In this document: one piece after another, positions 1 to 64,000 of the stretch
Position numbering within the stretch: position 1 is the first letter of the stretch
Layout of the letters: every line of letters starts with the position of its first letter
Translations under genes and position numbers: made by a program
Assembly (NCBI GenBank): GCA_016211105.1
Contig: JACQSX010000010.1
Coordinates: 212,913 to 276,912 of the forward strand
Reading direction: 5' to 3'
Length of the DNA: 64,000 nt
Source: Acidobacteriota bacterium
GTDB taxonomy: Bacteria; Acidobacteriota; UBA6911; JACQSX01
The notes under the pieces: model-generated
What the model was told of the DNA's origin: nothing
The model's input: only the letters and a program-made list of their open reading frames with translations
The model's database searches: none

Positions 1-178
1 AAAATCTTCTCCCGGTAATCTTTCTGGAGTTTTTGAAAAAGAAGAACGTCGAGCAGTTCGTCGGCAGACTGCCTTTCTTCCGCTTCGCCCGAGAGAAAAA
101 GGAGCCAGCCCAGGTCGGCATTCTTGCCGCCGACAGACGCGAGCTTGCGGAGTTTTTCCTCGGTTTCACGGATTGGCA
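1..178 (-). CDS. hypothetical protein, partial (start codon at 176-178, runs off window start)
   Basis: Minus-strand ORF reading MPIRETEEKLRKLASVGGKNADLGWLLFLSGEAEERQSADELLDVLLFQKLQKDYREKI continues past position 1; no recognisable family. Confidence 0.25.
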
Positions 179-391
179 TTTCATCGAAAACCGACCATGA
201 CAACGCTTTAAGCTTTGTACTGCAAGTCGACTCACACAGGGTATGAGCCCCTCTCTGGATTCCTGGATTTACTCTATACTTGTCTCACCGCCGGCAGAGG
301 CGACGAGGAGTTCCATAGCACCCGGGCCGTCCGCTCCTCTCTGCGGTGCGCCTAAAGTTTATTAAGCAGCGGTTTCATTGACTCTTGTCAT

Positions 392-1210
392 ATGGCAGCG
401 GTTCCTAAACTCAAAGAAGCCCACCTCGAAGCAATCTGCGACATCATCGCGGAGACTGGAACAGGGCTCACGGGCAGCGAAATCAGCAAGTTGCTGGCGC
501 GTTGTGCCATCGACGATCCCTTACCCAAGTACACGAAGCGCGTCCGGCTGTTCGAGGCTTTGCGAACCAGACAGCAGCGCGATGACTGCGGCAACCACGT
601 TCTCAATTTCATCCAGACAGCAATGGATCCGGCGCGTTTTGTCGGAGCTCCGGGCGCATTCCACGCAATGCGGAGCCAACTCAATCAGGCGCTAGCTTTT
701 GCGGGCTTTCAGCTGAAAGAGGACGGCAAGCTCATGCCTGTATCAGAAGCCCGAACCCTGACTGAGGCTCAGGAGCGGGCAGGGCGGCTCCGAAGGGAAC
801 TGCTCGACCGGAAAGTTCACCCTGACGTTCTCAGATTTTGCAGGCCTGAACTTCTTCAGGAAAACTACTTTCACGCGGTCTTCGAAGCCACAAAAAGCGT
901 GGCACAGAAAATCAGGGACAAGACAGGCCTCACCGGCGACGGCGCTGAAATCGTCGACAGGGCTTTTGGGCTGGGCAATCCAATTTTGGCGATAAATACG
1001 CTCCAGACTGAAACAGAGCAGTCAGAACAAAAGGGTTTTGCGAACCTGCTGAAGGGCGTCTTCGGCACGTTTCGTAATGTGACAGGTCACGCTCCGAAAA
1101 TCTCCTGGTCGGTAAGCGAGCAGGACGCGCTCGACATCCTCTCAATCGTCTCGTATTTGCATCGGCGGCTCGACGCCGCTGTGCGGGTGCCTACAACCGC
1201 TCGCCCCTGA
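392..1210 (+). CDS. HEPN-superfamily protein, Ymh/TIGR02391-like (Abi-like, often found beside R-M systems)
   Basis: 272 aa. The C-terminal region FGTFRNVTGHAPKISWSVSEQDALDILSIVSYLHRRLD carries an Rx4H (R-N-V-T-G-H) HEPN motif, matching my recollection of the Hypoth_Ymh/TIGR02391 C-terminal domain. Confidence 0.5.
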   Translation: MAAVPKLKEAHLEAICDIIAETGTGLTGSEISKLLARCAIDDPLPKYTKRVRLFEALRTRQQRDDCGNHVLNFIQTAMDPARFVGAPGAFHAMRSQLNQALAFAGFQLKEDGKLMPVSEARTLTEAQERAGRLRRELLDRKVHPDVLRFCRPELLQENYFHAVFEATKSVAQKIRDKTGLTGDGAEIVDRAFGLGNPILAINTLQTETEQSEQKGFANLLKGVFGTFRNVTGHAPKISWSVSEQDALDILSIVSYLHRRLDAAVRVPTTARP

Positions 1211-1226
1211 CGGCGGCGCCCACGAT

Positions 1227-1547
1227 TCACGGCTTGCCATTCTTGCGCAGAAGCTGCTTCTGCAGGCCCAGGATGTCCTTGAAGCACCTGATTTCTTCGA
1301 GCAGCTTGTGCTGCTTCACCTTGTTGAATTTGTCGAGGAGAGTCTGCGCCTCTGCTTCAAGCCGGCTCAGTTCGGCGTCTTTCATCTGCTCCCTGTGCTG
1401 GATGACAAATTCAATCGACGCTTTCAGCTCAATCTCCGTCCTGCAGTACCGGGTCAGAAACTCAACCGCCGCATCCAGCTCGAACGCCTCGTATTTTTTC
1501 AAGAACTCGTCGTCATCCACTCCGCTCTCTGTTTCCATGGGCATCAC
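1227..1547 (-). CDS. small hypothetical helical protein (106 aa)
   Basis: Clean ORF convergent with the HEPN/Ymh gene; acidic, predicted helical; no recognised motif. Confidence 0.3.
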   Translation of the reverse strand: MMPMETESGVDDDEFLKKYEAFELDAAVEFLTRYCRTEIELKASIEFVIQHREQMKDAELSRLEAEAQTLLDKFNKVKQHKLLEEIRCFKDILGLQKQLLRKNGKP

Positions 1548-1653
1548 CGACGAGAAAACTGGAGCCCGGGAGTCTTAAGGGTTGTAGTGCTGACCGCCAC
1601 ATGGCTCCGTCAAGTGCTTCCAACTTTAGGCAATCACCGGTAAGATTGACCAA

Positions 1654-4089
1654 ATGTACCGGAGTACTCAGTCGGATAATGAGGACAGAGCCTACTCTGT
1701 TTTTGTCACCCATCGCCCGCGCCGAGTCGCCTTCATGGTTGACCCGAGCGCTACCCCAGATTTCGTTTTTGATGAGATTGCCGACTTTAACGTCGATTGT
1801 TGGGGCGGCAGACACAATCCCATCATTCCCGTCGTCAACAAGGGCATCCTTCCTTCTTACTGGCGCTTGCTAGAGATTGCGGACGCAGATCTAATCGTTT
1901 GCTGTTCTGAAATCGATCAGACGACAATCGAGGAACTGGATCGGCGTCTTGGACCCACCTCGATTGACTGCCGTTGGAAGTTCAGTTCCCGGTCGGAATT
2001 CCGTATTTCACTGGATAACCAGGCCTCAAACAAGAACATTCTGTTGAATCTGGGACAGTTTTATCCTTGGTATGCACGCCTGCCAGAGCCTTCTGTTCTG
2101 GTGTTCAATGTCGAGAAAACGGATACCAAGACGGTAAGCCCGTTTATACGCAGGAATTTCGGTGTCTCACGTGATGCCTACTTTCTGACCCGAGACCGCG
2201 GCGTCCGGGGAACGTTCCCGGATTCCGATTCCGACTCAGTTATCATTGAGTGCGTCGGGCAAACAGCAAACCTCGTTCTGCCTATGGAAATATGCCGATC
2301 TGCACCGTTGCGGCATACGGTCGCAGCAGCTTGGCCGCATAAGTTTCTCATTTGCTACGGAGATAGCCCTTGGACCTTCCTTCGCTTTTGGAATGATGCC
2401 CATCTGAAGAGCTATCATAGCGGGGCGAGCACTGGGATTGACCAACTGTGGCTGCCTTCCAAGACCTTCAAGGACACGGCCGCATACGAAGCCCTAATCA
2501 CATTAATCAGGCGGAGAGTCTTCACAAGCGGTCGTCAGCGTGAGATGACACTCGCCTCGGTCGAAGTCGGCACGGCGGAGTTGAGAGACATTGCAGAGCG
2601 GATTTGCCGCGACACCAACTCGAATCTGTATCCTGGTGCACCCGAACTCATAGAACAGGATGGCTTTCCGATATGCGAGATCGGAGGCCCACCATTCGGG
2701 CTAGATCGCAGACTTCCTCAACACGCGCATGTTCGAGGCACGCCTGTGTTCATTGGCTTTGACCGACCCCGAGAGGTTGATAATGAGGGTAACGACATTT
2801 GGATGGCGGATCTCAGGGTCGAAGACCCGTACCAGGACAAATACTACTCCAACGCCAACCTCTGGTGGAGACTTCCTAAGCGTCAAAGTCTGGGAGGCCT
2901 GTTTACGCGTGGTGACTCAACAAATCGACATCGACCCTCTCGCGTCGGAGCTGATGGGGAATTGTCAGTCGAAGTGACAGCCAGGGATCAAGCCGTCCGC
3001 CTAACTTTACCGTCGCTACCGGCGCTGTTTCATTCGCTTTTGCTCCCAGAGAGTTGGCTCGTAACGAGAATGGATCTCCGGGATGGAATGCGCCGCAGTT
3101 ATGAAGAGACCCTGACACTTTCTGAAAAGGGAAAATATCTCAACGGCGTTCTCAACCTATTTTCATCGCTGTCAGAAGCAGTATATTTCTTTGAGAATCG
3201 GTTCTGGCGGGGGCTGCTGGAACAACTGTGCTGTCCTCGACTCTCGGAACAGGTGCGAAGTAAAGCCTCGAAGGACATTTCGAGAGACGCAGAGACCTTT
3301 ATCCGGGATTATCATGAGGACAGGACGGCTGCCATTGAATGGTTGACGGAAAAGGTGGTTCAAGCAGGAGATAAAATCCCGCTCGCCAATCAACCAATTC
3401 GATTCGTCGAGGTCGAGAAATGGCATATGCGGTTTCTTGAACAATTACCTGCAGAGTGGGCTGCGGCAGCCGCTGCTCATGAGAATATGCAACAACGGAT
3501 CTCCGACCTTACGCTTAATAGGGTTTTGCTCCAGGGGGCTGAGATTCACTGCAATTATTGCATGTCCACGTTTTGGTATCATGTCGATGAGTTGTCTGCG
3601 CTTTTAACATGTACGGGCTGCAGAAGCGAAATTGCACTTCCCGCAGAGACGATCTGGTGCTATCGACCAAACGAGCTTGTTCGAGCGGCAGTCAGGTACC
3701 AAGGGGTGGTGCCAGTGATAAGGGTTATCGGCCGGCTCTTTGAGGATGCAAGGGACTGCTTTAAGTTTCTGGCTGGCGCCGTTCTGTTTGACTACAAGCG
3801 CGACAAGCGAACAGCTGAGATAGACCTCTGTTGGATGCTGGATGGAGAGTTTGGTCTTGCGGAGGTGAAACAATCGTCGAGACTGTTTGGCCCTGGAGCT
3901 TGTGAAAACCTCATACGGGTAGCGCAGACTGCACGACCAGACAGGGTTCTTGTCGCCGCAACCGACGGTGAAGACCAAGATCTAGAGCGGACGCGGGAGA
4001 AGTTGGTGAAATCGCTTGCACCGCTCGGAATGAAGGTCGATGTTTGGGGTCCGGGATCGTTTAGCACTCTCTCTCCCCGAGCTATCTAG
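1654..4089 (+). CDS. large hypothetical protein (811 aa) with a C-terminal zinc ribbon and a PD-(D/E)xK-like motif; candidate defence effector
   Basis: Uninterrupted 811-aa ORF. CxxC..CxxC pairs (CNYCMSTF...CTGCRSE) are followed by EIDLCWMLDGEFGLAEVKQ, a D...E-x-K spacing typical of restriction-endonuclease-fold nucleases. Flanked by the HEPN/Ymh gene and hsdR. Confidence 0.55.
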   Translation: MYRSTQSDNEDRAYSVFVTHRPRRVAFMVDPSATPDFVFDEIADFNVDCWGGRHNPIIPVVNKGILPSYWRLLEIADADLIVCCSEIDQTTIEELDRRLGPTSIDCRWKFSSRSEFRISLDNQASNKNILLNLGQFYPWYARLPEPSVLVFNVEKTDTKTVSPFIRRNFGVSRDAYFLTRDRGVRGTFPDSDSDSVIIECVGQTANLVLPMEICRSAPLRHTVAAAWPHKFLICYGDSPWTFLRFWNDAHLKSYHSGASTGIDQLWLPSKTFKDTAAYEALITLIRRRVFTSGRQREMTLASVEVGTAELRDIAERICRDTNSNLYPGAPELIEQDGFPICEIGGPPFGLDRRLPQHAHVRGTPVFIGFDRPREVDNEGNDIWMADLRVEDPYQDKYYSNANLWWRLPKRQSLGGLFTRGDSTNRHRPSRVGADGELSVEVTARDQAVRLTLPSLPALFHSLLLPESWLVTRMDLRDGMRRSYEETLTLSEKGKYLNGVLNLFSSLSEAVYFFENRFWRGLLEQLCCPRLSEQVRSKASKDISRDAETFIRDYHEDRTAAIEWLTEKVVQAGDKIPLANQPIRFVEVEKWHMRFLEQLPAEWAAAAAAHENMQQRISDLTLNRVLLQGAEIHCNYCMSTFWYHVDELSALLTCTGCRSEIALPAETIWCYRPNELVRAAVRYQGVVPVIRVIGRLFEDARDCFKFLAGAVLFDYKRDKRTAEIDLCWMLDGEFGLAEVKQSSRLFGPGACENLIRVAQTARPDRVLVAATDGEDQDLERTREKLVKSLAPLGMKVDVWGPGSFSTLSPRAI

Positions 4090-4126
4090 ATGAAGTCGGC
4101 CCTCCTGCGGGGAGTATGGCCTGAGC

Positions 4127-7100
4127 TCACATCGCCGCGTAAACCCCGCGCCCCTCACCCGGGTACGAATCGTAAACGTGCTGGTAGATGAGTTCGCACT
4201 TGCCGTTGAAAAGCTCAGGTCCGAATTTCTCTGGCAGGCCTTTGTCGAGCACATCCTGAATCGCGACAAGCACCTGCGCCCGGGATTGTTGGCGTTTCCG
4301 CCAATCCAGAATCAGTTTTTCAGATTTCAGCGTGCCCAGCAGGTCCTTTGCCACTTTCTTGAGCTGGCCGCGTTCTTTCTGCGTCAGGTCCATCTCCGGC
4401 TTCGTTAGGAGATCGAATATCGCAAGTTCCTCCTCGGTAAGGCTTTCGGAGATGGCTCTTTTTTCCTCGACATTCAGCTCTTTGGCAAACTCCAACAGTT
4501 GCTTGAAGAAGATTTCCACGTTAATCGCGCCTGAATTGTATTCGTCGAGCATTTTTTGGAGACGGTCTCTGAAATCCACCCGGGTGCGGTTCATCCTGAG
4601 CATTTTCTCCAGCGTTTGCTCCACGAGGGAACGAAGCCGCTCCGTCTCGGTCCGCTTGCGGCTGACAGCGAATCGCTCTTTCAGAGCCTCGAAGTCTATC
4701 TGGCTCAAGTCGACGTAACGCTCTTCTTTCTCTTCGCCTGACTGGTGCCCGATGACGTAGGCTTCGGCGGCAACCGAGCGATCCAAAAGCTTTTCAACGT
4801 CGTCCATCACGCCTGAAATGTCAGCCTGGGGAGCGAGGGACTTTATCCGCTCTGCTATGACGGCAACAACATTGCGCCGTTCCAGAAACTCGTTTCCTCT
4901 CGGATCAGGCAGAATCGCTCGAAAGAGCCTGACGGCGTCTGAGACCATGAAGAGAAACTGGCGCTTTGTCTGGTCGTTGACCATGATTGCTTCGGCAGCG
5001 TCCTTGATGAGGCGCACACGCTCGAACTTGACTGCTTCCCTGATTTTGTCGGCGTTGACGCCGTGGTCGGAGCAGAATGCCTCCACCCTCTCGATGGCTG
5101 CTCGCAAGAGCTCGACCAGCCTGTCTTTCGAAAGAACCGGGGTTTCCCCTCCCCCAATCGTGCCGCCATGGCCAGAGCCGTAGATGGCAAGTGCTTTCTG
5201 CAGGTTGCGGAAGACGCCGACGTAATCGACGATAAGCCCATTCACCTTGTCGCGAAAGACTCGATTAGCTCTCGCAATCGTCTGCATCAAGGTGTGGTTG
5301 CGCATCGGTTTGTCGAGGTAAATTGTTGAGCAGCAGGGAACATCAAAGCCGGTCATCCACATGGCGCAGACAAACACGATTCGAAATGGGTCGTCTGCGT
5401 TCTTGAATTTTCTATCCAGGTCTTGCTTCACCATGCGCTGGCGGTGAGGAAGGATATCCAGGCCCTTTTTCTTCATCTCCTCAATCTCGTTCTGGGATTG
5501 GGAAATCACGACGGCCATGTCAGTTTCAGCCATGTACTTGATCTTTTCTTCCAGCTCTTCGCGTTGCGGGCCTTCAGAGGTTGTTACCAGCTGCTTTCGA
5601 AGATTCGCGAGATGCTGCTGCCAGTGCTTTCTGACTTTGTCGTACATACGGACAGCGGTTGCCTTGTCGACTGAGACAACCATTGCCTTGTCCCGGTATC
5701 CTCGCCCCATGAAATGCGCCACGATGTCCTCGGCGATTGTCTCCAGCCGGTCATCCCTGGTGATGAGGTGGTATTGACGGGAAAATTCACGCTCCAGCTT
5801 CTTCTCCTGCTCTTCGTCGAGCTCAGCGTTTTCAAGCAGAGCTTCCATTTCCCCATTGAAGTCCTTATTGGTGAGCTGGAGCTCTGGAATGCGGTTTTCG
5901 TAGTAAAGCGGCACCGTCGAGCGGTCATCCAGTGATTGCTTGAAGTCATAAATGCTGACATAGTCGCCAAAGACGTCGCGCGTCTTTTCCTCCCCGACAA
6001 TCAAAGGTGTGCCAGTGAAAGCCAGGAATGCTGCCTTAGGAAGGGCATCACGCATGTTCTTCGCTAGAATGTCGTACTGTGTGCGATGTGCCTCGTCAGT
6101 CATGATAATGACATCAGACCTGGCCGAAATGACTGGATGCCGCTGGCCACGCTCGGTGCGGAATTTATGGATGATTGTGAAGACATGCCTGTGGTCCTCG
6201 GAAAGCAGCTGCCTGAGGTGGGCGCTGCTTGTGGCATGCACATCAGGCTCGATGACCAGTGAGGCGTTGGCGAACTTTTCGTAGATTTGGGTATCTAAAT
6301 CGTCGCGGTCAGTCACAATTACAAACGTCCATCTGCCGGGAATCTTTCTCAGCACTTTCTGTGAAAAAAACATCATCGCATAGGTTTTGCCGCTGCCCTG
6401 AGTGTGCCAAAACACGCCAAGCTTGCCTTGGTTCTGTTTAATTTGTGCCAGAGCCCGAATGCTGTTGTTGACGCCGAGAAACTGATGGTACTTGGCAAGA
6501 ATCTTTACGAGCGGGCCAAATTCAGTCGTGAAAAGGATGAAGTTTTCGAGAATGTCGATGAAACGAGTTTTCTCGCACGTGCCCCGGATTGCGGTTTCCA
6601 GCGAAACGATGCCTGGCTCTTCCTCGCTGCTTATCTTCTTCCATTCGCTGAAATGCTCCCACGGCGCCGTCATTGTGCCCACTTTGCTCTCGCTGCCGTT
6701 GGATAGGATGATGAAGGCGTTGTACCAAAAAAGCTGGGGAATCGTTGACTTGTAGTCGCAGAGGTTCTTGTCGAAGGCATTCTTGAGATTCTTGTGAACG
6801 GCCTTTAATTCCACGAAGATGAGGGGCAATCCATTGACAAAGCCCAGCAAGTCCACTCGGCGCTTGTAAATCTCGCCTGCAATCCAGAATTGCGACGCCA
6901 GAAAGAAGTCGTTGTTCCCGGCATTGTCCCAATCAATGACCCTGACCGTCTCGGTTTCCTGAGCGCCGTTCTCGTCGGTAATGGTCACATGGACGCCGTC
7001 TTTTAGGAGCCGGTACACCTCACGATTGGCAACAACAGGGTTCAAAGCGCTGCGGTCCTGCGTGAGCTGCTCAACAGCCAGGTCAATTGTGCCACTGGGC

Positions 7101-7300
7101 AAATCAGGATTCAGCTTCTGAAGAGAGGATCTCAGTTTCGGAACCAGCACAACTTCTTGCGTCGTCGTGCGTCCGAGCGTTGCGCTGTCGCCGCCACATT
7201 TCTCGTAAAAGCAGTTCGCCGCCTTCCAGTCCAATTCCTCAAACAGCGCGATTGCCGGCCGCTCGATGAGGGCGTCTTCGGAGTACCCGCCAGGCATCAT
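4127..7300 (-). CDS. hsdR: Type I restriction enzyme R subunit (HsdR)
   Basis: 1057 aa; Walker A HTQGSGKTYAMMFF; DEAH box IIMTDEAHRTQ; sits downstream of hsdS/hsdM. Confidence 0.9.
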   Translation of the reverse strand: MMPGGYSEDALIERPAIALFEELDWKAANCFYEKCGGDSATLGRTTTQEVVLVPKLRSSLQKLNPDLPSGTIDLAVEQLTQDRSALNPVVANREVYRLLKDGVHVTITDENGAQETETVRVIDWDNAGNNDFFLASQFWIAGEIYKRRVDLLGFVNGLPLIFVELKAVHKNLKNAFDKNLCDYKSTIPQLFWYNAFIILSNGSESKVGTMTAPWEHFSEWKKISSEEEPGIVSLETAIRGTCEKTRFIDILENFILFTTEFGPLVKILAKYHQFLGVNNSIRALAQIKQNQGKLGVFWHTQGSGKTYAMMFFSQKVLRKIPGRWTFVIVTDRDDLDTQIYEKFANASLVIEPDVHATSSAHLRQLLSEDHRHVFTIIHKFRTERGQRHPVISARSDVIIMTDEAHRTQYDILAKNMRDALPKAAFLAFTGTPLIVGEEKTRDVFGDYVSIYDFKQSLDDRSTVPLYYENRIPELQLTNKDFNGEMEALLENAELDEEQEKKLEREFSRQYHLITRDDRLETIAEDIVAHFMGRGYRDKAMVVSVDKATAVRMYDKVRKHWQQHLANLRKQLVTTSEGPQREELEEKIKYMAETDMAVVISQSQNEIEEMKKKGLDILPHRQRMVKQDLDRKFKNADDPFRIVFVCAMWMTGFDVPCCSTIYLDKPMRNHTLMQTIARANRVFRDKVNGLIVDYVGVFRNLQKALAIYGSGHGGTIGGGETPVLSKDRLVELLRAAIERVEAFCSDHGVNADKIREAVKFERVRLIKDAAEAIMVNDQTKRQFLFMVSDAVRLFRAILPDPRGNEFLERRNVVAVIAERIKSLAPQADISGVMDDVEKLLDRSVAAEAYVIGHQSGEEKEERYVDLSQIDFEALKERFAVSRKRTETERLRSLVEQTLEKMLRMNRTRVDFRDRLQKMLDEYNSGAINVEIFFKQLLEFAKELNVEEKRAISESLTEEELAIFDLLTKPEMDLTQKERGQLKKVAKDLLGTLKSEKLILDWRKRQQSRAQVLVAIQDVLDKGLPEKFGPELFNGKCELIYQHVYDSYPGEGRGVYAAM

Positions 7301-8526
7301 GCCATCGTCGCCTCTGTCTTGATGTCCATCTCGGACACATCAATCTCACCTGAAATCAATCTTGGAAGAAGCAGATCGCGGGTTTGGCGGAGAGCAAACG
7401 TTTTCTTCGCAAGAACATCAATAAACTCGAACAATGGTCTTACTGTTTCACCAAACGACTGCGACATCTTCGACGGTGCCGTCACGATTGTCTTCGCTGT
7501 GAGCTCGGTCCAATGTCGCTTGTACTCTTGGGTCGTCACGAGATCCCGTACGAGGAAAAATAAGTAGTAAATGGAAAAGCCCTCCTGTCCGATGAAGGGC
7601 ACCACGTTCGGGCCGATAGAAAAGGGCTCGACCATCAGCCTCATTTTGCAGGTGTGGTCACCAAAGGCAATTACGGGATTTTCAGGCGAGGCCAGATGAT
7701 CGGCGTTGTTATCGTGAAATCCCAAAAGCTCATCTCGCGATTGGTCAATCACTGGCACCGAGCCGACTGCATTAACTTCAGATTCAATATAGACGGTCCC
7801 GGCCTTCAGCCGCTTTAGAACTCCCCTGACTGTCTTAACCTCCCACCCCTTCGGAATCAGCCCCAGCTCCGAGTCGACCATCTTCACGTTCTCGTGTCCG
7901 GGGAAACGAAAGTCGACGAACCACTCTCGGTAAATCCTCTGCGCCATCTCGTCAAGAATCTGGATTCGGCGGATGTTGTTCTCGATGAGCTCGTCGTAGG
8001 CGGAAAGGATGGCGGCGATCCGCCGCTGTATCGGGAGCAGGGGAATTTCAATTGGCTCACGCTCTGAGAATGTCGTCCACTGGAAACGAGCCACGCCGGT
8101 ATGCTGCGTGTGATACGCGTGCATCAAACCAGAGGCATAGAGTTGCTGGAGATACCAGAACATGAATTCCGGGTCGCAAAGCTTGGTGTTGAAACGGATG
8201 AAGCGACTGAAACTTGCGCACGTGAACGGAAGCTCGGACCGTGAGAATAACTGTGGGCGAAGCAAAACCGTTCGACCAGTGATTTGATCCTTCGTTCCGC
8301 CAGCCGCTTCGATTATCAGATCCCACGGCTGAAGCGTTTTTCTCTCGGCAATTCGCTTGGGAATATGACGCCGTGGAGTTGAAGCAGCGTTGCCGAACCG
8401 CACGTTCTCGAAGTCCGTTCCCCGGATTGCGAGCATTTCAACAGAGTCCTTGAACGGCTCGCCCTTTCCCCACTCTCCATCTTTTGAGATGGTGATAAGG
8501 TCTTTGAGAACGCACTCCATCGTCAC
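7297..8526 (-). CDS. hsdS: Type I R-M specificity subunit (HsdS)
   Basis: 409 aa with two target-recognition-domain-like halves, lying between hsdM and hsdR; 4-bp start/stop overlaps on both sides. Confidence 0.85.
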
Positions 8527-10076
8527 GCCTCCAGAATCTTCGCGACGTTGCGCGCAATCGTCTCTTGGAGGCTAAGCGCCTCAGCGTTCAAGAGTTCCAA
8601 TTCCTCGCTGAGCTCTTCAAGCCTTTCGCTGAAGTCAAAGTCATCGGCGGCACGCTCGGTTACGCCGACGTACCTTCCAGGATTCAGGCTCCAGCCTTGT
8701 CCTTCAATCTCTTTTATAGAAGCGACCTTGCAAAGCCCAAGAACGTCACGATATTTGCCTTTGGGAAAATGCTCCTCAACTAGCGCCTTGCCCCCTTTGA
8801 AAGTTTCGATTGATTCGTCACGGTAAAGCCGAACGATATTTGCAATAAACTCAATTTGCGCCGGAGTGAACTCCCGGTGAGCCCGATCAACTTGCGTGAA
8901 AATATGGCGGGCGTCGATAAACAGGACTTTGTTCTTCCGCTCCGTCTTTCTTTTCCCCTTGTCGAGGAACCAGAGCGTGCACGGAAGCGTAACGGTGTAA
9001 AAGAAATTTGCCCCGACGGCGATCATTACGTCGACGCCTTGCTCTTCGATCAATTTCCTCCGAATCTCCAACTCTGAGCTGCGAGCGTCGCTTGCAGAAT
9101 TGGCCATGACGAATCCGGCGCGCCCTTTGTCGTTCAGCGACGACCAAAAGATTTCGATCCACAGATAATTTGCTTTATCGACACGGGGGAGGCCGAGGCC
9201 GAAGCGTTTATCGTCCTTGAGCTTTTCCTTGTCGACGCCATCCACGTTAAACGGAGGATTCGCCATGACGAAATCGAACTTGCCGAGGCTGCGGTGCTCG
9301 TCTTCATAATAGGAATTGCCCTGCTTGATGTCGCCTTCCAGGCCGTGAACGGCCAGGTTCATTCGGCACAGCCTCACGGTCTCTGCGACTTTTTCCTCGC
9401 CGTAAATCGAGATCTCGTCTGGTGTTTTCTGATGGCTCTTTACGAAGTCCGCGCTTTGGACGAACATGCCGCCCGAACCACAAGCAGGGTCGAAAATCTT
9501 TCCATGAAAGGGCTCGATGACCTCGACAATCAGCCGAACCAGAGACCTGGGCGTGAAGAATTCGCCGCCTCTTTGTCCTTCAGCCATTGCGAACTTGCCG
9601 AGGAAATATTCATAGGTCTTTCCGAAAACATCACCCTCGAAATCCATCTCAATCTTGGAAAATGTTCTCAAAAGGGCAACCAGCGTGTCGTTCTCCAGCC
9701 GGTTGTAATCCTTTGGCAGGACCCCTCGCAGCTGCTCGTTATCCTCCTCTACAGATTTCATCGCCTCGTTAATGTCCTTGCCGATGTTGGCGCCCTCGGG
9801 TAAATCGAGCAGGCGTGAGTAGCGGGCTTTTGCCGAAATGTAGAGGACACCCCGGGCGTGAAAATCAGTTTTCGAAATGGCTTTTCGACGAGAGCCGGCA
9901 CCGCCCTTTTCAAATTCCTTGTTCAGAACCGTGAACTTGTGGTCGGCGTATCGCAGGAAAATGAGACCGAGAACCGGAACCGCATATTCTGACGACTTCA
10001 GACGAGAATTAGCCCGGAGCTGGTCTGCGGACTCCCACAGGCGCTTCTCGATTTCGGAATTGTTGCTGACTGCCAT
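8523..10076 (-). CDS. hsdM: Type I R-M N6-adenine DNA methyltransferase (HsdM)
   Basis: 517 aa; the N-terminal HsdM_N-like region and the NPPFN catalytic motif ([10 protein letters not shown]). Confidence 0.9.
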
Positions 10077-10161
10077 TTTGGAAGACCTCCGACTCTTTGT
10101 AAATCACGACGATAAATAATGCGTTGTCAATCAATTAGAAGGAGATGATTAATAAAGGTTT

Positions 10162-11997
10162 TCATCGTTGTGCCTCGGCGCCCAGGCGGGATGGATTCCA
10201 GATTTGCTCCGCAAGTTGTCGGTACAATTCGTGCCTGGCGTCAAGATCAGTCTTCAAGAAATCCTTGTGGGGCTGAAAGGGCAATCCCGATGCCTTAGCG
10301 TACTTTGCAAAGCCCGGATTGTGCTTGTAGCAGTTTGGGTGAAGAGATTTAGCGAGAATGTTCTGTCCGAAGTAGTGCTCCAGTTTCTTCTCGTACGTGA
10401 GGTCGCCAAAGCTCGCGTTGAACGTTTTTGGCAGGAGCAGCAGGCCACCGAACCGGTTACGGTACTCGGCAAAGTCGGCAGGATGGTCGAATTCTGCCCT
10501 GTGTCGCGAGAACTTGTCCGCCCAGATATGCTCGACCTCGTATCCGTGTTTACCCTTGCCCGCAATGTAATCCATGAAATGGCTGTCTAGCCCACTCTCC
10601 CGCTCAACGTGATCAACCATGCGGGCGAGCAGTTGCTGGATCGTGTGCCGATTTTGTTGGTGAAGCGCGAACCGATCGTTCGATGCGAAAGTCTCGCCGT
10701 CACTTTCGAGTCGGTCCTTGAGGATCGTCACAAGTTCCCGCGGTGATTTGCCCCTGATGTCACGCATGACTAAGAACATGGAGTACTGAACAGTCGAGTA
10801 TGCGATGCTGCGGAAATTCCAGAGGCGGCGTGCCAGAAGAATATCGACGAAAGCCGCAACGATTCGGAGCTTCTTGTTGATCAGCTCATCGGAATCATCC
10901 GGCTTCAGCGGCGAGAGAAGGAGCGGGTACTGGAGCGTGAAATCGTGCCGTGCGTTATAGAAGATTGTTTCGAGTCCGGTTGTAAGCTGTTGAGACGCCT
11001 GGCGTAGGCGAAGATATTGTGTCGCGTAAAACGCAAAATCGCGGGCGATGAACGTGACGAATTCTGCGCTCTTTTTGAGCCCAAGGTCCTTTTGATGTTC
11101 CCTAACCCATCGATGGAATTCTGTACCGAGACGGTCGAAGTCTCCTGGAAGTGCGCCTTTCTTTCGTTCACGAATCGTCTGGGCGTACTGCGAACGAAGC
11201 CACGTCTTGACGGCGTCAGCATCTTCATCTTTGCCCAAATCGATCAGCGTACCGACCCGCTCCTTCCAGACGGCGTTGGCATCCAACCGCTTTTGCTCGT
11301 CGGTGATGTTCGCCAGAAGGAAGCCCTTGAGCATGTCAGTAGGACTCAAAGACAAGCCGCGGTCGTTCATAGTCTCGAAAATCGTGTAGGCGTCCTCGTC
11401 GGTGTATGCGGTAATCTCGACGAGATGAACATTTTCAATGAGCCAGTCCAGGAAGTACGGGAGAGCTTCACCGACGAGATCGTCGGGGAAATACTGCTGG
11501 ATGTCATGGTAGCGTGCCAGGATATTGCGGACGGATTCCGGCTGGTCCGTGTCGTCAAACGGGTGCCCGGCAAAGAGCGCCTCCATACAAGGGCGCCGTT
11601 CCTCCACGTCGAGGTTGAAGGATTTCTTTGCAAATTTCTCTGAAAAGATGAGTTCGTCGATTGGAACCTTGTCAGTGCGGGTTTTCTGAAGATTGTGCAG
11701 ATGAATCAGCATCAGCGTCAGAGTCGTGAGCCGTTGCTGCCCGTCGATAATGAAGCTGTGCCCGTTCTTGTGGCTGATAATGATCGAGCCCAAAAAGTAA
11801 TGACCGTAATCAGCAACTTCTGACCGCTCGTGACTCGGCCGAAAATCCTGGAGGAATTTACTGGCCAGGTCGTCTATCAGCTCGGTAACTTGTTTGGTTT
11901 GCCATTTGAATTCTCGCTGGTAGTAGTCGATAGCGTACTTTGCGCCCGCCAACAATTTGCGGACTGTTTTCGCTTCCCCGTCGATTTTCTTCATCAC
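10162..11997 (-). CDS. GmrSD-family Type IV restriction endonuclease (DUF262 ParB-like NTPase N-domain + DUF1524 His-Me nuclease C-domain)
   Basis: FIIDGQQRLTTL (the DGQQR motif of DUF262); C-terminal HGYEVEHIWADKFSRH (DUF1524 HNH-like motif). Confidence 0.8.
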   Translation of the reverse strand: MMKKIDGEAKTVRKLLAGAKYAIDYYQREFKWQTKQVTELIDDLASKFLQDFRPSHERSEVADYGHYFLGSIIISHKNGHSFIIDGQQRLTTLTLMLIHLHNLQKTRTDKVPIDELIFSEKFAKKSFNLDVEERRPCMEALFAGHPFDDTDQPESVRNILARYHDIQQYFPDDLVGEALPYFLDWLIENVHLVEITAYTDEDAYTIFETMNDRGLSLSPTDMLKGFLLANITDEQKRLDANAVWKERVGTLIDLGKDEDADAVKTWLRSQYAQTIRERKKGALPGDFDRLGTEFHRWVREHQKDLGLKKSAEFVTFIARDFAFYATQYLRLRQASQQLTTGLETIFYNARHDFTLQYPLLLSPLKPDDSDELINKKLRIVAAFVDILLARRLWNFRSIAYSTVQYSMFLVMRDIRGKSPRELVTILKDRLESDGETFASNDRFALHQQNRHTIQQLLARMVDHVERESGLDSHFMDYIAGKGKHGYEVEHIWADKFSRHRAEFDHPADFAEYRNRFGGLLLLPKTFNASFGDLTYEKKLEHYFGQNILAKSLHPNCYKHNPGFAKYAKASGLPFQPHKDFLKTDLDARHELYRQLAEQIWNPSRLGAEAQR

Positions 11998-12317
11998 TCC
12001 ACCTCAGAAAGCAGGCAGTGTTCCACTTCATTGACGTCGGGCATTAGCTCCGGAATTGACATCGTTTCCATCCACGGCAGCGACTCTCTTGAGATTAATA
12101 AATCTTTCTTGTTCTTATGTTTACAGGCGATTTCCAAAAAGTAAACCTCGCTGCGCCAAGTATACTCCAACTGCTCGGACATGCTCCAGCCAACGCAGAT
12201 GCGCTCCACGACGGCGGAAAGAATTAAATAGAACGATTCCGACCCAGGCACTTCGGGCGTTAAAATGGCTTCTACCAGTGGCGCCGTCCCGCCAAAGACA
12301 AAATGGTTAACAAACAC
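11994..12317 (-). CDS. small hypothetical protein (107 aa) translationally coupled to the GmrSD gene
   Basis: Its stop overlaps the GmrSD start (ATGA); no recognised motif. Confidence 0.35.
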   Translation of the reverse strand: MFVNHFVFGGTAPLVEAILTPEVPGSESFYLILSAVVERICVGWSMSEQLEYTWRSEVYFLEIACKHKNKKDLLISRESLPWMETMSIPELMPDVNEVEHCLLSEVE

Positions 12318-14708
12318 ACGCTTTCACCGGCTCAGTGGACAAGGTTTTGGAACCGCCTCGAAGTTTACGTGCGAAAGCGAGGCCGCATTCTGAAGCACTA
12401 CAATCCGAAGAAGGAGTATCCGGCGCTCAAACAAGTCGGAGTTGGTGTCGAGGAAATCGACCGTGTACGCAAAGCATTCGCGACTTACCATGACGAGCTT
12501 CTTTTCCGAAAGTTTTCCCTCTTCTTCCGCAGAGACCCGCCAACTATTCAGCGCTGGACCGGGGCCGCAGACCCGTCAGCCGCTTTCATCAGACTTTTTC
12601 ATATTTTTCAGCGCAATGAACTCCGCAGGCTCGAAAAGCGGTTTCAGGAGCTTTTTCTCCTCCACAAGCTCAATGAAAAAGGAGAGGGGCGAAAGTATGA
12701 GGCAGCTCACGGCCGCAGCGGTTCGGTTTTAAAGTTCGATCCTGTAAGATTTTCGCGACTTCTGAATAGGCGCGATGAACGGGCCAGCTTCACGGTTCTG
12801 CCCAGGATCCAGTTCGGCGAATGGACCATCCTGCCGCTCTTGAAGAAGGGTTCAGGCAGTCCCGTTTACAAATTCATCAAACTTGACAAGAAGGACCGTA
12901 AGCTCCTGGTTCGAATTTCAGCAGACTCTCCCAAGGAAATCGAACTGATCCGATCCGTGTTGAACAACGCCTTCAGGATCTACCTCGACACGCCCCAGGT
13001 GCATGCCACCTTCGACAGGCTGGCTCAATTTCTCAAAACCGGGGATGCAAGCCATTTCCTACTGACGGGCGGAACATACTTTCACGACGAGTATAGGATT
13101 TCGGTACTGCCGAAATATGGCAGGCCGCAGAACATCGCGAGCTGCAGCTCTTACAGCGGCCGGCTTGCGAACGTCTCAAAACCTGAAGCCGTTTTCACCC
13201 AGATGAGGCTCCTTCACAAGGAAATCCGCGCACGCAGTCAAGTATTCATCGATTTTCGGACTCCGCAGAGCAGCAGCATCATCGGAGCCGTTCTTCTCAA
13301 TCTGAACGATCGCCGCCTCAATTCTGAGGAGCGGGAACGCATCGCTCGGGATTTCCGAAGCGATTTTGAATTGCCGTTAAACGAGTTTATCGAGTACGAG
13401 GACGTGCCCGAGGAAGACGTCTACAAGAAGCTGCTACAGAACATTCCCAAGCAACCAACTGAATTCGAGCTGCGGTCAGAGCGCTCCCTGCGAATTTACC
13501 GAGAATTGGTCAGCGCCGGGCTGCTCCCGTGGAAGGTCCAAACCAACCAGGCGAGATTTTGTACAAAGCAGGATTGCCGGGCCGCCTACCAGACCAAATA
13601 CAACCAGAAGACCTGCCCTGTTTGCGGAGAGAACATGCTCGCGGGCAGAGCCACGGTCGTTGAGGACATTGACGAGAAGAGAGTTGCTGACTTCGCGGCC
13701 ACAATCTGCCAGCAACTCGGTTTTCAGACGACACAATTCAAGCGGCGCCTGCTGACTCGGGACATTTTGGTTGTGGAAATCAGGAATGGAGACGACTTCA
13801 TTGAGCTTGTACCCATCAGCAAAGCGTTAACGGATAATCAGACCGAGATTCTTCGCCTTCGGTACCCCAGCCTGGTACTGTTGACGTCGAGAGACGACGC
13901 TGCGGAGCTCAGGCAAAAGCATTTCGAGACCAGGGAGCTCTCCAATTTTGCGTACTCAGTCCGCAAACCCGGCGCTCAGGCGTACGTCAAGCGGTTGCTC
14001 GCTGACTCCAGAGGCGAAAGGCCCACCCACTTGACGAATCATGCAAGTGGCTGCCGTTTGCGGTTCGTAGATGACTCCGTGTACCTCGAAAAGAACAAGG
14101 CTTCCAAAAACTTTGGCGCAGAGTTGTTTGAGGCCGACTGCTCCGTTTTGCTCAGTTGCATTTTTGGCAATTCCATCTGGCTCGGCGCCCGAAAGAGGGG
14201 AAAGGCGCTGCCTGACGGAGTGACCGCTTTTCCAGTCACGGGAACAAGAAACGGATGTTTCGTGTGGGATGCAAAATTCAGTAGTACCGACAGGGTTGTC
14301 CTCGGGAGCCACGACAAGAATAGAAAATATATCAGCGAAGCGAGAGCCAATGAAACCGTCGCAGCAAATGGCGGCGTCAAAGGATTCCTCTTCGTCGGCA
14401 ACAAGCCGGCACCAAAAACATTTACGGGGCTGTCGCGACAGCTTGTTGGAAACAAAAGAATTAAACTATCCTATTGGGAAATGAAGCACTTGCGGACGCT
14501 GTTTGACCACTTCAGGGCGCACCAGACCGTCATCAACAGCAACAATGACGTCCGGGACGTGTTTGTTGATGCCGTCAAAGAGCTGCTTTTCAAGACGGCC
14601 GGCCGCAAGAGGGCATTCGCGATGACCGACGAGTTTCTCGACGGAGTCATGACGAGGAGCGCTGACGAGTATCAGAGGTTGGCCGGAGCGCGACAACTGC
14701 ACGCTTGA
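12303..14708 (+). CDS. large hypothetical protein (801 aa) with a central zinc ribbon and a C-terminal nuclease-like D...DAK motif; candidate defence gene
   Basis: CTKQDCRAAYQTKYNQKTCPVCGENM (CxxxC...CxxC). C-terminal ELFEADCSVLL...GCFVWDAKF resembles PD-(D/E)xK spacing. Divergent from the GmrSD operon. Confidence 0.55.
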   Translation: MVNKHTLSPAQWTRFWNRLEVYVRKRGRILKHYNPKKEYPALKQVGVGVEEIDRVRKAFATYHDELLFRKFSLFFRRDPPTIQRWTGAADPSAAFIRLFHIFQRNELRRLEKRFQELFLLHKLNEKGEGRKYEAAHGRSGSVLKFDPVRFSRLLNRRDERASFTVLPRIQFGEWTILPLLKKGSGSPVYKFIKLDKKDRKLLVRISADSPKEIELIRSVLNNAFRIYLDTPQVHATFDRLAQFLKTGDASHFLLTGGTYFHDEYRISVLPKYGRPQNIASCSSYSGRLANVSKPEAVFTQMRLLHKEIRARSQVFIDFRTPQSSSIIGAVLLNLNDRRLNSEERERIARDFRSDFELPLNEFIEYEDVPEEDVYKKLLQNIPKQPTEFELRSERSLRIYRELVSAGLLPWKVQTNQARFCTKQDCRAAYQTKYNQKTCPVCGENMLAGRATVVEDIDEKRVADFAATICQQLGFQTTQFKRRLLTRDILVVEIRNGDDFIELVPISKALTDNQTEILRLRYPSLVLLTSRDDAAELRQKHFETRELSNFAYSVRKPGAQAYVKRLLADSRGERPTHLTNHASGCRLRFVDDSVYLEKNKASKNFGAELFEADCSVLLSCIFGNSIWLGARKRGKALPDGVTAFPVTGTRNGCFVWDAKFSSTDRVVLGSHDKNRKYISEARANETVAANGGVKGFLFVGNKPAPKTFTGLSRQLVGNKRIKLSYWEMKHLRTLFDHFRAHQTVINSNNDVRDVFVDAVKELLFKTAGRKRAFAMTDEFLDGVMTRSADEYQRLAGARQLHA

Positions 14709-14721
14709 AAATGGGGTTCAT

Positions 14722-14973
14722 TTGGCCGAGAAAGACAAGCCACAAATTCAGCAGGCGAGAATTCGCCTGGTACTGAAAGACTTGTACCCAGATTACACTA
14801 TCGAGTTCAAAAATGAATTGAGCAATTTCATCACCTTCAGAATTGATGATCCAAACGGTTACCGGCTTGGCACCTCTGGAGAGTACCACTCAAGGGTTAT
14901 CGCCGATTGGTCCGACGAAAAGCTGAACAACGTTATAGAGCAGGTAGTTCTGCAAGAACAACAAAAGGCATAA
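14722..14973 (+). CDS. small hypothetical protein (83 aa), immediately downstream of the 801-aa gene
   Basis: Clean ORF beginning 14 bp after the upstream stop; probably co-transcribed. Confidence 0.35.
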   Translation: MAEKDKPQIQQARIRLVLKDLYPDYTIEFKNELSNFITFRIDDPNGYRLGTSGEYHSRVIADWSDEKLNNVIEQVVLQEQQKA

Positions 14974-15062
14974 ACACGCAGACTGTCAATATGTGGTATA
15001 CTCTACACGCTGACCTACAAGATATGGCACCTACCTTAGTCGGCGGAAGGAAGATTTAAGCA

Positions 15063-15296
15063 ATGGCAAAGAAACCGGTTCACATAGTTCCACGAGATAA
15101 CGGCTGGGCAGTTCGGCGGGAGGGCGCTCAGCGTGATTCTTCACATCACGATACCAAGGCTGATGCCGATAAGGTTGGCCGGCGGACCGCTCAGAGAGAC
15201 CACACCGAGTTGGTCACCCACGGCAAAGACGGGAAGATCCAGGATAAAGACAGCTTTGGGAACGATCCGTTTCCGCCACGGGACACCAAGCATTGA
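15063..15296 (+). CDS. DUF2188 family protein
   Basis: HIVPRDNGWAVRREGAQRDSSHHDTKADA...VTHGKDGKIQDKDSFGNDPFPPRD matches the DUF2188 pattern as I recall it. A TATACT -10-like box and a GGAAGGAAG RBS lie upstream. Confidence 0.7.
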   Translation: MAKKPVHIVPRDNGWAVRREGAQRDSSHHDTKADADKVGRRTAQRDHTELVTHGKDGKIQDKDSFGNDPFPPRDTKH

Positions 15297-15306
15297 CATC
15301 AACGCG

Positions 15307-16230
15307 ATGGAGACGTCCGAGAAAGCTGCAACATCTGACTGGTTTGACCTCGGGGCAAAAGCCCTCCGCCAAACTGTAAAAGATCTGCCAGAACTGTACG
15401 CGTGCCCGCTGTGTCTTCATGGATTCGAACGTGAACAGATCGGCTATTTGACCAGGGAGCATGTTCCCCCAGCCTGCTTTGGGGGAGAAAAACTGATCCT
15501 GACCTGCGGGGAGTGCAACACGAGGGCCCGACATTCAATCGATGCTGAACTCGGCAAATTCATCCATCTCAGGAAGTTTGTTCGCCGAGAAATGGATGAG
15601 ATGAGGCAGTACAAGGTGACGATGAACGGGACAACCGCGAATGTCCTCGTGCGGTTTGGCTCAGACAAATGTGAAGTCGTCGATTTCTCAAACAGAAACA
15701 GCCCAGTCGTGAGCGCCGACCTCAGAAACCACCTCGACATTGCCTCGGCCACGGCCAGCCTGGACTGGGGTTTTAAAATGAGCCCAGTGCAGGATAGATA
15801 TCGAATCGGTTGGCCTGAAGTCAGCCTGCTGCGCGCCGTGTATTTGGCTGCGTTTGCAAAGTTTGGTTACGCCTACATTATGCGACCGGCTCTTGACACG
15901 GTTCGGAAGCAGATCCGACAGCCCGAAAAGAGGCTCATCAAGTATTTCCTGACGCCAGTCGTGGACGCACCCGACGAGACACGAGTCATCGCTTACGTGC
16001 AAAAGCCCGAATGGATGCGCTGCCTCATGGCTCAGATCGGCCAATTTCGCATTTTCCTGCCGTTTTTTGACGAGGAAGCTTCCCTTTACAAGCGCCTGAG
16101 CGAGGCACACAATAACCGCGAGAAAACCAAAGTCAGCGCAACCCTGTTGCCGTGGCCTCGCACTCCCGAGTTTCTTCTCGACTTCCACAAGGCTGCTGTT
16201 GTGCGGCGGCTCCGGCCCAGCGACTCTTAA
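15307..16230 (+). CDS. HNH-endonuclease-like protein (about 307 aa)
   Basis: CPLCLHGFEREQIGYLTREHVPPACFGGEKLILTCGECNTRARH has the CxxC...H...CxxC arrangement of an HNH/His-Me finger. The start is placed at ATG 15307, just after the DUF2188 stop, rather than at the overlapping ORF-track start 15133. Confidence 0.5.
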   Translation: METSEKAATSDWFDLGAKALRQTVKDLPELYACPLCLHGFEREQIGYLTREHVPPACFGGEKLILTCGECNTRARHSIDAELGKFIHLRKFVRREMDEMRQYKVTMNGTTANVLVRFGSDKCEVVDFSNRNSPVVSADLRNHLDIASATASLDWGFKMSPVQDRYRIGWPEVSLLRAVYLAAFAKFGYAYIMRPALDTVRKQIRQPEKRLIKYFLTPVVDAPDETRVIAYVQKPEWMRCLMAQIGQFRIFLPFFDEEASLYKRLSEAHNNREKTKVSATLLPWPRTPEFLLDFHKAAVVRRLRPSDS

Positions 16231-16596
16231 GAAATATTACGACTTGGGCGAATTGAACAACGTCCGTCGCTTTCGGCATCACTAACGAGAGATCTGTTAG
16301 CGGGTTGTTTTGAACATTTCTGCTCGGTGGACAGCACCCCGAAATTCCGAAATTCAGCCCTGTCTGGTCTCTTTGGCACCGCAGCGACGAGTGTTGCGAA
16401 TGAGAAGTCGCCCGGGCGATTTGGCTTCTGCGTCCACACTGGGAATCGCCTTGCCACCCGTCAAAAGATCCGCTATCGTATTGGGCATCAATGGCGCATA
16501 AGTTAATGTAAAATAAGCAAAATAAGCAGATAAGTCGCATACTCCGATTGAGCAGCAGAAACTTTAAATAGTTGTTCTTCAATCAGAGCGCAGAGG

Positions 16597-17595
16597 ATGA
16601 CAACAGTCGACGCGGAGGTAGTGAGTGGGCTTGAGCGGGAAATCGAGGTCGAGACTCTGAGCATGCCATCTACGCACCCTCCGAGATCCTACGCGGCTCA
16701 CAAGACCGGTAGTGGAGTGACGTACTGCGGCTCTGCCGAGAGAGTACTAACGTCGTCAATCGGCAGAAAGCTTAAAGGTAAGGTACAGCTCATTTTTACG
16801 TCTCCGCCGTTCCCGCTGAATCGAAAAAAGAAGTACGGCAACCTGCAGGGGGAAGCCTACGTGAAATGGTTGTCCGCTTTTGCTCCACTTTTCAGGGATC
16901 TCCTGAAAGAGGATGGATCCATAGTAATGGAGCTTGGAAATGCATGGCAACCTGGCGAACCGGTAATGTCTACACTCGCGCTCAAAGCGTTGCTTGCATT
17001 CCTTGAAGAGGGGAAATTTCATCTCTGCCAACAATTCGTCTGTTACAATCCTGCTCGTCTCCCAAGCCCGGCTCAATGGGTAAATGTCGAGCGGATTCGC
17101 GTCAAGGATGCTTACACGCACGTATGGTGGATGGCACCTTCGGAGCGCCCCCAGGCTGACAACAGGCGTGTTCTGAAAGAGTACAGCCCTGCGATGCTGA
17201 AACTTTTATCTTCCAAAAAATACAACTCAGGAAGGCGGCCTTCGGAACACAAGATTGGTTCAAAATCATTTTTTCAGAACAACAACGGCGCGATTCCGTC
17301 CAACGTCCTCACGTTTGCAAACACGAACAGCAATGACCAGTACTCAAATTACTGTCGCCGAAACAATCTCAGACTTCACCCAGCGAGGATGGCAATCGGC
17401 TTGCCTGAGTTTTTCATAAGATTCCTGACCACGCCAAAGAACCTCGTCGTGGACCCATTTGCCGGGAGCAACACTACAGGGGCAGCTGCGGAAAGGCTAA
17501 AGCGCCGCTGGATCGCCATAGAGCCCAACAACGAGTACATTGCCGGCTCTGTGGGACGTTTTCCGGGACAGGAAGTGTATTCCAATGACACCTGA
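16597..17595 (+). CDS. DNA methyltransferase, beta-class N6A/N4C (motif IV before motif I)
   Basis: LIFTSPPFPLN ((S/D)PPF catalytic motif) followed much later by VVDPFAGSNTTG (FxGxG AdoMet motif). Confidence 0.8.
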   Translation: MTTVDAEVVSGLEREIEVETLSMPSTHPPRSYAAHKTGSGVTYCGSAERVLTSSIGRKLKGKVQLIFTSPPFPLNRKKKYGNLQGEAYVKWLSAFAPLFRDLLKEDGSIVMELGNAWQPGEPVMSTLALKALLAFLEEGKFHLCQQFVCYNPARLPSPAQWVNVERIRVKDAYTHVWWMAPSERPQADNRRVLKEYSPAMLKLLSSKKYNSGRRPSEHKIGSKSFFQNNNGAIPSNVLTFANTNSNDQYSNYCRRNNLRLHPARMAIGLPEFFIRFLTTPKNLVVDPFAGSNTTGAAAERLKRRWIAIEPNNEYIAGSVGRFPGQEVYSNDT

Positions 17596-19873
17596 AGAAC
17601 TCTTCGCCCAGCTTGAAGCAGCAACCCAAGTGTCCGAAGTCGAGGCAGCACTCGACACTTTCCTTGGAGTCCACGCAGACAATGTTCGCTGGGTTCCTGT
17701 TGGCCGAGAAAATAATCGCGGAACCATTGAAGCTTCAGCTGACCCCGGGCGGTCCCTTGTAGAGCGGCTCACCAATGGCATTGATGCCGTCCTAGAGGAT
17801 GAACACAAGCTCCACAGTGGCCGACCACTTTGCCGCAGTCCAAAGGAAGCAGCAACCACATGGCTGAATGTCCCAACAGGTGGTCTTAGCGAAATGTCTC
17901 CAACGCAGCGGCGTGCGCTTGCCCAGCGCGTCACAATCAAGTTACTGCCGGGGGATGGCCGAGCTGGCCGCTGCCTTGAAGTCCGCGATTTCGGTATCGG
18001 AATCAAACCAGCAGATATGTCATCCACGATTCTCAGCCTTAATGAGGGCAATAAGCTGCAAAAGCACTATCTGGCAGGAACTTATGGGCAGGGTGGCTCA
18101 AGTACGTTCGCGGTCAGTAAATATACCCTTGTCGCCACAAGGCACGGAGACCATCCCAGCGTTGGATTTACGCTCGTCAAATTCCTTGATCTTCCAGCCG
18201 AAGAGTACAAGACAGGCCACTACGTTTATCTCACCTTTCGAGGCGGGCCTCTTGAGGTCGACCGATCTACGGATGAGTTCCCCGTCGGGACTTCGGTGAA
18301 GCACTTTGGCTACGATCTAAGCTCGTATCCGTCCCCACTGGGACCCAACAGCGTCTACGGCTTGCTCAACCAGGTTCTTTTTGATCCTGTGATGCCCGTG
18401 TGGCTCGATAATCCGGTCAATACCCAGCGTCGCGTCATCAAAGGCTCGCGCAATGCGTTGAACGGCGCCACCGACGAAGGCGACGATAGGCGAGGACCTA
18501 ATCTCTCCCATTCCATGAGGCTGTTCTATGTTTCTCTTGGGGAATTCGGCCGAATCGGAATTGAGTATTGGGTCCTGGAGCAACCGAGTCAGGAAAATAA
18601 GAAACCTGTTGCGGCGTTTGTCAATCCCAACAAGACAACGATTTTCACTCTGAATGGTCAAAATCACGCGGAACTGTCACACACCCTGGTGAAGAAAGAT
18701 GCGGAGTTGCCGTTCCTGACTCAACGCCTCATCTGTCATGTCGATTGTAACTCACTGACGCCCACAGCTAAGAGGGCGCTGTTCGTTTCCAATCGTGAAG
18801 ATGCACGCCGCGGCGTGGTATATGACCTCATCGAGGAGGAACTGATTCGTGTTCTGAAGTCGGATGATGATCTGGCTCGACTAAACAATGAGGCTCGTGA
18901 GCAGAGCATGCGCTCCAGGGACGAGTCTGCTGTACAGCAGATGCGCACAGAAGTGGCACGACTCCTGCGGCTTCAGGGGCTCAATATCAGCGAAGGGATG
19001 GGTTCAGAAGTCGCTCCGCAAGGTCGGGAACCGCATACTCCTACGCATCCTCCACGACCACGTCCAACACCAAGACCTATCGACCTGCACGAGCCCCCGA
19101 CGTACATCCGCCTGGTCTGGAACGAGGACGAGCCTATTACCTTTTATCCAGAGCAAAGACGATATCTCCGAGTCGAAACCGACGCCCACAGCCGTTATCA
19201 CAATCCTGACGATCCAGCCAGATCCGCAATTAACCTCATTGTTACCGGAAATGGCGTGGCAACTCGGGGTTCAACCCCCTTACAAGGCGGGCGACTGAGG
19301 GTAATTTTTGATGCCCTTCAAAATGCCAGCCCCGGCGCCACGGGCATGATTCGAGTTGAACTGACGCGTCAAGGCCTTCCGGCTTTGTCCGACGAAAGAC
19401 CGTTTGACATCCGTGAGCGGCCGCCTGCGCGTCCCGAGGCGAGGCGAATCTCACTGCCACCATTTGAAGTGAGGTCGGTTACCGGCCCCGAGGATGTCCT
19501 ATGGAATACACTTGGCTGGCCGGAGGATACGAACACAGTTGCATCGTCGGCAGTAATGGAGCAGGGCCTGCTAGTCATCTATTTCTCAATGGTCTTTCCA
19601 AAATACGCGGCTCAAAGGGCCAATTTTGAGACACGCGATCCAGCACTTGCGGCCTCATTTGCTGAGCGATACAAGATCTGGCTTGCTGTTCATTCCCTCT
19701 TGCTTTACAGAGACCAGCAGGTTTCAGAACAAACCGAGCAGAGACAGCGCGAGGAAGATCCTGAATTTGAAGAGGCAATTGAGCGTCAGGAAAGATGTCG
19801 GATTGCAACGCTCTCAGCGATGTTCGCCGCCAGGGAGGTTCAGGCACAGTCCACGATGCTCGAATCGGATTAA
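17585..19873 (+). CDS. GHKL-family (HATPase_c/MORC-like) ATPase multidomain protein, translationally coupled to the methyltransferase; candidate restriction or effector partner
   Basis: N-box ERLTNGIDAV, G1 box EVRDFGIGIKPADM, G2 box GTYGQGGSSTF. ATG 17585 overlaps the MTase stop by 11 nt. A Pro-rich linker (PTHPPRPRPTPRP) separates the C-terminal region. Confidence 0.6.
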   Translation: MTPEELFAQLEAATQVSEVEAALDTFLGVHADNVRWVPVGRENNRGTIEASADPGRSLVERLTNGIDAVLEDEHKLHSGRPLCRSPKEAATTWLNVPTGGLSEMSPTQRRALAQRVTIKLLPGDGRAGRCLEVRDFGIGIKPADMSSTILSLNEGNKLQKHYLAGTYGQGGSSTFAVSKYTLVATRHGDHPSVGFTLVKFLDLPAEEYKTGHYVYLTFRGGPLEVDRSTDEFPVGTSVKHFGYDLSSYPSPLGPNSVYGLLNQVLFDPVMPVWLDNPVNTQRRVIKGSRNALNGATDEGDDRRGPNLSHSMRLFYVSLGEFGRIGIEYWVLEQPSQENKKPVAAFVNPNKTTIFTLNGQNHAELSHTLVKKDAELPFLTQRLICHVDCNSLTPTAKRALFVSNREDARRGVVYDLIEEELIRVLKSDDDLARLNNEAREQSMRSRDESAVQQMRTEVARLLRLQGLNISEGMGSEVAPQGREPHTPTHPPRPRPTPRPIDLHEPPTYIRLVWNEDEPITFYPEQRRYLRVETDAHSRYHNPDDPARSAINLIVTGNGVATRGSTPLQGGRLRVIFDALQNASPGATGMIRVELTRQGLPALSDERPFDIRERPPARPEARRISLPPFEVRSVTGPEDVLWNTLGWPEDTNTVASSAVMEQGLLVIYFSMVFPKYAAQRANFETRDPALAASFAERYKIWLAVHSLLLYRDQQVSEQTEQRQREEDPEFEEAIERQERCRIATLSAMFAAREVQAQSTMLESD

Positions 19874-20474
19874 TAACGTTCGGCTTTTTCAGAAGAGAAT
19901 TCTTTCGAAGATCTTCCCGATGCGTGGTTATGTGTTTTGGAGCCGGGAGAATTTTTCCTTCACTGCCCGGAGGGTGAACGGCATAATCCTCTTATGACTC
20001 AACGGGACAAGCGAATTTCTGATCAACTGGTCAGACTCGTCCAGATTGTCTTCGCATTCGTGCTCGCTCATCTTCTGGGAAAAAGGGCACGTACAGATGC
20101 CTCAATCTGCGCAGCAGTAGGTCGCGCTCCTGGCAAATCGGCAAAGACGTCGCAAAACGGTCGGTCAGCAGGAGTTCTCAGCGGGACTGTCGTGATTCCT
20201 GAAAGCAACCACTCGACAAGACTCAACGCCCACATGGGATAAAAATTTTATCATGGTTCAACATGCTTGCATCCAATTCGCAGACGGTGAAATCATAGTC
20301 GGGTTATCGAATTTTCACAGAGGCACAGAGGGCAGGGCAGTTCTATACGCCTCCCCTTTTCCTCCCATTTCCGTTGTCAAAGCTTGGTAAATCTTGGTAA
20401 GATGCCGATCTGCCAAAACCGGACTAAAAGCCGTTTTTGTTAAGACTTACGAACAATTGGTAACCATTGCGCTT

Positions 20475-20545
20475 GGGTCTTCAAAACCGTTGGGTGGGCG
20501 CGAGAGCGTCCCATCGGTGGGTTCGATTCCCATGCGCCTCCGCCA
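20475..20545 (+). tRNA. partial tRNA, 3' portion only, selenocysteine-tRNA-like; possible integration-site remnant
   Basis: Anticodon-like loop CTTCAAA (UCA); variable arm GGGCGC-GAGA-GCGTCC (a GNRA hairpin); T arm GTGGG-TTCGATT-CCCAT. After the T stem come 8 nt of 3' acceptor strand, a G discriminator and CCA (GCGCCTCC-G-CCA). No complementary 5' acceptor strand or D arm is found upstream. Confidence 0.3.
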
Positions 20546-20719
20546 ATTTAAATGTGAAGAAAGCCGAAGAATGCAATTTTGTATTCCAAAAGAGCTTGAA
20601 ATAGGCTTGCGATCTGCATTTAAATACGAGTATCCGTTCTGGCCGCTGCAAGATTTTTCAGGGCAATGTGGGTGGCAAAACGAGAATTTCGTCCTCGTTT
20701 TGTTGACGGCGCAGACGTC

Positions 20720-20825
20720 CAAGAATGTCGAATGACGAACTTCGAATGTCGCATTTTCCCCGAGGCGTTACGAATTCTCACAGAACGTAGGCTGCGAGCG
20801 ACATTCGGCAGTCGACATTGGGGAG
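20720..20825 (+). promoter_or_regulatory. cluster of GAATGTCG / CGACATTC octamer repeats upstream of the WYL regulator gene; candidate operator
   Basis: GAATGTCG at 20724 and 20745, the variant GAATGACG at 20731, the inverted copy CGACATTC at 20800, and CGACATTG at 20814. Confidence 0.3.
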
Positions 20826-20946
20826 ATTTCAAGGGTGCAAGCCCGCGGCTAGCGAGTTGCCAGTCTGAAAACTTGCTCCCTTTTCGGACTGACTGCTGCA
20901 AAGCCCATTCCTGATCAGCCGGAACCATAGGCGAGGGTTTCGCTTC

Positions 20947-21987
20947 ATGCGGAACGAACAACTGATTCGCCAGTGGAAAATCCTGACGCATTTGAGCGCC
21001 TGCTCGGCGGCCGGCTACCGGCAGTTGATCGAAGCGCTGCACCCGGAGGATGCGGTCTCTCTGCGCACCCTTCAGCGGGACTTGCAGGCGCTGGAAATGG
21101 CCGGGTTTGCCTTAGAAACAGAAAGGCATGGCAAGGAGGTCTTTTGGTCGCTGCGGCTCAAACACGGGCTTCCTTTTCCAATTGAAATCCCGGAACTCAT
21201 CGCCTGCTACGCAGCCACCCTTGCGGCTCGCGTCCAAGATCTACCGGAGAGCAAGCACCTTGAGGCGCTCTGTCAGAAAATCATTGCTCCGTTGCCCTCA
21301 AAGACACGCGCGTTTCTTGAGGCGGCCAAACAGGCTTTGCTTGTCTTAGGTCCCGCCGGCTCGCCCGCTGGCGCGGCCAAGGGCAGGATAAATCAGTTCA
21401 CCCGGTGGGCCGTCGAATCCAAAACGGTAGAAATACTGTACGATTCTCTCCACAGTGGACGGCGCCGGTGGCGGCGCGTGGATCCCTACGCGATCATCAC
21501 AACTCCGTCGGGCAGTTATCTCTGGGGATATTGCCAGAGCAGTCGCCAGTTCCGCGTCTTCCACCTGGCGCGGATGCGCGAGAGTCGCCCCACGGGGGAG
21601 GTCTTCAGGAAGCTCGACGTATCCGCACCGGTGGCGTTTCAAGGGAGCTTTGAGATCTGGCAAGGAAAGCCCGAGCCTGTCTGTATCCGCTTTACCGGCC
21701 GCGCCGCCCTACTGGCGGCCGAGAAGCAATGGCATCCGTCGCAGACGATCACAAAAACACGGGACTGCCTTGACCTGCGCTTGACGGTTCATCCGGGAAA
21801 AGATTTGGAGCGCTGGATTTTGGGCTTCGGCGCGGAGGCCGAAGTGATCACGCCGGGATCCCTGCGAGAGCGAATCGCAGCCGAACTGCAGCGGGCAGCG
21901 CAGAGCTATCCTGCGCCAGTTGTGCAAAAGAAGCCGGTCAAGGCGGTCCGCTTGCGGGCGGCTGGACGCGCTCGGGCGGCAAGATAA
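20947..21987 (+). CDS. WYL-domain transcriptional regulator (HTH + WYL)
   Basis: N-terminal HTH-like region; RRVDPYAIITTPSGSYLWGYCQSSRQFRVFHLARM is a WYL-domain signature. Confidence 0.75.
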   Translation: MRNEQLIRQWKILTHLSACSAAGYRQLIEALHPEDAVSLRTLQRDLQALEMAGFALETERHGKEVFWSLRLKHGLPFPIEIPELIACYAATLAARVQDLPESKHLEALCQKIIAPLPSKTRAFLEAAKQALLVLGPAGSPAGAAKGRINQFTRWAVESKTVEILYDSLHSGRRRWRRVDPYAIITTPSGSYLWGYCQSSRQFRVFHLARMRESRPTGEVFRKLDVSAPVAFQGSFEIWQGKPEPVCIRFTGRAALLAAEKQWHPSQTITKTRDCLDLRLTVHPGKDLERWILGFGAEAEVITPGSLRERIAAELQRAAQSYPAPVVQKKPVKAVRLRAAGRARAAR

Positions 21988-22228
21988 AAAAATTTTTGGC
22001 TCGCGCGACCTGACCTGTCGTGATTGCCCCGTATAAGGGTTGAGGGCAAATAGCAAGAGTACGGCATGGAGTCGAGGGAGCGGAGCTGTGGGCGTTGGAA
22101 GATCGGCGCGGATGCGCCTGGATAGGATTTTCAAGACGAGATGTGCGGGACGAAATAGAATGGTAACGAAACCATGGAAAGCACTGATAACCGGCGCTAC
22201 TGAGACGCGACAGCAGGGTCTCGCTCCG

Positions 22229-22726
22229 ATGAAGCACACGCTCGAAGTTCTGAACGAATTGGAAAGGGCCGGCATCGTGACTCGCTATGCGATTGGCGGT
22301 GCGATGGGGGCCACCTTCTACGTGGAGCCGCTTTTGACCTTCGATCTGGACATCTTCGTGATGCTGCCGCAGACTGCGGGTGGATTGCTCACACTGGACG
22401 TGCTCTATGAAGCCTTGCGGGCACGCGGCTATGCGGAAGAAGGTGAATGCGTGAACATCGAGGGTGTGCCCGTCCAGTTCCTCCCGGCCTACAACGCCCT
22501 GCTGGTGGAGGCATTGCAAGAGGCACGCGAGAGTTTGTACGAAGAGGTGCAAACACGCGTTCTGCGGGCTGAACATTTGACGGCGATTTGTGTGCAAAGC
22601 GGCAGGGCGAAGGACCGGGAGCGGGTGCGACTCCTGCAGGAGCAGGCGGCGCTGGACATAGACTACTTGGCCGGGGTACTGGCGCGGCACGGCCTGACAG
22701 AGATGTGGCAAGAATGGACCCGGTAA
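22229..22726 (+). CDS. putative nucleotidyltransferase-fold protein (MNT-like)
   Basis: RYAIGGAMGATFYVEPLLTFDLDIFV resembles the GG...D.D minimal nucleotidyltransferase motif. Alternative upstream starts exist at 22160 and 22040. Confidence 0.35.
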   Translation: MKHTLEVLNELERAGIVTRYAIGGAMGATFYVEPLLTFDLDIFVMLPQTAGGLLTLDVLYEALRARGYAEEGECVNIEGVPVQFLPAYNALLVEALQEARESLYEEVQTRVLRAEHLTAICVQSGRAKDRERVRLLQEQAALDIDYLAGVLARHGLTEMWQEWTR

Positions 22727-22974
22727 GTCCCGAAGTCGATCGGCTCTTTGCCGCCAAGGAAGAGCGTCGCAAACGACTCGCAAGGCTTCCATTCGCCGAA
22801 AAGGTCAAGGTGGTCGTCCGGCTGCAGCAGATGGCCGTGCCGCTGCTGCGCCGGCGTGGAAGACAAGTGCGCGCATGGAATTTGGAGGAACCCCAGGGTG
22901 ATCGACCTAGGAGGCGAGTAGATGATTGAGCATGTCCATGGCGGTGGTGAAGAGCACACGCTGGTTGGGGTGGG

Positions 22975-23330
22975 GTGATGGGATCGGCGTTTGGAGAGAG
23001 GAGAGGCGAGAAGAATGTGAGCTTAGCTCGGAGCCTCGATCAAAAGATTTATTTCATTCGAGGTCACCGGGTAATGTTAGACGAGGATTGGGCCGATTTA
23101 TACGCGGTCGCGACGAAGCGGCTGAATGAACAGGTAAAGAGAAATATTGACCGTTTCCCGGAAGATTTCATGTTTCAACTGAGCGCCGAGGAATTCACAC
23201 TTTTGAGGCCGCACATTGCGACCTCAAAAGGTCGAGGTGGACGCCGAACGCTCCCTATGCGTTTACCGAGCATGGCGCAGTGATGCTGGCCAGCGTAGGA
23301 AAAAATGCCGAGCCGTGCGCGTAAGCAAGC
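22975..23330 (+). pseudogene. ORF6N-domain protein, frameshifted and C-terminally truncated
   Basis: KIYFIRGHRVMLDEDWADLY...KRNIDRFPEDFMFQL is followed by TSKGRGGRR. The expected continuation LPYAFTEHGAVMLASV is in the +1 frame near 23255, and the reading then ends early. Confidence 0.5.
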
Positions 23331-23441
23331 GGACTCTCCGCCTTTGGGGCGACACACCGATGATGCTCAATTCCGAGGTCCGCAATAGAAGCGAGTGTCC
23401 ATGCTTGCGCCAGATACTGGTGGCTCATAAGGAACTGAAGA

Positions 23442-23798
23442 TCACTGAACATCTTCCGGCGCGAGAATCTCCTCGAGAGCTGCGACCAAAGCCGGCAGAT
23501 CGCGTGAGACAACTTGCCACAGAATATCAAAGTCAACAGAGTTATAACCATGAATGAGCCGGTTGCGAAGACCTACAATCTGCGACCACGCTATTTGGGG
23601 ATACAGGGCCCAGTCCTCCTTGGGAATTCGGGCCGCTGCTTCACCCACGATTTCCACCAGACGAACAAGCGCCAGATTCAGGAGCCGATCCGAATCCAGG
23701 TCTTGGCGATTTCTCCCTTCCACAAGAGAGACTGCCTCTTTGGCGTGATCCAGCATATGGCGCAAGCGCATGATCCGATCACGCCTGCTCATACGCAA
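23442..23798 (-). CDS. hepT: HepT-type HEPN toxin (DUF86)
   Basis: RNRLIHGY Rx4-6H motif; overlaps the upstream mntA by 20 nt. Confidence 0.8.
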   Translation of the reverse strand: MRMSRRDRIMRLRHMLDHAKEAVSLVEGRNRQDLDSDRLLNLALVRLVEIVGEAAARIPKEDWALYPQIAWSQIVGLRNRLIHGYNSVDFDILWQVVSRDLPALVAALEEILAPEDVQ

Positions 23799-24075
23799 TC
23801 TCCGCTTCTCTTACCACCTGGTCGCGGAAATATGGACTTAGAAAAGGGAGTGTGTTCAGCTCCACCCTTCGACCCAAAATTTCCGAAAGCTCTTGCTCCA
23901 TCGCGAAGAATGCAAGCCCTGGAACATGCCCGGCCTCAAATTCTACCAGTACGTCCACATCGCTGTGGGGCTGGAAGTCGTCTCGAAGCACTGAGCCGAA
24001 GAAGGCCAATTTGCGAATATGGTGCTTCCGGCAGAAATCGGCGATCCTGGCTCGGTCCACGGCAATACGAACCAT
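23779..24075 (-). CDS. mntA: MntA-type nucleotidyltransferase antitoxin
   Basis: LAFFGSVLRDDFQPHSDVDVLVEF is the minimal nucleotidyltransferase GS...D.D motif. Confidence 0.8.
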   Translation of the reverse strand: MVRIAVDRARIADFCRKHHIRKLAFFGSVLRDDFQPHSDVDVLVEFEAGHVPGLAFFAMEQELSEILGRRVELNTLPFLSPYFRDQVVREAEIAYEQA

Positions 24076-24157
24076 CTTTTTCTCTTATCTCTCCCGGCGG
24101 CGCGGCCCCGACCCCACTCAATCAAAGTCACCGGCTGGGCGCGCAGGAGAATGGTAG

Positions 24158-24760
<603 letters not shown>

Positions 24761-24778
24761 CCCGAACGCGACGCCATT

Positions 24779-24890
24779 ATTACTGAACATCTTCCGGCGC
24801 GAGGATCTCTTCGAGAGCTGCGACCAGAGCAGGCAGATCGCGTCAGACAACTTGCCGCGGGAGATCAAAGTCAACAGAGTTTATAGCCAT
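24779..24890 (-). pseudogene. second copy of the hepT 3' end (fragment)
   Basis: About 90% identical to 23438-23550, which is the C-terminal coding end of hepT. Confidence 0.5.
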
Positions 24891-25185
24891 GCTATGCTAT
24901 CAGCTCAAAAATGTTGAATTTTGTTCAGCATCTTTTAAAAGATTCGCGCCAGACCGAGCCGCGCCGCGGCTCAGTCGGTTCCTTTCCGCACGCTTACGCG
25001 GCTCCGCCCGGGATTTTCACACGTTCTCAGCACCTAGTCGCGGAAATACAGACTTAGATCTTGATTTTCATCTGCCTTTCAGGATGGCAGGCTGCGCTTG
25101 GATCATGGCTACGGGGTAAGATAGCGGGTGGGCCGGCTGTTGAGTTAAACTACGTGTAGCAGATCCGCGTATAAGGAGAGATTCG

Positions 25186-25446
25186 ATGGTTGTTCGTGGT
25201 CGTGTGCAGAATGGTGTCGTGGTGCTTGAGGACGGCGTAAAGTTGCCCGATGGAACTCGCGTTACAGTCGCCCCTATAGATGAATTGGACGCGAAGAGCA
25301 CGTCCCCGCCAGCAGAAATCATGTCGGAGCAAGATCACAGGTGGTTGATCGAAGCGTTAGACCGGATTGCCTCGCTGCCTATTGAGGGACCGGACGACGG
25401 ATTCAGTGGCGCAGATCATGATCGTATATTGTACGGCAAGACATAA
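25186..25446 (+). CDS. DUF104-like (AbrB-fold) antitoxin, PIN partner type
   Basis: MVVRGRVQNGVVVLEDGVKLPDGTRVTVAPI; its stop overlaps the following vapC start (TAATG). Confidence 0.5.
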   Translation: MVVRGRVQNGVVVLEDGVKLPDGTRVTVAPIDELDAKSTSPPAEIMSEQDHRWLIEALDRIASLPIEGPDDGFSGADHDRILYGKT

Positions 25447-25535
25447 TGGTCTTCGTGGACACGAGCGCCTGTGTACACGGGGTTGAGAACGTGAGAAACA
25501 TTTGGCCATCCGAGGCGGCGAATGTGAGAACGTGA
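25446..25535 (+). pseudogene. vapC: vapC (PIN toxin) N-terminal stub, 29 codons
   Basis: Begins MVFVDTSA, the classic PIN N-terminus, then terminates after 29 aa. Confidence 0.4.
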
Positions 25536-25726
25536 GAAAAATTAGAAATCCGAGCCGCGCGCGAAGCAAGCGGCGGTGACATTGAAAGTCACCTGCTTCA
25601 AAGCGACTCCTGATGTTTCAGTACATATGAGACACTTACGGTAACATCGGTGCAGCCGACTTTCATTCTTCGCGACGCTCCATTACTGTCGCGGCCTCGG
25701 ACTGGAAGTCTTCTCTCACGTTCTGA

Positions 25727-26113
<387 letters not shown>

Positions 26114-26121
26114 AGAAGGCC

Positions 26122-26682
26122 TTGAATCGAGCTGTCAAGCGTAATATCGGGCGATTCCCCAGCGACTTCGTGTTTCAACTGACGCTTGAGGAAGCGCGTG
26201 ACTTGAGGTTCCATTTTGGCACCTCACGTTTAAGGTCACAAATTGGCAGCTCAGCATTGGGTGGGCGGCATTACCGCCCCTACGCCTTCACGGAACAAGG
26301 CATAGCGATGCTGTCCAGTGTTCTCCGCAGCAAAAGAGCCGTCCAGGTCAACATCGCCATCATGCGCACTTTCGTGAGGCTCCGCCAGATGCTGGCAAGC
26401 CACAAAGATCTCGCCCGCAAGCTGGAAGCTCTGGAGGTAAAATATAACGCTCAGTTCAAAGTGGTTTTCGATGCCATCCGCAAGCTCAAGGAGCCATCAC
26501 CGGCCCCTTCACGACGTTGGATCGGTTTTACCGACAAGGGTGAGGATAGGAATTGGCACCATTACGACGCTCAGGGAACGGCTACGTCAATCGCCATCCT
26601 GGAGACTCGTTGTGCAGTTATCGCGAGGAGGCCTCGCTGTGGTAGAGCGTGGGTCAACCGTAGGGGAAAATTTCTAAGATGA
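26122..26682 (+). CDS. ORF6N-domain protein, N-terminally truncated copy
   Basis: KRNIGRFPSDFVFQLTLEE...RHYRPYAFTEQGIAMLSSVLRSKRAVQVNIAIMRTFVRLRQM. It lacks the about 45 N-terminal residues present in the 22975 copy. Confidence 0.5.
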   Translation: MNRAVKRNIGRFPSDFVFQLTLEEARDLRFHFGTSRLRSQIGSSALGGRHYRPYAFTEQGIAMLSSVLRSKRAVQVNIAIMRTFVRLRQMLASHKDLARKLEALEVKYNAQFKVVFDAIRKLKEPSPAPSRRWIGFTDKGEDRNWHHYDAQGTATSIAILETRCAVIARRPRCGRAWVNRRGKFLR

Positions 26683-28589
26683 TTCATCAATTCGCCGAAC
26701 TTGGGGGTTTTTACCGCGAAAGTGAGGGTATAGGAAACGGCGAGAAAGATCGTCTTGCCCAGTTCGTCCAGGATCCAGCGCAGAAGTTCCGCACGCGTAC
26801 CGTCCTGCTCCTTGTATTCTCTGGCAAAGGCTTCGAGCGCGTGAAGGTTGAGGACTACGACAACAATAGGAAGCTAATCTACCTTTATCGCGGGGGCCCA
26901 CCCAATGGGTGGGACGCGACCCCCACCACTGGCTTGCAGGCGGTGAGGAAGGCCGACGAATTCGATGAAGCGGTTAGAAAGAAACTGGCCCGGCTTGCCA
27001 GGAGTATCGCCGATGCCAAGGATCATGTCGATGGGCCTTCGGAAGCAGAGAAGCCCGCGCTCGAAGTTTTGCATTCCAAGATCGACACTGCAGGTAGTGC
27101 TGGCATTTCCGTTACGGAAGAATCGGAAAGGTTAGGAGCAAAAGTTCTTGCGGCGATCAAGTCCGCTCATCCACCTGAGTCTAAGGAGGCTGCAATTCTT
27201 TCTGTCGCATGGCAGACCACGGATGGGAACATCATGCGGGTCGGTGACTTCGCGGCCTTCCAACAGGCACTAACTCGGCACGGCCAAGGGGCAGCATCGC
27301 ATAAGAAAAGCATCGAGGGCGAGGTCAAAGGCAGGGGCCAGTGCTGCATCTGCGGGAAACTGAACACAGAAGTTTCTGGATTGCTTCAAGTGCCGCAATT
27401 CAAGCTTTACACACTGGATAAACCCGGATCGGTATCAGGTGGATTCAATGCAATCGATGCTTGGCGGAACTTCCCTGCCTGCCGGGAATGTTGCGACAAA
27501 GTCGACTTCGCAGGTGAGCGGATAAAGAAGAATCTCACGTTTGATTATTACTCGACGTTTAAGTACTTGTTCCTGCCCCTGGCTGTTCGCCTGCAGCCGA
27601 CTCTCGCGTTCGACTTGCTCGACCGTCTTATCAGTGCCCGCTTTAACAAAAAAGCCGCGAAACGCCTAACAGCGGCAGAGGACGAGTTGTTTTACGTTGT
27701 CGCTCTGGAGAAGAACTTCCTGCAGGTAGATCTGCTTTTCTATCAACCTGACCCTCAGTCATTTCGCCCAGCTCTTTATATATCGGGCCTTCTGCCATCC
27801 CGTTTTCGAGCACTGTTCGACGCAAAGGATCGTGTTGATGCCCACCCTTGGTTAAACGAGCCGAGTCCCAAGGCTTTTGTACAAGGACAGTTCACGTTCG
27901 GCTCAGTTAACAGGGTCTTTCCCCACGCCCACGGCGGTAGCAATTTCGATGACGACTTCATGGAGGCCACACGAGCAGCCCTTGAGTTACGACCGTTTCC
28001 AGCGACGCGGCTGTTGCAGAGTGGCATGCGGTGGGTTCGGCAAGATTACGTTGGTGGCAAAACATGGCAATATCGACTTGCCGATCTGTTTCGTTCGATC
28101 CTCTTCTTCGAAGAACTTCTGACACTCAGTCAGCAAAGGAGTAACGCAGCTATGCAAATCGATTATGGCAAATCTCCGCAGGCCGACCGCGTTCGCGCAG
28201 TCTTGAAAAATGCAACGGGGAAGCTCAGCACCGATCCGGCGGCTCAAGCAGCCTTTTTGGTTGGCGCCTGTTGCTTTCGAATCGAGCGCCTCCAGGAATT
28301 TGCGCGCGGGTCAACGCCATTCGCTGGCAAACTCAAAGGCTTCCGCCTCAATCAGGCCGATGTCCAGCGACGACTTTTCGTTGCAGCAAAGGACAAGGCC
28401 AAAGCCTACGGTGAAGGCAAAGTCGCCGGATTGCTTGAATGCGCAGGCGCCGCTCTTATGGTGGCGCCTGAGCAGTGGCCGCTTTCGCCCGACGAAGTGT
28501 CGTACTTCTTCGCCCTTGGCCATGCCTTAGGACCGCGATTTGCCAGTGATTCCAACGAAGGCGAGAAAGCCCAAGCAGCAAAGGAGTAG
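26679..28589 (+). CDS. cas8: Cas8 large subunit (family unresolved, Cas8b-like)
   Basis: 636 aa, first gene of the cas7-cas5-cas3 operon. Internal zinc finger CCICGKLN...CRECCDK as in Cas8a/b. Confidence 0.55.
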   Translation: MIHQFAELGGFYRESEGIGNGEKDRLAQFVQDPAQKFRTRTVLLLVFSGKGFERVKVEDYDNNRKLIYLYRGGPPNGWDATPTTGLQAVRKADEFDEAVRKKLARLARSIADAKDHVDGPSEAEKPALEVLHSKIDTAGSAGISVTEESERLGAKVLAAIKSAHPPESKEAAILSVAWQTTDGNIMRVGDFAAFQQALTRHGQGAASHKKSIEGEVKGRGQCCICGKLNTEVSGLLQVPQFKLYTLDKPGSVSGGFNAIDAWRNFPACRECCDKVDFAGERIKKNLTFDYYSTFKYLFLPLAVRLQPTLAFDLLDRLISARFNKKAAKRLTAAEDELFYVVALEKNFLQVDLLFYQPDPQSFRPALYISGLLPSRFRALFDAKDRVDAHPWLNEPSPKAFVQGQFTFGSVNRVFPHAHGGSNFDDDFMEATRAALELRPFPATRLLQSGMRWVRQDYVGGKTWQYRLADLFRSILFFEELLTLSQQRSNAAMQIDYGKSPQADRVRAVLKNATGKLSTDPAAQAAFLVGACCFRIERLQEFARGSTPFAGKLKGFRLNQADVQRRLFVAAKDKAKAYGEGKVAGLLECAGAALMVAPEQWPLSPDEVSYFFALGHALGPRFASDSNEGEKAQAAKE

Positions 28590-28665
28590 CAACATGGCAA
28601 AGAGAAAATCCAGGCCAAAACGCGGTAAGGAGCCAAAGCGTTCCAGAGCCATAAGGAGAAATGCA

Positions 28666-29688
28666 ATGAACAAGTCAATAATCAAAAACCGCACCGAAAT
28701 CTTGTTCGTTTACGACATCACGGATGCCAACCCGAATGGCGATCCAAACGATGAGAACCGCCCTAGAATGGACGTCGAAACGGGACTAGCAAAGGTTTCG
28801 GATGTCCGGCTCAAACGCACCGTTCGCGATTACCTGTACGACTACTCTGGCGAGGAGATCTTCTGCCGCGAGATTGAGAAACCAGATGGCACGATCCAGG
28901 AAGGCAAAGACCGAGCTGAGGACTTCTTCGATCAGGTTGAGGAGGCCGCGAGGAAGAAGGCGAAGAACGTCCTGGAGAAGCGCAACTTGATCCAGGCGGG
29001 CGTGCTGGAGAAGTGCATTGATGTTCGGCTTTTCGGCGCCACAATTCCAGTTGGGAAAATCCCGACCAACAAGAACGAGAAGGATTCCAGTGTCACGCTC
29101 ACCGGCCCAGTGCAGTTTGCAATGGGTAGCAGTCTTCATCGCGTTGAGCCGCGATTCATCAAGGGAACGGGTGCCTTTGCTTCAGGTCAGGGTGCTCAGC
29201 AGAAGACTTTCCGGGAGGAATACGTTCTCCCCTACGCGCTCATCAGCTTCTACGGAATCGTCAACCAGCAGGCAGCCAAAACGACGGGCCTCAGCGCCGA
29301 AGATGTGGAGAGGCTTTACGAAGCGATGTGGTACGGTACAAAGAACCTGATCACACGGTCCAAGATCGGGCAGCGACCCTTGTTGCTTGTGTTGGTCGAG
29401 TACAAGACTGAGAACGCGAACTCCTACATCGGACGGTTGGACCGCTTTTTGAGTCTTTCGAAAGATAACAAGAACGGAACCGTGCCGCGCGATGAAGAGC
29501 TTCGCGAGGTTCAACAGGGCAATCTCAATCTTGAGTCGTTATCTAAAGCCATCAACTCCAGAAAAGAGAAGATCGCGAGAATACGTTTCGCTTGGGATGA
29601 GCGTCTCCCACTGTCGCACCGGCCAGCTAAGTCGAACGGAAAGTGGACGTTCCTTGGATGTCCTGCTGAAAAACTGGAGTTCGAGTAA
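28666..29688 (+). CDS. cas7: Cas7 (Cascade backbone)
   Basis: N-terminal ILFVYDITDANPNGDPNDENRPR is the canonical Cas7/Csh2 motif. AAGGAGAA RBS before ATG 28666; an alternative start at 28594 would add a basic extension. Confidence 0.8.
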   Translation: MNKSIIKNRTEILFVYDITDANPNGDPNDENRPRMDVETGLAKVSDVRLKRTVRDYLYDYSGEEIFCREIEKPDGTIQEGKDRAEDFFDQVEEAARKKAKNVLEKRNLIQAGVLEKCIDVRLFGATIPVGKIPTNKNEKDSSVTLTGPVQFAMGSSLHRVEPRFIKGTGAFASGQGAQQKTFREEYVLPYALISFYGIVNQQAAKTTGLSAEDVERLYEAMWYGTKNLITRSKIGQRPLLLVLVEYKTENANSYIGRLDRFLSLSKDNKNGTVPRDEELREVQQGNLNLESLSKAINSRKEKIARIRFAWDERLPLSHRPAKSNGKWTFLGCPAEKLEFE

Positions 29689-29690
29689 TC

Positions 29691-30407
29691 ATGCGTCGCG
29701 AGTTCGCGATCTTCGATGTAGCATCGGACATGGCCCACTTTCGGCGTCAGTATGCTATCACCACGGCGCTGACATACGTTCTGCCACCTCGAACGGCGCT
29801 TTGTGGACTCATCGGCGCAGTGCTCGGCCTGCCCAAGAACGATTCGCTGTCGTCTTTTCAGGACCGCGAGGCTGTCTTCGGCATCCAAATCGTGGAACCG
29901 ATCCGCACAGGCCATGTCTCAATCAATCTTTTGGACACAAAGGGTAGTCCGGACTTCCGTCCGAAAGCGGTAAATCCGCACACAACCATGCGCTACGAAA
30001 TCGTGAGTTCTCCGCGATACCGCATCATGTTCAGCCATGCGAAACTGGCTCAGCAGCTTGCGACATCGCTTCAGCGTGGTGAATCGCGATACACACCATG
30101 CCTGGGCTTGGCTTGGATGGTAGCTTGGTTTCCGGACGCTTGCCGCACAGTCGACGTGGAGTTAATCGAGGGCGATAATGAAGTCCGGTCTTTCGTTTCC
30201 CCGGTGCGTGCAGACGACCTTGTGGCCGACGTTCAATGGAATGCGGACAGCGTCTATCAGCGATTGCGAATGCCGGCCGAGATGCAGCCGGATCGGCTGG
30301 TCACACGCTACGAGCAGTACATAATCGACACTACCGGGCATCCCATTGAAACCGCACTGAAAGTGTATTGGAGACTGCCGGATGACACTTGCTTTTCAGC
30401 AATGTGA
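29691..30407 (+). CDS. cas5: Cas5
   Basis: FRRQYAITTALTYVLPPRTALCGLIGAVLGL is the typical Cas5 N-terminal motif. Confidence 0.8.
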   Translation: MRREFAIFDVASDMAHFRRQYAITTALTYVLPPRTALCGLIGAVLGLPKNDSLSSFQDREAVFGIQIVEPIRTGHVSINLLDTKGSPDFRPKAVNPHTTMRYEIVSSPRYRIMFSHAKLAQQLATSLQRGESRYTPCLGLAWMVAWFPDACRTVDVELIEGDNEVRSFVSPVRADDLVADVQWNADSVYQRLRMPAEMQPDRLVTRYEQYIIDTTGHPIETALKVYWRLPDDTCFSAM

Positions 30408-32715
30408 ATCTCACCCAGGCCGATGGCTGGTCGACCACCTCGTCGATGTCGCGGGCCGCCTGCGGACTCGCAAAAGGTCGGTTCCGTGGCTTCCGCTCGC
30501 CGGGCTGTTTCACGACGTAGGGAAGGGCACCAGTTTCTTCCAAGCTCATCTTCACGGCCAGAAAGCACCGCAGGATCTGAAACGTCACGCGCAACTTGGG
30601 GCAGTGTGGCTGCTCTCTTACTTTCAGGGAAAAATTGGTCAGGAACTGTGCCCGGCGATCGAAGATTTAGCCTTAGCGCATCTTTTTGTGAACAGGCATC
30701 ATGGTCGGTTGGACGACCTCGTGGACACGCTCAACAATGGGGACGCAAAGGATCTCGATCGGTTCAAGCGGCAGCTGGTCTCAATGGACTGCGAGGGTGT
30801 TCGGCGATGGCTCGAAACAGAATTGGGTGAAACGATTCCTCTTCCCGAGCCGACTCAAAACTTGATCGCACTACGTGTCCAGCTACTGAAGGCACTCAAA
30901 ACTGGGAGATCAGACGTTGAAGCGATGGGGCGATTCCAAACAGCGCTCGCCTGCTTCGGCTCTTTGATCGAATCTGACAGAGACTCGGCCGCTGGTTTCT
31001 CTCCAGGAACATTTGAAGTGAAGCAGCAATGCGCCAGCAAGTACATTGCTCAGTTCCGAGCCTCCGGAGATTTTGGATCCGTCGCCGACACTAGTGTTTC
31101 GGCTGCTCGGGAGATGGTGTTTCAAAGCGCGGTCGCACAAGTCCTCGCTCACCCCGCAAACAATGGCCGTCTGTGGAGCCTCACCGTGCCGACGGGCGCA
31201 GGTAAGACACTGGCCGCGGTTGGTTGGGCTGTGGGGCGCCGGGAAGCACGCGTTGCAGCCGGCCTGCCACACTGTCCCATCATCTACGCTCTACCCTTCA
31301 CCAGCATCATTGATCAGAACGCGGCCGTAGTCCGCAAATTATGGTCCGAAGCGAAAATGGATGAAAGTTTGCTGGCCATCCACCATCATCTCTCTGAACT
31401 CGGAGATCTGGCCCAAGCTGGGGAGGAGTCGCTTGCACGAAGCTGGGTCGAGGGCTGGCGTGCCGATATCGTTTGTACCACGTTCGTTCAGGTGGCGAAC
31501 GCACTATTTCACGGCACTTGTGCTGACGCTCGTCGCTTTTCTAATCTTGCCGGTTCCATTCTCATTTTGGACGAGGTGCAGGCCATTCCTGCGGAATTGT
31601 GGCCGGTTTTCCGCGTCGCTTTAAAATCGCTATCTGAGAACTTTGGAACCGATATCCTTCTAGTAACAGCTACGCAGCCAGCGCTCTTCACCGAATCTGA
31701 CAAGACTGAAATCGGTCCACAGGGTTTTCCTCCGGCTATCGGTGCGGCATTCGATCGCTATGATCTGAAAGTGGAGATCGGCGCTTCTCTCAGCACGGAT
31801 GCACTTGAAACGCGCATTCGCGACGAACTACGGGGACACGCAACCAACTCGTGCCTGGTAGTCCTCAATACAGTCCAGGAGTCACTGGACCTCTACAATC
31901 TGCTTTCACAGTCGGACCTATTTCGGCAATACCGGCTGTTTCACCTGTCAACGAATCTCCGTCCCAAAGATCGCCGCCGGATACTTCGCAGAATCTCCGA
32001 GTGCTCACAGCCTCACATGCTTGTTGCAACGCAAGTGGTCGAAGCCGGAGTGGACCTTTCGTTTGACTTGGTTTTCCGGGCACTCGCGCCATTGGACTCG
32101 ATCATCCAGGCCGCCGGACGTTGCAACCGTCACGGCATCGGCCAACGGGGACGCGTCATCGTCGTAAACCCTGCGGGAAACAGTTGCCTCTACATCTATG
32201 GAAAGCTTCACATCGACGTTGCAAGAAGGCTGCTCGGGAAGGTAACCGCCGATTCTGCGGATGATTGGATCGCTGAACCTGATCTGCCGGGGTTAGTTAC
32301 TCAGTATTTCGACACCCTGAATGATGCGATTCAGCGAGATTCCGCAGCAAAGATAATGGAAGCTGTGCATCAATTCCAATTCGCCGCATTACGAGGGGAA
32401 GGGGAAGACAAAGATCGCAAGGACAAATGCATTCAGCTGATCGAGGACCAAGCTGATCGAGTTCCACACTTCATCGAAACAGACGACTCTGACGTGCAGC
32501 TCTGGAAAAACCTACTGATGGCCTTTTCAGTGACAGATCCTCACCGCCGGCGCCGCCAACTCCGGGCTTTGCGCAACGAGGTCGGTCAGCGAATCGTGGA
32601 AGTCCCGCGCAGGTTTGGATTGGGAACACCCGACGACCACTGGCTGGTCCATGTTCCAATTGCATCGTCGAGCGAATGCTACGACCCGGATACTGGCTGG
32701 ATTCGAAAACAATGA
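30382..32715 (+). CDS. cas3: Cas3 (HD nuclease + SF2 helicase)
   Basis: HD motif LFHDVGKG; Walker A LTVPTGAGKTLAAV; DExH-like ILDEVQAIP. Confidence 0.85.
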   Translation: MTLAFQQCESHPGRWLVDHLVDVAGRLRTRKRSVPWLPLAGLFHDVGKGTSFFQAHLHGQKAPQDLKRHAQLGAVWLLSYFQGKIGQELCPAIEDLALAHLFVNRHHGRLDDLVDTLNNGDAKDLDRFKRQLVSMDCEGVRRWLETELGETIPLPEPTQNLIALRVQLLKALKTGRSDVEAMGRFQTALACFGSLIESDRDSAAGFSPGTFEVKQQCASKYIAQFRASGDFGSVADTSVSAAREMVFQSAVAQVLAHPANNGRLWSLTVPTGAGKTLAAVGWAVGRREARVAAGLPHCPIIYALPFTSIIDQNAAVVRKLWSEAKMDESLLAIHHHLSELGDLAQAGEESLARSWVEGWRADIVCTTFVQVANALFHGTCADARRFSNLAGSILILDEVQAIPAELWPVFRVALKSLSENFGTDILLVTATQPALFTESDKTEIGPQGFPPAIGAAFDRYDLKVEIGASLSTDALETRIRDELRGHATNSCLVVLNTVQESLDLYNLLSQSDLFRQYRLFHLSTNLRPKDRRRILRRISECSQPHMLVATQVVEAGVDLSFDLVFRALAPLDSIIQAAGRCNRHGIGQRGRVIVVNPAGNSCLYIYGKLHIDVARRLLGKVTADSADDWIAEPDLPGLVTQYFDTLNDAIQRDSAAKIMEAVHQFQFAALRGEGEDKDRKDKCIQLIEDQADRVPHFIETDDSDVQLWKNLLMAFSVTDPHRRRRQLRALRNEVGQRIVEVPRRFGLGTPDDHWLVHVPIASSSECYDPDTGWIRKQ

Positions 32716-33458
32716 GTCTCGCAAGATCAGTTACGACTTTTCAGAACGCTGGCGGTCAAATTGTTCGCTTTACCTTTGCGGCCAGAAAACCTCCATTAGG
32801 TACGACGGTAGTGGTTGCCGAAGCCTTTCGCGCAGCCGTGCTGTCCGCATTGCACGCAACCACGGGAAACAAAGAATCCTTCCTCCTCTCCGGCCATCAC
32901 GAGGATGGCACTCCCGACAAGGAGCACCGCCACGCGTATTACTTACCACAGCCGAGTTATGGCGGGTCCCTCGCGGAAATCCTAATTGTGAGTCCGAGGC
33001 ATCGATTCTCTCCAGACGAATTGGCGGCGATGCAGATTGTGAAACGGTTGCGATGGAATGGCCCAAGCACACGAGTTCATCTGGAACTAGTAGACGGCGA
33101 TGACCACTCCGCAGTTCAGCTTGCAGCCGCGTGGACAAGTCTTACCCCTTACGTACCAGTTCGCCGCTTCTGGGGCACACACGGCAAGCATCACCTCACG
33201 CCGGAACGTCAACTAGCGAAAGAGTTGGAAAACCTGTCGTTCGGTGGATCGATCGTGAGCCTTGTTGTTGAGCCGTGGCAAGAAATCCGCGTGCGAGTTG
33301 CAAATAAGGGCGGTGAACGTGGTTTGACTTTATCGCGGCGAACCGGGTTTCGAGCGGTCTTTCGAACAGCTGAACCAATTTGTGGCCCTATCGCATTGGG
33401 CCATTCATGCCACTTCGGCCTTGGGCAATTCGTGCCGCTGGCCGATACGTCTCGCTGA
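32712..33458 (+). CDS. cas6: Cas6-like RAMP (putative crRNA endonuclease), coupled to the cas3 stop (ATGA)
   Basis: C-terminal glycine-rich loop GPIALGHSCHFGLGQFVP resembles the Cas6e G-loop. It is the last gene of the interference operon. Assignment is tentative. Confidence 0.4.
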   Translation: MSLARSVTTFQNAGGQIVRFTFAARKPPLGTTVVVAEAFRAAVLSALHATTGNKESFLLSGHHEDGTPDKEHRHAYYLPQPSYGGSLAEILIVSPRHRFSPDELAAMQIVKRLRWNGPSTRVHLELVDGDDHSAVQLAAAWTSLTPYVPVRRFWGTHGKHHLTPERQLAKELENLSFGGSIVSLVVEPWQEIRVRVANKGGERGLTLSRRTGFRAVFRTAEPICGPIALGHSCHFGLGQFVPLADTSR

Positions 33459-33467
33459 TGTCCCCAC

Positions 33468-33812
33468 ATGATCCCTAGCTTTCGCTACGCAATCGATACA
33501 GCGGCGATACATGGCCCCGTCTTGCCGCCGCTGACCGATACGTTGCTGGTAGCAGACAAGTTCCGCGCGGCGGCGATCGCCATCCACGAGAAGGTGGCCG
33601 ATCGCAACGGGAGGCACCACCCGCGAAACCTGTGCGGCCACGAAGAAAACGGCGATCCCTGCCAGGGACACGAACATGCCTTCTTCTGGCCCACCGACGA
33701 GGACAACGACGGCTTCATCGATCACGTGACCGTTTCCTGTTCCGGCCGCGGGGGACGCGGATTTGAGCAAAGCGAAATCGATGCCTTGCGTCGTCTGCTG
33801 CGCATCAAGTAG
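33468..33812 (+). CDS. paralogous fragment of the cas6-like family (N-terminal part, 114 aa)
   Basis: FRAAAIAIHEKVADRNGRHHPRNLCGHEENGDPCQGHEHAFFWP parallels AEAFRAAVLSALHATTGNKESFLLSGHHEDGTPDKEHRHAYYLP of the gene at 32712; it stops early. Confidence 0.4.
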   Translation: MIPSFRYAIDTAAIHGPVLPPLTDTLLVADKFRAAAIAIHEKVADRNGRHHPRNLCGHEENGDPCQGHEHAFFWPTDEDNDGFIDHVTVSCSGRGGRGFEQSEIDALRRLLRIK

Positions 33813-33923
33813 CCTGGCGGCCGGCCGGATTTGCTTGTCACGCCGGTGTTAGCCTGACACCCAGTACCAGTGGTCCGAAATCCACGAGCGTTTATGTCGG
33901 CAGTAATATAGAATTGCTGCGAG

Positions 33924-34160
33924 ATGCCGACCGTTCTGCGGGCTCGCTCTTATCGCTTTTTCTTTGCCTCGGCGGATCGAAATGAGCCTCCACATATTCA
34001 CGTGAGGCGCGGAAGGATGGTCGCCAAGTTCTGGTTAGAGCCTGTTGTGCTGGCGCGCGCAGGAGGTTTCAGCCGGCTAGAACTCAACACGATTGCGAAG
34101 CTTGTTGAGGCGCATCGTGATGAATTTCTGGAGAGTTGGAATGAGTTCTTCGGACGTTGA
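33924..34160 (+). CDS. DUF4160 domain protein
   Basis: NEPPHIHVRRG...AKFWLEPVVLA is the DUF4160 signature. Confidence 0.7.
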   Translation: MPTVLRARSYRFFFASADRNEPPHIHVRRGRMVAKFWLEPVVLARAGGFSRLELNTIAKLVEAHRDEFLESWNEFFGR

Positions 34161-34479
34161 AATTCAAGAAGCGCGGGCTCAAGCGGTCAAGGTAACCGAT
34201 GAAGCCCTGGTCGTTGACCTGGTCGACGGTCGAATAGTAATCGTCCCTCTGGTTTGGTTTCCTCGGCTTTGGCACGGTACGTCAAAAGAGCGGAATCGCT
34301 TTGAAATATTCGGCGATGGAGCGTATATCCACTGGCCGGATCTGGACGAGGATTTAACTGTGGCGAGTCTCCTTACGGGGAGGCAGTCGGGCGAAAGTCC
34401 AAAGTCCCTAAAGAAATGGTTGGCCGCTCGGAAGTCAAAAGTCAGAGAGGTCACGAAGCGCCGGCTGACCGGGCGATGA
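34141..34479 (+). CDS. DUF2442 domain protein (partner of DUF4160)
   Basis: VDLVDGRIVIVPLVWFPRL...GAYIHWPDLDEDL matches DUF2442; overlaps the upstream gene by 20 nt. Confidence 0.7.
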   Translation: MSSSDVEIQEARAQAVKVTDEALVVDLVDGRIVIVPLVWFPRLWHGTSKERNRFEIFGDGAYIHWPDLDEDLTVASLLTGRQSGESPKSLKKWLAARKSKVREVTKRRLTGR

Positions 34480-34643
34480 GCCCAGCGCCGGTGCGCATGC
34501 TTCGCCTGCCACCAACTTATCACTCACCCAGCCCTCAGAGAACCGGTGAATCTCCAAGAGGTGAGAGGTGACGCTAAACCTTACCGGATCCGTCAATTCC
34601 TGCGGCTGGTGGAGCGATATAATCTTAAGCTAGAGGACAAGCA

Positions 34644-34865
34644 ATGAGCGACTATCACATCGACATTTTCGTCAGTGAAGAAGACGGCGGATACATTGCT
34701 GATATCCCAGATTTGGAAGCATGCTCGGCATCCGGGGCAACGCCGCAAGAAGCATTGGCCCAACTTGAGCTTGCCAAGAAGGCCTGGCTCGATGCAGCTC
34801 GCCAGGAAGGCAAGCCAATTCCGCAACCTCGGTACCGGCCACTTATTTACCAAGCCCGAGGCTGA
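34644..34865 (+). CDS. hicB: HicB-family antitoxin (UPF0150), orphan
   Basis: YIADIPDLEACSASGATPQEALAQLELA has the HicB-like fold pattern. Confidence 0.55.
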   Translation: MSDYHIDIFVSEEDGGYIADIPDLEACSASGATPQEALAQLELAKKAWLDAARQEGKPIPQPRYRPLIYQARG

Positions 34866-34889
34866 GTACGCTTGGCGTAGAATACCAAG

Positions 34890-35117
34890 ATGCAATTTGA
34901 GGAACGAGTTACCATTTCGCCAGGGGTTCGAGGAGGAAAACCGTGTATCCGGGGAACCCGGATCACCGTTTATGACATCCTCGAATATCTTGCCGGCGGG
35001 ATGACCGAAGATCAAATCCTGAACGATTTTCCGAGCTTAACGCGAGAAGACATCCGGGCCTCCTTGGCGTTTGCCGCCGTGCGCGAACGCCGTTTGGCCG
35101 CCGGCCCAGTCAAGTGA
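34890..35117 (+). CDS. DUF433 domain protein (antitoxin-like)
   Basis: TISPGVRGGKPCIRGTRITVYDILEY matches DUF433. Confidence 0.7.
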   Translation: MQFEERVTISPGVRGGKPCIRGTRITVYDILEYLAGGMTEDQILNDFPSLTREDIRASLAFAAVRERRLAAGPVK

Positions 35118-35285
35118 GCCTCCTGTTTGATGAGAACCTGAGCCCTCGGCTCGTTAAGATGTTGGAGTCCCTCTTTCCGCACAGCCAACATGTTGAGAGC
35201 GTTGGGCTGAGGGGGCGAAACGGATTTGGTGATCTGGAACTACGCTCGCGAACACCGGCTATCAATCCTCTCGAAGGAGTTCAAG
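35114..35285 (+). pseudogene. DUF5615 (PIN-like) gene, frameshifted
   Basis: MSLLFDENLSPRLVKMLESL... then the expected continuation IWNYAREHRLSIL appears in a different frame (ORF 35226). Confidence 0.45.
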
Positions 35286-35645
35286 ATGCCACGAAAACGG
35301 AGAGCGGACTCCTCAAATTGGACAGCAAAGCTGGACGAACAGCAAGTGCAAGAAGCACTGGATGATGCTCTCGTTGATGCCTATGGTGACTACGAGCAGC
35401 ACTCAGGGCTCTTGACGATGATCGAGGAGCAACTGCGATTTCCCTTCCAAGCCAGGGTGTTGGGGGATGTCGTCACTGTGGTCGGCATGGAATGGCCGGA
35501 GGACGATGAGTTCGGGCTCAACTTGGTTTGCGAGCGGAGCGGCCAACGGCATCGGATCGAAGCACGATCGGTCGATCTGCTGCCGCCGCTGCCTGACGGG
35601 CATCTGTACCTCGCTGCGTATTTGGAGTGGAAACGATATCTGTAG
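35286..35645 (+). CDS. conserved hypothetical protein, copy 1 of a duplicated gene (see 39940)
   Basis: DAYGDYEQHSGLLTMIEEQLRFPFQARVLGDVVTVVGMEWPEDDEFGL...AAYLEWKRYL is about 85% identical to the 39940 copy. Confidence 0.4.
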   Translation: MPRKRRADSSNWTAKLDEQQVQEALDDALVDAYGDYEQHSGLLTMIEEQLRFPFQARVLGDVVTVVGMEWPEDDEFGLNLVCERSGQRHRIEARSVDLLPPLPDGHLYLAAYLEWKRYL

Positions 35646-35741
35646 CCGCGTAGCCCCCGGAGAGTCCACTGTCAGTGACACAGCCGGCAACACAACAACT
35701 GTTGACTTGGAGTAAAGGTGCCAATCATCTAAAATCAGCAA

Positions 35742-36023
35742 GTGAACCTTCGGTTCTACCTCGATCCGGGAACCGGGCAGCCGCATATTCATCGGCATGG
35801 GGTAGATGAGATCGAGGTGGAAGACGTTCTCGCCCGACCGATGGAAGATCGTCCGGGACGAGAAGGCACACGGGTGGCGGTAGGCCAGAGTCGAGGCGGT
35901 CGCTACCTGCGGGTCATTTATGTACCTGATCCGGTACCGGATTCGGCCTTTGTAATCACGGCCTATGAGCTTGGGCCGAAGGCCATGAAGGCGCTACGGC
36001 GGCGCCAGCGAAGAAAGCCATGA
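35742..36023 (+). CDS. BrnT-like (DUF497) toxin
   Basis: HRHGVDEIEVEDVL...GRYLRVIYVPD...FVITAYEL matches the BrnT pattern KHGV.F.EA...GR.L.VVYT...IRIISAR. Confidence 0.45.
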   Translation: MNLRFYLDPGTGQPHIHRHGVDEIEVEDVLARPMEDRPGREGTRVAVGQSRGGRYLRVIYVPDPVPDSAFVITAYELGPKAMKALRRRQRRKP

Positions 36024-36220
36024 AGCAAAGTAATTTTCCCCCGGGTTGGGACGAGGAACGCGTTCAACGTGTGCTCGAACACTACGAAAGGCAGTCCGAT
36101 GAAGAGTCTGTGGCCGAAGATGAGGCTGCCTATGAATCGACCACTCACACGACAATGGAAGTGCCGGTCGAACTAGTGGCGGCGGTTCGCGAGTTGATTG
36201 CGAAGCGCCGGGTGGGGTGA
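36020..36220 (+). CDS. putative BrnA-like antitoxin partner
   Basis: Small acidic protein with a C-terminal RHH-like segment TTMEVPVELVAAVRELIAKRR; overlaps the BrnT stop. Confidence 0.3.
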   Translation: MKQSNFPPGWDEERVQRVLEHYERQSDEESVAEDEAAYESTTHTTMEVPVELVAAVRELIAKRRVG

Positions 36221-36407
36221 ATTCCTCCGCAGCTTCCCTCCCATCCCTACACGGTCGATGAAGCAAGACTGAAAAAGCTCGTCAAGACCGCAGCCGAGGA
36301 TGCTCGAAAGCTGGACGACGTGAGAGAAGCTCTGCGCCGTGGCGATCTCAAAGCCGCGGCGAAACTGGGTCGCATTTTTCGCCTGACGCCAATCAATTAG
36401 TCGCGGA

Positions 36408-36659
36408 ATGCCAAAAAAACCTGTCACCCGCTTTTCGCCCGCAGTCGAACTAAATCTTTGGTGGCGATCCATGTTTTGGGATTTTTACAGGGTGGAAGGC
36501 AGGACGGTTTGGATCGTTGCCGTCTGGCATAGAGCTCAAGTTCTCCCGGGGCGGCCGAGCCCGATCCGTCCCGGCATCGGCGCCCAGTGCGACTTCGGGC
36601 TCGATCTGTTTCTGCCCGCGAGGACTCATAGGAGCGAAGAAACAGAGAATAAGCGGTGA
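36408..36659 (+). CDS. ParE/RelE-family toxin-like protein
   Basis: WDFYRVEGRTVWIVAVWHRAQ matches the ParE C-terminal motif Y.I.YRV...V.I.RV.H. Confidence 0.4.
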   Translation: MPKKPVTRFSPAVELNLWWRSMFWDFYRVEGRTVWIVAVWHRAQVLPGRPSPIRPGIGAQCDFGLDLFLPARTHRSEETENKR

Positions 36660-36669
36660 CGGCGGGTAG

Positions 36670-37020
36670 CCTCGGCACATCCACGTGCCCGCTTTCATGC
36701 TTCGCTCGGAACGAAATTGGATTCAGGCCCAGGCGTGACATAAACTAAGCTGTGTCATACAGGGTGACTGCGTGAAAGTTCGGGAGGTGGTTCAGATGCT
36801 GGAAGCAGATGGTTGGCGCCTCGGTTCCGGATCTCCCCGGGTGCGTTGCAACCGGAAAGACTATTGATGTTGCTCTTCAAAGAATCCAGAAGGCGATCAC
36901 GTTGCACCTTGAAGGGATGCGGCAAGATGGAATGAAGCCCCCGCGCCTTCGTGTGGTCACTCCACGCAGAACCTCACAGCACGTTTTTTTCTATGCCACA
37001 GTCGAAGTGGCAGCCTGACC
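36670..37020 (+). repeat. copy A of a duplicated hicA'-hicB segment; paired with 41410-41945
   Basis: High identity to 41410-41945, including the hicA start region and the hicB C-terminus. Confidence 0.6.
36809..37018 (+). pseudogene. hicB: hicB, N-terminally deleted copy
   Basis: VPDLPGCVATGKTIDVALQRIQKAITLHLEGMRQDGMKPP; it lacks the MRKLQYLVRINKD N-terminus present in the 41682 copy. Confidence 0.5.
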
Positions 37021-37072
37021 AAGCCCTACCGTGTACAAATTCTCGGCTATTGGCGAAAGGGGAAACGAATCT

Positions 37073-37249
37073 ATGAGCGCGAAAATCAGATACACCGATG
37101 AACCTCTGGGAAAACTCGGAATAGTTCCTGATTTTCTACCTCCGCCGGAGGAGCTTGTCTTCCGCGAGGATGCGGTCAAGGTTACCATTGCTTTGAGCAC
37201 GCGCAGCGTCGAATTCTTCAAGCGCGAGGCTGCCAAGTACAACACCTAG
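37073..37249 (+). CDS. BrnA/DUF4415-like antitoxin remnant
   Basis: ...AVKVTIALSTRSVEFFKREAAKYNT stops just before an expected YQ... motif (TAG then YQP in frame). Confidence 0.35.
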   Translation: MSAKIRYTDEPLGKLGIVPDFLPPPEELVFREDAVKVTIALSTRSVEFFKREAAKYNT

Positions 37250-37267
37250 TATCAGCCCGCGTCCAGG

Positions 37268-37863
37268 GACATCAGCACGCCTTCTTCTGGCCAACCGATG
37301 AAGACAACGACGGCTTGATCGATCATGTCACGGTTTACTGTCGTGGCCGATTCGAGACGAGCGAGATCGATGCCCTGCGGCGGTTGCTGCGCATCCGCCA
37401 GCGCGGGGGGCGGCCGGACCTGTTGGTGACTCCGACATTTGTTGGTCGAGAGACGGAGTTCTCGCCATGGCAGACCAAGAGCGGTGAAGAGCCACCGCGC
37501 AGGTTCGTTTCCGCCACGCCCTATTTCTGCCCGGTACATCTATCACACGGCAAAAAGAGCGGCGGGCAAGCCCGATCCATCCGGGCCGAGATCATTAAGG
37601 GCCTAGTGCAGCAAGCAATCGTAACGGACGAATCGGACGTGGAAGCCGTTGAGGAATTGGTTTTCGACTACGCACCGGACGAATTCGCCGTGGTGCGGCA
37701 ACAAGTAGACGCCCGCCAGTTGCGCGAGCCGGTGCCGCCCCGCCAGTATTTCCCGGTGATTGATCCACCGGCAAACTTTCCGCCGCTTCCGCGGCTGAAC
37801 GATTTATCGGACCCGCGCTCCACCAACGTGCTGCTGAAAAACCCGGATGCCGATCCGGGCTAG
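37268..37863 (+). pseudogene. C-terminal fragment of a second cas6-like paralogue (no start codon)
   Basis: Begins QHAFFWPTDEDNDGLIDHVTVYCRG...IDALRRLLRI, overlapping homologously with the end of the 33468 fragment, then continues TPYFCPVHLSHGKK... Confidence 0.4.
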
Positions 37864-38045
37864 TCCTGCGGCCTGGAACGTAGGAAGAAATCAGAGCCGC
37901 GACTGCAAGGGAGTTCCCATGGGCCTGCGGCCCACCAATAGAGATGAAGACGCTATCGGCTAGCCTTGTAGAATCAACTGTTTTCCAGCGGGTCTTCAAC
38001 GGAACGGACCCGCGATCGATCAAGTCACAGAGTGGTCAGATTTGT

Positions 38046-38133
38046 ACGTAGGAGTGTCCGCTTGCTTACGCGCGCGGCTCGGATTTTTTCCCATGTTCTT
38101 GTCGGTCGAAAGCGAGCGCCAGCCAGAAATTGA
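38046..38133 (-). pseudogene. vapC: vapC (PIN) N-terminal stub, terminated within a 28-nt repeat
   Basis: Minus strand MRKMHLPDINFWLALAFDRQEHGKKSEPRA*; LPDINFWLALAFD..EH is a PIN N-terminus. Its last codons lie in the repeat at 38056-38083. Confidence 0.3.
38056..38083 (+). repeat. 28-nt sequence GTCCGCTTGCTTACGCGCGCGGCTCGGA, copy 1
   Basis: Exact 28-mer shared with 63288-63315, in the same orientation. Confidence 0.6.
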
Positions 38134-38135
38134 TA

Positions 38136-38366
38136 TCAGGAAGATGCATCTTCCTCATCCAATATGTCGCCGATCATCTCGTTCGTCAGACCGATGCTAC
38201 CGGGCGCGGATGAAGGAACCAGAGGAAACTCCACCTGCTTCTGGTTCTTGGCGACTCGAATCACCGGACTTGTTCGTAGCGTCACCGTCACCGCCGCCCC
38301 TTCGGGCAACGACGCCGAGCCGTCGAGCACCACAACACCGTTTTGAACTCGTCCTGAAACTTCCAT
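38136..38366 (-). CDS. DUF104-like (AbrB-fold) antitoxin
   Basis: MEVSGRVQNGVVVLDGSASLPEGAAVTVTL is the same family as the gene at 25186. The longer ORF-track model is rejected. Confidence 0.5.
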   Translation of the reverse strand: MEVSGRVQNGVVVLDGSASLPEGAAVTVTLRTSPVIRVAKNQKQVEFPLVPSSAPGSIGLTNEMIGDILDEEDASS

Positions 38367-38430
38367 GCAAGAATTATCGTGCGATTTCGGACCACAGTCA
38401 ACATTTGGGCGAGCGCGAGGGATACGCAGC

Positions 38431-38844
38431 ATGAACGACAGGGAGCCCGACATCAGAGTCCCCGTCGACCTGACCAACCCCGGCCAGTTTTTCGCCTGCT
38501 GCGGCCTACTGGAACTCGCCGACCGCCTCTGGCCCGGCGCGCAGGCGTGGTTTGACCGGAGAGGATTCTGCCTGAGATGTGATGGTAACTTGCGAACTCT
38601 CGTGGCCTGCTTGATTCTTGATCCGCCGCAACAGCGGTCGTTCATCTGCGGGACTTTGCCCGTTAAGCCCATCGTGGCGACCCAGGCTTGGAGATTTCTT
38701 TCTCTGTGCAACTGCGCTAAGAAAGCGACGCAAGCCGCAAAATCGGCCAGCAGAGAAAATGAAGCGCTTTTCATTCTGCGTCCTTGTCTCTCGCTCAAAT
38801 CCACGCTGCCCTGGCTTACTCCTACGACCATCAGGCCGAAATAG
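38431..38844 (+). CDS. hypothetical protein, possibly a fragment of a cas gene
   Basis: MNDREPDIRVPVDLTNPGQFFACCGLLELADRLWPGA... resembles Cas8/Csx17-type N-termini only vaguely. Confidence 0.2.
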   Translation: MNDREPDIRVPVDLTNPGQFFACCGLLELADRLWPGAQAWFDRRGFCLRCDGNLRTLVACLILDPPQQRSFICGTLPVKPIVATQAWRFLSLCNCAKKATQAAKSASRENEALFILRPCLSLKSTLPWLTPTTIRPK

Positions 38845-38945
38845 ACGCCCAGATCAACCGTCAACTGGCCGAGTTTGATCAGCTTCGAACAGAGTCGTTG
38901 AACTCCCCGGGGCGGCAGAGATTGCGGACACTGGGAAAGCTAGGG

Positions 38946-39108
38946 TGAGTGCCCGGCTGTACATGGACGTGCACGTTCGCTGGGCCATAACTGACGGCCT
39001 GCGGAGGCGGGGTATCGATGTATTGACCGTTCAAGAGGACGGCGCTCAGCAACTTGATGATCCAGCACTTCTTGATCGCGCCATGGAACTCGGTCCGCGG
39101 CAAAAATA
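38946..39108 (+). pseudogene. DUF5615 (PIN-like) N-terminal fragment
   Basis: ARLYMDVHVRWAITDGLRRRGIDVLTVQEDGAQQLDDPALLDRAMELG matches the DUF5615 N-terminal half and stops early. Confidence 0.35.
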
Positions 39109-39204
39109 AAACTTCAGGGCCACAAGGCGACGCGATAGGGGACACCTGGCGACAGCGCGCTTAAACCTTTGACTTCAGGCCGGCTGTGCGTCATGATGTT
39201 AGAC

Positions 39205-39453
39205 ATGAAAGCGGCCACAGTGAGGCAGATTCAACATCACTTAAGTGACGTCCTGAAAAAGGTGGAAGATGGCGAGGAGGTATTGATTACGAAACGCGGC
39301 CGAGCAATTGCCAAAATTGTTCCTGCTCGGAATCAACGTGAACCGATTAATTGGCCGGACTTCATCGGACGCTCAAGGCAGATTTGGCCAAACAGGGTTA
39401 AGGGCAAGTCCATCAGCTCCATTATTATTGAAGAGCGCAAAGACCGGGTGTGA
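39205..39453 (+). CDS. Phd/YefM-family antitoxin
   Basis: MKAATVRQIQHHLSDVLKKVEDGEEVLITKRGRAIAKIVP. Confidence 0.6.
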   Translation: MKAATVRQIQHHLSDVLKKVEDGEEVLITKRGRAIAKIVPARNQREPINWPDFIGRSRQIWPNRVKGKSISSIIIEERKDRV

Positions 39454-39887
39454 CGGCCTACCTGGATTCGAGCGCGTTGATCAAACTCTACGTCACAGAG
39501 GCGGGATCGATCAAAGTAGCAGAGTACGTAAGAAGCTTAACGAAGCCGCTCCCATTTTCTCACCTTCACGAGATCGAGCTCAAGAACGCACTTCGATTGA
39601 AATACTTTCGGCAAGAGGCGCCCCGCCGCACGGTCGAGGCTTCTATTCGCTTAATTGACAACGATCTGGCGTCTGGGATTTTGGTAAGGCCGAACTTACA
39701 CTGGGTAGATGTGTTTCGCAAAGCGGAGGAATTATCTCAAAGGCATTCCCCGCATATCGGTTGCCGATCTCTTGACCTGTTACATGTCGCATGCGCCGTT
39801 TTGCTCCCTGCAGGGGATTTGCTGACCTTTGATGCTCGTCAAGCAAGTCTGGCCCTTCGTGCCGGTTTAAAAGTACTCTCAGTTTAG
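39450..39887 (+). CDS. vapC: VapC PIN-domain toxin
   Basis: MTAYLDSSALIKLYV... a PIN N-terminal D with later acidic residues; 4-bp overlap with the antitoxin. Confidence 0.75.
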   Translation: MTAYLDSSALIKLYVTEAGSIKVAEYVRSLTKPLPFSHLHEIELKNALRLKYFRQEAPRRTVEASIRLIDNDLASGILVRPNLHWVDVFRKAEELSQRHSPHIGCRSLDLLHVACAVLLPAGDLLTFDARQASLALRAGLKVLSV

Positions 39888-39939
39888 CTCGCCTTTATTT
39901 TGTGTTCGTTGGATTTTAGGGTTTCGCGCCGAAGCTGCA

Positions 39940-40245
39940 GTGATCGCGCCACCGTCACTGCGGTATCAAATTACTGATGCCTATGGCGAGCATGAGGAGC
40001 ACTCAGGCCTGTTGACGATGATCGAGGATCAATTGCGATTTCCCTTCCACGCCAAAGTGTTGGGGGATGTGGTCACTGTGGTCGGCATGGAATGGCCGGA
40101 GGACGATGAGTTCGGACTCGACTGTGTGTGCGAGCGGAATGGCCAGCGGCATCGGGTGGAAGCACGTTCGGTCGATCTGATCCGGCCGCTGCCTGAGGGT
40201 CATCTGTATCTCGCCGCATATTTGGAGTGGAAACGACATCTGTAG
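39940..40245 (+). CDS. conserved hypothetical protein, copy 2 of the duplicated gene
   Basis: TDAYGEHEEHSGLLTMIEDQLRFPFHAKVLGDVVTVVGMEWPEDDEFGL...AAYLEWKRHL. The duplication extends about 75 bp past the stop (40246-40320 versus 35646-35720). Confidence 0.4.
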   Translation: MIAPPSLRYQITDAYGEHEEHSGLLTMIEDQLRFPFHAKVLGDVVTVVGMEWPEDDEFGLDCVCERNGQRHRVEARSVDLIRPLPEGHLYLAAYLEWKRHL

Positions 40246-40499
40246 CCGCGTATCCCCCAGAGGTCCACTGTCAGTGACACAGTTGGCAACACAACCACTG
40301 TTGACTTGGAGGCTCTGGTCCAGGCGGTTGGAATTGCGAATGGCGCAAGCAATCCAAGAGGGCGCGCGTTCGAGTCCCTCAGGCGGGACGAGATCTTCAA
40401 AATCCTGCGTAAGCCTTTTGGAAATTTCCACCTGCAAGCCACGCCGCAGTCAAATGTGTTAGCCTATCCGTCACGGGGGAATAATGAAACAGCAGCTTT

Positions 40500-40778
40500 G
40501 TGTCGAACTCATCGCTGATTCCGAACAAGGAGGTTTTACTGCGCGCAATCGGGGAAAAAGGCCAGGTCGTGGTTCCGAAAGACATTCGCGATCATCTGCA
40601 TTTAAAGCCCGGGAGCACCGTTGTGTTTGAGGTGCGTGGGGACGGGGTGATCCTGAGGCCGGAAAAAACCGGCAAAGAGTTTGTCGATCAGTTCTGCACC
40701 ACCCGGCGCAAGCTGCGCAAGCCGGTCAGCATAAAGCAGATCAAGAAGACGATTGAAGAGCAGCATGGTGTACGTTGA
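40500..40778 (+). CDS. vapB: AbrB/SpoVT-family antitoxin (VapB-like)
   Basis: GQVVVPKDIRDHLHLKPGSTVVFEVRGDGVILRP. Confidence 0.65.
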   Translation: MSNSSLIPNKEVLLRAIGEKGQVVVPKDIRDHLHLKPGSTVVFEVRGDGVILRPEKTGKEFVDQFCTTRRKLRKPVSIKQIKKTIEEQHGVR

Positions 40779-41175
40779 CTCTAACATCTTCATCTTCGCT
40801 CTTCTGGCCGACGACAAGAACTCCGAACGCTGCAAATCGATCTTGACTCGAATCGCAAACGGCGAGCTAACGGCTTTTACCTCGACACTGACCTGGGACG
40901 AGATCGTTTGGTGCGCCCAAAGGTATTTGGGTCTAGACGACGCGCTGCAGGCGGGCAAGAGGTTTCTCGATTTTCCTTTTCTAAGTGTTCTTGACGCCAC
41001 TGAGCCGGTCCTGCGCCGGGCACAGGACGTGATGGAGCAGTACGGCCTCAAGCCGAGAGATGCCATCCACGTTGCGACGGCTCTCGCCAGAGGAATCGGA
41101 GAGATCCTCAGTGAAGATAACGATCTCGACATCGTAAAAGAGCTGAAACGAACCAGCCTGCGGCGTTACTCTTAA
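40768..41175 (+). CDS. vapC: VapC PIN-domain toxin
   Basis: MVYVDSNIFIFALL...; overlaps vapB. Confidence 0.75.
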   Translation: MYVDSNIFIFALLADDKNSERCKSILTRIANGELTAFTSTLTWDEIVWCAQRYLGLDDALQAGKRFLDFPFLSVLDATEPVLRRAQDVMEQYGLKPRDAIHVATALARGIGEILSEDNDLDIVKELKRTSLRRYS

Positions 41176-41248
41176 ACTTCGGACATGGGGCTCAATTTGC
41201 CCGGGAGCTGTCCAGAAGTCCGAAAGCTGACCCAGCGGCAGGCGCCAA

Positions 41249-41458
41249 TTGTCGATACATCCCGAAACCTTGCATGAGGTGGAGGCGATCGACGAGTTGG
41301 TCTTCGACTATGCTGCCATCGAGTTCGCCGAGGTCAGAAAAAAGGTGGACACCCAAGAGTTGCGCCAACCCGTTCCACCGCGGCAGTACTTCCCCGTGAT
41401 TGACCCGCCCGCTTTCATGCTCCGCTCGGAACCAAATTGGATTCGGGTCCGGGTGTGA
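41249..41458 (+). CDS. third fragment of the cas6-like paralogue family (C-terminal piece)
   Basis: VEAIDELVFDYAAIEFAEVRKKVDTQELRQPVPPRQYFPVIDPPA matches VEAVEELVFDYAPDEFAVVRQQVDARQLREPVPPRQYFPVIDPPA at about 37640. Confidence 0.35.
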   Translation: MSIHPETLHEVEAIDELVFDYAAIEFAEVRKKVDTQELRQPVPPRQYFPVIDPPAFMLRSEPNWIRVRV

Positions 41459-41491
41459 CATAAACTAGGCTGTGCCACACAGGGTGACCGC

Positions 41492-41596
41492 GTGAAAGTT
41501 CGGGAGGTGATTCGGATGTTGGAAGCAGAGGGTTGGCGCTTGGTGGTGACTGAAGTCATAGGTAGTTCAAACATCCAAAGCGGCCAGGGCGCGTGA
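41492..41596 (+). CDS. hicA: short hicA-like ORF (GTG start, 34 aa), probably degenerate
   Basis: VKVREVIRMLEAEGWRLV... has the HicA N-terminal motif but is only about half the usual length. Confidence 0.3.
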   Translation: MKVREVIRMLEAEGWRLVVTEVIGSSNIQSGQGA

Positions 41597-41681
41597 CTGT
41601 CAGCGGTCGTCTCGGCGACGATATGCCCCAAGGGACGCTTGCCTCGGTAAAGCGCCAGGCGGGCTGGAAGCGAGGGAAGTT

Positions 41682-41945
41682 ATGAGAAAGCTTCAATATT
41701 TGGTTCGCATTAATAAGGATCCGGATAGCGACTGGGGCGCCTCGGTTCCGGATCTCCCCGGGTGCGTTGCAACCGGAAAGACTATCGACGACGCCCTTCA
41801 AAGAATCCAGAAGGCGATCACGTTGCACCTTCAAGGGATGCGGCAGGATGGGATGAAGCCACCGCGCCCGCGCCTTCGTGCGGTTACTCCACGCAGAACC
41901 TCGCGGCGCGTCGATTTCTATGCCACTGTCGAAGTGGCAGCCTGA
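41682..41945 (+). CDS. hicB: HicB-family antitoxin (UPF0150)
   Basis: MRKLQYLVRINKDPDSDWGASVPDLPGCVATGKTIDDALQRIQKAITLHLQGMRQDG. Confidence 0.65.
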   Translation: MRKLQYLVRINKDPDSDWGASVPDLPGCVATGKTIDDALQRIQKAITLHLQGMRQDGMKPPRPRLRAVTPRRTSRRVDFYATVEVAA

Positions 41946-42189
41946 CCAAGCCCCACACCCGCGTGCGGAAATTCCCGCCTTGGATTTCAAAACTCCGGGG
42001 CTGAATGGTTGGACCCAGCTAGCTACCCGAACGCGGCGGTGAAGGATCCCGATGCCGATCCCGGCTGTCCTTTTGGGTTGTCGATCGGGCAAGCGCTAGT
42101 TGTAAGTGGCGGCCTCACTGACGACAGAGTTGCCGAGCAAATGGCAAGCCGCTGACTGTGTGACTACAATCTCGGAAAACGGCGCCACG

Positions 42190-42384
42190 ATGAAATACGT
42201 AGGCATCCGACAACTAAAGGCCGAGCTTACGCGCTACCTGCGGGCAGTGGAGGCTGGAGAGACACTCACTGTGGCGACCTGGAAACATCCCATAGCGCAG
42301 GTCGTTTCCATCAAAAAGAGAGGAGACGTCGAAGAGATCCGTGATGCTTTAGCGGAACAGGGCCTCCTTGCCGGACTTGCGTGA
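42190..42384 (+). CDS. Phd/YefM-family antitoxin, orphan copy
   Basis: MKYVGIRQLKAELTRYLRAVEAGETLTV is near-identical to the 43360 gene, which has a PIN partner. Confidence 0.5.
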   Translation: MKYVGIRQLKAELTRYLRAVEAGETLTVATWKHPIAQVVSIKKRGDVEEIRDALAEQGLLAGLA

Positions 42385-42584
42385 ACCGTCGTCTGTGGCG
42401 CGCCCTCAAAAGATCTCCAACGTAGGCACGATGGAGGGAAAGGTCCAGCACTAGTCTCGCGGCAGGATCCAACAGCTACCGCCCTGCTCTAAGATAAGAT
42501 GAAGAGATAAGATGAAGAGGTTGACAGCCCAAATGCCTATCGAATAAGCTATCGTTATACGCTTACATCATCGATAGGCAACTT

Positions 42585-42791
42585 ATGAGTACGCTGACCC
42601 TGTCCCCCAAGTTTCAAGTGGTCATCCCGAAAGCCATCCGGGAGAAGCTCGGCCTCTCTCCAGGACAGAAGATTCAAGCTATTCTCTACGGCAACCGCAT
42701 TGAATTGATTCCGCTGCGCCCCATAACGGAAATGCGCGGGTTCCTGAAAGGGATTGACACCACCGTCAAACGCGAGGTCGACCGTGTATGA
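42585..42791 (+). CDS. vapB: AbrB/SpoVT-family antitoxin (VapB)
   Basis: FQVVIPKAIREKLGLSPGQKIQAILYGNRIELIP. Confidence 0.65.
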   Translation: MSTLTLSPKFQVVIPKAIREKLGLSPGQKIQAILYGNRIELIPLRPITEMRGFLKGIDTTVKREVDRV

Positions 42792-43165
42792 ACGTGGTCG
42801 ACTCCAGCGGGTGGTTGGAATATTTTGCCAACGGTCCTAATGCTTCCTTCTTTGCGCCGGGCGTTGAAGGTATCGATGAACTCATCGTCCCGACGATCAC
42901 GATCTTTGAGGTGTTCAAACGGATTTTGCAGCAGCGGAGCGAGAACGAGGCGCTACAGGCTGCCGCGGCCATGCAGCAGGGGATGGTCGCAGACCTGGAC
43001 TCCCGAATCGCCGTAGCTGCGGCCCGAATTAGCCTCGATCACAAGCTCCCGATGGCAGACAGCATCGTTCTGGCGTCGGCCCGGGCCTATGGAGCTGTGC
43101 TGTGGACGCAGGACGTTGATTTTAAAGGTTTGCCGGGAGTGCGATACCGGATGAAGCGAGAGTGA
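42788..43165 (+). CDS. vapC: VapC PIN-domain toxin
   Basis: MNVVDSSGWLEYF...; 4-bp overlap with vapB. Confidence 0.75.
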   Translation: MNVVDSSGWLEYFANGPNASFFAPGVEGIDELIVPTITIFEVFKRILQQRSENEALQAAAAMQQGMVADLDSRIAVAAARISLDHKLPMADSIVLASARAYGAVLWTQDVDFKGLPGVRYRMKRE

Positions 43166-43359
43166 GCTCCGGCAAGAAAGAATCAAGCCGGCGCCGGAGG
43201 CCTCTGATTTTGCCTAGTCTTTAAGACCATGCTTGGTGGGAGCATTTGGAGGAATCCTTCTTTCCTTAAAGGGTGAACCAGACTTGGGCGGCGCTCTACG
43301 CGGCTTGAAACCGACCGAGCCTTGACTTTGTGACCACAATATTTAAAAATGAAACCACG

Positions 43360-43641
43360 ATGAAATACGTGGGCGTCCGACAACTGAAGGCCGAGCTTAC
43401 GCGCTATCTGCGGGCAGTGGAGGCTGGAGAGACACTCACCGTGACGACCCGGAAACGCCCCATAGCGCAGGTCGTTCCCATCAAGAAGAGGGGAGACGTC
43501 GAAGAGATCCTTGATGCTTTAGCGCAAGAGGGTCTGCTTCGCCGGGCTCGGCGCAAGCCATCGCCCGTGGCGCGCCCTCTCAAAACCTCCAAGGTGCGAA
43601 TCGGCGAGGCGGTTCTGGAGGACCGCCGTGCGTTACTTTGA
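43360..43641 (+). CDS. Phd/YefM-family antitoxin
   Basis: MKYVGVRQLKAELTRYLRAVEAGETLTVTTRKRPIAQVVP. Confidence 0.6.
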   Translation: MKYVGVRQLKAELTRYLRAVEAGETLTVTTRKRPIAQVVPIKKRGDVEEILDALAQEGLLRRARRKPSPVARPLKTSKVRIGEAVLEDRRALL

Positions 43642-44068
43642 CACCAGCGCGTTGGTAAAGCAGTATTTTGTCGAGCCCGGCTCCATGGCCGTCAGAGAGC
43701 TTCTCAAGAGTGGGGAAAGAGTGTTTACGGCCGTATTGACTTATGCAGAAACGCACGCAGCCTTTGCACGGCGGAAACGCGAAGGGATACTTTCTCCGAC
43801 TGCCACTCGGAGACTTGCGCTTCGCTTTGACAAGGACTGGGAGTCGTACGAGGTTGTCTTATTGAACAGGGAACTTCTCTCTCTGGCGCGTCAAATTCTT
43901 TACCGTCACACCCTGCGATCCGCCGATGCCATCCAACTCGCCTCAGCGCTCCTTCTTGCCAGAAGAGCTCCTCAACCCCAATGGGTATTTGTCTGTGCCG
44001 ATCAAAGACTGTGCGCTGCGGCATCCGTCGAGGGCCTTCAGCCTGTCGATGTGACGTTGACTCACTGA
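43628..44068 (+). CDS. vapC: VapC PIN-domain toxin
   Basis: MRYFDTSALVKQYFVEPGS... is a PIN N-terminus; overlaps the antitoxin. Confidence 0.75.
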   Translation: MRYFDTSALVKQYFVEPGSMAVRELLKSGERVFTAVLTYAETHAAFARRKREGILSPTATRRLALRFDKDWESYEVVLLNRELLSLARQILYRHTLRSADAIQLASALLLARRAPQPQWVFVCADQRLCAAASVEGLQPVDVTLTH

Positions 44069-44159
44069 AAGAGTTACTGTAGGGGTTCGGCGTCGATAAG
44101 GGCGGGTCTGAAGAGGCCGTTCTGATCTCACTTTTCGGGATCAAGCCACCTTGAAGTGA

Positions 44160-44480
<321 letters not shown>

Positions 44481-44597
44481 CTTGTGCGCGCCGAAAGTCA
44501 CAGCACGAAGAGGCGCTGGCGGCGACGGATCGAACCGCGCGGATGATAGCAGGATCAAGTAAAATGTTATCGAAAAACCTTTCGCTCACAGGCGCCT

Positions 44598-44804
44598 CTA
44601 CAGGTCAGTTTGTTGCTGGCCGATTTGAGGAACCGACAAGGTGCGGAAAATTTTTCTGGTAAGGAGATTCGGGATTTCTGTGTGCCGCGGTATGGCCTCG
44701 ACTGCGCCCGTTGCTGGATTGCACGAGAGGGAGTGAGATTGTCCCTCCCGCTTCAAGTAACACCCGTGCTTTCGCAGGTGTAACAACAGGGAAGAGCGTT
44801 TCAC
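44598..44804 (-). CDS. hicA: HicA toxin
   Basis: KRSSLLLHLRKHGCYLKREGQSHSLSCNPATGAVEAIPRHTEI. Confidence 0.65.
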   Translation of the reverse strand: MKRSSLLLHLRKHGCYLKREGQSHSLSCNPATGAVEAIPRHTEIPNLLTRKIFRTLSVPQIGQQQTDL

Positions 44805-45010
44805 TTCACGGTGACTGTCCCAAGTTCAGCCTCGGGAGGTACACCGCGCAGTCCCTGCTCTTTTCGATCTTCCAAAATCAGGGCAATGGCCGCGCCCAGG
44901 CTTTCCCGCGCTTCCTCCTTCGTCTTTCCCTGACCATTGGCTCCCGGGATTTCAGGGCAATATGCGATGTACCATTCCCCATCACGCTCGAAAACTGCCG
45001 TGAACTCCAT
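44801..45010 (-). CDS. hicB: HicB antitoxin (UPF0150)
   Basis: MEFTAVFERDGEWYIAYCPEIPGANGQGKTKEEARESL. Confidence 0.65.
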   Translation of the reverse strand: MEFTAVFERDGEWYIAYCPEIPGANGQGKTKEEARESLGAAIALILEDRKEQGLRGVPPEAELGTVTVK

Positions 45011-45153
45011 ACTCGCCCTCCTAACCTTTCCGAAAAGGACGAAACGTTCGTCCTGGCGCTTGATTCTGAATTGTATTCCATAACCCGCGTGATGTCTAAT
45101 GAACCGCGGTTTGCACGGTTTGCAGAATCTGCAAAGCGGCTTAAACGATTCTC

Positions 45154-46926
45154 ATGAGCGCGCCAAAACCCTTAGCACAATCCAGACAGTCCCCGCTGCC
45201 CGACTATTTACCGGCGCGGATGGTGAATGAGTTTGTCTACTGCCCGCGGCTTTTTTTCTACGAATGGGTGGAAGGCGTTTTCAGAGAAAGCGCCGACACA
45301 GTGGAGGGGAAGGTCCAACATAAGCGCGTTGACGAGGGACCTACGCACCTTCCGATGGCCCAGGCAATGCCAGAGGAAAAAATCCACTCCCGCTCTGTCA
45401 CGCTTTCCAGCGACCGTTGCCGGGTCATCGCGCGCATTGATCTGGTGGAGGTCTCCGGGGGACTGGTTACACCGGTGGATTACAAACATGGCCAACCTCG
45501 GGAAACGGACCAGGGCATAGAACTTTGGCCCGCGGATCGTGTCCAGCTTGCCGTTCAGGGGCTGATCCTTCGGGAAAACGGTTACGCTTGCGGTGAGGGT
45601 GTGGTTTATTACGCAAAGACCAAGCAGCGCGTCCGCGTGCCGTTTGATGAAGACTTGATGTCGGAAACGATTCGGACCATCGAAGAGGCGCGGGCATTGG
45701 CAGCCAGTGGGTGTATACCTCCGCCTCTTGTGGATTCACCGAAGTGCCCCGGTTGCTCGCTGGTTGGGATTTGCCTCCCGGATGAAACGAATGCACTGCT
45801 GGGCCGAACGTTGGAGAGCGTTGTTCAGCTTCCCTTGTTTGGAGCGGAAGAACAAACACCTTCCAAGAAGCCAATGGCTGATGTGCGGCGGTTGCTGGCG
45901 CCTAGAGACGATCTGCGGCCGCTTTACCTGAACAGCCAAGGCCTGCGCGTAGGCAAGTCGGGCGAAGTCCTGCAGATGCGCGACAGGGACAAGCTCATTC
46001 AGGAAGTCCGAATTGGTGAGATTTGCCAACTGAACCTCCTCGGCAACATCCAACTCTCCACGCAAGCCATTCAGGCATTGTGTGAAGGTGAAATTCCAAT
46101 TTGCTACTTTTCGCAGGGAGGATGGTTTTACGGCATCACCACTGGGATGAACACGAAAAACGTTTTCCTGAGGCGGTCGCAGTTTCGGCTCGCCGATCAA
46201 GAATGGTTCACCCTGTCCCTGTCGCGACGGCTCGTCGCCGGCAAAATTCGGAATCAACGGACCATGCTCCAAAGAAATCATCTGGAGCCAAAGCCCGAGA
46301 CCTTGCAGGAACTGAAGCGAATGGCGCAGCGGGCGGAGCAGGCGGAGAATTTAGAGGAGCTACTTGGGCTCGAAGGAAATGCAGCTCGATTGTACTTCGG
46401 GGAATTTGCAGGCATGATCAAAGTGGCCGAGGAAGAGGGAATTTCACGGCAGTTCCAGTTCGATTTTGCATCACGTAACCGGCGACCGCCGCGCGACGCG
46501 GTGAATGCTCTGCTTTCGCTTGCTTACAGCTTACTGGTGAAGGACTTCACACTTGCTTGTTATGCCGTTGGATTTGATCCCTTGTTGGGCTACTATCATC
46601 AACCGCGTTTTGGGCGTCCCGCTCTTGCGCTGGACTTGATGGAGCCCTTCCGGCCACTGATTGCGGATTCGGCAGTGTTGAGCGCAATTAATACGCGGAT
46701 GGTGACACCGGGCGATTTCATACAAACGGGGCCGGCTGTAGCGCTCACTGCCGGTGGCAGGAAGGGGTTTTTTCGGGCCTACGAGCTGCGCATGGACACG
46801 ATGGTGACACACCCGGTTTTTGACTATAGAGTTACTTACCGGCGGTTGTTAGAGATTCAGGCGCGGCTGCTGGCGCGAGTTCTGGAGGGGGAAACGGGGG
46901 AGTACCCGGTTTTTGTCACGCGTTGA
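45154..46926 (+). CDS. cas4-cas1: Cas4-Cas1 fusion
   Basis: N-terminal RecB-like Cas4 (YCPRLFFYEW, C-terminal Cys cluster CPGCSLVGIC) followed by a Cas1 core (LRVGKSGEVLQMRDRDKLIQEVRIGEICQLNLLGNIQLSTQAIQAL). Confidence 0.85.
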   Translation: MSAPKPLAQSRQSPLPDYLPARMVNEFVYCPRLFFYEWVEGVFRESADTVEGKVQHKRVDEGPTHLPMAQAMPEEKIHSRSVTLSSDRCRVIARIDLVEVSGGLVTPVDYKHGQPRETDQGIELWPADRVQLAVQGLILRENGYACGEGVVYYAKTKQRVRVPFDEDLMSETIRTIEEARALAASGCIPPPLVDSPKCPGCSLVGICLPDETNALLGRTLESVVQLPLFGAEEQTPSKKPMADVRRLLAPRDDLRPLYLNSQGLRVGKSGEVLQMRDRDKLIQEVRIGEICQLNLLGNIQLSTQAIQALCEGEIPICYFSQGGWFYGITTGMNTKNVFLRRSQFRLADQEWFTLSLSRRLVAGKIRNQRTMLQRNHLEPKPETLQELKRMAQRAEQAENLEELLGLEGNAARLYFGEFAGMIKVAEEEGISRQFQFDFASRNRRPPRDAVNALLSLAYSLLVKDFTLACYAVGFDPLLGYYHQPRFGRPALALDLMEPFRPLIADSAVLSAINTRMVTPGDFIQTGPAVALTAGGRKGFFRAYELRMDTMVTHPVFDYRVTYRRLLEIQARLLARVLEGETGEYPVFVTR

Positions 46927-47123
46927 TGAATCGAAGTTTCAGTCGCGAGAGGTCAAGTGATGAGAGATGCCCTGGGGACCGCTCGTGTTCATCTAAGGTG
47001 TTTGGTTTGAGAAAGATTTCTTGTTTCTCGACGAGCCGGCGGCGGGGAGAAAGGAGGCTGGCGACAATCGCTCGCAAGTGGCTTGGTAGATCTTTGACAA
47101 CTAAAAGGGTTAGGATGCGGGCT

Positions 47124-47449
47124 CATTCCGCGATCAATTGATCGCGGCCCCATTGAAGCGCACGATACGCGCGCGCGGTATCCCAGGCACCGCACATTCC
47201 GCGATCAATTGATCGCGGCCCCATTGAAGCGACTGGACTACGTTGGCATGGCAGTCGGGAAGTCGATGCATTCCGCGATCAATTGATCGCGGCCCCATTG
47301 AAGCCCTCCGCTCCATTGGGCCACGTCAAGCGCCGCTTGGTCATTCCGCGATCAATTGATCGCGGCCCCATTGAAGCATCCATTCATTTGCCCATTGGAG
47401 CCAGGAGCCAGATCATTCCGCGATCAATTGATCGCGGCCCCATTGAAGC
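47124..47449 (+). CRISPR. CRISPR array: 5 repeats of 36 bp, 4 spacers of 35-38 bp
   Basis: Repeat CATTCCGCGATCAATTGATCGCGGCCCCATTGAAGC, read directly at 47124, 47195, 47269, 47342 and 47414. It has an internal 20-bp palindrome and an ATTGAAGC 3' handle. The leader abuts cas1. Confidence 0.9.
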
Positions 47450-47709
47450 CCCATGATAACTCCCATTCATGTTGACACTTGGCGCGTCGGCGGCTTCTTT
47501 GACAAGCCATTTCCCGGGAGGACCGCCTCCTTGTGGCATAGGAGGTAAAACCGGGGGGCTGTTTGTCGACGGCGTCATGGTCGAAATTGAACGAGGCCGT
47601 CTGAGAAAATACCGTGCCCAGGGTTACCAGCATCAATGCCGACATGAGCTGATATTGTCTTAAGTTCATAAGACACTTCCTCTCTTCCAATGCATTTCTC
47701 AAAGTGCCC

Positions 47710-48990
47710 TCAGCGAGCCGCGGTGGCCTGCTTGGCAATAACACGAATCCCAGCGCGTAACTCATCCGTGCCCCGGACTGCCACCTGATCGCCTGGCTGA
47801 AGATTTCCAAAAACTTCAATTAAATCTCCCATGGACATACCGCGCACAACATCAATCCACTCTGTCATGCCGCGGCGAATACGAACCACAAACACGCGCT
47901 CGGTCGTTGTTGCCACCGCCGATGGCGGAACGAACAGCGAGGGGCGGGATCGTCGTACCGGCAGGGTAACCTCGGGAAACATGCCCGGCGCCAGCCGTCC
48001 GGAACGATTGTCCACATCCAGTTCCACCGGCATCGTCCGGGTCCTGGGTTCCAATGCGTGTTCGATACGCTCGACTACGCCCGCAAATATTTCTCCTGGA
48101 AATGCCAGGACGGTAAAGTTGAGTTTGGCGCCTTGCTTGACGCCGGCGATAGCTATCTCCGGCACTGGAATGGTGAGTCGCAGCTTAGAGACCTGCTGAA
48201 TTCGCAACATGGCGGGCGATGCGGGCCCGCTCGATGGGCCTACCAGGCTGCCTGTATGGACGTTTCTCTCGGTGATGACGCCGTCAAATGGCGCCGCGAT
48301 GTGGAGATACGACTCGATTTCACGGGCTGAGCGCGCGGTTTCAGTCGCAGCCTTTTCATCTTCTTCCAGCGACCGGACCTGGGCCTGAGCGGCCTTCTCA
48401 TTTTCCTCCGTGACACGAACGCGAGCCTGATTCGCTTCAACCGTCTTTTGAGCTACTTCCAGGTCATTGCCCGCAACGACTCCGGGCGTTGCCGCCGCCG
48501 CCTTCAGCCGCCGATAAGTAGCATCATCCGACGCAAGTTTGGCTTCCGCCTCCAGCGTCTGTTGCCGAGCGCTCAGCACCCGGGCTTGGGCCTCCAGCAG
48601 ACGGGCGTGGCTGACCTGCACCTTGGCGTCTGCCGAACTGCGCTGAGCTTCCACCTCTGGGGCTCTCATTCGAACCAGCGGTTGACCGCGCTTGACCCAT
48701 GATCCACGGTCGACGCCTATCCACTCCACAAAACCCTGGATTTTTGGATAAAGCGCCACATCCTGGAAAGCCTGAAGCTCGCCCGGCAACCGGATGGGCC
48801 GATTCAGCTCCTGCGATACTACGGTGGTGACAGGGACCGTGGTGGCTTGTCCCGGTCCCGTCTTAGCGGCGGCGGGCCGGCTGTCTGATCTCGGCGCCTT
48901 CTGCACTCCGCTCGTCATGATGCTCCAGAACAGGCTCACAACGGCTACGGCGACGATACCTGTTTTGACCATGATTTGCTTAGGAGTCAT
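47710..48990 (-). CDS. efflux RND transporter periplasmic adaptor subunit (MFP/HlyD family)
   Basis: N-terminal TM anchor; coiled-coil region rich in AQ/EE repeats; membrane-proximal beta domains. Confidence 0.8.
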   Translation of the reverse strand: MTPKQIMVKTGIVAVAVVSLFWSIMTSGVQKAPRSDSRPAAAKTGPGQATTVPVTTVVSQELNRPIRLPGELQAFQDVALYPKIQGFVEWIGVDRGSWVKRGQPLVRMRAPEVEAQRSSADAKVQVSHARLLEAQARVLSARQQTLEAEAKLASDDATYRRLKAAAATPGVVAGNDLEVAQKTVEANQARVRVTEENEKAAQAQVRSLEEDEKAATETARSAREIESYLHIAAPFDGVITERNVHTGSLVGPSSGPASPAMLRIQQVSKLRLTIPVPEIAIAGVKQGAKLNFTVLAFPGEIFAGVVERIEHALEPRTRTMPVELDVDNRSGRLAPGMFPEVTLPVRRSRPSLFVPPSAVATTTERVFVVRIRRGMTEWIDVVRGMSMGDLIEVFGNLQPGDQVAVRGTDELRAGIRVIAKQATAAR

Positions 48991-49005
48991 TTGTGTGTCT
49001 CCGTT

Positions 49006-52000
49006 CTACACTGTGTCGTCCGGGTGCAACGATGCAGAGCTTCGATCTGCTTGCCGCTGCGCCATGGCAAATACCAACGGAAGCACCAGAAGAACAGCAA
49101 GGGTGGAGGCGGCGAGACCGCCGATTACTGCACAGCCCAGAGGGGCAGTCTGTTCTCCTCCTCGCCCCAATGCCAGCGCCAGAGGAATCATGCCTGCAAT
49201 CATTGCAACGGTAGTCATCAGGATTGGCCGCAACCTCCTCTCCGCCCCTTCCAAAGCCGCCGCCGCGGCATCCTTGCCGCGTCGACGTGTCTCTTCGGCA
49301 AACGTCACCAGCAAAATTGCGTTTGCCACGGAGACCCCAATCGCCATGATCGCGCCCATGAAGGATTGCACGTTCAAAGTCGTTCCAGTGATCCAGAGCG
49401 CGAGTGCGACGCCTGCGATAACCGCCGGTATGGTTGAAAGCACCACAAACGCCACGCGCACCGACTGGAAATTTGCGGCCAGCAACAGGAAGATCGCAAG
49501 GACGGCAATCAGGAGCCCGGCCCTTAAGCCATCGAGTGTTTGGTTCATGGGCGGAACTTGCCCCCGCATGTTGACGGTCACTCCACGAGGGAGTTCTCCG
49601 GCCCGCCGGATCGCGTCTCCAACCTCCGCAGCAACGGTTCCAAGATCTTTCCCCTCAATATTGGCAGTGATGGTGACCATTCGCTGCTGGTTGTAACGGT
49701 CATACTCCCCGGGCATCACGCCGTAGCCGACTTGCGCGACATCTCCCACGAGCGGGCGGGTTGCGCCGCCCGGCATGGCGGGAACACTTTCAACGTCCTC
49801 AATGGAACTCACCTGAGATTGAGGGATTTCCACCTGCACCTGATAAGCAATTCCGCTTGTCGGATCGCGCCAGTAGTTCGGCTGTGTGTACCGGCTTGAG
49901 GAGGTTGCGGCAGCCAGGGAGCGTCCCACTTGTTCCACAGTCACGCCGAGCTGCCCGGCACGCTCGCGGTCTACCTTGATGTCAACGGTTGGATAGTCCA
50001 GCGGCTGTCCGAACTGCAGGTCCCTCAGAGACAAAATCTTCTTCATCTCAGCCAGCACCTCCCCGGCGAAAGCCCTGTTCGCGCCCAGATTGGGACCGCT
50101 GACGGCGACTTCAATGGGTGTGGGAGCGCCAAAGTTCATGATCTGGCTGACGATGTCTCCCGATTCAAAGGATAGAGTTGTGCCGGGAAGAATGGCCGGC
50201 AGTTTCCGGCGCAAACGCTCCTGAAACTCAGCCAGCCGAATGCGAGAGTTTGGCCGCAAAGCAACCAGCAAGAGAGCTTCGTGCGGCCCGCTCGACCAGA
50301 GATAAATACTGTTGACCGGATAGTTCGAAGTCGGATTGCCGGCAAACGCAAGCGTTATGGCGACATTGTCCGGGCCGGCTTCAGCTCGGATTGCGTCCAG
50401 TGCTTTCAGCGTGATCAATTCCGTGCGCTCGACGCGAGTTCCCGTCGGTGCCCTCAATCTGAGTTGGAATTGACCGGTATCCACCGCAGGGAAAATATCC
50501 GTTCCCAGACGTCGGCCGATTAGGACGATAACTCCAACCGCGATAACCGCGTAGACGGCCACAACAACCCATCGCAGCGGGAAGAGGCGCTCCACGAAAC
50601 CGCGATATCGGCTCCTAAACTTGTGAAACAAGGAGTGGGTATCTTCCGCTGTGTGTTCCTCCCTCAGGAGCCATACTGAAAGGACCGGTACCAGTGTGTT
50701 CGACAATAGGTAGGATGCGAGCATCGCAAAGCCAACCGCCAGCGAGAGGGGCACAAACAGAGACCGTGCGATGCCCGTCATGAAGAAGGAGGGAATGAAC
50801 ACGGCCAGCACGGCCAGCATTGCAAGCAGGCGCGGAGTTACAGTCTCGCGCCCGGCGAGGAGCACCGCTCGCGACCGCCCTTGCCCTCGCGCTAAATGAG
50901 TGTGAATATTCTCAATCGCCACCGTCGCCTCGTCGACGAGAATGCCGATTGCCAATGCCAGACCGCCGAGTGTCATGATGTTAACGGTATGTCCAGTGAG
51001 CCAGAGCCCAACCAGTGCGGCAAGCAGCGCAAAGGGTATGGTCGCAACTACAATCAGCGCGCTCCGGACGTCGCGCAGGAAGAGAAGCACCATAAGCCCG
51101 GTTAGAACGGCTCCCAACAAACCTTCTGTGGCCAGGACCCGAATTGCGTTCTTTACATAAGAGGACTGGTCGAACTCGAAGCTGACCTCGATGTCTTCCG
51201 GGACCAGAGCCTGCATTCTGGGCAGTTCGGTCTTCACTCGATTGACAACTTCCAGGGTGGAGGCATCGGCACGCTTGGTCACCGGAATATAGACCGTCCT
51301 GCGCCCGTTGACGAGCGCATAGCCGGTGACGATGTCACTGCCGTTCTCGACCGTCCCTACGTCCCGGAGAAAAACCGTAGGTCCTGCTCCGCTTCTGATA
51401 GGCAGCGCGGCCAGTTCCTGTATCTGGGTCACCGAGGAATTGAGAGGCGCAAGTCGATTGATGTCTCCGGTTCGGACATTGCCTGCCGGCAGGATGGTAT
51501 TGCCGGTCGCGACTGCCTTCACCACTTCCTCGGCTGACATGTTAAATCCCCGCAGTCGGCTGGGATCGACACGGATCAGTATCGTTCGCTGGCTGGCGCC
51601 GAAGGGCGGCGGCGCAGATACGCCCGGTAGAGTCGCAAACATGGGCCGGACGCGGTTCAGGGCCAGGTCCTGAATTTCCCCCACGCTGCGCGTCTCGCTG
51701 GAAAAGATTAGCTGGCCGACCGGTACTGTCCCGGCGTCAAAACGCACCACAAAAGGCGCGACTGTTCCCGGAGGCATGAAGGCACGGGCTCGATCGACGT
51801 AAGAGACGGTTTGGGCCAGGGCCTGGCTCATATCGGTCCCGGGATGAAAGAAAAGCTTGATCAGGCCGATATTCTGGATCGACTTGGATTCAACATGTTC
51901 GATGCCGGTGATGTAGAGGAAGTGATATTCGTAATAGTAAACGAGATAACCTTCCATCTGCGCGGGATCCATGCCGCCATAGGGCTGCGCCACGACAATC

Positions 52001-52131
52001 ACCGGCAAGTTCAGCTCCGGGAAGATGTCTACCGGCATCCGTGCCAGAGCCAGGACGGCGCACAAGGCGACCCCGACTACGGCGACCGCGATGGTGATGG
52101 GTCGCCTCATGGCCAGATTTATGAGCCACAT
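49006..52131 (-). CDS. efflux RND transporter permease (CzcA/CusA-like)
   Basis: 1041 aa, 12-TM architecture; N-terminal [16 protein letters not shown] is the typical RND start. Confidence 0.9.
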
Positions 52132-52132
52132 G

Positions 52133-53542
52133 CTACTTTCTCCTTGAAACCGGTGTGGTCGATACCTGTTGCAGAAAAGGCCTCAGGTCGCCCTGAGCCT
52201 TTGCCATCCCGAGCAGCGCCCGCCACACTGCCAGCCGGGCAACGGCATCGTCGATCTCAGCCTGTACGAGCAGTCTTTGCGCTTCAGCCACTTCGACCAC
52301 CGTCGCCAGACCCGCTTCATATCTGGCGCGCGCCCGAGTCTCGGTCTCTCGGGCCGCGTTCAGTTGGACAGGTGTATTTTCAGCGATGCGGCGAGCGGCA
52401 TCGAGCAGGGCCCGGGCCCGAGCCTCTCCCGCTTTAAGGCCCAGCACGGTCTGATCATAATGAGCCCTTTCCGCTGCTTCATTGTTGGCCTCGATCCGCT
52501 TACGGTCGCGGATTGCAAAAACGTCAAAGACCGGAAAGGTAACCGTGAGGCCGGCTGCCCAATTGGGGACGTCCGGCAACAGTCCCTCGTCTCCCCCCAG
52601 TCTCCCGTCGAGTCGAGCGCCGGTTCCACGGCCATAATATGCGGATTGAAAACTGAAACGCGGAAAGTACGAGCGATCCCATATGCGTTTCCTGGCATGC
52701 GCTGCTTCAACTGAAGCCGCCTGCGCCAGAGCCAGCGGATGAGCATCAAACTTCGCGATCGCGACGGGGCTGTCGACGGGGAGATCCAGCAACGGGCCGG
52801 GGTCGAGACTCAACGACGGCCCCAGGACACCGAGCGCCTCAGCCAGCGTGGCACGACCGATTTCAGCGGCCTGTTGAGCCTGAATGGATTGTGTTTTCGC
52901 GGCCGCAAGCTCGGCGTCCGCGCGGGACGCATCCGCGCCCGGGCGGAGTTCATTCGCTACGAGGACATGAACAGACCGGGCAAAGACTTCCAGCCGTTCA
53001 ACGTTTGCCTGAGTCGCCTGGACCTCCTGCTGGGCCGCTAGTAGCGTGAGGAACGCGTCTGCAGCCGTCGTCGCTATATCAAGCCGCGTGACATCTGTGG
53101 CCGCGTTGGCCTGCCGCTCCAGCGCGCGTCCTAAATCGACGTTGGCCTTCCTCAATCCGAAATCAAAAGGTTCCCACGACAGCAGCGTCCCCCCGGCGCT
53201 TCCCCACGTGCTCACATAAGAGCTGGTTCCCAGGACCGGTCCTGAAATTGAGGGAATAATCGATTGGGGGAGAAGAAGGCCAAACACGTTATTCCTGGTT
53301 GCCCGATTTTCCTGCCACAGCAAATCCAGGCGGGGCAGGTAAGCGGTGCGCGCCAGATCAACGCCTGCGCCCGCGGCAGCGGCTCTGGCGCGGCTGGCCC
53401 GAATCGCGGGGTAGTTCCTGGTCGCAAAATCCACGGCGGCGCTCAGGGATAAGGGCTGCGGCGGGGCGTCCTGTGCCAAAGAAAGTGCGGCCGACATCAG
53501 ACAGACCACAAAGGTATACAGGAAGCGCTGCAGGGTCAGCAT
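52133..53542 (-). CDS. TolC-family outer membrane efflux protein
   Basis: Signal peptide [24 protein letters not shown] chosen as the start; tandem coiled-coil/beta-barrel repeats. Confidence 0.75.
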
Positions 53543-53544
53543 CG

Positions 53545-54561
53545 TCAAGTACGAACCTCCTTCGGTAAATTGGTGGAAAGCTTCCTGTTGCTTCCGGCCA
53601 GCGCTCGGGAGAGACCTTCGAAGAGGGTGATCCCGTGCGATTCCAGTTCCGCGTCCGAAAGCCCTGCCAGTAGCCATCCCTTCAGGATGGCGTCAACACC
53701 GGCAGCTTCCGGTCGAGCATAATGGCCGTCGCGAAGATCAATCTCGTGGATGATTTCTGCAATGGGGCGTACGGACGGTTCGTTCAAGCCGAATGCGGCG
53801 ACCATGACCTCGAAAGTGCAAAGGTTTCCAAGATGGCCAAAGTGGGCCTTGCTCATGTCGAAGCTGATCTCGTGGGATTCCGGTTTCAGCGAGTAACGAA
53901 TTGAGGCCTTCGGGTTTATGAACCGCCGAATCAGCCAGGCGCACGCCAGGCGGTCGACGTGGGGACGCGGGCGTGTAACCCAGCGCTTCCTCCGATACTC
54001 GGAAACGGCCTCCGGAGTAACGTTTGCCGCAGGATCTCCGATCGGGAAAAGGGCCTGCTGAAATTCTGCCAGTCTCGACCCAAGGCGAGCGCCGGACGGC
54101 GACTCGAAGAAATCCACTCGACCAATATCACTGTGGCGCTTGCGAAGTTTTCGAAGGCCGTCCAGGATACGGCTGGGCTCCTTGAGCTTCTTCCCGGCGG
54201 CTCCGGACTTCTTCAATTGGGCCAGCTCCAGCTCGATCTGACGATAATCGTGGTCCCGCGCCTCGCGGAAAAGCCGGATCAACTGGGTATCGCTCAGCCC
54301 GTCAAAACGATCGACGCGCATGACCAGAGCATCCCCCTGGAACTGACGAACTTCCTGGGCAAGCCATTGAAAGGCTTCCACGCACTCGTCACGCAGGGGG
54401 AGAACGTGGGAGCCGCCGGTCAGTCGAATTGCGCCCAGGCGGCGCAGGCGGCGCCAGAGTGAGACCCGGTCGCTGGAACTGCGGTCGGACGGCAGAGAAT
54501 AGGAAAAGACAATCCAGTCCATCCCAGTGAGTGTATTATTCGTTTCAGCATGATGCAACAA
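53545..54561 (-). CDS. ChrB-like (chromate resistance regulator family) protein
   Basis: WVTRPRPHVDRLACAWLIRRFINPKA matches the ChrB C-terminal domain signature. Confidence 0.55.
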   Translation of the reverse strand: MLHHAETNNTLTGMDWIVFSYSLPSDRSSSDRVSLWRRLRRLGAIRLTGGSHVLPLRDECVEAFQWLAQEVRQFQGDALVMRVDRFDGLSDTQLIRLFREARDHDYRQIELELAQLKKSGAAGKKLKEPSRILDGLRKLRKRHSDIGRVDFFESPSGARLGSRLAEFQQALFPIGDPAANVTPEAVSEYRRKRWVTRPRPHVDRLACAWLIRRFINPKASIRYSLKPESHEISFDMSKAHFGHLGNLCTFEVMVAAFGLNEPSVRPIAEIIHEIDLRDGHYARPEAAGVDAILKGWLLAGLSDAELESHGITLFEGLSRALAGSNRKLSTNLPKEVRT

Positions 54562-54865
54562 CTATTGCAATAAAATCAAAATCTATTATCAAGATGGCGT
54601 CGGAAGGCACCTTCACATTCCTTGCCGCCGCCAATCAGAAGCGTCGTCGATTGATTTGGACCAGGTTAGCTGGCATCAAAAGCGAGACTGTCCGAGTAAG
54701 ATTTTTCCACTTTCAAGCTCAACGAGTTATAAGTGGAAAAGCCGTCCCAGCGCACCGTTCTGAAGCTGCTCAGACTTGGATCGGGACGGCGGGGATCGAT
54801 CGGCCCTGGACCGGGTTCCGGAATAAAGCGTAAGAGCCTGGATGTTATCGATTCGAGTCAGCAGA

Positions 54866-54901
54866 GTTTCCGCGATCAGATGATCGCGGCCCCATTGAAG
54901 C
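54866..54901 (+). repeat. solitary degenerate CRISPR repeat (4 mismatches), 64 bp upstream of hicB
   Basis: GTTTCCGCGATCAGATGATCGCGGCCCCATTGAAGC compared with the array consensus. The stem is retained; the loop is CAGATG instead of CAATTG. Confidence 0.7.
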
Positions 54902-54964
54902 TGCAGTTCCCAAGAGATTGAGTATTGGCCAAGTGTGTGAGATATTGAAACCAGGATTAAGACT

Positions 54965-55171
54965 ATGAAATTCGTCATTACGATTTTTCAGGACGAGGAC
55001 GGGATGTTTGTCGCTGAGTGCCCCTCGATTCCCGGCTGTATCAGTCAGGGCAAGACCGAGCGGGAAGCCGAGCAGAATATTCGTGAGGCCATTAAAGAGT
55101 GTCTAGCAATGCGTGCTGAGAACGGGTTGCCACTAACGGTCAAAACGTGTGAAGTTGAAGTCGCCGTCTAA
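54965..55171 (+). CDS. hicB: HicB antitoxin (UPF0150)
   Basis: MKFVITIFQDEDGMFVAECPSIPGCISQGKTEREAEQNIREAI. Confidence 0.65.
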   Translation: MKFVITIFQDEDGMFVAECPSIPGCISQGKTEREAEQNIREAIKECLAMRAENGLPLTVKTCEVEVAV

Positions 55172-55405
55172 TGCCTCCTGTCCCGATTCTGAAGCCTCAA
55201 GAGGTTGTCCGAACCTTTGAGAATCCTGGGATGGACGGTTGCACGCCGGCGCGGAAGTCACATCATCCTCACAAAAGAAGGTCATATCGCCACTCTCTCC
55301 GTGCCCAATCATTCCGAAGTCGCTCGTGGCACGCTACGAAGCTTGATCGCGCGCCAAAAACAAATATACTGGAAACACGAATTCTTTTGCGGTAGTTTCT
55401 CTTAG
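55171..55405 (+). pseudogene. hicA: hicA toxin with a 1-nt frameshift
   Basis: Frame 1 gives MPPVPILKPQEVVRTFE. The continuation ILGWTVARRRGSHIILTKEGHIATLSVPNHSEVARGTLRSL is in the next frame, with an extra C in AATCCTGGG. Confidence 0.55.
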
Positions 55406-55431
55406 CCCAATCAAGATGAGAGGTTGAATCG

Positions 55432-56505
55432 ATGACCGACAACAAAGCCGAGGCTAAGAAGATTAGTATGACAAGCACCAAGCAAGAAATGCTGGATGCC
55501 TACAACACGCTTCTGAAGCAGCTTCAGGAAAAGCGCCAGACAGAATTGAAACCAGAACAGAGAGTCGAGGAAAAGAAGGTCAGGGAGGCGATAAAAGTCG
55601 CCGATTCTCTGTCCACGGAAGGCGTGGTGAAAGAGATCAGCAGCCTGCGGTTGGAAGTCGGAAAAATGCTGGCGCAGCTTTCCGACAGGCTGGAGGAAGA
55701 AGTCCACAAATATCAGGGCATTCAGCAAGCTTTTGAGATCAAACAGCAGGAACTTAAGGAAGTATATGAGATCGAAAGATCGGCAGCAACCTTGGCTGCA
55801 TTGATAGAAGCGCAGCGCCAGAAGCAGGAGGGATTCGAAGCCGAAATGGCTTCCAGGAAAGAAGCGCTGCAGTCGGAAATCGACATGATGCGCGCGGAGT
55901 GGAAAAAAGAAAAGGAACTTCGTGACCTGGAGCTTAAGGAGCAACTGGCAGCCGAGGCGAAAAGGCGTGAGCGGGAAAAGGAAGAATACCAATACGTTTT
56001 CAAGCGAGAGCAGCGACTGACAAAGGACAGCTTTGAAGACGAAAAAGCCAGGCTTGAAAAAGATATCGCGCTGAAAAAGGAAGCAATGGAGAAAGAGTTG
56101 GCGGAAAGGGAGAAAGTTCTGAGCCGGAGGGAAGAGGAGCTCAACGAACTACGGGCAAGAGTGAACGCCTTTCCAAAGGAAATGGAAAAGGCCGTCGGCG
56201 AGGCGGTCAGGGAAGCGACGGCAAGAGTGCAAGTGGAAGCCAAGAACAGGGAGGAACTGTCGAAGAAGGAGTTTGAGGGTGAACGCAAGGTTCTGGCCAC
56301 GCGCATCGAGTCTCTGGAACAGGGGGTGAAGGAGCAAAACGAACAGATTGCGAAGCTCTCGCAGAGGCTGGAAAAAGCGTATCAGCAGGTCCAGGACATT
56401 GCGGTAAAGGCCGTGGAGAGTTCTTCAAATTCCAAATCGATCTCAGCCCTGCAGCAATTGGTCGCCGAGCAGAGCCGCAAGCAGCCGCCGGAGAGGGAAC
56501 GCTAG
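55432..56505 (+). CDS. coiled-coil hypothetical protein (357 aa)
   Basis: Very high E/K/R/Q/L content with heptad-like repeats throughout. Confidence 0.45.
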   Translation: MTDNKAEAKKISMTSTKQEMLDAYNTLLKQLQEKRQTELKPEQRVEEKKVREAIKVADSLSTEGVVKEISSLRLEVGKMLAQLSDRLEEEVHKYQGIQQAFEIKQQELKEVYEIERSAATLAALIEAQRQKQEGFEAEMASRKEALQSEIDMMRAEWKKEKELRDLELKEQLAAEAKRREREKEEYQYVFKREQRLTKDSFEDEKARLEKDIALKKEAMEKELAEREKVLSRREEELNELRARVNAFPKEMEKAVGEAVREATARVQVEAKNREELSKKEFEGERKVLATRIESLEQGVKEQNEQIAKLSQRLEKAYQQVQDIAVKAVESSSNSKSISALQQLVAEQSRKQPPERER

Positions 56506-56540
56506 GATCGCGCGAGCACCACGCGCGCTACCGGGTTGGA

Positions 56541-59435
56541 TCAGAATTTAAGCCGTAACTGCATTTCAACTCGTCGGTTGCCCGCTCCCGCAGCAGGTCC
56601 GTAGCTGTCCGCAAGCGTATTTGCATTCCCGAAAAAGGGTGAAGTTAAATTGCCGATGAGTGTCCCTGGGTTCGTGTGATTCAACAGATTCCGGACAGAA
56701 ACAGAGAATATCAAGTTGTACCGTTTTTCAGAGAGGGTGTCGGTCAAGATGCTGCGCATTCCCCCTTCTTCCCCGGACGAAGTACCTCCTTTCGACTTTT
56801 CGCTCTTGCTACCAAAACCGAAAGTCCTACTTAAGCGCAGGTTTACTGTGAAATAGCCGGGCGCGAAACCGTAGTTGCGGGGGATGATTTCTTTCTCGGG
56901 CGTAGGATTCGGATTGAACGCTCCGAAAGGGGTAACGATGGCGCTGTCTTTGATGAGATCGGCGGCAAATCCAGGACGGTCTGTAAGCAGCGTGTCTCCG
57001 TTTGCGTCGACACCGGTAGTGATGTTGAAAGGCACTCCCGAGCGCGCAACGATAAACGGGCTGAACTTAAAGCCGCGCGGCCCCAGGATCGAAGCGCCTA
57101 GAACGAAGCGGTGCCTCTCATCCAGGACCGAGCGCCCGTACTCCATGCTATCGTCATACGAATCGGCCGGGAAGGTCGTCGGGCCATCCGTGCTGCTGTT
57201 GGCGTAATTCAACAAGTACAACGCGAAAAGCGTCACATTCCGGTTGAAGCGGCTGTTCACAGTGGTGTTCCACTGCCTTTGGTTAAGAACACCAACCGAT
57301 TCGTACAAGAAAACGGTGCCCGAACCGTAAGGCCGAATTCCGCTGGTCGAAATGCCCGGGACAAACGTTCCTGGCAAAGGGGCGTTGATGTTGCGAGACC
57401 GCAAGAGGTGCAGGCCGCGGAAGTTAGAGAAGGTGCTGGCGATCGTCGTGCTGAAAGGCAATAGGCGCTCGATCCCAATTGAGGTTTCCATGATGTAAGG
57501 CGCGCGTAAATCAGAAGCCACGCGCCGGATCGTTGGCTGGGCGGTTAAGGTCTGGACCGGGGGCGCCGTCGGGAAGAAATCGGGATTGCGTACAACGTAT
57601 TGCTGCTGATTCAAACCGTTTAACCGGATCGCCTGCAGCGTTAGCTTTTCGCTGAAGCGATCGTAAAAGGTTCCAAAGCCGACTCGCACTGTAGTTTTCC
57701 TTCGCTCAGAAGCACCCGGAGCCCATGCAAGACGGATCCGCGGCGCAAAATCCTTCCAGTCGGGGATGTTGTTTTGCGCTTCATAGCGCAGGCCTAGGCC
57801 CAGCAGGAAGTTCGGGCGGATTCGCCAATCGTCCTGCATAAAGACGCCCAGGTCCACCTGGCTCACCTCCGCTTTCGGGTCGCCGGCCGTTATGGAAAAC
57901 TGGGTGGCGCCGCCGCCGAGCGCGCGGATTTGCTCCGCCGTCAGGCCCTCCCCCTGAAAGAGAAGGGTGCGGCGATACCGTTCAATCGGCGTGATCGATG
58001 CCAACACAGGCTGACCCGCCGTATCACGCACGACTTGGTTGGCCATGTCCAATTGCGGCGCGGAGCCGCCGGAAAACCGGAACGTACCCCCGAAATTCTG
58101 CGGCGAAATATCGGAAATGGAGGTGGAGCGTAAGCGCCCGCCCCATCTGAGTGAGTGAGCGCCGAGGACGAAATAGGTGTTGTTTTGAAATTCCCATCGA
58201 TCCTGAGTGAGAAAGGAGTGCCCAATTTCCGAGCCACCTCCTGTGAAGGCCTCACTCACGCTGATGGTGGGCACGGAGTTGTCGCCAAGCTGATCCGTGG
58301 CAGTCCGCACGAACTGAAGGCGCGTTTCATTGATCACTCTCGAGCTGAGCAGTGCAGTTTCCGTCAGTTGAAGGAGGTGTTCGGTTTCCGAGGTGTTGTA
58401 GGCACGCGAGAGCAGCGAGAAGTCTCCAATACCGGCGTTTTCACGGCCCATGTGTGTATACATATAGCGCGCCACCAGCGTGTGGTTTTGACTCCACTGG
58501 TAATCCACACGAGGACTCATGCTAATGCGACGCTGCGGCGTGAAAACTTCTTGGCGAAGCGGTGTGACGTTCAGAGCAGGATCGAGAATGGTCGCGCTAA
58601 TCACGGCCTCCGCGTCGAGCTCCCGCCTTTCCAGGTCCACAGAGAACGAAGCGCGTTTTTTCAGCGGGCCGCTCAACCTTCCCCCCAAAAGCCTCTCCTG
58701 AAAAACCGGGCGCTTGGAGGCATAGAACGGGTTGCGTGCATTAAAATAGCCGTCCCCAAAATTGAAGAACGCCTCGCCGCGGAACTTATCCGAGCCTGGC
58801 TTCGTGAAAACTTCGATCCGTCCGAAACCCACGCGATCATATGCAGCCGAAAAGGGGTTTTGATTGGTGCGGAACTCGCGAATGGACGTTTTTGATGGCA
58901 GGCGACCCCCACTAAATCCATCCACAAAGAGTTGGGTGCCCTGCGGACCCGCGGAGGCCCCCGACAGTGCCTCCAAATCTGCGGCGAGGTCGTCGAGGTC
59001 CTCGGGCAGTGCCTCGAAATCGGAGCCTGGGAGGGCGACTGCGCCCCCCCGAAAGGGGGTTTCCTGGAGTAAGGTGATTTCCTGTTCTATTGCCGCGAGG
59101 CTCAGCGAAATGGGAAGAATGGTGACGCGCCCCGCGGTGATCTCCACCGCCGTGTTTTCATACGGCGCAAAGCTGCGAAAAAAGGCGCGAACCGTATACC
59201 TTCCCGGTGCAAGCCCACGGAAAACATATGCGCCTGTCTCGTCGGTGGTGAGCGTCCTTGTGTTCCCTCGGGAATCCGTCACCGTTACAGTGGCGCCGGG
59301 GATGACCCCTCCTGTGAGATCAAAGACCCGTCCTTGCACCGTGTCAGTCACCTGCTGCGCTAACGCTGCGTCCACGACAAGCGGCAGCGTGAGCAGCAAG
59401 ACACAGATCTGGAATATTTTTTTCGATTCGGACAT
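56541..59435 (-). CDS. TonB-dependent receptor-like outer membrane protein with an N-terminal carboxypeptidase-regulatory-like domain
   Basis: Signal peptide; VQGRVFDLTGGVIPGATVTVTD...GAYVFRGLAPGRYTV; C-terminal ...LRLKF aromatic terminus. Confidence 0.75.
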   Translation of the reverse strand: MSESKKIFQICVLLLTLPLVVDAALAQQVTDTVQGRVFDLTGGVIPGATVTVTDSRGNTRTLTTDETGAYVFRGLAPGRYTVRAFFRSFAPYENTAVEITAGRVTILPISLSLAAIEQEITLLQETPFRGGAVALPGSDFEALPEDLDDLAADLEALSGASAGPQGTQLFVDGFSGGRLPSKTSIREFRTNQNPFSAAYDRVGFGRIEVFTKPGSDKFRGEAFFNFGDGYFNARNPFYASKRPVFQERLLGGRLSGPLKKRASFSVDLERRELDAEAVISATILDPALNVTPLRQEVFTPQRRISMSPRVDYQWSQNHTLVARYMYTHMGRENAGIGDFSLLSRAYNTSETEHLLQLTETALLSSRVINETRLQFVRTATDQLGDNSVPTISVSEAFTGGGSEIGHSFLTQDRWEFQNNTYFVLGAHSLRWGGRLRSTSISDISPQNFGGTFRFSGGSAPQLDMANQVVRDTAGQPVLASITPIERYRRTLLFQGEGLTAEQIRALGGGATQFSITAGDPKAEVSQVDLGVFMQDDWRIRPNFLLGLGLRYEAQNNIPDWKDFAPRIRLAWAPGASERRKTTVRVGFGTFYDRFSEKLTLQAIRLNGLNQQQYVVRNPDFFPTAPPVQTLTAQPTIRRVASDLRAPYIMETSIGIERLLPFSTTIASTFSNFRGLHLLRSRNINAPLPGTFVPGISTSGIRPYGSGTVFLYESVGVLNQRQWNTTVNSRFNRNVTLFALYLLNYANSSTDGPTTFPADSYDDSMEYGRSVLDERHRFVLGASILGPRGFKFSPFIVARSGVPFNITTGVDANGDTLLTDRPGFAADLIKDSAIVTPFGAFNPNPTPEKEIIPRNYGFAPGYFTVNLRLSRTFGFGSKSEKSKGGTSSGEEGGMRSILTDTLSEKRYNLIFSVSVRNLLNHTNPGTLIGNLTSPFFGNANTLADSYGPAAGAGNRRVEMQLRLKF

Positions 59436-59468
59436 GCTTGCTGTATCTTCGAGGTCTGTCTCAGATGC

Positions 59469-60731
59469 TCAAGGCAAGCTGATATCAAAGAAATTCCATA
59501 TACCTTCGGTTTGCGGTTGGCCCGCCGGTGCGGCGCTCAGGAGCGGCTCGGCGCCCGCGAGCAGCACAATGGCCGTGACACGGGACGGCTCCGCCCCTAC
59601 CGTGAACGAAACGAGAATGGTTTCGCCTCGCTTCAATTCGGCAAACGGCAGTGCAGGCATCCGGTCAAAGTCCATCCCGCCACCCCCGCCCATCATCCCC
59701 CCACTCGTCGTGCGTGGCCGCGATTCGGAGGTGGGCGCATTCGGCTGGGGCGATCGGCGAGGTGGCGCGCCTGGCTGCGCCCCCTCGCTTGGCTTCCCTT
59801 CGGATCCAGCATTGCCTGTGGTTCCGACGCCCCTGCTGCCTGCTTGTGGGCGGTTGGCCATCGGAGCCGCCATCGTCGCGGGAATGCGACGTATCATGGA
59901 ATCGGAGTTAATCCGAACGGTGAGCGGCTTCTTGGTTTGTAAATCGTTAATCTTAATCTCGCCGGCGGTAGCGTCGATGGCATTGATAATTCCGGCAATA
60001 GTGCGGACGGAGCCCGAGACAATCTCTTCCGGCTTAATGCGACTGCCGTCAGCGTTCTTTTCACCGAGAACGCGAAGGGAGTCTCCGACTTTGAGCTCGG
60101 CAAATGAACTTGGCTTGGCCTCGCGAAAACGGACTGAATCCGGCGCGTAGCGGCGAACGATCACCTTCTCCGCCGACTCAATGACCACGGCTCTGGTCCC
60201 TTCAGGCGAGCGGACCGACAATGTAATCTGTTTGGTTTCCGGATTGAGCGCTGAGATGGTGCCGGCAACGGCACGCTTCTGCCACTCCTCACGTTCACGC
60301 TCCTGTTTCCGCGCCAGCTCCGCTTTGGTTATCACAATGACGGCCACCGCGGGAAGCGACTTCGTATCTTCCGCCATGTGCCCCCGCGCATACACGCGGT
60401 CGCCCACACCGACTTCGGCGGGCGTGATCTTGACTGCCTTCTTTAGATCCGTTTCGCCTGGCGGCAGACGCAGACAAAGAGTCCTCTCCTGGAAAATGAC
60501 AGTGACCGTGCCGCCAGCGTCCGCCTTGACTGTAATCTGTTTTGCCGATGGATCCGTGGCCGTTACCTCCCCAATCACGCGTTCCAGGGAAGTGCCCGCA
60601 TTTTCGACGTTTTCCTGAACTGGCGCCGGCTCTAGAAACTGCACATTTCCAGGAACTACGGCAGCACTCAAGACTGCTAGTAGGGATAGAATTCCAGCTC
60701 GCCTCGACATTTGAACGCTGATCCCTCTCAT
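59469..60731 (-). CDS. secreted hypothetical protein (420 aa)
   Basis: Signal peptide SRRAGILSLLAVLSAAVV; repeated beta-rich modules; Gly/Pro-rich linker. Confidence 0.45.
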   Translation of the reverse strand: MRGISVQMSRRAGILSLLAVLSAAVVPGNVQFLEPAPVQENVENAGTSLERVIGEVTATDPSAKQITVKADAGGTVTVIFQERTLCLRLPPGETDLKKAVKITPAEVGVGDRVYARGHMAEDTKSLPAVAVIVITKAELARKQEREREEWQKRAVAGTISALNPETKQITLSVRSPEGTRAVVIESAEKVIVRRYAPDSVRFREAKPSSFAELKVGDSLRVLGEKNADGSRIKPEEIVSGSVRTIAGIINAIDATAGEIKINDLQTKKPLTVRINSDSMIRRIPATMAAPMANRPQAGSRGVGTTGNAGSEGKPSEGAQPGAPPRRSPQPNAPTSESRPRTTSGGMMGGGGGMDFDRMPALPFAELKRGETILVSFTVGAEPSRVTAIVLLAGAEPLLSAAPAGQPQTEGIWNFFDISLP

Positions 60732-60852
60732 CTCTGCTTATCGGCGAGGGCTAGAAGAACCCGACGATCTCAGAATACAAAAACCGATCCGCTAACGAAG
60801 TTAGATTAGTATAACACACGGCCTTGTGCGGTAAATGGGTAGGATGACAGCG

Positions 60853-60888
60853 GGTTCCGCGATCAATTGATCGCGGAACCATTGAAGC
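60853..60888 (+). repeat. solitary CRISPR-repeat variant with an extended 28-nt perfect palindrome, preceded by leader-like sequence
   Basis: GGTTCCGCGATCAATTGATCGCGGAACCATTGAAGC; the compensatory GG/TT...AA/CC changes lengthen the stem. Upstream TAGGATGACAGCGGG resembles TTAGGATGCGGGCT at the array leader end. Confidence 0.7.
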
Positions 60889-60975
60889 CGTACGAGAGGA
60901 AGCGACGCGAAAAAAGCCCTCCCGTCTTCCTCCCATTTTCCTTGGTAATCATTGCGTGATCCTTGGGGTCGGTTC

Positions 60976-61926
60976 TCAGGGGGTGGACTCAGGCGCAGGG
61001 GCGCCAAATTTGATGTTGGCCTTCACTTCAAACTTCTTGTAATCCTCGTACGTGATGATCTCGCGAATGTGCACCTCATTCATGTAGCCGCCGGGGCTGC
61101 CGCCCCGCCTTGGCCCCGGAAGGGGCAGGGGCAAGGGCAGGGGGAACGGCATGCCCGTTCCCATGGAGGGGCCGCCTCGCCCTTCGAAGCGGAGACGCTC
61201 GTCGGCCATGGTCCAGACGGGGAACCAGTATTTCTTGTCGATCATCTGTCGGATCGTTTCGAAGCGCGGAAATTTGTTTTCTCTGGTCTGGGGAATTGCT
61301 CTCCCGTCGGTTTTTACAATCTGAAAGTCGACGTCGTCTACCCAGATCTTTCCCTCGAAGTAACGCTTGCCGTTGTCGATGTGGCGTGGCTTGACTGAAA
61401 AGACATAGGTATTCAACTCGTCGGCCTTCTCCTTACCGCGATACTTGACCTCGTATTGGGGCAAGTCCTCGGCAGTCAGGACAAAGGGCTGGATACTGGC
61501 CGCATCGTCAATGTCTTCCTGGGTCATGGCAACGGAGTAAAGCTCCCCTTCGTCCAGCAACGTCCGTTGCTCCCGCTTACCTTGGTTGGTAAAGTACGTT
61601 TCAATCAGCATCTGTCGCTCCTCTGTGACGTAGCCGTTCTTGTCCAGCACCTGCACGATCATCCGCGTTTTGTAGGTATACGACTGACGCGCCAGCTTGA
61701 ATTCGGACTCTTTCGCGGCAAAGCGGCGTATGATTTCTTCCGCAGAAGGATCCGCCGCCGGGAGACCGACGTCGCAGAGAAGAACGGTGATGACTGCCGT
61801 GGCCAGTGCCCCGAGGCTTCGAGCGATGCCAGATCTGCCGCTACGCATGGGAACGGATCTTCTCACAGTGGCGCCTGCGCCGCAAGTTTGGTGCAACCGG
61901 TTTCTCATCTGTGACCTGTCGCTCAT
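60976..61926 (-). CDS. LolA-like outer-membrane lipoprotein-sorting family protein (probable true start at Met27, 61848)
   Basis: Signal peptide begins MRSGRSGIARSLGALATAVITVLLC; YFEGKIWVDDVDFQIVKTDG beta-sandwich pattern; PLPLPLPLPG linker. Confidence 0.4.
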   Translation of the reverse strand: MSDRSQMRNRLHQTCGAGATVRRSVPMRSGRSGIARSLGALATAVITVLLCDVGLPAADPSAEEIIRRFAAKESEFKLARQSYTYKTRMIVQVLDKNGYVTEERQMLIETYFTNQGKREQRTLLDEGELYSVAMTQEDIDDAASIQPFVLTAEDLPQYEVKYRGKEKADELNTYVFSVKPRHIDNGKRYFEGKIWVDDVDFQIVKTDGRAIPQTRENKFPRFETIRQMIDKKYWFPVWTMADERLRFEGRGGPSMGTGMPFPLPLPLPLPGPRRGGSPGGYMNEVHIREIITYEDYKKFEVKANIKFGAPAPESTP

Positions 61927-62561
61927 TAAATTGGTTTCGTGCCTTTAGTTAAAGATGCGACAAAGCCTGGGGAGGTTCAACAACTCCTGGAAATTTCCGA
62001 GCGTATTGACCGAACGGGCACGCTTCATGCGCCGGAATTCCTCTGCCATGCTGCCCGGGTCGATGCTGGTGCGCCTGCATCGAAGACGTTGCTGCTTCCG
62101 GTATCTGAGTGCCTCGATTCATAAATACGATAACATTTGCTGATGAGGCTTGCGAGGCGAGATCCAGGAGCGAGGAGGAGTCGATGTGGGGACATCGTCG
62201 ACGACGAGGTGCGCCGAGATCGCCCGCAACCCCACCAGCCCGGCGGGTTGCGGCGGGATGGCCCCGCTTTCTTTGTCGCTCCTCCTCGCCAATGAGCCCT
62301 GCATTGACTCGTCGTCGCTTCGCGAAATCAGGCCCATCGCGCTCGCAACCAACGTTATCGTACTTATGAATCGAGGTACTGAGCGCGTTCGCCTGGCGAA
62401 GGCGCTAAGGTTTTACATTCTTTTAACAAAACTTTTACATCGGCTTAACAACCAGACTTCGATTTCAACGTAGAATTATTCTGGATTGGCAATGAAGCCA
62501 TGAGTCGCGAGATCGGCCAACGGGAATGATGGGTCTGATCTCGAAGGAAAAGGAAGGGGAT

Positions 62562-63104
62562 ATGAAAAAGTACAATCGGAAAGTTGCAGTTCGTATGCTT
62601 TGTTTGCTCTGTTTTCTGCTCGCCTTCGGAGCGATCCTGGCACAGCAACCCGCGCGGGGTCCGCTGGCGGGATTGAAAAGGGCATTAGCGGAAGCAGGAG
62701 CGCCGGCTCTTACTTCCGACCAGGAACAGCAACTCACGGCGCTCATTACAGCACGGCGAGACGCTCTTCGGGCCCAGGCTCCGAGCGCTGCGCTGCAAAC
62801 AGCCCAACGAGCCTACCAAAACGCCATTTTGAACGGCGACAACAGCGCCGCGCAGGCCCAAGCGGATACCATCGCCAACGAGACGGCCAATCTCACCCGC
62901 ACGCGGCTTAAGGATACGGCAAAGTTTAAAATCGATGTCCTGAATGTGCTCAAGAGCAATGACAATCAAGTTGGGCTGCTGTTGAATCGTATCGGCTCTG
63001 CGGGCCTGTCGCGGCTGCTGGAGTCGCTGGCTGGCCCTGGAGGCTTGGGTCCAGGAATGGGCGGGATCAGGCCGCGTGGAGACTTCGACGTGCGCGTGCA
63101 GTGA
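62562..63104 (+). CDS. Spy/CpxP-like periplasmic protein (LTxxQ motif)
   Basis: Signal peptide MKKYNRKVAVRMLCLLCFLLAFGAILAQ; LTSDQEQQLTALITARRDAL is an LTxxQ-type motif; AAGGAAGGGGA RBS. Confidence 0.4.
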   Translation: MKKYNRKVAVRMLCLLCFLLAFGAILAQQPARGPLAGLKRALAEAGAPALTSDQEQQLTALITARRDALRAQAPSAALQTAQRAYQNAILNGDNSAAQAQADTIANETANLTRTRLKDTAKFKIDVLNVLKSNDNQVGLLLNRIGSAGLSRLLESLAGPGGLGPGMGGIRPRGDFDVRVQ

Positions 63105-63287
63105 CGGAGCAGTCACGAAGTCGCTTCAGCGAGGCGCGAAACGAGCTCTTGAGGGACCGCGTCCGTTCCGGGTCCCTCTCTCGGTTTCTTTGCAGCAGGA
63201 TGCTGCCGCATTCGAATGAGGTGATTTCCTGGCATGTTTCCCTAGCATGTTGACGCGACCGTTAGGGAGCGGACCCTCCGCCGGGAG

Positions 63288-63315
63288 TCCGCTTGCTTAC
63301 GCGCGCGGCTCGGAA
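63288..63315 (+). repeat. 28-nt sequence GTCCGCTTGCTTACGCGCGCGGCTCGGA, copy 2
   Basis: Exact match to 38056-38083. Confidence 0.6.
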
Positions 63316-63626
63316 TTCGAGGGAACTCAGAACATGTCCACTCCCCGCGGTGATTTTGAGATTCCAGTCAAAGAAGAGTTCTCACTGTCCGAGGATGGAA
63401 AGATTCTAACGATTCGCACGGCTCGCTCGACCCCCAGGGGGGAAAACACTTCCAAGCAAGTATTTGCCAAGCAATAGGCGCCCGAACCCCGTCTGGGTCG
63501 CAAGTCCACGGTTTCGCGTTCCAAATTGCAGAGTGAACCGATTCGGGGAACGCTCTACGTGGGAATTCGTAAACAAGAGGACGCGCCTCTTCTTAAGCAA
63601 GATCATGGGAGCGCTGCTGAATAAGA

Positions 63627-64000
63627 ATGATGGTTACTAGGAACAGTTGGCGGTCAGCGGTCCTTCGGAGGATATTTTTGGTTGTTTTCGGAAGACTGCC
63701 CGCTCGAATCATTTTGCCGTTGATTTTTCTACTGCTACCCGTCTCTATGGCTTTTGGCCAGAACTCAAACATGTTGCGCGGCAGGGTTACGGATGCGGTC
63801 GGTGGAGTGATCCGGGGCGCTGTGGTCACGGTGGTAGACGCCAACGGCGCTGAAAAGCGGATCGCCACAAACAACGAAGGGACCTATGTGATTTCCGGCT
63901 TGGAGGCAGGCACCTACACGGTCCGTGTCACTGCGCCCGGCTTCAGCGTCTATGAAAGCTTGGCACGCATCGCCGAGGCTCGGACTGTCGCCCTGGATCT
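63627..64000 (+). CDS. carboxypeptidase-regulatory-like domain / TonB-dependent receptor family protein, partial (runs off window end)
   Basis: MMVTRNSWRSAVLRRIFLVVFGRLPARIILPLIFLLLPVSMAFGQNSNMLRGRVTDAVGGVIRGAVVTVVDANGAEKRIATNNEGTYVISGLEAGTYTVRV; no stop before position 64000. Confidence 0.5.
   Translation, partial: MMVTRNSWRSAVLRRIFLVVFGRLPARIILPLIFLLLPVSMAFGQNSNMLRGRVTDAVGGVIRGAVVTVVDANGAEKRIATNNEGTYVISGLEAGTYTVRVTAPGFSVYESLARIAEARTVALD

Follow-up and report, generated by a model that had tools for sequence, protein, structure and literature searches.

Three neighbouring genes of an Acidobacteria defence island, among them a candidate zinc-ribbon PD-(D/E)xK sensor-nuclease, are probably independent of one another

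Gene content of the locus

The window (the whole analysed stretch of 64,000 nt, from an Acidobacteria MAG) opens with the following genes and features:

1-179, minus strand: 5' end of a HerA-like (DUF87) ATPase gene (start codon 179-177), which continues past the window's left edge
165-180: direct repeat, left copy, 16 nt (TTCACGGATTGGCATT), flanking the Ymh insert
181-1225: Ymh insert, ~1,045 bp, delimited by blastn against contigs with a ~20 nt orf106/HerA-like overlap
392-1210, plus strand: Ymh HEPN gene, 272 aa; TIGR02391/Ymh HEPN protein of the PD-lambda-3 B type
1226-1241: direct repeat, right copy, 16 nt (TTCACGGCTTGCCATT), flanking the Ymh insert
1227-1547, minus strand: orf106, a small convergent ORF, conserved hypothetical, 106 aa (103 aa by other gene callers)
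1654-4089, plus strand: gene for an 811-aa protein, member of a large uncharacterised family
3550-3621, plus strand: four-Cys zinc ribbon (C633-x2-C636 ... C653-x2-C656; CNYC...CTGC)
3670-4068, plus strand: PD-(D/E)xK nuclease domain, residues ~673-805 (conservation and Foldseek)
4127-10076, minus strand: Type I R-M operon, hsdM (8523-10076), hsdS (7297-8526) and hsdR (4127-7300), by Pfam

All ORFs named by the first-pass annotation are present at the coordinates given, as is the adjoining Type I R-M system that it had recognised (N6_Mtase/HsdM_N; Methylase_S; HSDR_N/SWI2_SNF2/T1RH-like_C). The hsd operon and the 811-aa gene converge, their stops 37 nt apart. As defence and mobile context the window carries HerA-like, Type I R-M, GmrSD, HNH, Type II-type methyltransferase, WYL and type I cas genes (Cas8b, Cas7, Cas5, Cas3), and we read the locus as a defence island made up of HerA-like, Type I R-M, GmrSD, Type II-like R-M and type I CRISPR-Cas components.

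The Ymh HEPN protein

The 272-aa protein is laid out as a ~140-aa N-terminal domain followed by a C-terminal HEPN domain, which matched Hypoth_Ymh in Pfam (PF09509, 5e-45, residues 140-260) and TIGR02391 (2e-40). The Rx4H signature that had been noted in this domain (FRNVTGH; codons for RNVTGH at 1073-1090) is borne out by the invariance of R228, N229 and H233 (R228-x4-H233) in the 15 homologues compared. The search recovered over 4,800 homologues, with 62-74% identity among the 120 top-ranked ones listed.

The closest described relative is the B protein of PD-lambda-3, a two-gene abortive-infection system of E. coli (Vassallo et al. 2022, PMC9519451) whose Abi behaviour has been demonstrated (PMC13190303) and for which a PD-(D/E)xK domain is listed (PMC10952713). 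The PADLOC PD-Lambda-3_B model matched the window's protein end to end (1.2e-93, 1-266 of 270), with the same N-terminal domain and a Ymh HEPN domain bearing the invariant Rx4H. The A component (~150-160 aa) is, however, missing: a Klebsiella plasmid encodes it as a 152-aa ORF immediately 5' of B (PD-Lambda-3_A, 2e-78), whereas no homologue was detected in the whole window or in six other Ymh-bearing loci (tblastn, E<=1), and the window's Ymh gene is preceded by 212 nt of non-coding DNA and then by the divergent HerA-like gene. Moreover, the complete A+B system has been reported from Proteobacteria only (bioRxiv 10.1101/2024.10.26.620412), unlike the acidobacterial setting described here.

A probable insertion in the orf106/HerA-like operon

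In three contigs (L158, L159 and L161) orf106 opens an operon with the HerA-like gene as its second member, the start of the latter overlapping orf106 by 20 nt. These contigs align contiguously to window positions 1590/1603-1226 and 181-1 with nothing between (blastn), and the gene downstream of orf106 in L161 and L158 matches window 179-3 at 86-88% identity (tblastn). A further Logan contig of the same locus (L146) encodes a HerA-like product of 450 aa (Pfam DUF87, 5e-9; PADLOC mad8/HerA matches).

The two direct-repeat copies are 14/16 identical at a spacing of 1061 nt (repeat search; junction sequences read directly), and the left one lies where blastn homology to the three uninterrupted contigs breaks off. 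Read on the minus strand, the left copy contains the HerA-like start (ATG CCA ATC CGT GAA) and the right copy the end of orf106 (...AAT GGC AAG CCG TGA). The Ymh gene runs opposite to the operon that surrounds it, and at the DNA level the insert resembles other Ymh loci in the coding region only. We conclude that the Ymh gene is a ~1-kb insertion splitting the orf106/HerA-like operon, while a deletion in the compared contigs could be the alternative.

With four homologues at 65-73% identity, orf106 is a genuine, conserved but rare protein; its sole family match was to CTD11 of ABC-3C (E 0.003), which is weak and below the Pfam cut-off.

Architecture and modelled fold of the 811-aa protein

The 811-aa protein had no match in Pfam, NCBIfam or PADLOC, and its first ~620 residues had none in these or in the PDB. 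We retain the ATG at 1654, which keeps the invariant R21/P22 that the NCBI 784-aa start (Met-28 codon) would drop. An alpha/beta region (1-~335) with invariant R21, G52 and D79 and the motifs HRPRRVAF and WGGRxNPIIP folds in the model into Rossmann-like beta-alpha-beta units that carry invariant polar residues; it is followed by a beta-rich region (~355-450) and a helical one (~455-621, with invariant S490 in SDKG), and then by beta strands at 625-672 in the zinc-ribbon zone.

The first-pass annotation had read the CxxC/CxxC pairs and EIDL...EVK of the C-terminus as a restriction-endonuclease-fold pattern, and this domain call stood. In 54 diverse members (20-41% identity) the four cysteines (C633, C636, C653, C656) are invariant, as are the putative catalytic residues D724 (3823-3825), E737 (3862-3864) and K739 (3868-3870) of the EIDL...AEVK stretch (3817-3870), which are retained even in distant proteobacterial members; such constancy points to conservation, not to a chance pattern. 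The AF2 model (pLDDT 84.8, pTM 0.81) has an alpha-beta-beta-beta-alpha-beta core at residues 674-798, and Foldseek matched it to PD-(D/E)xK nucleases (E 1.8e-5 to 1.8e-3, prob 0.99-1.0), the top PDB entries for the full-length model being Can2 (8q3y, E 1.8e-5; 8q44; 8bao), VC1899 (1xmx) and Cdn1 with cA4 (9u49); the nuclease core was also matched to phage/viral 'restriction endonucleases'. Taken on sequence and model, the protein carries an intact PD-(D/E)xK domain after a four-Cys zinc ribbon, its restriction-endonuclease fold being confidently modelled.

Can2, Card1, VC1899 and Cdn1 are effectors of type III CRISPR that join a CARF to a PD-(D/E)xK domain (PMC7969007, PMC10783487, PMC12825302), and they resemble the 811-aa protein in placing a regulatory N-terminus before a C-terminal nuclease. 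By analogy, the Rossmann-type N-terminal region could be a sensor to which a cyclic oligonucleotide produced elsewhere in the cell binds, activating the nuclease, and the invariant polar residues, together with Foldseek alignments that in some cases span ~580-600 columns, are in keeping with such a role. These long alignments, however, have an rmsd of 18-19 Å, whereas the shorter, tighter ones (146-186 columns, given without query coordinates) are about as large as the nuclease domain by itself, through which the structural likeness most plausibly arises. Structure searches covered the full model and, separately, the N-terminal 340 residues (pLDDT 85.8): the latter gave no significant PDB match (best E 3e-3, TM ~0.2, ZnuA-like/ANL folds) and no CARF/SAVED protein among the top 50. 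The 811-aa protein further differs from these effectors in lacking a detected CARF domain, in being about twice as long, in the zinc ribbon preceding its nuclease and in having no sequence-level similarity to them. Its family is associated with neither type III CRISPR nor cyclases (none of cyclase, Cas10 and CD-NTase is a conserved neighbour) and the cas genes of the window are of type I, and we consider activation by such a second messenger very improbable.

A widespread family with no conserved partner

At E<=1e-3 the family comprised 3,267 cluster representatives, mostly of ~800 aa (~3,270 clusters counted at 50% identity), in Acidobacteriota, Bacteroidota, Nitrospirota, WOR-3, Armatimonadota, Cyanobacteria and Proteobacteria, with a constant N-terminal architecture. 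The only Pfam matches across the family were to Zn-ribbon models. None of 50,697 phage records gave a match, and 72,556 plasmids gave only two. A homologue on a conjugative Burkholderia plasmid comes directly behind a 174-aa ORF and three tandem tyrosine recombinases. No conserved partner emerged, as no neighbour cluster occurred in more than 7 of 143 family loci; the larger clusters consisted of generic genes such as response regulators, ABC ATPases and IS1595 transposases, and no Pfam family turned up more than four times when the 124 nearest neighbours at 31 loci were compared. Likewise, the family has no conserved cognate methyltransferase. This is a large and undescribed family whose ~800-aa members always stand alone; its distribution is patchy and mobile-element-associated.

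Such a family could be non-immune, acting as a DNA-processing nuclease for a mobile element or in repair/recombination, with its presence in the island incidental. Many family loci do have housekeeping neighbours (e.g., aldo-keto reductase, ferrochelatase, aminotransferase), IS1595-type transposases lie near five loci, the zinc ribbons of four members match Zn_ribbon_IS1595, the plasmid homologue adjoins recombinases and no PADLOC model was matched. The absence of both a conserved partner and a conserved position relative to recombinases, and the rarity in phages and plasmids, nevertheless speak against it, and the patchy cross-phylum spread with repeated Hachiman, Gabija, BREX-helicase, Schlafen-like and STAND co-location (raw counts: SLFN_AlbA_2 x4, HamB x2, SngC x2, BrxH x2, GajB, nSTAND3 x2, HNH x2; also integrases) better fits defence cargo. 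We hold a non-immune function to be doubtful, with some weight left to it.

Co-occurrence of the neighbouring genes

The first-pass annotation had further proposed that the Ymh gene, the small ORF and the 811-aa nuclease gene make up one Abi-like or two-component system attached to hsdRSM. PD-lambda-3, or PrrC with EcoprrI, would be its analogue. In favour of this, the genes adjoin one another beside a Type I R-M operon, with two of them on the same strand; PD-lambda-3 pairs its Ymh-type B with a small protein bearing a PD...K-like motif, making a HEPN/nuclease pairing plausible in principle; the Ymh family is recorded 'in operon with R-M' (PMC3710099), an association that the annotation had named; and in three loci (L148, L150, L157) Ymh genes directly follow HsdR-like genes.

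Reciprocal co-occurrence contradicts this system-level reading. Homologues of the two genes showed no conserved linkage: a true Ymh homologue was found in 0/143 family loci (phmmer; ~82 of them full-length with >=1.3 kb upstream), and an 811-aa homologue in 0/6 independent Ymh contexts (L147-L152 by phmmer; L156/L157 by annotation tables only). The Ymh HMM gave one weak match over the 143 loci, to the N-terminal domain only, in a locus (L126) where a HEPN-like gene sharing that domain adjoins the family member, the one locus that speaks for such a pairing. Neither orf106 nor HerA-like homologues occurred in any of the 143 loci; orf106, which had been counted as a system member, is linked to neither gene and sits in a different operon, paired with the HerA-like gene. 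An attachment to Type I R-M fared no better, with hsdR near 3/143 and hsdM near 5/143 family loci. Within the window, the Ymh gene is in a direct-repeat-bounded insertion and is parted from the 811-aa gene by a 443-nt gap holding an oppositely oriented gene, and hhalign found no homology between PD-Lambda-3_A and the 811-aa family (probability 0.3%). A single system is, in our view, hardly tenable.

A narrower proposal is that the Ymh protein acts in trans with the adjacent Type I R-M enzyme, which would silence it until a phage inhibits restriction, in the manner of PrrC/EcoprrI and with the 811-aa gene uninvolved. Ymh proteins share with PrrC and RloC a HEPN domain with Rx4-6H, an analogy proposed along with the R-M operon association (Anantharaman et al. 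2013, PMC3710099); the window's protein resembles the family described there in being a solo protein in a defence island that includes Type I R-M, and an intact hsdRSM is 2.9 kb away. The three loci with Ymh genes directly downstream of HsdR-like ORFs favour this arrangement too. The window's gene, by contrast, stands outside the hsd operon: it is encoded on the opposite strand, at a distance of two genes, and interrupts an unrelated operon; its product has no ATPase fusion, whereas ABC-type ATPases are present in PrrC and RloC and fusion to paraMORC is seen in some Ymh proteins (PMC3710099); and three loci (L147, L152, L156) have Ymh genes without nearby R-M. We regard action in trans as improbable.

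Proposed roles

Our preferred explanation, to which we assign a probability of roughly 0.7, is that three independent genes stand side by side only because the defence island is dense, with the 811-aa protein as a candidate stand-alone sensor-nuclease. The Ymh protein would most likely be a self-contained, infection-triggered RNase, with its ~140-aa N-terminal domain serving to sense or restrain it, its gene having probably arrived with the ~1-kb insertion. The 811-aa protein would most likely be a single-polypeptide sensor-nuclease, whose N-terminal region may detect a cue, either a phage product or DNA that is foreign or modified, whereupon the zinc-ribbon/PD-(D/E)xK module may cut DNA. The domain layout, the invariant catalytic residues, the fold, the lack of a conserved partner or cognate methyltransferase and the patchy, mobile-element-associated spread are observed; that the substrate is DNA, that infection is sensed and that the protein serves in defence are what they suggest, and the architecture, given N-terminal 620 residues with no informative match, is what we infer the 'sensor' role from.

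The 811-aa protein thereby invites comparison with Shedu/SduA and Type IV enzymes (e.g., GmrSD of the window), with which it shares a stand-alone gene, no cognate methyltransferase, residence in a defence island and a C-terminal nuclease with invariant catalytic residues behind a large non-catalytic N-terminal region. It differs in matching neither Shedu, mREase_IV nor any other PADLOC model, and while N-terminal sensors are variable in those enzymes, the N-terminal architecture is constant across the 811-aa family.

The large nuclease-like protein and its family

The 811-aa gene at 1654-4089 (+) and the HEPN gene that precedes it at 392-1210 (+) were both found where the first-pass annotation had placed them. 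The NCBI start of the former is Met-28 (784 aa), which passes over 1654-1734 and would remove the invariant R21/P22 of the HRPRRVAF motif; the ATG at 1654 is therefore the better start, and it is also the one taken by the Logan gene calls (811 aa). An AlphaFold2 model built from a 26-sequence alignment (pLDDT 84.8, pTM 0.81) divides the protein into the following parts.

Parts of the 811-aa protein in the AlphaFold2 model
Residues up to ~335: alpha/beta units
Residues ~355-450: beta-rich region
Residues ~455-621: helical region
Residues 625-672: ribbon strands
Residues 674-798: alpha-beta-beta-beta-alpha-beta nuclease core

The elements of the modelled core are H674-697, E703-713, E718-729, E732-741, H747-760 and E764-771, and the catalytic D ... 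(D/E)xK residues (D724, E737 and K739) are borne on strands 2 and 3 of the PD-(D/E)xK fold and kept in distant proteobacterial members. Both the four cysteines (C633/C636 and C653/C656, coded by 3550-3621) and the three catalytic residues (EIDL...AEVK, coded by 3817-3870) are invariant in 26 homologues and also in 54 more diverse members (20-41% identity). Judged from these alignments, the combination of CxxC pairs with EIDL...AEVK is conserved and no accident. The restriction-endonuclease fold initially read from this pattern is likewise upheld by the structural comparisons, since the top Foldseek matches of the full model in the PDB were Can2, VC1899 and Cdn1 (E 1.8e-5 to 1.8e-3, prob 0.99-1.0), and a BFVD search yielded phage 'restriction endonucleases' and Rpb5-type domains (80-130 residues, rmsd 3-5 Å). 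We regard the protein as probably an active nuclease.

The full-length matches to Can2 raised the possibility of a CARF N-terminus. Residues 1-340 modelled alone (pLDDT 85.8) gave no significant PDB match and no CARF (best E 3e-3, TM ~0.2, to unrelated two-lobe alpha/beta folds), so this candidate was dropped, an outcome which argues that the nuclease domain most plausibly accounts for the similarity to Can2.

The 811-aa protein matched no Pfam or NCBIfam model and no PADLOC-DB v2 family at E<=0.1 (Shedu, Type IV REases and PDC candidates included); family profiles made from the alignments of 26 and 54 sequences found nothing among PDB sequences, and the Pfam matches across the 54 members were to generic zinc-ribbon models only, with no named nuclease family. 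The word-indexed search returned just 28 relatives; the exhaustive profile search went far deeper and recovered 3,267 cluster representatives (50% identity) at E<=1e-3 and 627 at E<=1e-30, nearly all of them ~800 aa long and aligned end to end. Pattern scans brought in 64 loci from genomes and 80 from metagenomes, spread over Acidobacteriota, Bacteroidota, Nitrospirota, WOR-3, Armatimonadota, Proteobacteria and a Synechococcus MAG. The most distant members (Rhizobiales, Anaeromyxobacter, Bryobacterales) retain the N-terminal 'RPxR-h-u-F...WGGRxNPIIP' motifs, together with the CxxC...CxxC ribbon and the ExD...(G/A)ExK motif. Phage collections held no match to the protein and plasmid collections only two. 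On the Burkholderia glumae conjugative plasmid NZ_CP052134.1 (locus L162, 2219-10296), an 834-aa member is located near MazEF, just 3' of a 174-aa ORF and three tandem tyrosine recombinases (a recombinase-in-trio-like element), and looks like mobile-element cargo.

Gene neighbourhood and linkage

The surrounding region is a large defence island, where the fact that two genes adjoin says little about whether they form a system.

Genes and features of the island
1-179 (-), continuing beyond the left edge: HerA-like ATPase gene
392-1210 (+): Ymh HEPN gene
1227-1547 (-): orf106, the small convergent ORF
1654-4089 (+): gene of the 811-aa protein
4127-7300 (-): hsdR of the Type I R-M system, convergent with the 811-aa gene
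7297-8526 (-): hsdS
8523-10076 (-): hsdM
10162-11997: GmrSD-type Type IV enzyme
12303-14708: 801-aa ORF beside GmrSD, a further uncharacterised large protein without a significant match in Pfam, NCBIfam or PADLOC
15133-16230: HNH_5 protein
16597-17595: N6/N4 DNA methyltransferase (PADLOC MTase_II 9e-89)
17540-19873: 777-aa ORF overlapping the methyltransferase gene, no family match
20947-21987: WYL/WCX regulator
26679-28589: Cas8b, of a type I set that also includes Cas7, Cas5, Cas3 (30382-32715) and a Cas4-Cas1 fusion (45154-46926)
47121-47450: CRISPR array, five 36-nt repeats

The Type I R-M neighbour named at first pass is confirmed. The 777-aa ORF may encode the endonuclease that pairs with the methyltransferase whose gene it overlaps. 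Over ~11.7 kb of the window (~33.5-45.1 kb) the longest ORF is 242 aa.

The first-pass annotation had proposed that the Ymh gene, the small convergent ORF and the 811-aa gene could form an Abi-like or HEPN-nuclease system attached to hsdRSM. ORFs were called in all 144 loci (143 of which held a family member) and searched with the window's proteins. With the Ymh protein as phmmer query, none of the 143 loci gave a homologue. Among the 110 loci with a full-length family gene, the sequence extends at least 1.3 kb upstream in 82 and at least 1.3 kb downstream in 81, and the absence of Ymh is therefore informative. Likewise, no 811-aa homologue was present in six Ymh contexts (four by phmmer, two by annotation), and in the window the two genes are separated by a 443-nt gap that holds the conserved opposite-strand ORF 1227-1547 (-). 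With no conserved linkage between the two families, the postulated two-gene system loses its basis, and we are highly confident that no obligate system joins the 811-aa gene and the Ymh gene. Nor does orf106 qualify as a member (0/143 loci, as for the HerA-like query), and attachment to hsdRSM is contradicted by the low counts for hsdR (3/143), hsdM (5/143) and hsdS (0/143), as well as by the position of the window's Ymh gene outside the hsd operon and within another one. The GmrSD query was matched in 3/143 loci. Adjacency in a defence island, even where PD-lambda-3 offers the precedent of a HEPN protein paired with a small nuclease-like protein, is hence no evidence of a system.

The Ymh HMM found a single weak match over the 143 loci (19 bits, N-terminal domain only), in locus L126. 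There, a 269-aa protein (L126:12683-13492) adjoins the 811-aa family member; it shares its N-terminal ~120 aa with the PD-lambda-3 B-type protein and has a different C-terminus with an Rx6H HEPN-like motif (RNEMSDAH), the sole such case in the 143 loci. Sequence similarity suggests that the N-terminal domain of the Ymh protein may be a module common to several HEPN proteins.

No conserved partner of the 811-aa family emerged from all-against-all clustering of the ORFs within 6 kb, in which no family occurred in more than 7 of the 143 loci and the larger clusters were generic (response regulators, ABC ATPases, IS1595 transposases and the like). Pfam and PADLOC scans of the 124 nearest neighbours from 31 loci revealed no dominant family; housekeeping genes were mixed with defence or mobile genes (raw counts: SLFN_AlbA_2 x4, HamB x2, SngC x2, BrxH x2, GajB, nSTAND3 x2, HNH x2, Type I MTase, integrases). 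As no cognate methyltransferase is conserved, the 811-aa protein is not a classical R-M endonuclease.

Proposed role of the 811-aa family

The nuclease site of the family is intact, strictly conserved and predicted to be metal-dependent; the members also share a zinc ribbon and a large N-terminal region that stays constant, and their genes are inherited as stand-alone units. We reason that the 811-aa protein could be a single-chain sensor-nuclease acting on DNA. Its plan of a sensor plus a PD-(D/E)xK domain is comparable to that of Can2/Card1; however, residues 1-340 have no CARF match, and where Can2/Card1 are associated with type III CRISPR and cyclic oligonucleotides, the family neighbours scanned included neither type III CRISPR-Cas nor a cyclic-oligonucleotide synthase, and the window's cas genes are type I. 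The same plan is found in Shedu and Type IV enzymes, and on the defining features tested the 811-aa protein falls outside all of these groups, having no CARF match, no PADLOC match and no conserved partner. In contrast to PrrC-like hsd-embedded genes, neither the family nor the window's Ymh gene is linked to an hsd operon.

For a role of the protein in defence we consider the chances to be about even. The fuller reading, in which the ~800-aa family is a widespread undescribed single-gene anti-phage nuclease and its ~620-residue N-terminus a new sensor of infection or foreign DNA (for which neither Pfam nor the PDB has a counterpart), is tentative, and we assign it a probability of roughly 0.38. 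If its members do serve in immunity as nucleases, they would contribute a large single-gene system spread across phyla, with a sensor region that lacks known fold relatives; the family is common in Acidobacteriota and Bacteroidota, groups that E. coli-centred screens have covered little.

The Ymh HEPN gene and PD-lambda-3

The HEPN/Ymh identity proposed for 392-1210 (272 aa), with its Rx4H signature, was confirmed over the C-terminal half by PF09509 (Hypoth_Ymh; residues 140-260, 152.6 bits against a cut-off of 25, 5e-45) and by TIGR02391 (137.6 bits against a cut-off of 39.45, 2e-40). The Rx4-6H motif of the protein is R228-N-V-T-G-H233 (RNVTGH coded by 1073-1090), and R228, N229 and H233 show no variation across an alignment of 15 homologues. 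More than 4,800 matches were obtained, the best 120 listed having 62-74% identity.

The similarity to PD-lambda-3, a two-gene system found in an E. coli screen (PMC9519451) that behaves as abortive infection (PMC13190303), extends beyond the HEPN domain to the entire protein (PADLOC PD-Lambda-3_B, 1.2e-93, model 1-266/270). The main text of Vassallo 2022 holds no domain-by-domain account of this system (PMC9519451). While the B component is thus shared over its full length, the A component beside it is not: PD-Lambda-3_A matched none of the window proteins scanned with PADLOC, the Klebsiella A protein as tblastn query (E<=1) gave no match across the 64 kb of the window, nor in six further loci that bear Ymh genes, and the Ymh gene is preceded by 212 nt and then a divergent gene. 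The Klebsiella A protein is a 152-aa ORF on the K. pneumoniae plasmid NZ_CP063748.1, directly upstream of the B gene (L156 4440-5804); it matches PD-Lambda-3_A at 2e-78 next to a TIGR02391 B gene scoring 591 bits, and is absent from the gene table of the plasmid record. Remote kinship of PD-Lambda-3_A with the 811-aa C-terminus or with the family was discarded (hhalign probability 0.3%, no profile similarity). B-type HEPN proteins occur mostly without PD-lambda-3 A, and the Ymh gene is a further member of a known family, encoding a PD-lambda-3 B-type protein without A.

Contexts of Ymh genes in the six compared loci
L148:4852-6816: straight after an HsdR fragment
L150:4025-6822: after an HsdR N-terminal fragment and a Schlafen/AlbA_2 gene
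L157:2653-5786 (Ti plasmid): overlapping the end of a 'type I restriction endonuclease'
L156 (Klebsiella plasmid): PD-lambda-3 A and B pair adjoining a Hachiman system (HamA/HamB)
L152 and L147: Ymh gene alone

Three unrelated loci (L148, L150, L157) have the Ymh gene immediately 3' of an HsdR-like ORF or fragment, at spacings from a 4-nt overlap to a 31-nt gap, a recurrent arrangement unlike that of the window. Taken together, the varied contexts (six loci and the window) fit the published account, in which Ymh proteins occur as 'solos and fusions... in operon with R-M' (PMC3710099), and indicate no fixed partner. RNase activity is a prediction for the Ymh family (PMC3710099). The protein would be a self-contained HEPN RNase under the control of its own N-terminal domain, and might be triggered when phages interfere with restriction, a response that has been proposed for HEPN proteins linked to R-M (PMC3710099).

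A Ymh-bearing insert within another operon

The left flank beyond the window edge was taken from Logan contigs. By blastn, three contigs (L158, L159, L161) align contiguously to window ~1600-1226 and 181-1, and the window therefore holds a ~1,045-bp insert (181-1225) relative to them. In these contigs orf106 is followed by the start of the HerA-like gene with an overlap of ~20 nt, as a contiguous operon, and the HerA-like product is 86-88% identical to translated window 179-3 (-). The orf106 product has four homologues at 65-73% identity and is for that reason a real gene; since it shares an operon with the HerA-like gene in other contigs, the 'small convergent gene' belongs with the latter. 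Promoter and terminator scans of window 1-4400 gave counts at chance level.

The insert bears the Ymh gene, oriented opposite to the orf106/HerA-like operon that it splits, and its DNA similarity to other Ymh loci ends at the coding region. Imperfect copies of a 16-nt direct repeat (14/16 identical) flank it at 165-180 (TTCACGGATTGGCATT) and 1226-1241 (TTCACGGCTTGCCATT) and represent a duplication of the stretch where the orf106 stop meets the HerA-like start; a 16-nt repeat is unremarkable per se within 1.2 kb and becomes meaningful through its exact position at both homology breakpoints. A repeat search found no terminal inverted repeats at the insert boundaries. From the sequence comparison, the Ymh gene would be either a later arrival or a gene deleted from L158, L159 and L161; if it was inserted, the locus offers a concrete example of defence-island growth, in which a ~1-kb insert split another operon.

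The HerA-like gene and the 106-aa ORF form a two-gene unit, of which the window cuts the former; the full HerA-like/DUF87 ATPase, read from a Logan contig of the same locus (L146:677-2029), is 450 aa long and matches PADLOC mad8 (3.5e-14) and several HerA models.

Follow-up and report, generated by a model that had tools for sequence, protein, structure and literature searches.

How did interference genes of one CRISPR-Cas subtype come to stand beside the adaptation genes and array of another? This question is raised by a 64,000-nucleotide stretch of DNA from an Acidobacteriota bacterium (hereafter the window), in which five intact interference genes (cas8b, cas7, cas5, cas3 and a cas6-like gene, cas6L; 26679-33458, all on the plus strand) are followed by a 10.7-kb block of toxin-antitoxin (TA) genes, cas2, a cas4/cas1 fusion and a five-repeat array (Table 1). 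We propose, with a probability of roughly 0.75, that this is a single composite type I CRISPR-Cas locus within a defence island: a type I-G locus whose effector genes were replaced in situ by an I-B-like cassette together with cas6L, and in which TA genes built up later.

Layout and typing of the locus

All features listed in a first-pass annotation were found where it had placed them, and the contiguity of the cas8-cas7-cas5-cas3-cas6-like genes was borne out by profile matches. It had described the gene order as outside every standard layout, but cas8-cas7-cas5-cas3 is the canonical type I-B order. The position of cas2 before cas4-cas1 had likewise seemed odd, but 78 of 80 related acidobacterial loci have cas2 immediately before cas4/cas1, and the contigs of the other two are too short to show its position.

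Table 1. Features of the composite locus and its flanks in the window.
Feature	Position	Strand	Basis
WYL-domain regulator (HTH-WYL-WCX)	20947..21987	+	Pfam WCX E 8.2e-14, WYL E 6.6e-11
cas3g 5' fragment N1, codons 1-159 of about 920, pseudogene scar	24203..24784	+	TIGR02621
cas3g 5' fragment N2, codons 1-76, frameshift, then about 94-143	25745..26160	+	TIGR02621
ORF6N-domain protein	26122..26682	+	Pfam ORF6N E 1.2e-17
cas8b-like large subunit, TM1802 family, intact	26679..28589	+	TIGR02556
cas7 (Csh2, I-B type), intact	28540..29688	+	TIGR02590
cas5 (Cas5b)	29691..30407	+	TIGR02592
cas3, N-terminal HD nuclease and helicase	30382..32715	+	cas3_HD, cas3_core profiles
cas6L, stand-alone Cas6 endoribonuclease homologue	32712..33458 (ORF start also 32676)	+	TIGR02165
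csb2 fragment f1, codons about 272-403 of canonical I-G Csb2, scar	33468..33812	+	tblastn
Nest of type II TA and TA-like genes	33924..44068	+	Pfam matches
csb2 fragment f2, codons about 332-474, second scar	37252..37863	+	tblastn, repeat block D9, translation
cas8g2 5' fragment, in ORF 38365-38844	about 38452..38613	+	TIGR04106
cas2, intact, I-G lineage	44190..44480	+	Pfam E 1.4e-21
hicB-like (44801-45010) and hicA-like (44598-44804) pair	44598..45010	-	weak Pfam matches
cas4/cas1 fusion (Cas4g/Cas1g), intact	45154..46926	+	NF049935
Leader	46927..47123	+	likeness to L038 leader
CRISPR array, five 36-nt repeats CATTCCGCGATCAATTGATCGCGGCCCCATTGAAGC and 4 spacers	47124..47449	+	repeat search

HMM typing, which the first-pass annotation had suggested as a check, divided the proteins between two subtypes: Cas7, Cas5 and Cas3 exceeded curated I-B cut-offs, and Cas4/Cas1 and the Cas6-like protein exceeded I-G cut-offs, with the repeat also of I-G type. 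Cas7 scored 277.9 bits against TIGR02590 (cut-off 171.6) and Cas5b 102.3 bits against TIGR02592 (cut-off 97); the true start of cas7 may be later than 28540. In Cas3, cas3_HD (residues 16-201) and cas3_core (residues 268-598) both lie above their cut-offs, and this domain order is that of I-B/I-C and not of I-G: in a true Cas3g (L007) the HD domain is at residues 795-928, and the window Cas3 reached 129.8 bits against the Cas3g model, where 400 are needed. Cas8 matched TIGR02556 (TM1802) over residues 1-617 (E 3.8e-30), with 104.9 bits below the curated cut-off of 157, and TIGR02591 (Csh1) also below cut-off (E 6.8e-19). Its orthologues in L003, L006, L087, L096, L098 and L102 are of equal length (46-63% identity) and match Pfam Cas_TM1802. 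The start of cas8 is overlapped by 4 bp by the stop of the ORF6N gene, of which a partial copy lies at 23122-23297. Thus the Csh2-type Cas7, the Cas5b and the Cas3 with HD N-terminal to the helicase are those of I-B, but an I-B-family Cas6 and separate cas4 and cas1 genes are missing, and Cas6L, cas2 and the Cas4g/Cas1g fusion stand in their place.

The layout is not an assembly artefact, since both junctions were recovered in independent assemblies of two sequencing runs with 100% protein identity. The cas3-cas6L-csb2 fragment-TA junction is present in contigs L001 and L002, and the Phd-PIN-cas2-hicB-cas4/cas1 junction in contig L167, which rules out a chimeric assembly. GC content around the cassette showed no compositional break.

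Adaptation module, array and the stand-alone Cas6

The adaptation genes are of I-G type. Cas4/Cas1 matched NF049935 over positions 1-546 of 546 with 764.9 bits (cut-off 560) and is 76% identical to its counterpart in L009 and 81% to that in L007; Cas2 shows 84-88% identity to Cas2 of the same I-G loci (84% for L009). This agrees with the first-pass view that a fused Cas4-Cas1 is typical of I-G, but such fusions have also been reported in some I-B systems (PMC5704561). Over its 51 repeat-proximal nucleotides, the leader shares 80% identity with that of I-G locus L038. The repeat, matched seven times in the window with none expected from shuffles, lies 1-2 nt from the repeats of I-G loci L060 and L066 and belongs to a family common to I-G loci, L006 and L098. 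It consists of an 8-bp hairpin, with covariation in 7 of the 8 stem pairs, 4 nt and an invariant 8-nt ATTGAAGC; hairpin, 4 nt and 8-nt handle are the published Csb2 cleavage geometry (PMC9638904).

Such an array could also belong to a decaying locus, in which cassette and adaptation module with its array are functionally uncoupled and a graveyard of defence genes is held by TA addiction modules. The array holds four spacers (35-38 nt), compared with up to 109 in relatives, and none had an exact match in IMG/VR, which left no basis for deriving a PAM. The region is rich in pseudogene fragments and duplications, a TA pair lies even between cas2 and cas4/cas1, and a promoter and terminator scan of 32.5-47.8 kb gave counts at chance level. 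However, all seven cas genes are intact ORFs of full length when compared with orthologues, Cas4/Cas1 covers its whole model at 765 bits, the terminal repeat is not degenerate, all five being identical, and cas6L overlaps the end of cas3 by 4 bp as it does in orthologous loci. We consider decay very unlikely; given the short array and the IMG/VR result, current activity of the locus is unproven.

Cas6L (248 aa) matched the Csb2 model and no other: it covers positions 246-491 of 492 of TIGR02165, the C-terminal half, with 56.9 bits (cut-off 45). The Cas5-Cas6 fusion of I-G Csb2 is thus absent, and Cas5 is a separate I-B-type gene. A sequence search against PDB chains gave no match, so that the fold search alone was informative. 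The AlphaFold model (pLDDT 88.6, pTM 0.86) retrieved only Cas6-family structures among its top 12 Foldseek matches in the PDB (best E 3.7e-07, TM at most 0.56); most are Cas6, joined by one Cas6-related protein, a Cas6-like RAMP protein and the type IV Cas6 Csf5. The model points to the Cas6 architecture of two RRMs and a glycine-rich loop at the C-terminus. At the C-terminus, a GHSxHFGLG motif is invariant and recurs in the C-terminal part of Csb2; within it, H231 (invariant) and H234 (nearly invariant) are candidate catalytic histidines on the basis of conservation, with possible equivalence to H503 of Thioalkalivibrio sulfidiphilus Csb2 (PMC9638904). A truncated csb2 remnant is ruled out by the existence of stand-alone homologues (at least 83, each about 245 aa long), by the overlap with cas3 in orthologous loci and by the confident full Cas6 fold. 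NCBI names the protein "type I-U Cas5/Cas6". The 260-aa Cas6L ORF and Cas2 (96 aa) have no exact database match because gene callers took other start codons.

I-G scars, toxin-antitoxin genes and a proposed history of the locus

Remains of I-G effector genes bracket the cassette, with cas3g 5' pieces on its left and csb2 from codon 272 immediately on its right. The I-G remnants upstream, noted in the first-pass annotation, proved to be two Cas3g N-terminal fragments. N1 matches TIGR02621 positions 2-126 (E 4.1e-37) and, by tblastn, Cas3g of the complete I-G locus L009 with 55% identity; N2 matches positions 1-77 (E 2.7e-25) and L009 with 68% identity, continuing at 26032-26160, and is a tandem duplicate of N1 (24206-24430 against 25748-25972, 81% at the DNA level). 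On the right, f1 is 38% identical to L009 Csb2 (tblastn E 1.5e-17) and 51% to that of L042, and f2 shares 73-83% DNA identity with f1 where they overlap. The cas8g2 fragment matches TIGR04106 positions 2-60 of 282 (E 1.4e-21). These csb2 and cas8g2 fragments in the gap are additions to the earlier list. Cas3g and Cas8g occur in the window as fragments only, none of Cas3g, Cas8g and Csb1/Cas7g is intact, and Csb1 gave no match at all. Further left, the WYL regulator shares 59% identity (335 aa aligned) with the product of the WYL gene that immediately precedes cas3g in L009, which suggests, by sequence comparison, that this regulator flanked the original I-G locus on its left and has been conserved. 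The scars are scrambled and duplicated, with csb2 pieces before the cas8g2 piece and a WYL piece at 39.9 kb, and a single clean replacement does not account for them.

The gap between the interference genes and cas2 (33459-44189) is filled with small plus-strand genes carrying TA-type Pfam domains, as the first-pass annotation had noted, but they number about twenty and not about a dozen. They comprise DUF4160/DUF2442, three HicB-like genes, DUF433 with a truncated DUF5615, DUF4258, two Phd-PIN pairs, a lone Phd and two AbrB/MazE-PIN pairs. The Phd-PIN, AbrB/MazE-PIN, DUF4160/DUF2442 and DUF433/DUF5615 genes form side-by-side pairs of known antitoxin and toxin domains, as in type II systems, and several members are remnants (DUF5615 positions 1-34 of 110, the lone Phd, HicB-like genes without a clear HicA). 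Tandem duplications with 85-89% identity occur inside the nest (35375-35712/39975-40311, 36687-37029/41407-41956 and 42153-42423/43323-43595). Between cas2 and cas4/cas1, the hicB/hicA-like genes overlap by 4 bp and match UPF0150 (E 0.0014) and HicA_toxin (E 0.0023) weakly; the hicB-like gene was also called in contig L167. A 148-aa ORF at 44711-45157 was rejected as a cas gene, having no family matches and lying opposite this pair. The split by TA genes had been considered unusual. The size of the nest is unusual, but the split itself recurs: TA pairs occupy the same position in L097, L099 and L104, and in L078 a TA gene lies between cas2 and cas4/cas1. In the model I-G locus of Thioalkalivibrio, two TA systems lie between csb2 and cas4-1 (PMC9638904). 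As part of the replacement history, and with the same confidence, we regard the gap as having filled later with type II TA pairs and I-G scars and expanded through tandem segmental duplication. Most likely, the nest stabilises the island as selfish or addictive filler and plays no part in the CRISPR mechanism.

The relatives of the two halves differ. Cas4/Cas1 is 63-81% identical to that of 80 acidobacterial loci, about 40 of which have a recognisable I-G effector set upstream and none I-B-like genes. In a neighbour-joining tree, built as all our trees without support values, it adjoins I-G loci L007, L008 and L009, and both flanks are syntenic with L009 (WYL regulator; Cas2 and Cas4/Cas1). 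About 20 metagenome contigs share the conserved cassette, four of them with I-G scars, and in L095, L097, L098 and L099 it is joined to I-G-type cas2-cas4/cas1. It might therefore be asked whether the I-B-like genes, cas6L, cas2 and cas4/cas1 are one established variant subtype, with TA insertion as the only event. In L095, L097 and L099, cas2-cas4/cas1 comes after cas6L, and in L006 cas4/cas1-cas2 does; the repeat family is shared, and the DUF433/DUF5615 pair of the window has the same location in L097 and L099. However, cassette-linked Cas4/Cas1 occupies three separate places in the tree, each among I-G loci; the closest adaptation relatives, L007 and L009, are complete I-G loci with full effector sets; and the cassette has I-G fragments on its flanks in this locus and in three more (L006, L098 and L088/L089). 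Moreover, effector and adaptation identities rank oppositely: in L006, the only contiguous locus of the same effector cassette, effectors are 56-73% identical but Cas4/Cas1 48% and Cas2 42%, whereas in L098 the values are 46-63% for effectors and 61% for Cas4/Cas1. We thus consider a single native system unlikely. In situ effector replacement supports the earlier idea of a chimera between I-B-like interference and I-G adaptation modules, as do the Cas4/Cas1 relatives and the incongruence of L006.

According to the replacement model, a resident I-G locus (WYL regulator, cas3g, cas8g, csb1, csb2, cas2, cas4/cas1, leader, array) would have had its effector genes displaced in situ by the five-gene cassette of I-B-type cas8b-cas7-cas5-cas3 and cas6L. 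The I-G effector genes would persist as fragments only, and the I-G adaptation module, leader and array would be unaltered. The swap could work if Cas6L, a homologue of the Csb2 Cas6 domain, serves the resident repeat; arrays adjoining the cassette elsewhere have the same repeat family as I-G arrays. Potentially, Cas6L cleaves pre-crRNA 8 nt from the 3' end of the repeat and stays on the hairpin in a Cascade of Cas8b, Cas7 and Cas5, targets would be degraded by the HD-helicase Cas3, and spacers would be added by Cas2 and Cas4/Cas1. It is tempting to speculate, as a tentative reading, that the cassette is a distinct and still unnamed hybrid lineage, of single origin by the joining of I-B-type effector genes to the Cas6 half of I-G csb2, and then a plug-compatible replacement cartridge for I-G loci. 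With a Cas6 that reads I-G repeats, such a cassette could capture resident adaptation modules and arrays of I-G type, and it may have entered at or near the Csb2 inter-domain linker, leaving cas3g and csb2 stubs.

With displaced I-G effector stubs on both sides of an I-B-like cassette, the locus makes CRISPR module shuffling visible in unusual detail. It suggests a testable rule, that a cassette can adopt a foreign adaptation module and array if its Cas6 fits the resident repeat, and the stand-alone Csb2-type Cas6 bears on the relation of the I-G Cas5-Cas6 fusion to I-B systems. In practice, such loci would receive "hybrid" typing or be misannotated.

Comparison with known systems

Type I-B loci of the Tneap/Hmari type are arranged as cas6-cas8b-cas7-cas5-cas3-cas4-cas1-cas2. 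The window locus resembles them in the cas8b-cas7-cas5-cas3 order, in Csh2 and Cas5b above NCBIfam cut-offs and in its HD-helicase Cas3, but its Cas6 is of the Csb2 C-terminal type, stands last in the cassette and overlaps cas3, its Cas8 falls below the TM1802 cut-off, and cas2 precedes a Cas4/Cas1 fusion. With type I-G (formerly I-U), exemplified by Geobacter sulfurreducens and T. sulfidiphilus (PMC9638904; PMC6547450), it shares the Cas4/Cas1 fusion, the Csb2-type Cas6 domain, the upstream WYL regulator and a 36-nt repeat of hairpin, 4 nt and 8-nt ATTGAAGC-type handle, and with the T. sulfidiphilus locus also TA genes between effector and adaptation genes. However, intact Cas3g, Cas8g and Csb1 are absent, Cas5 is separate and Cas6L is unfused.

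In the papers that we consulted, we found no I-B-into-I-G replacement of this kind. In the main text of the 2025 CRISPR classification paper, a term search gave no mention of I-G, Csb2 or Cas4-Cas1 and three mentions of I-B, all on other matters; the absence of a published name for the cas8b-cas7-cas5-cas3-cas6L cassette is thus not proven. Each ingredient of the locus is already known, and its novelty is modest: it is an instructive case and not a new one. Less familiar is only the cassette, whose last gene encodes a stand-alone Cas6 with homology to the C-terminal half of Csb2; this Cas6 in last position and the size of the TA nest are the only unusual traits. In situ effector replacement with an unaltered Cas4-containing adaptation module is documented (Hudaiberdiev et al. 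2017, PMC5704561). As in those cases, adaptation module and flanks are kept, the effector is of another subtype and the boundaries are identifiable; in contrast to them, the window keeps the displaced genes as multiple fragments, and the Cas6 that comes with its cassette fits the repeat family already in place. TA pairs within cas cassettes are known from vapBC of Sulfolobales (PMC4390879) and from T. sulfidiphilus I-G (PMC9638904). The window likewise has type II pairs (PIN/VapC-like, Phd, AbrB, HicAB, DUF433/DUF5615) between cas modules, but here they extend to about 20 genes over 10.7 kb, with tandem duplications and mixed-in cas pseudogene fragments.

Gene content of the window

The window derives from an Acidobacteriota metagenome-assembled genome, whose source samples belong to the SRR12113390/SRR12113401 study. 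Both junctions of the 10.7-kb gap between cas6L and cas2 were recovered in independent assemblies from two sequencing runs (L001/L002; L167), and the layout is therefore real. All features reported in the first-pass annotation were found, although its list lacked the I-G cas gene fragments present in the gap, the two upstream Cas3g fragments, the WYL regulator, the hicB/hicA-like pair and the tandem duplications of the nest. Profile HMM typing of the Cas proteins gave I-B-type Cas7, Cas5 and Cas3 together with an I-G-type Csb2 half (Cas6L) and Cas4g/Cas1g. The array is short, and an exact-match search of IMG/VR with its four spacers found no targets.

Features of the window (positions in nt)
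Feature	Position	Strand	Remark
Type I restriction-modification system hsdR/S/M	4127-10076	minus	
GmrSD	10162-11997		
HNH protein	15133-16230		
N6/N4 DNA methylase	16597-17595		followed by a 777-aa protein of unknown kind
WYL regulator	20947-21987		
Cas3g N-terminal fragment	24203-24784		upstream of cassette
Second Cas3g N-terminal fragment	25745-26160		upstream of cassette
Cas8b/TM1802-family protein	26679-28589		NCBIfam E 3.8e-30, curated cut-off not reached
Cas7, Csh2 type	28540-29688		NCBIfam 277.9 bits, above cut-off
Cas5b	29691-30407		NCBIfam 102.3 bits, above cut-off
Cas3, N-terminal HD domain and helicase core	30382-32715		NCBIfam, both above cut-off
Cas6-like protein (Cas6L), 248-260 aa	ends 33458		only match Csb2 (I-G) C-terminal half, profile positions 246-491 of 492
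csb2 C-domain piece f1	33468-33812		tblastn/translation comparison
csb2 C-domain piece f2	37252-37863		
Cas8g2 N-terminal piece	within ORF 38365-38844		
cas2	44190-44480		
hicB/hicA-like pair	44598-45010	minus	weak hits
Cas4g/Cas1g fusion, full-length	45154-46926		NCBIfam 764.9 bits
CRISPR array	47124-47449		5 identical 36-nt repeats, 4 spacers

The upstream 20 kb (1-20000) is a defence island, which also encodes a Hypoth_Ymh protein and proteins of 811 and 801 aa of unknown kind. The right edge of the island is marked by an RND efflux operon directly past the array (47710-54561, minus strand; HlyD-type adaptor, AcrB-family pump, outer-membrane factor) with a ChrB-like regulator. An element of 31-42 nt occurs in three copies of 93-97% identity (23298-23339; 38051-38091, inverted; 63285-63317) and may be a small REP/MITE-like repeat.

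Adaptation genes and the toxin-antitoxin nest

Scanning representative genomes with the Cas4/Cas1 protein of the window yielded 80 loci (63-81% identity), 78 of them labelled as Acidobacteriota lineages. In 78 of the 80, cas2 immediately precedes cas4/cas1 in the same orientation; the two remaining contigs are too short to show it. Thus, "cas2 before cas4-cas1" is the normal order for this clade, and the gene order previously described as non-standard is largely ordinary. I-B-like genes are carried by none of the 80 loci. An upstream I-G effector set was recognisable by tblastn in about 40; in the others, none was recognised within 10 kb with queries from L009. This locus and L007, the nearest Cas4/Cas1 relatives of the window, are complete I-G loci, ordered WYL-cas3g-cas8g-csb1-csb2-cas2-cas4/cas1 (L009) and csb1-csb2-cas3g-cas3 extension-cas2-cas4/cas1 (L007). 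In type I-G, Cas4/Cas1 selects a TTN PAM (PMC9638904).

The gap is occupied by small plus-strand genes with toxin-antitoxin (TA) type domains: DUF4160/DUF2442, three HicB-like genes, DUF433 with a truncated DUF5615, DUF4258, two Phd-PIN pairs, a lone Phd and two AbrB/MazE-PIN pairs. The hicB/hicA-like pair accounts for the 673-bp spacing between cas2 and cas4/cas1. The split by TA genes had been regarded as an oddity, but it recurs in the related loci L097, L099 and L104, and L078 has one TA between cas2 and cas4/cas1. In the model I-G locus of T. sulfidiphilus, too, TA pairs are published as separating effector from adaptation genes (PMC9638904), and TA pairs are known from archaeal cas cassettes (PMC4390879). 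The nest is an enlarged case of this known TA insertion, grown partly by tandem segmental duplication. No sign of a role in the CRISPR mechanism was seen in the locus analysis.

Three tandem duplication sets (23441-25972; 33662-41956; 42153-43595) have 73-89% identity, and each takes in TA genes or scars of cas genes. Blocks are arranged as f1-D1-HicB and then f2-D1'-HicB', where D1 and D1' are copies of a repeat block, which suggests that a unit of about 4-5 kb was duplicated and later altered by indels. Within the TA nest, a 23-codon fragment of the WYL C-terminus (39907-39975), matching residues 289-311 of the intact regulator at 70% identity, abuts the repeat block 39975-40311.

Probable replacement of I-G effector genes

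At least 83 proteins of about 245 aa are stand-alone homologues of Cas6L, and in about 20 contigs the gene closes a conserved cas8b-cas7-cas5-cas3-cas6L operon (43-73% identity). A non-exhaustive search of the CRISPR literature found no published description of this cassette. The adjoining genes differ between loci: cas4/cas1 then cas2 (L006), cas2 directly (L095), TA pairs then cas2-cas4/cas1 (L097, L099), a divergent cas2-cas4/cas1 with array (L098) or a type III-B module (L003).

In a neighbour-joining tree, cassette-linked Cas4/Cas1 proteins occupy three separate positions, all among I-G loci. Compared with the window, effector proteins are 56-73% identical in L006, with 48% for Cas4/Cas1 and 42% for Cas2; in L098 they are 46-63% identical, with 61% and 77%, respectively. 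The split tree placement and these incongruent identities favour the earlier proposal of a chimera of interference and adaptation modules, and support the view that I-G effector genes were probably replaced in situ, repeatedly. Such replacement in Cas4-containing loci has been described before (PMC5704561).

I-G scars adjoin the cassette in four independent loci, namely the window, L006 (Cas3g positions 1-85), L098 (Csb2 positions 1-193, upstream of cas8b) and L088/L089 (csb2 pieces after cas6L). The WYL regulators of the window and L009 are 59% identical; therefore, on top of the cas2-cas4/cas1 side, both flanks of the CRISPR-Cas locus in the window show synteny to an I-G locus. The scars lie in a scrambled order, which is only partly explained. 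The csb2 fragment ORF opens 10 nt past the cas6L stop in unchanged frame (33456-33470), beginning at about csb2 residue 272, which aligns with the cas6L start. This junction and the Csb2 N-terminal half upstream of cas8b in L098 hint at the Csb2 inter-domain linker as entry point of the cassette.

An ORF6N-domain (KilA-N/antirepressor-like) gene (26122-26682) overlaps the cas8 start codon by 4 bp, an arrangement suggestive of co-translation with the effector genes. It has a partial copy at 23122-23297 and homologues near the I-G loci L134 and L147.

Cas6L and the I-G-type repeats

The window repeat differs from I-G locus repeats by 1-2 nt and belongs to the same family as the cassette-adjoining arrays of L006 and L098. 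Two solitary repeat copies with two mismatches each (54868-54901 and 60855-60888) lie 7.4 and 13.4 kb past the array, in intergenic regions among genes for metal efflux and outer-membrane proteins. The first is followed by a HicB-like ORF (54965-55129), and the second also has about 20 nt of leader-proximal sequence in common with the real array. Both copies may be remains of broken arrays or isolated sites bound by Cas6L.

AlphaFold models Cas6L with good confidence (pLDDT 88.6), the top PDB matches of the model are without exception Cas6 endoribonucleases, and Cas6L and Csb2 have a C-terminal GHSxHFGLG motif in common. An 8-bp hairpin is conserved in a set of 31 repeats, and 7 of its 8 pairs show compensatory changes; after the hairpin come 4 nt and an invariant ATTGAAGC. 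T. sulfidiphilus Csb2 cleaves at the same geometry (PMC9638904). Fold, motif, repeat family and this geometry suggest that Cas6L, with a predicted cut 8 nt from the 3' end of the repeat, would supply the I-B-like Cascade with crRNAs from the I-G-type array, which would explain how the exchange of effector genes can work.
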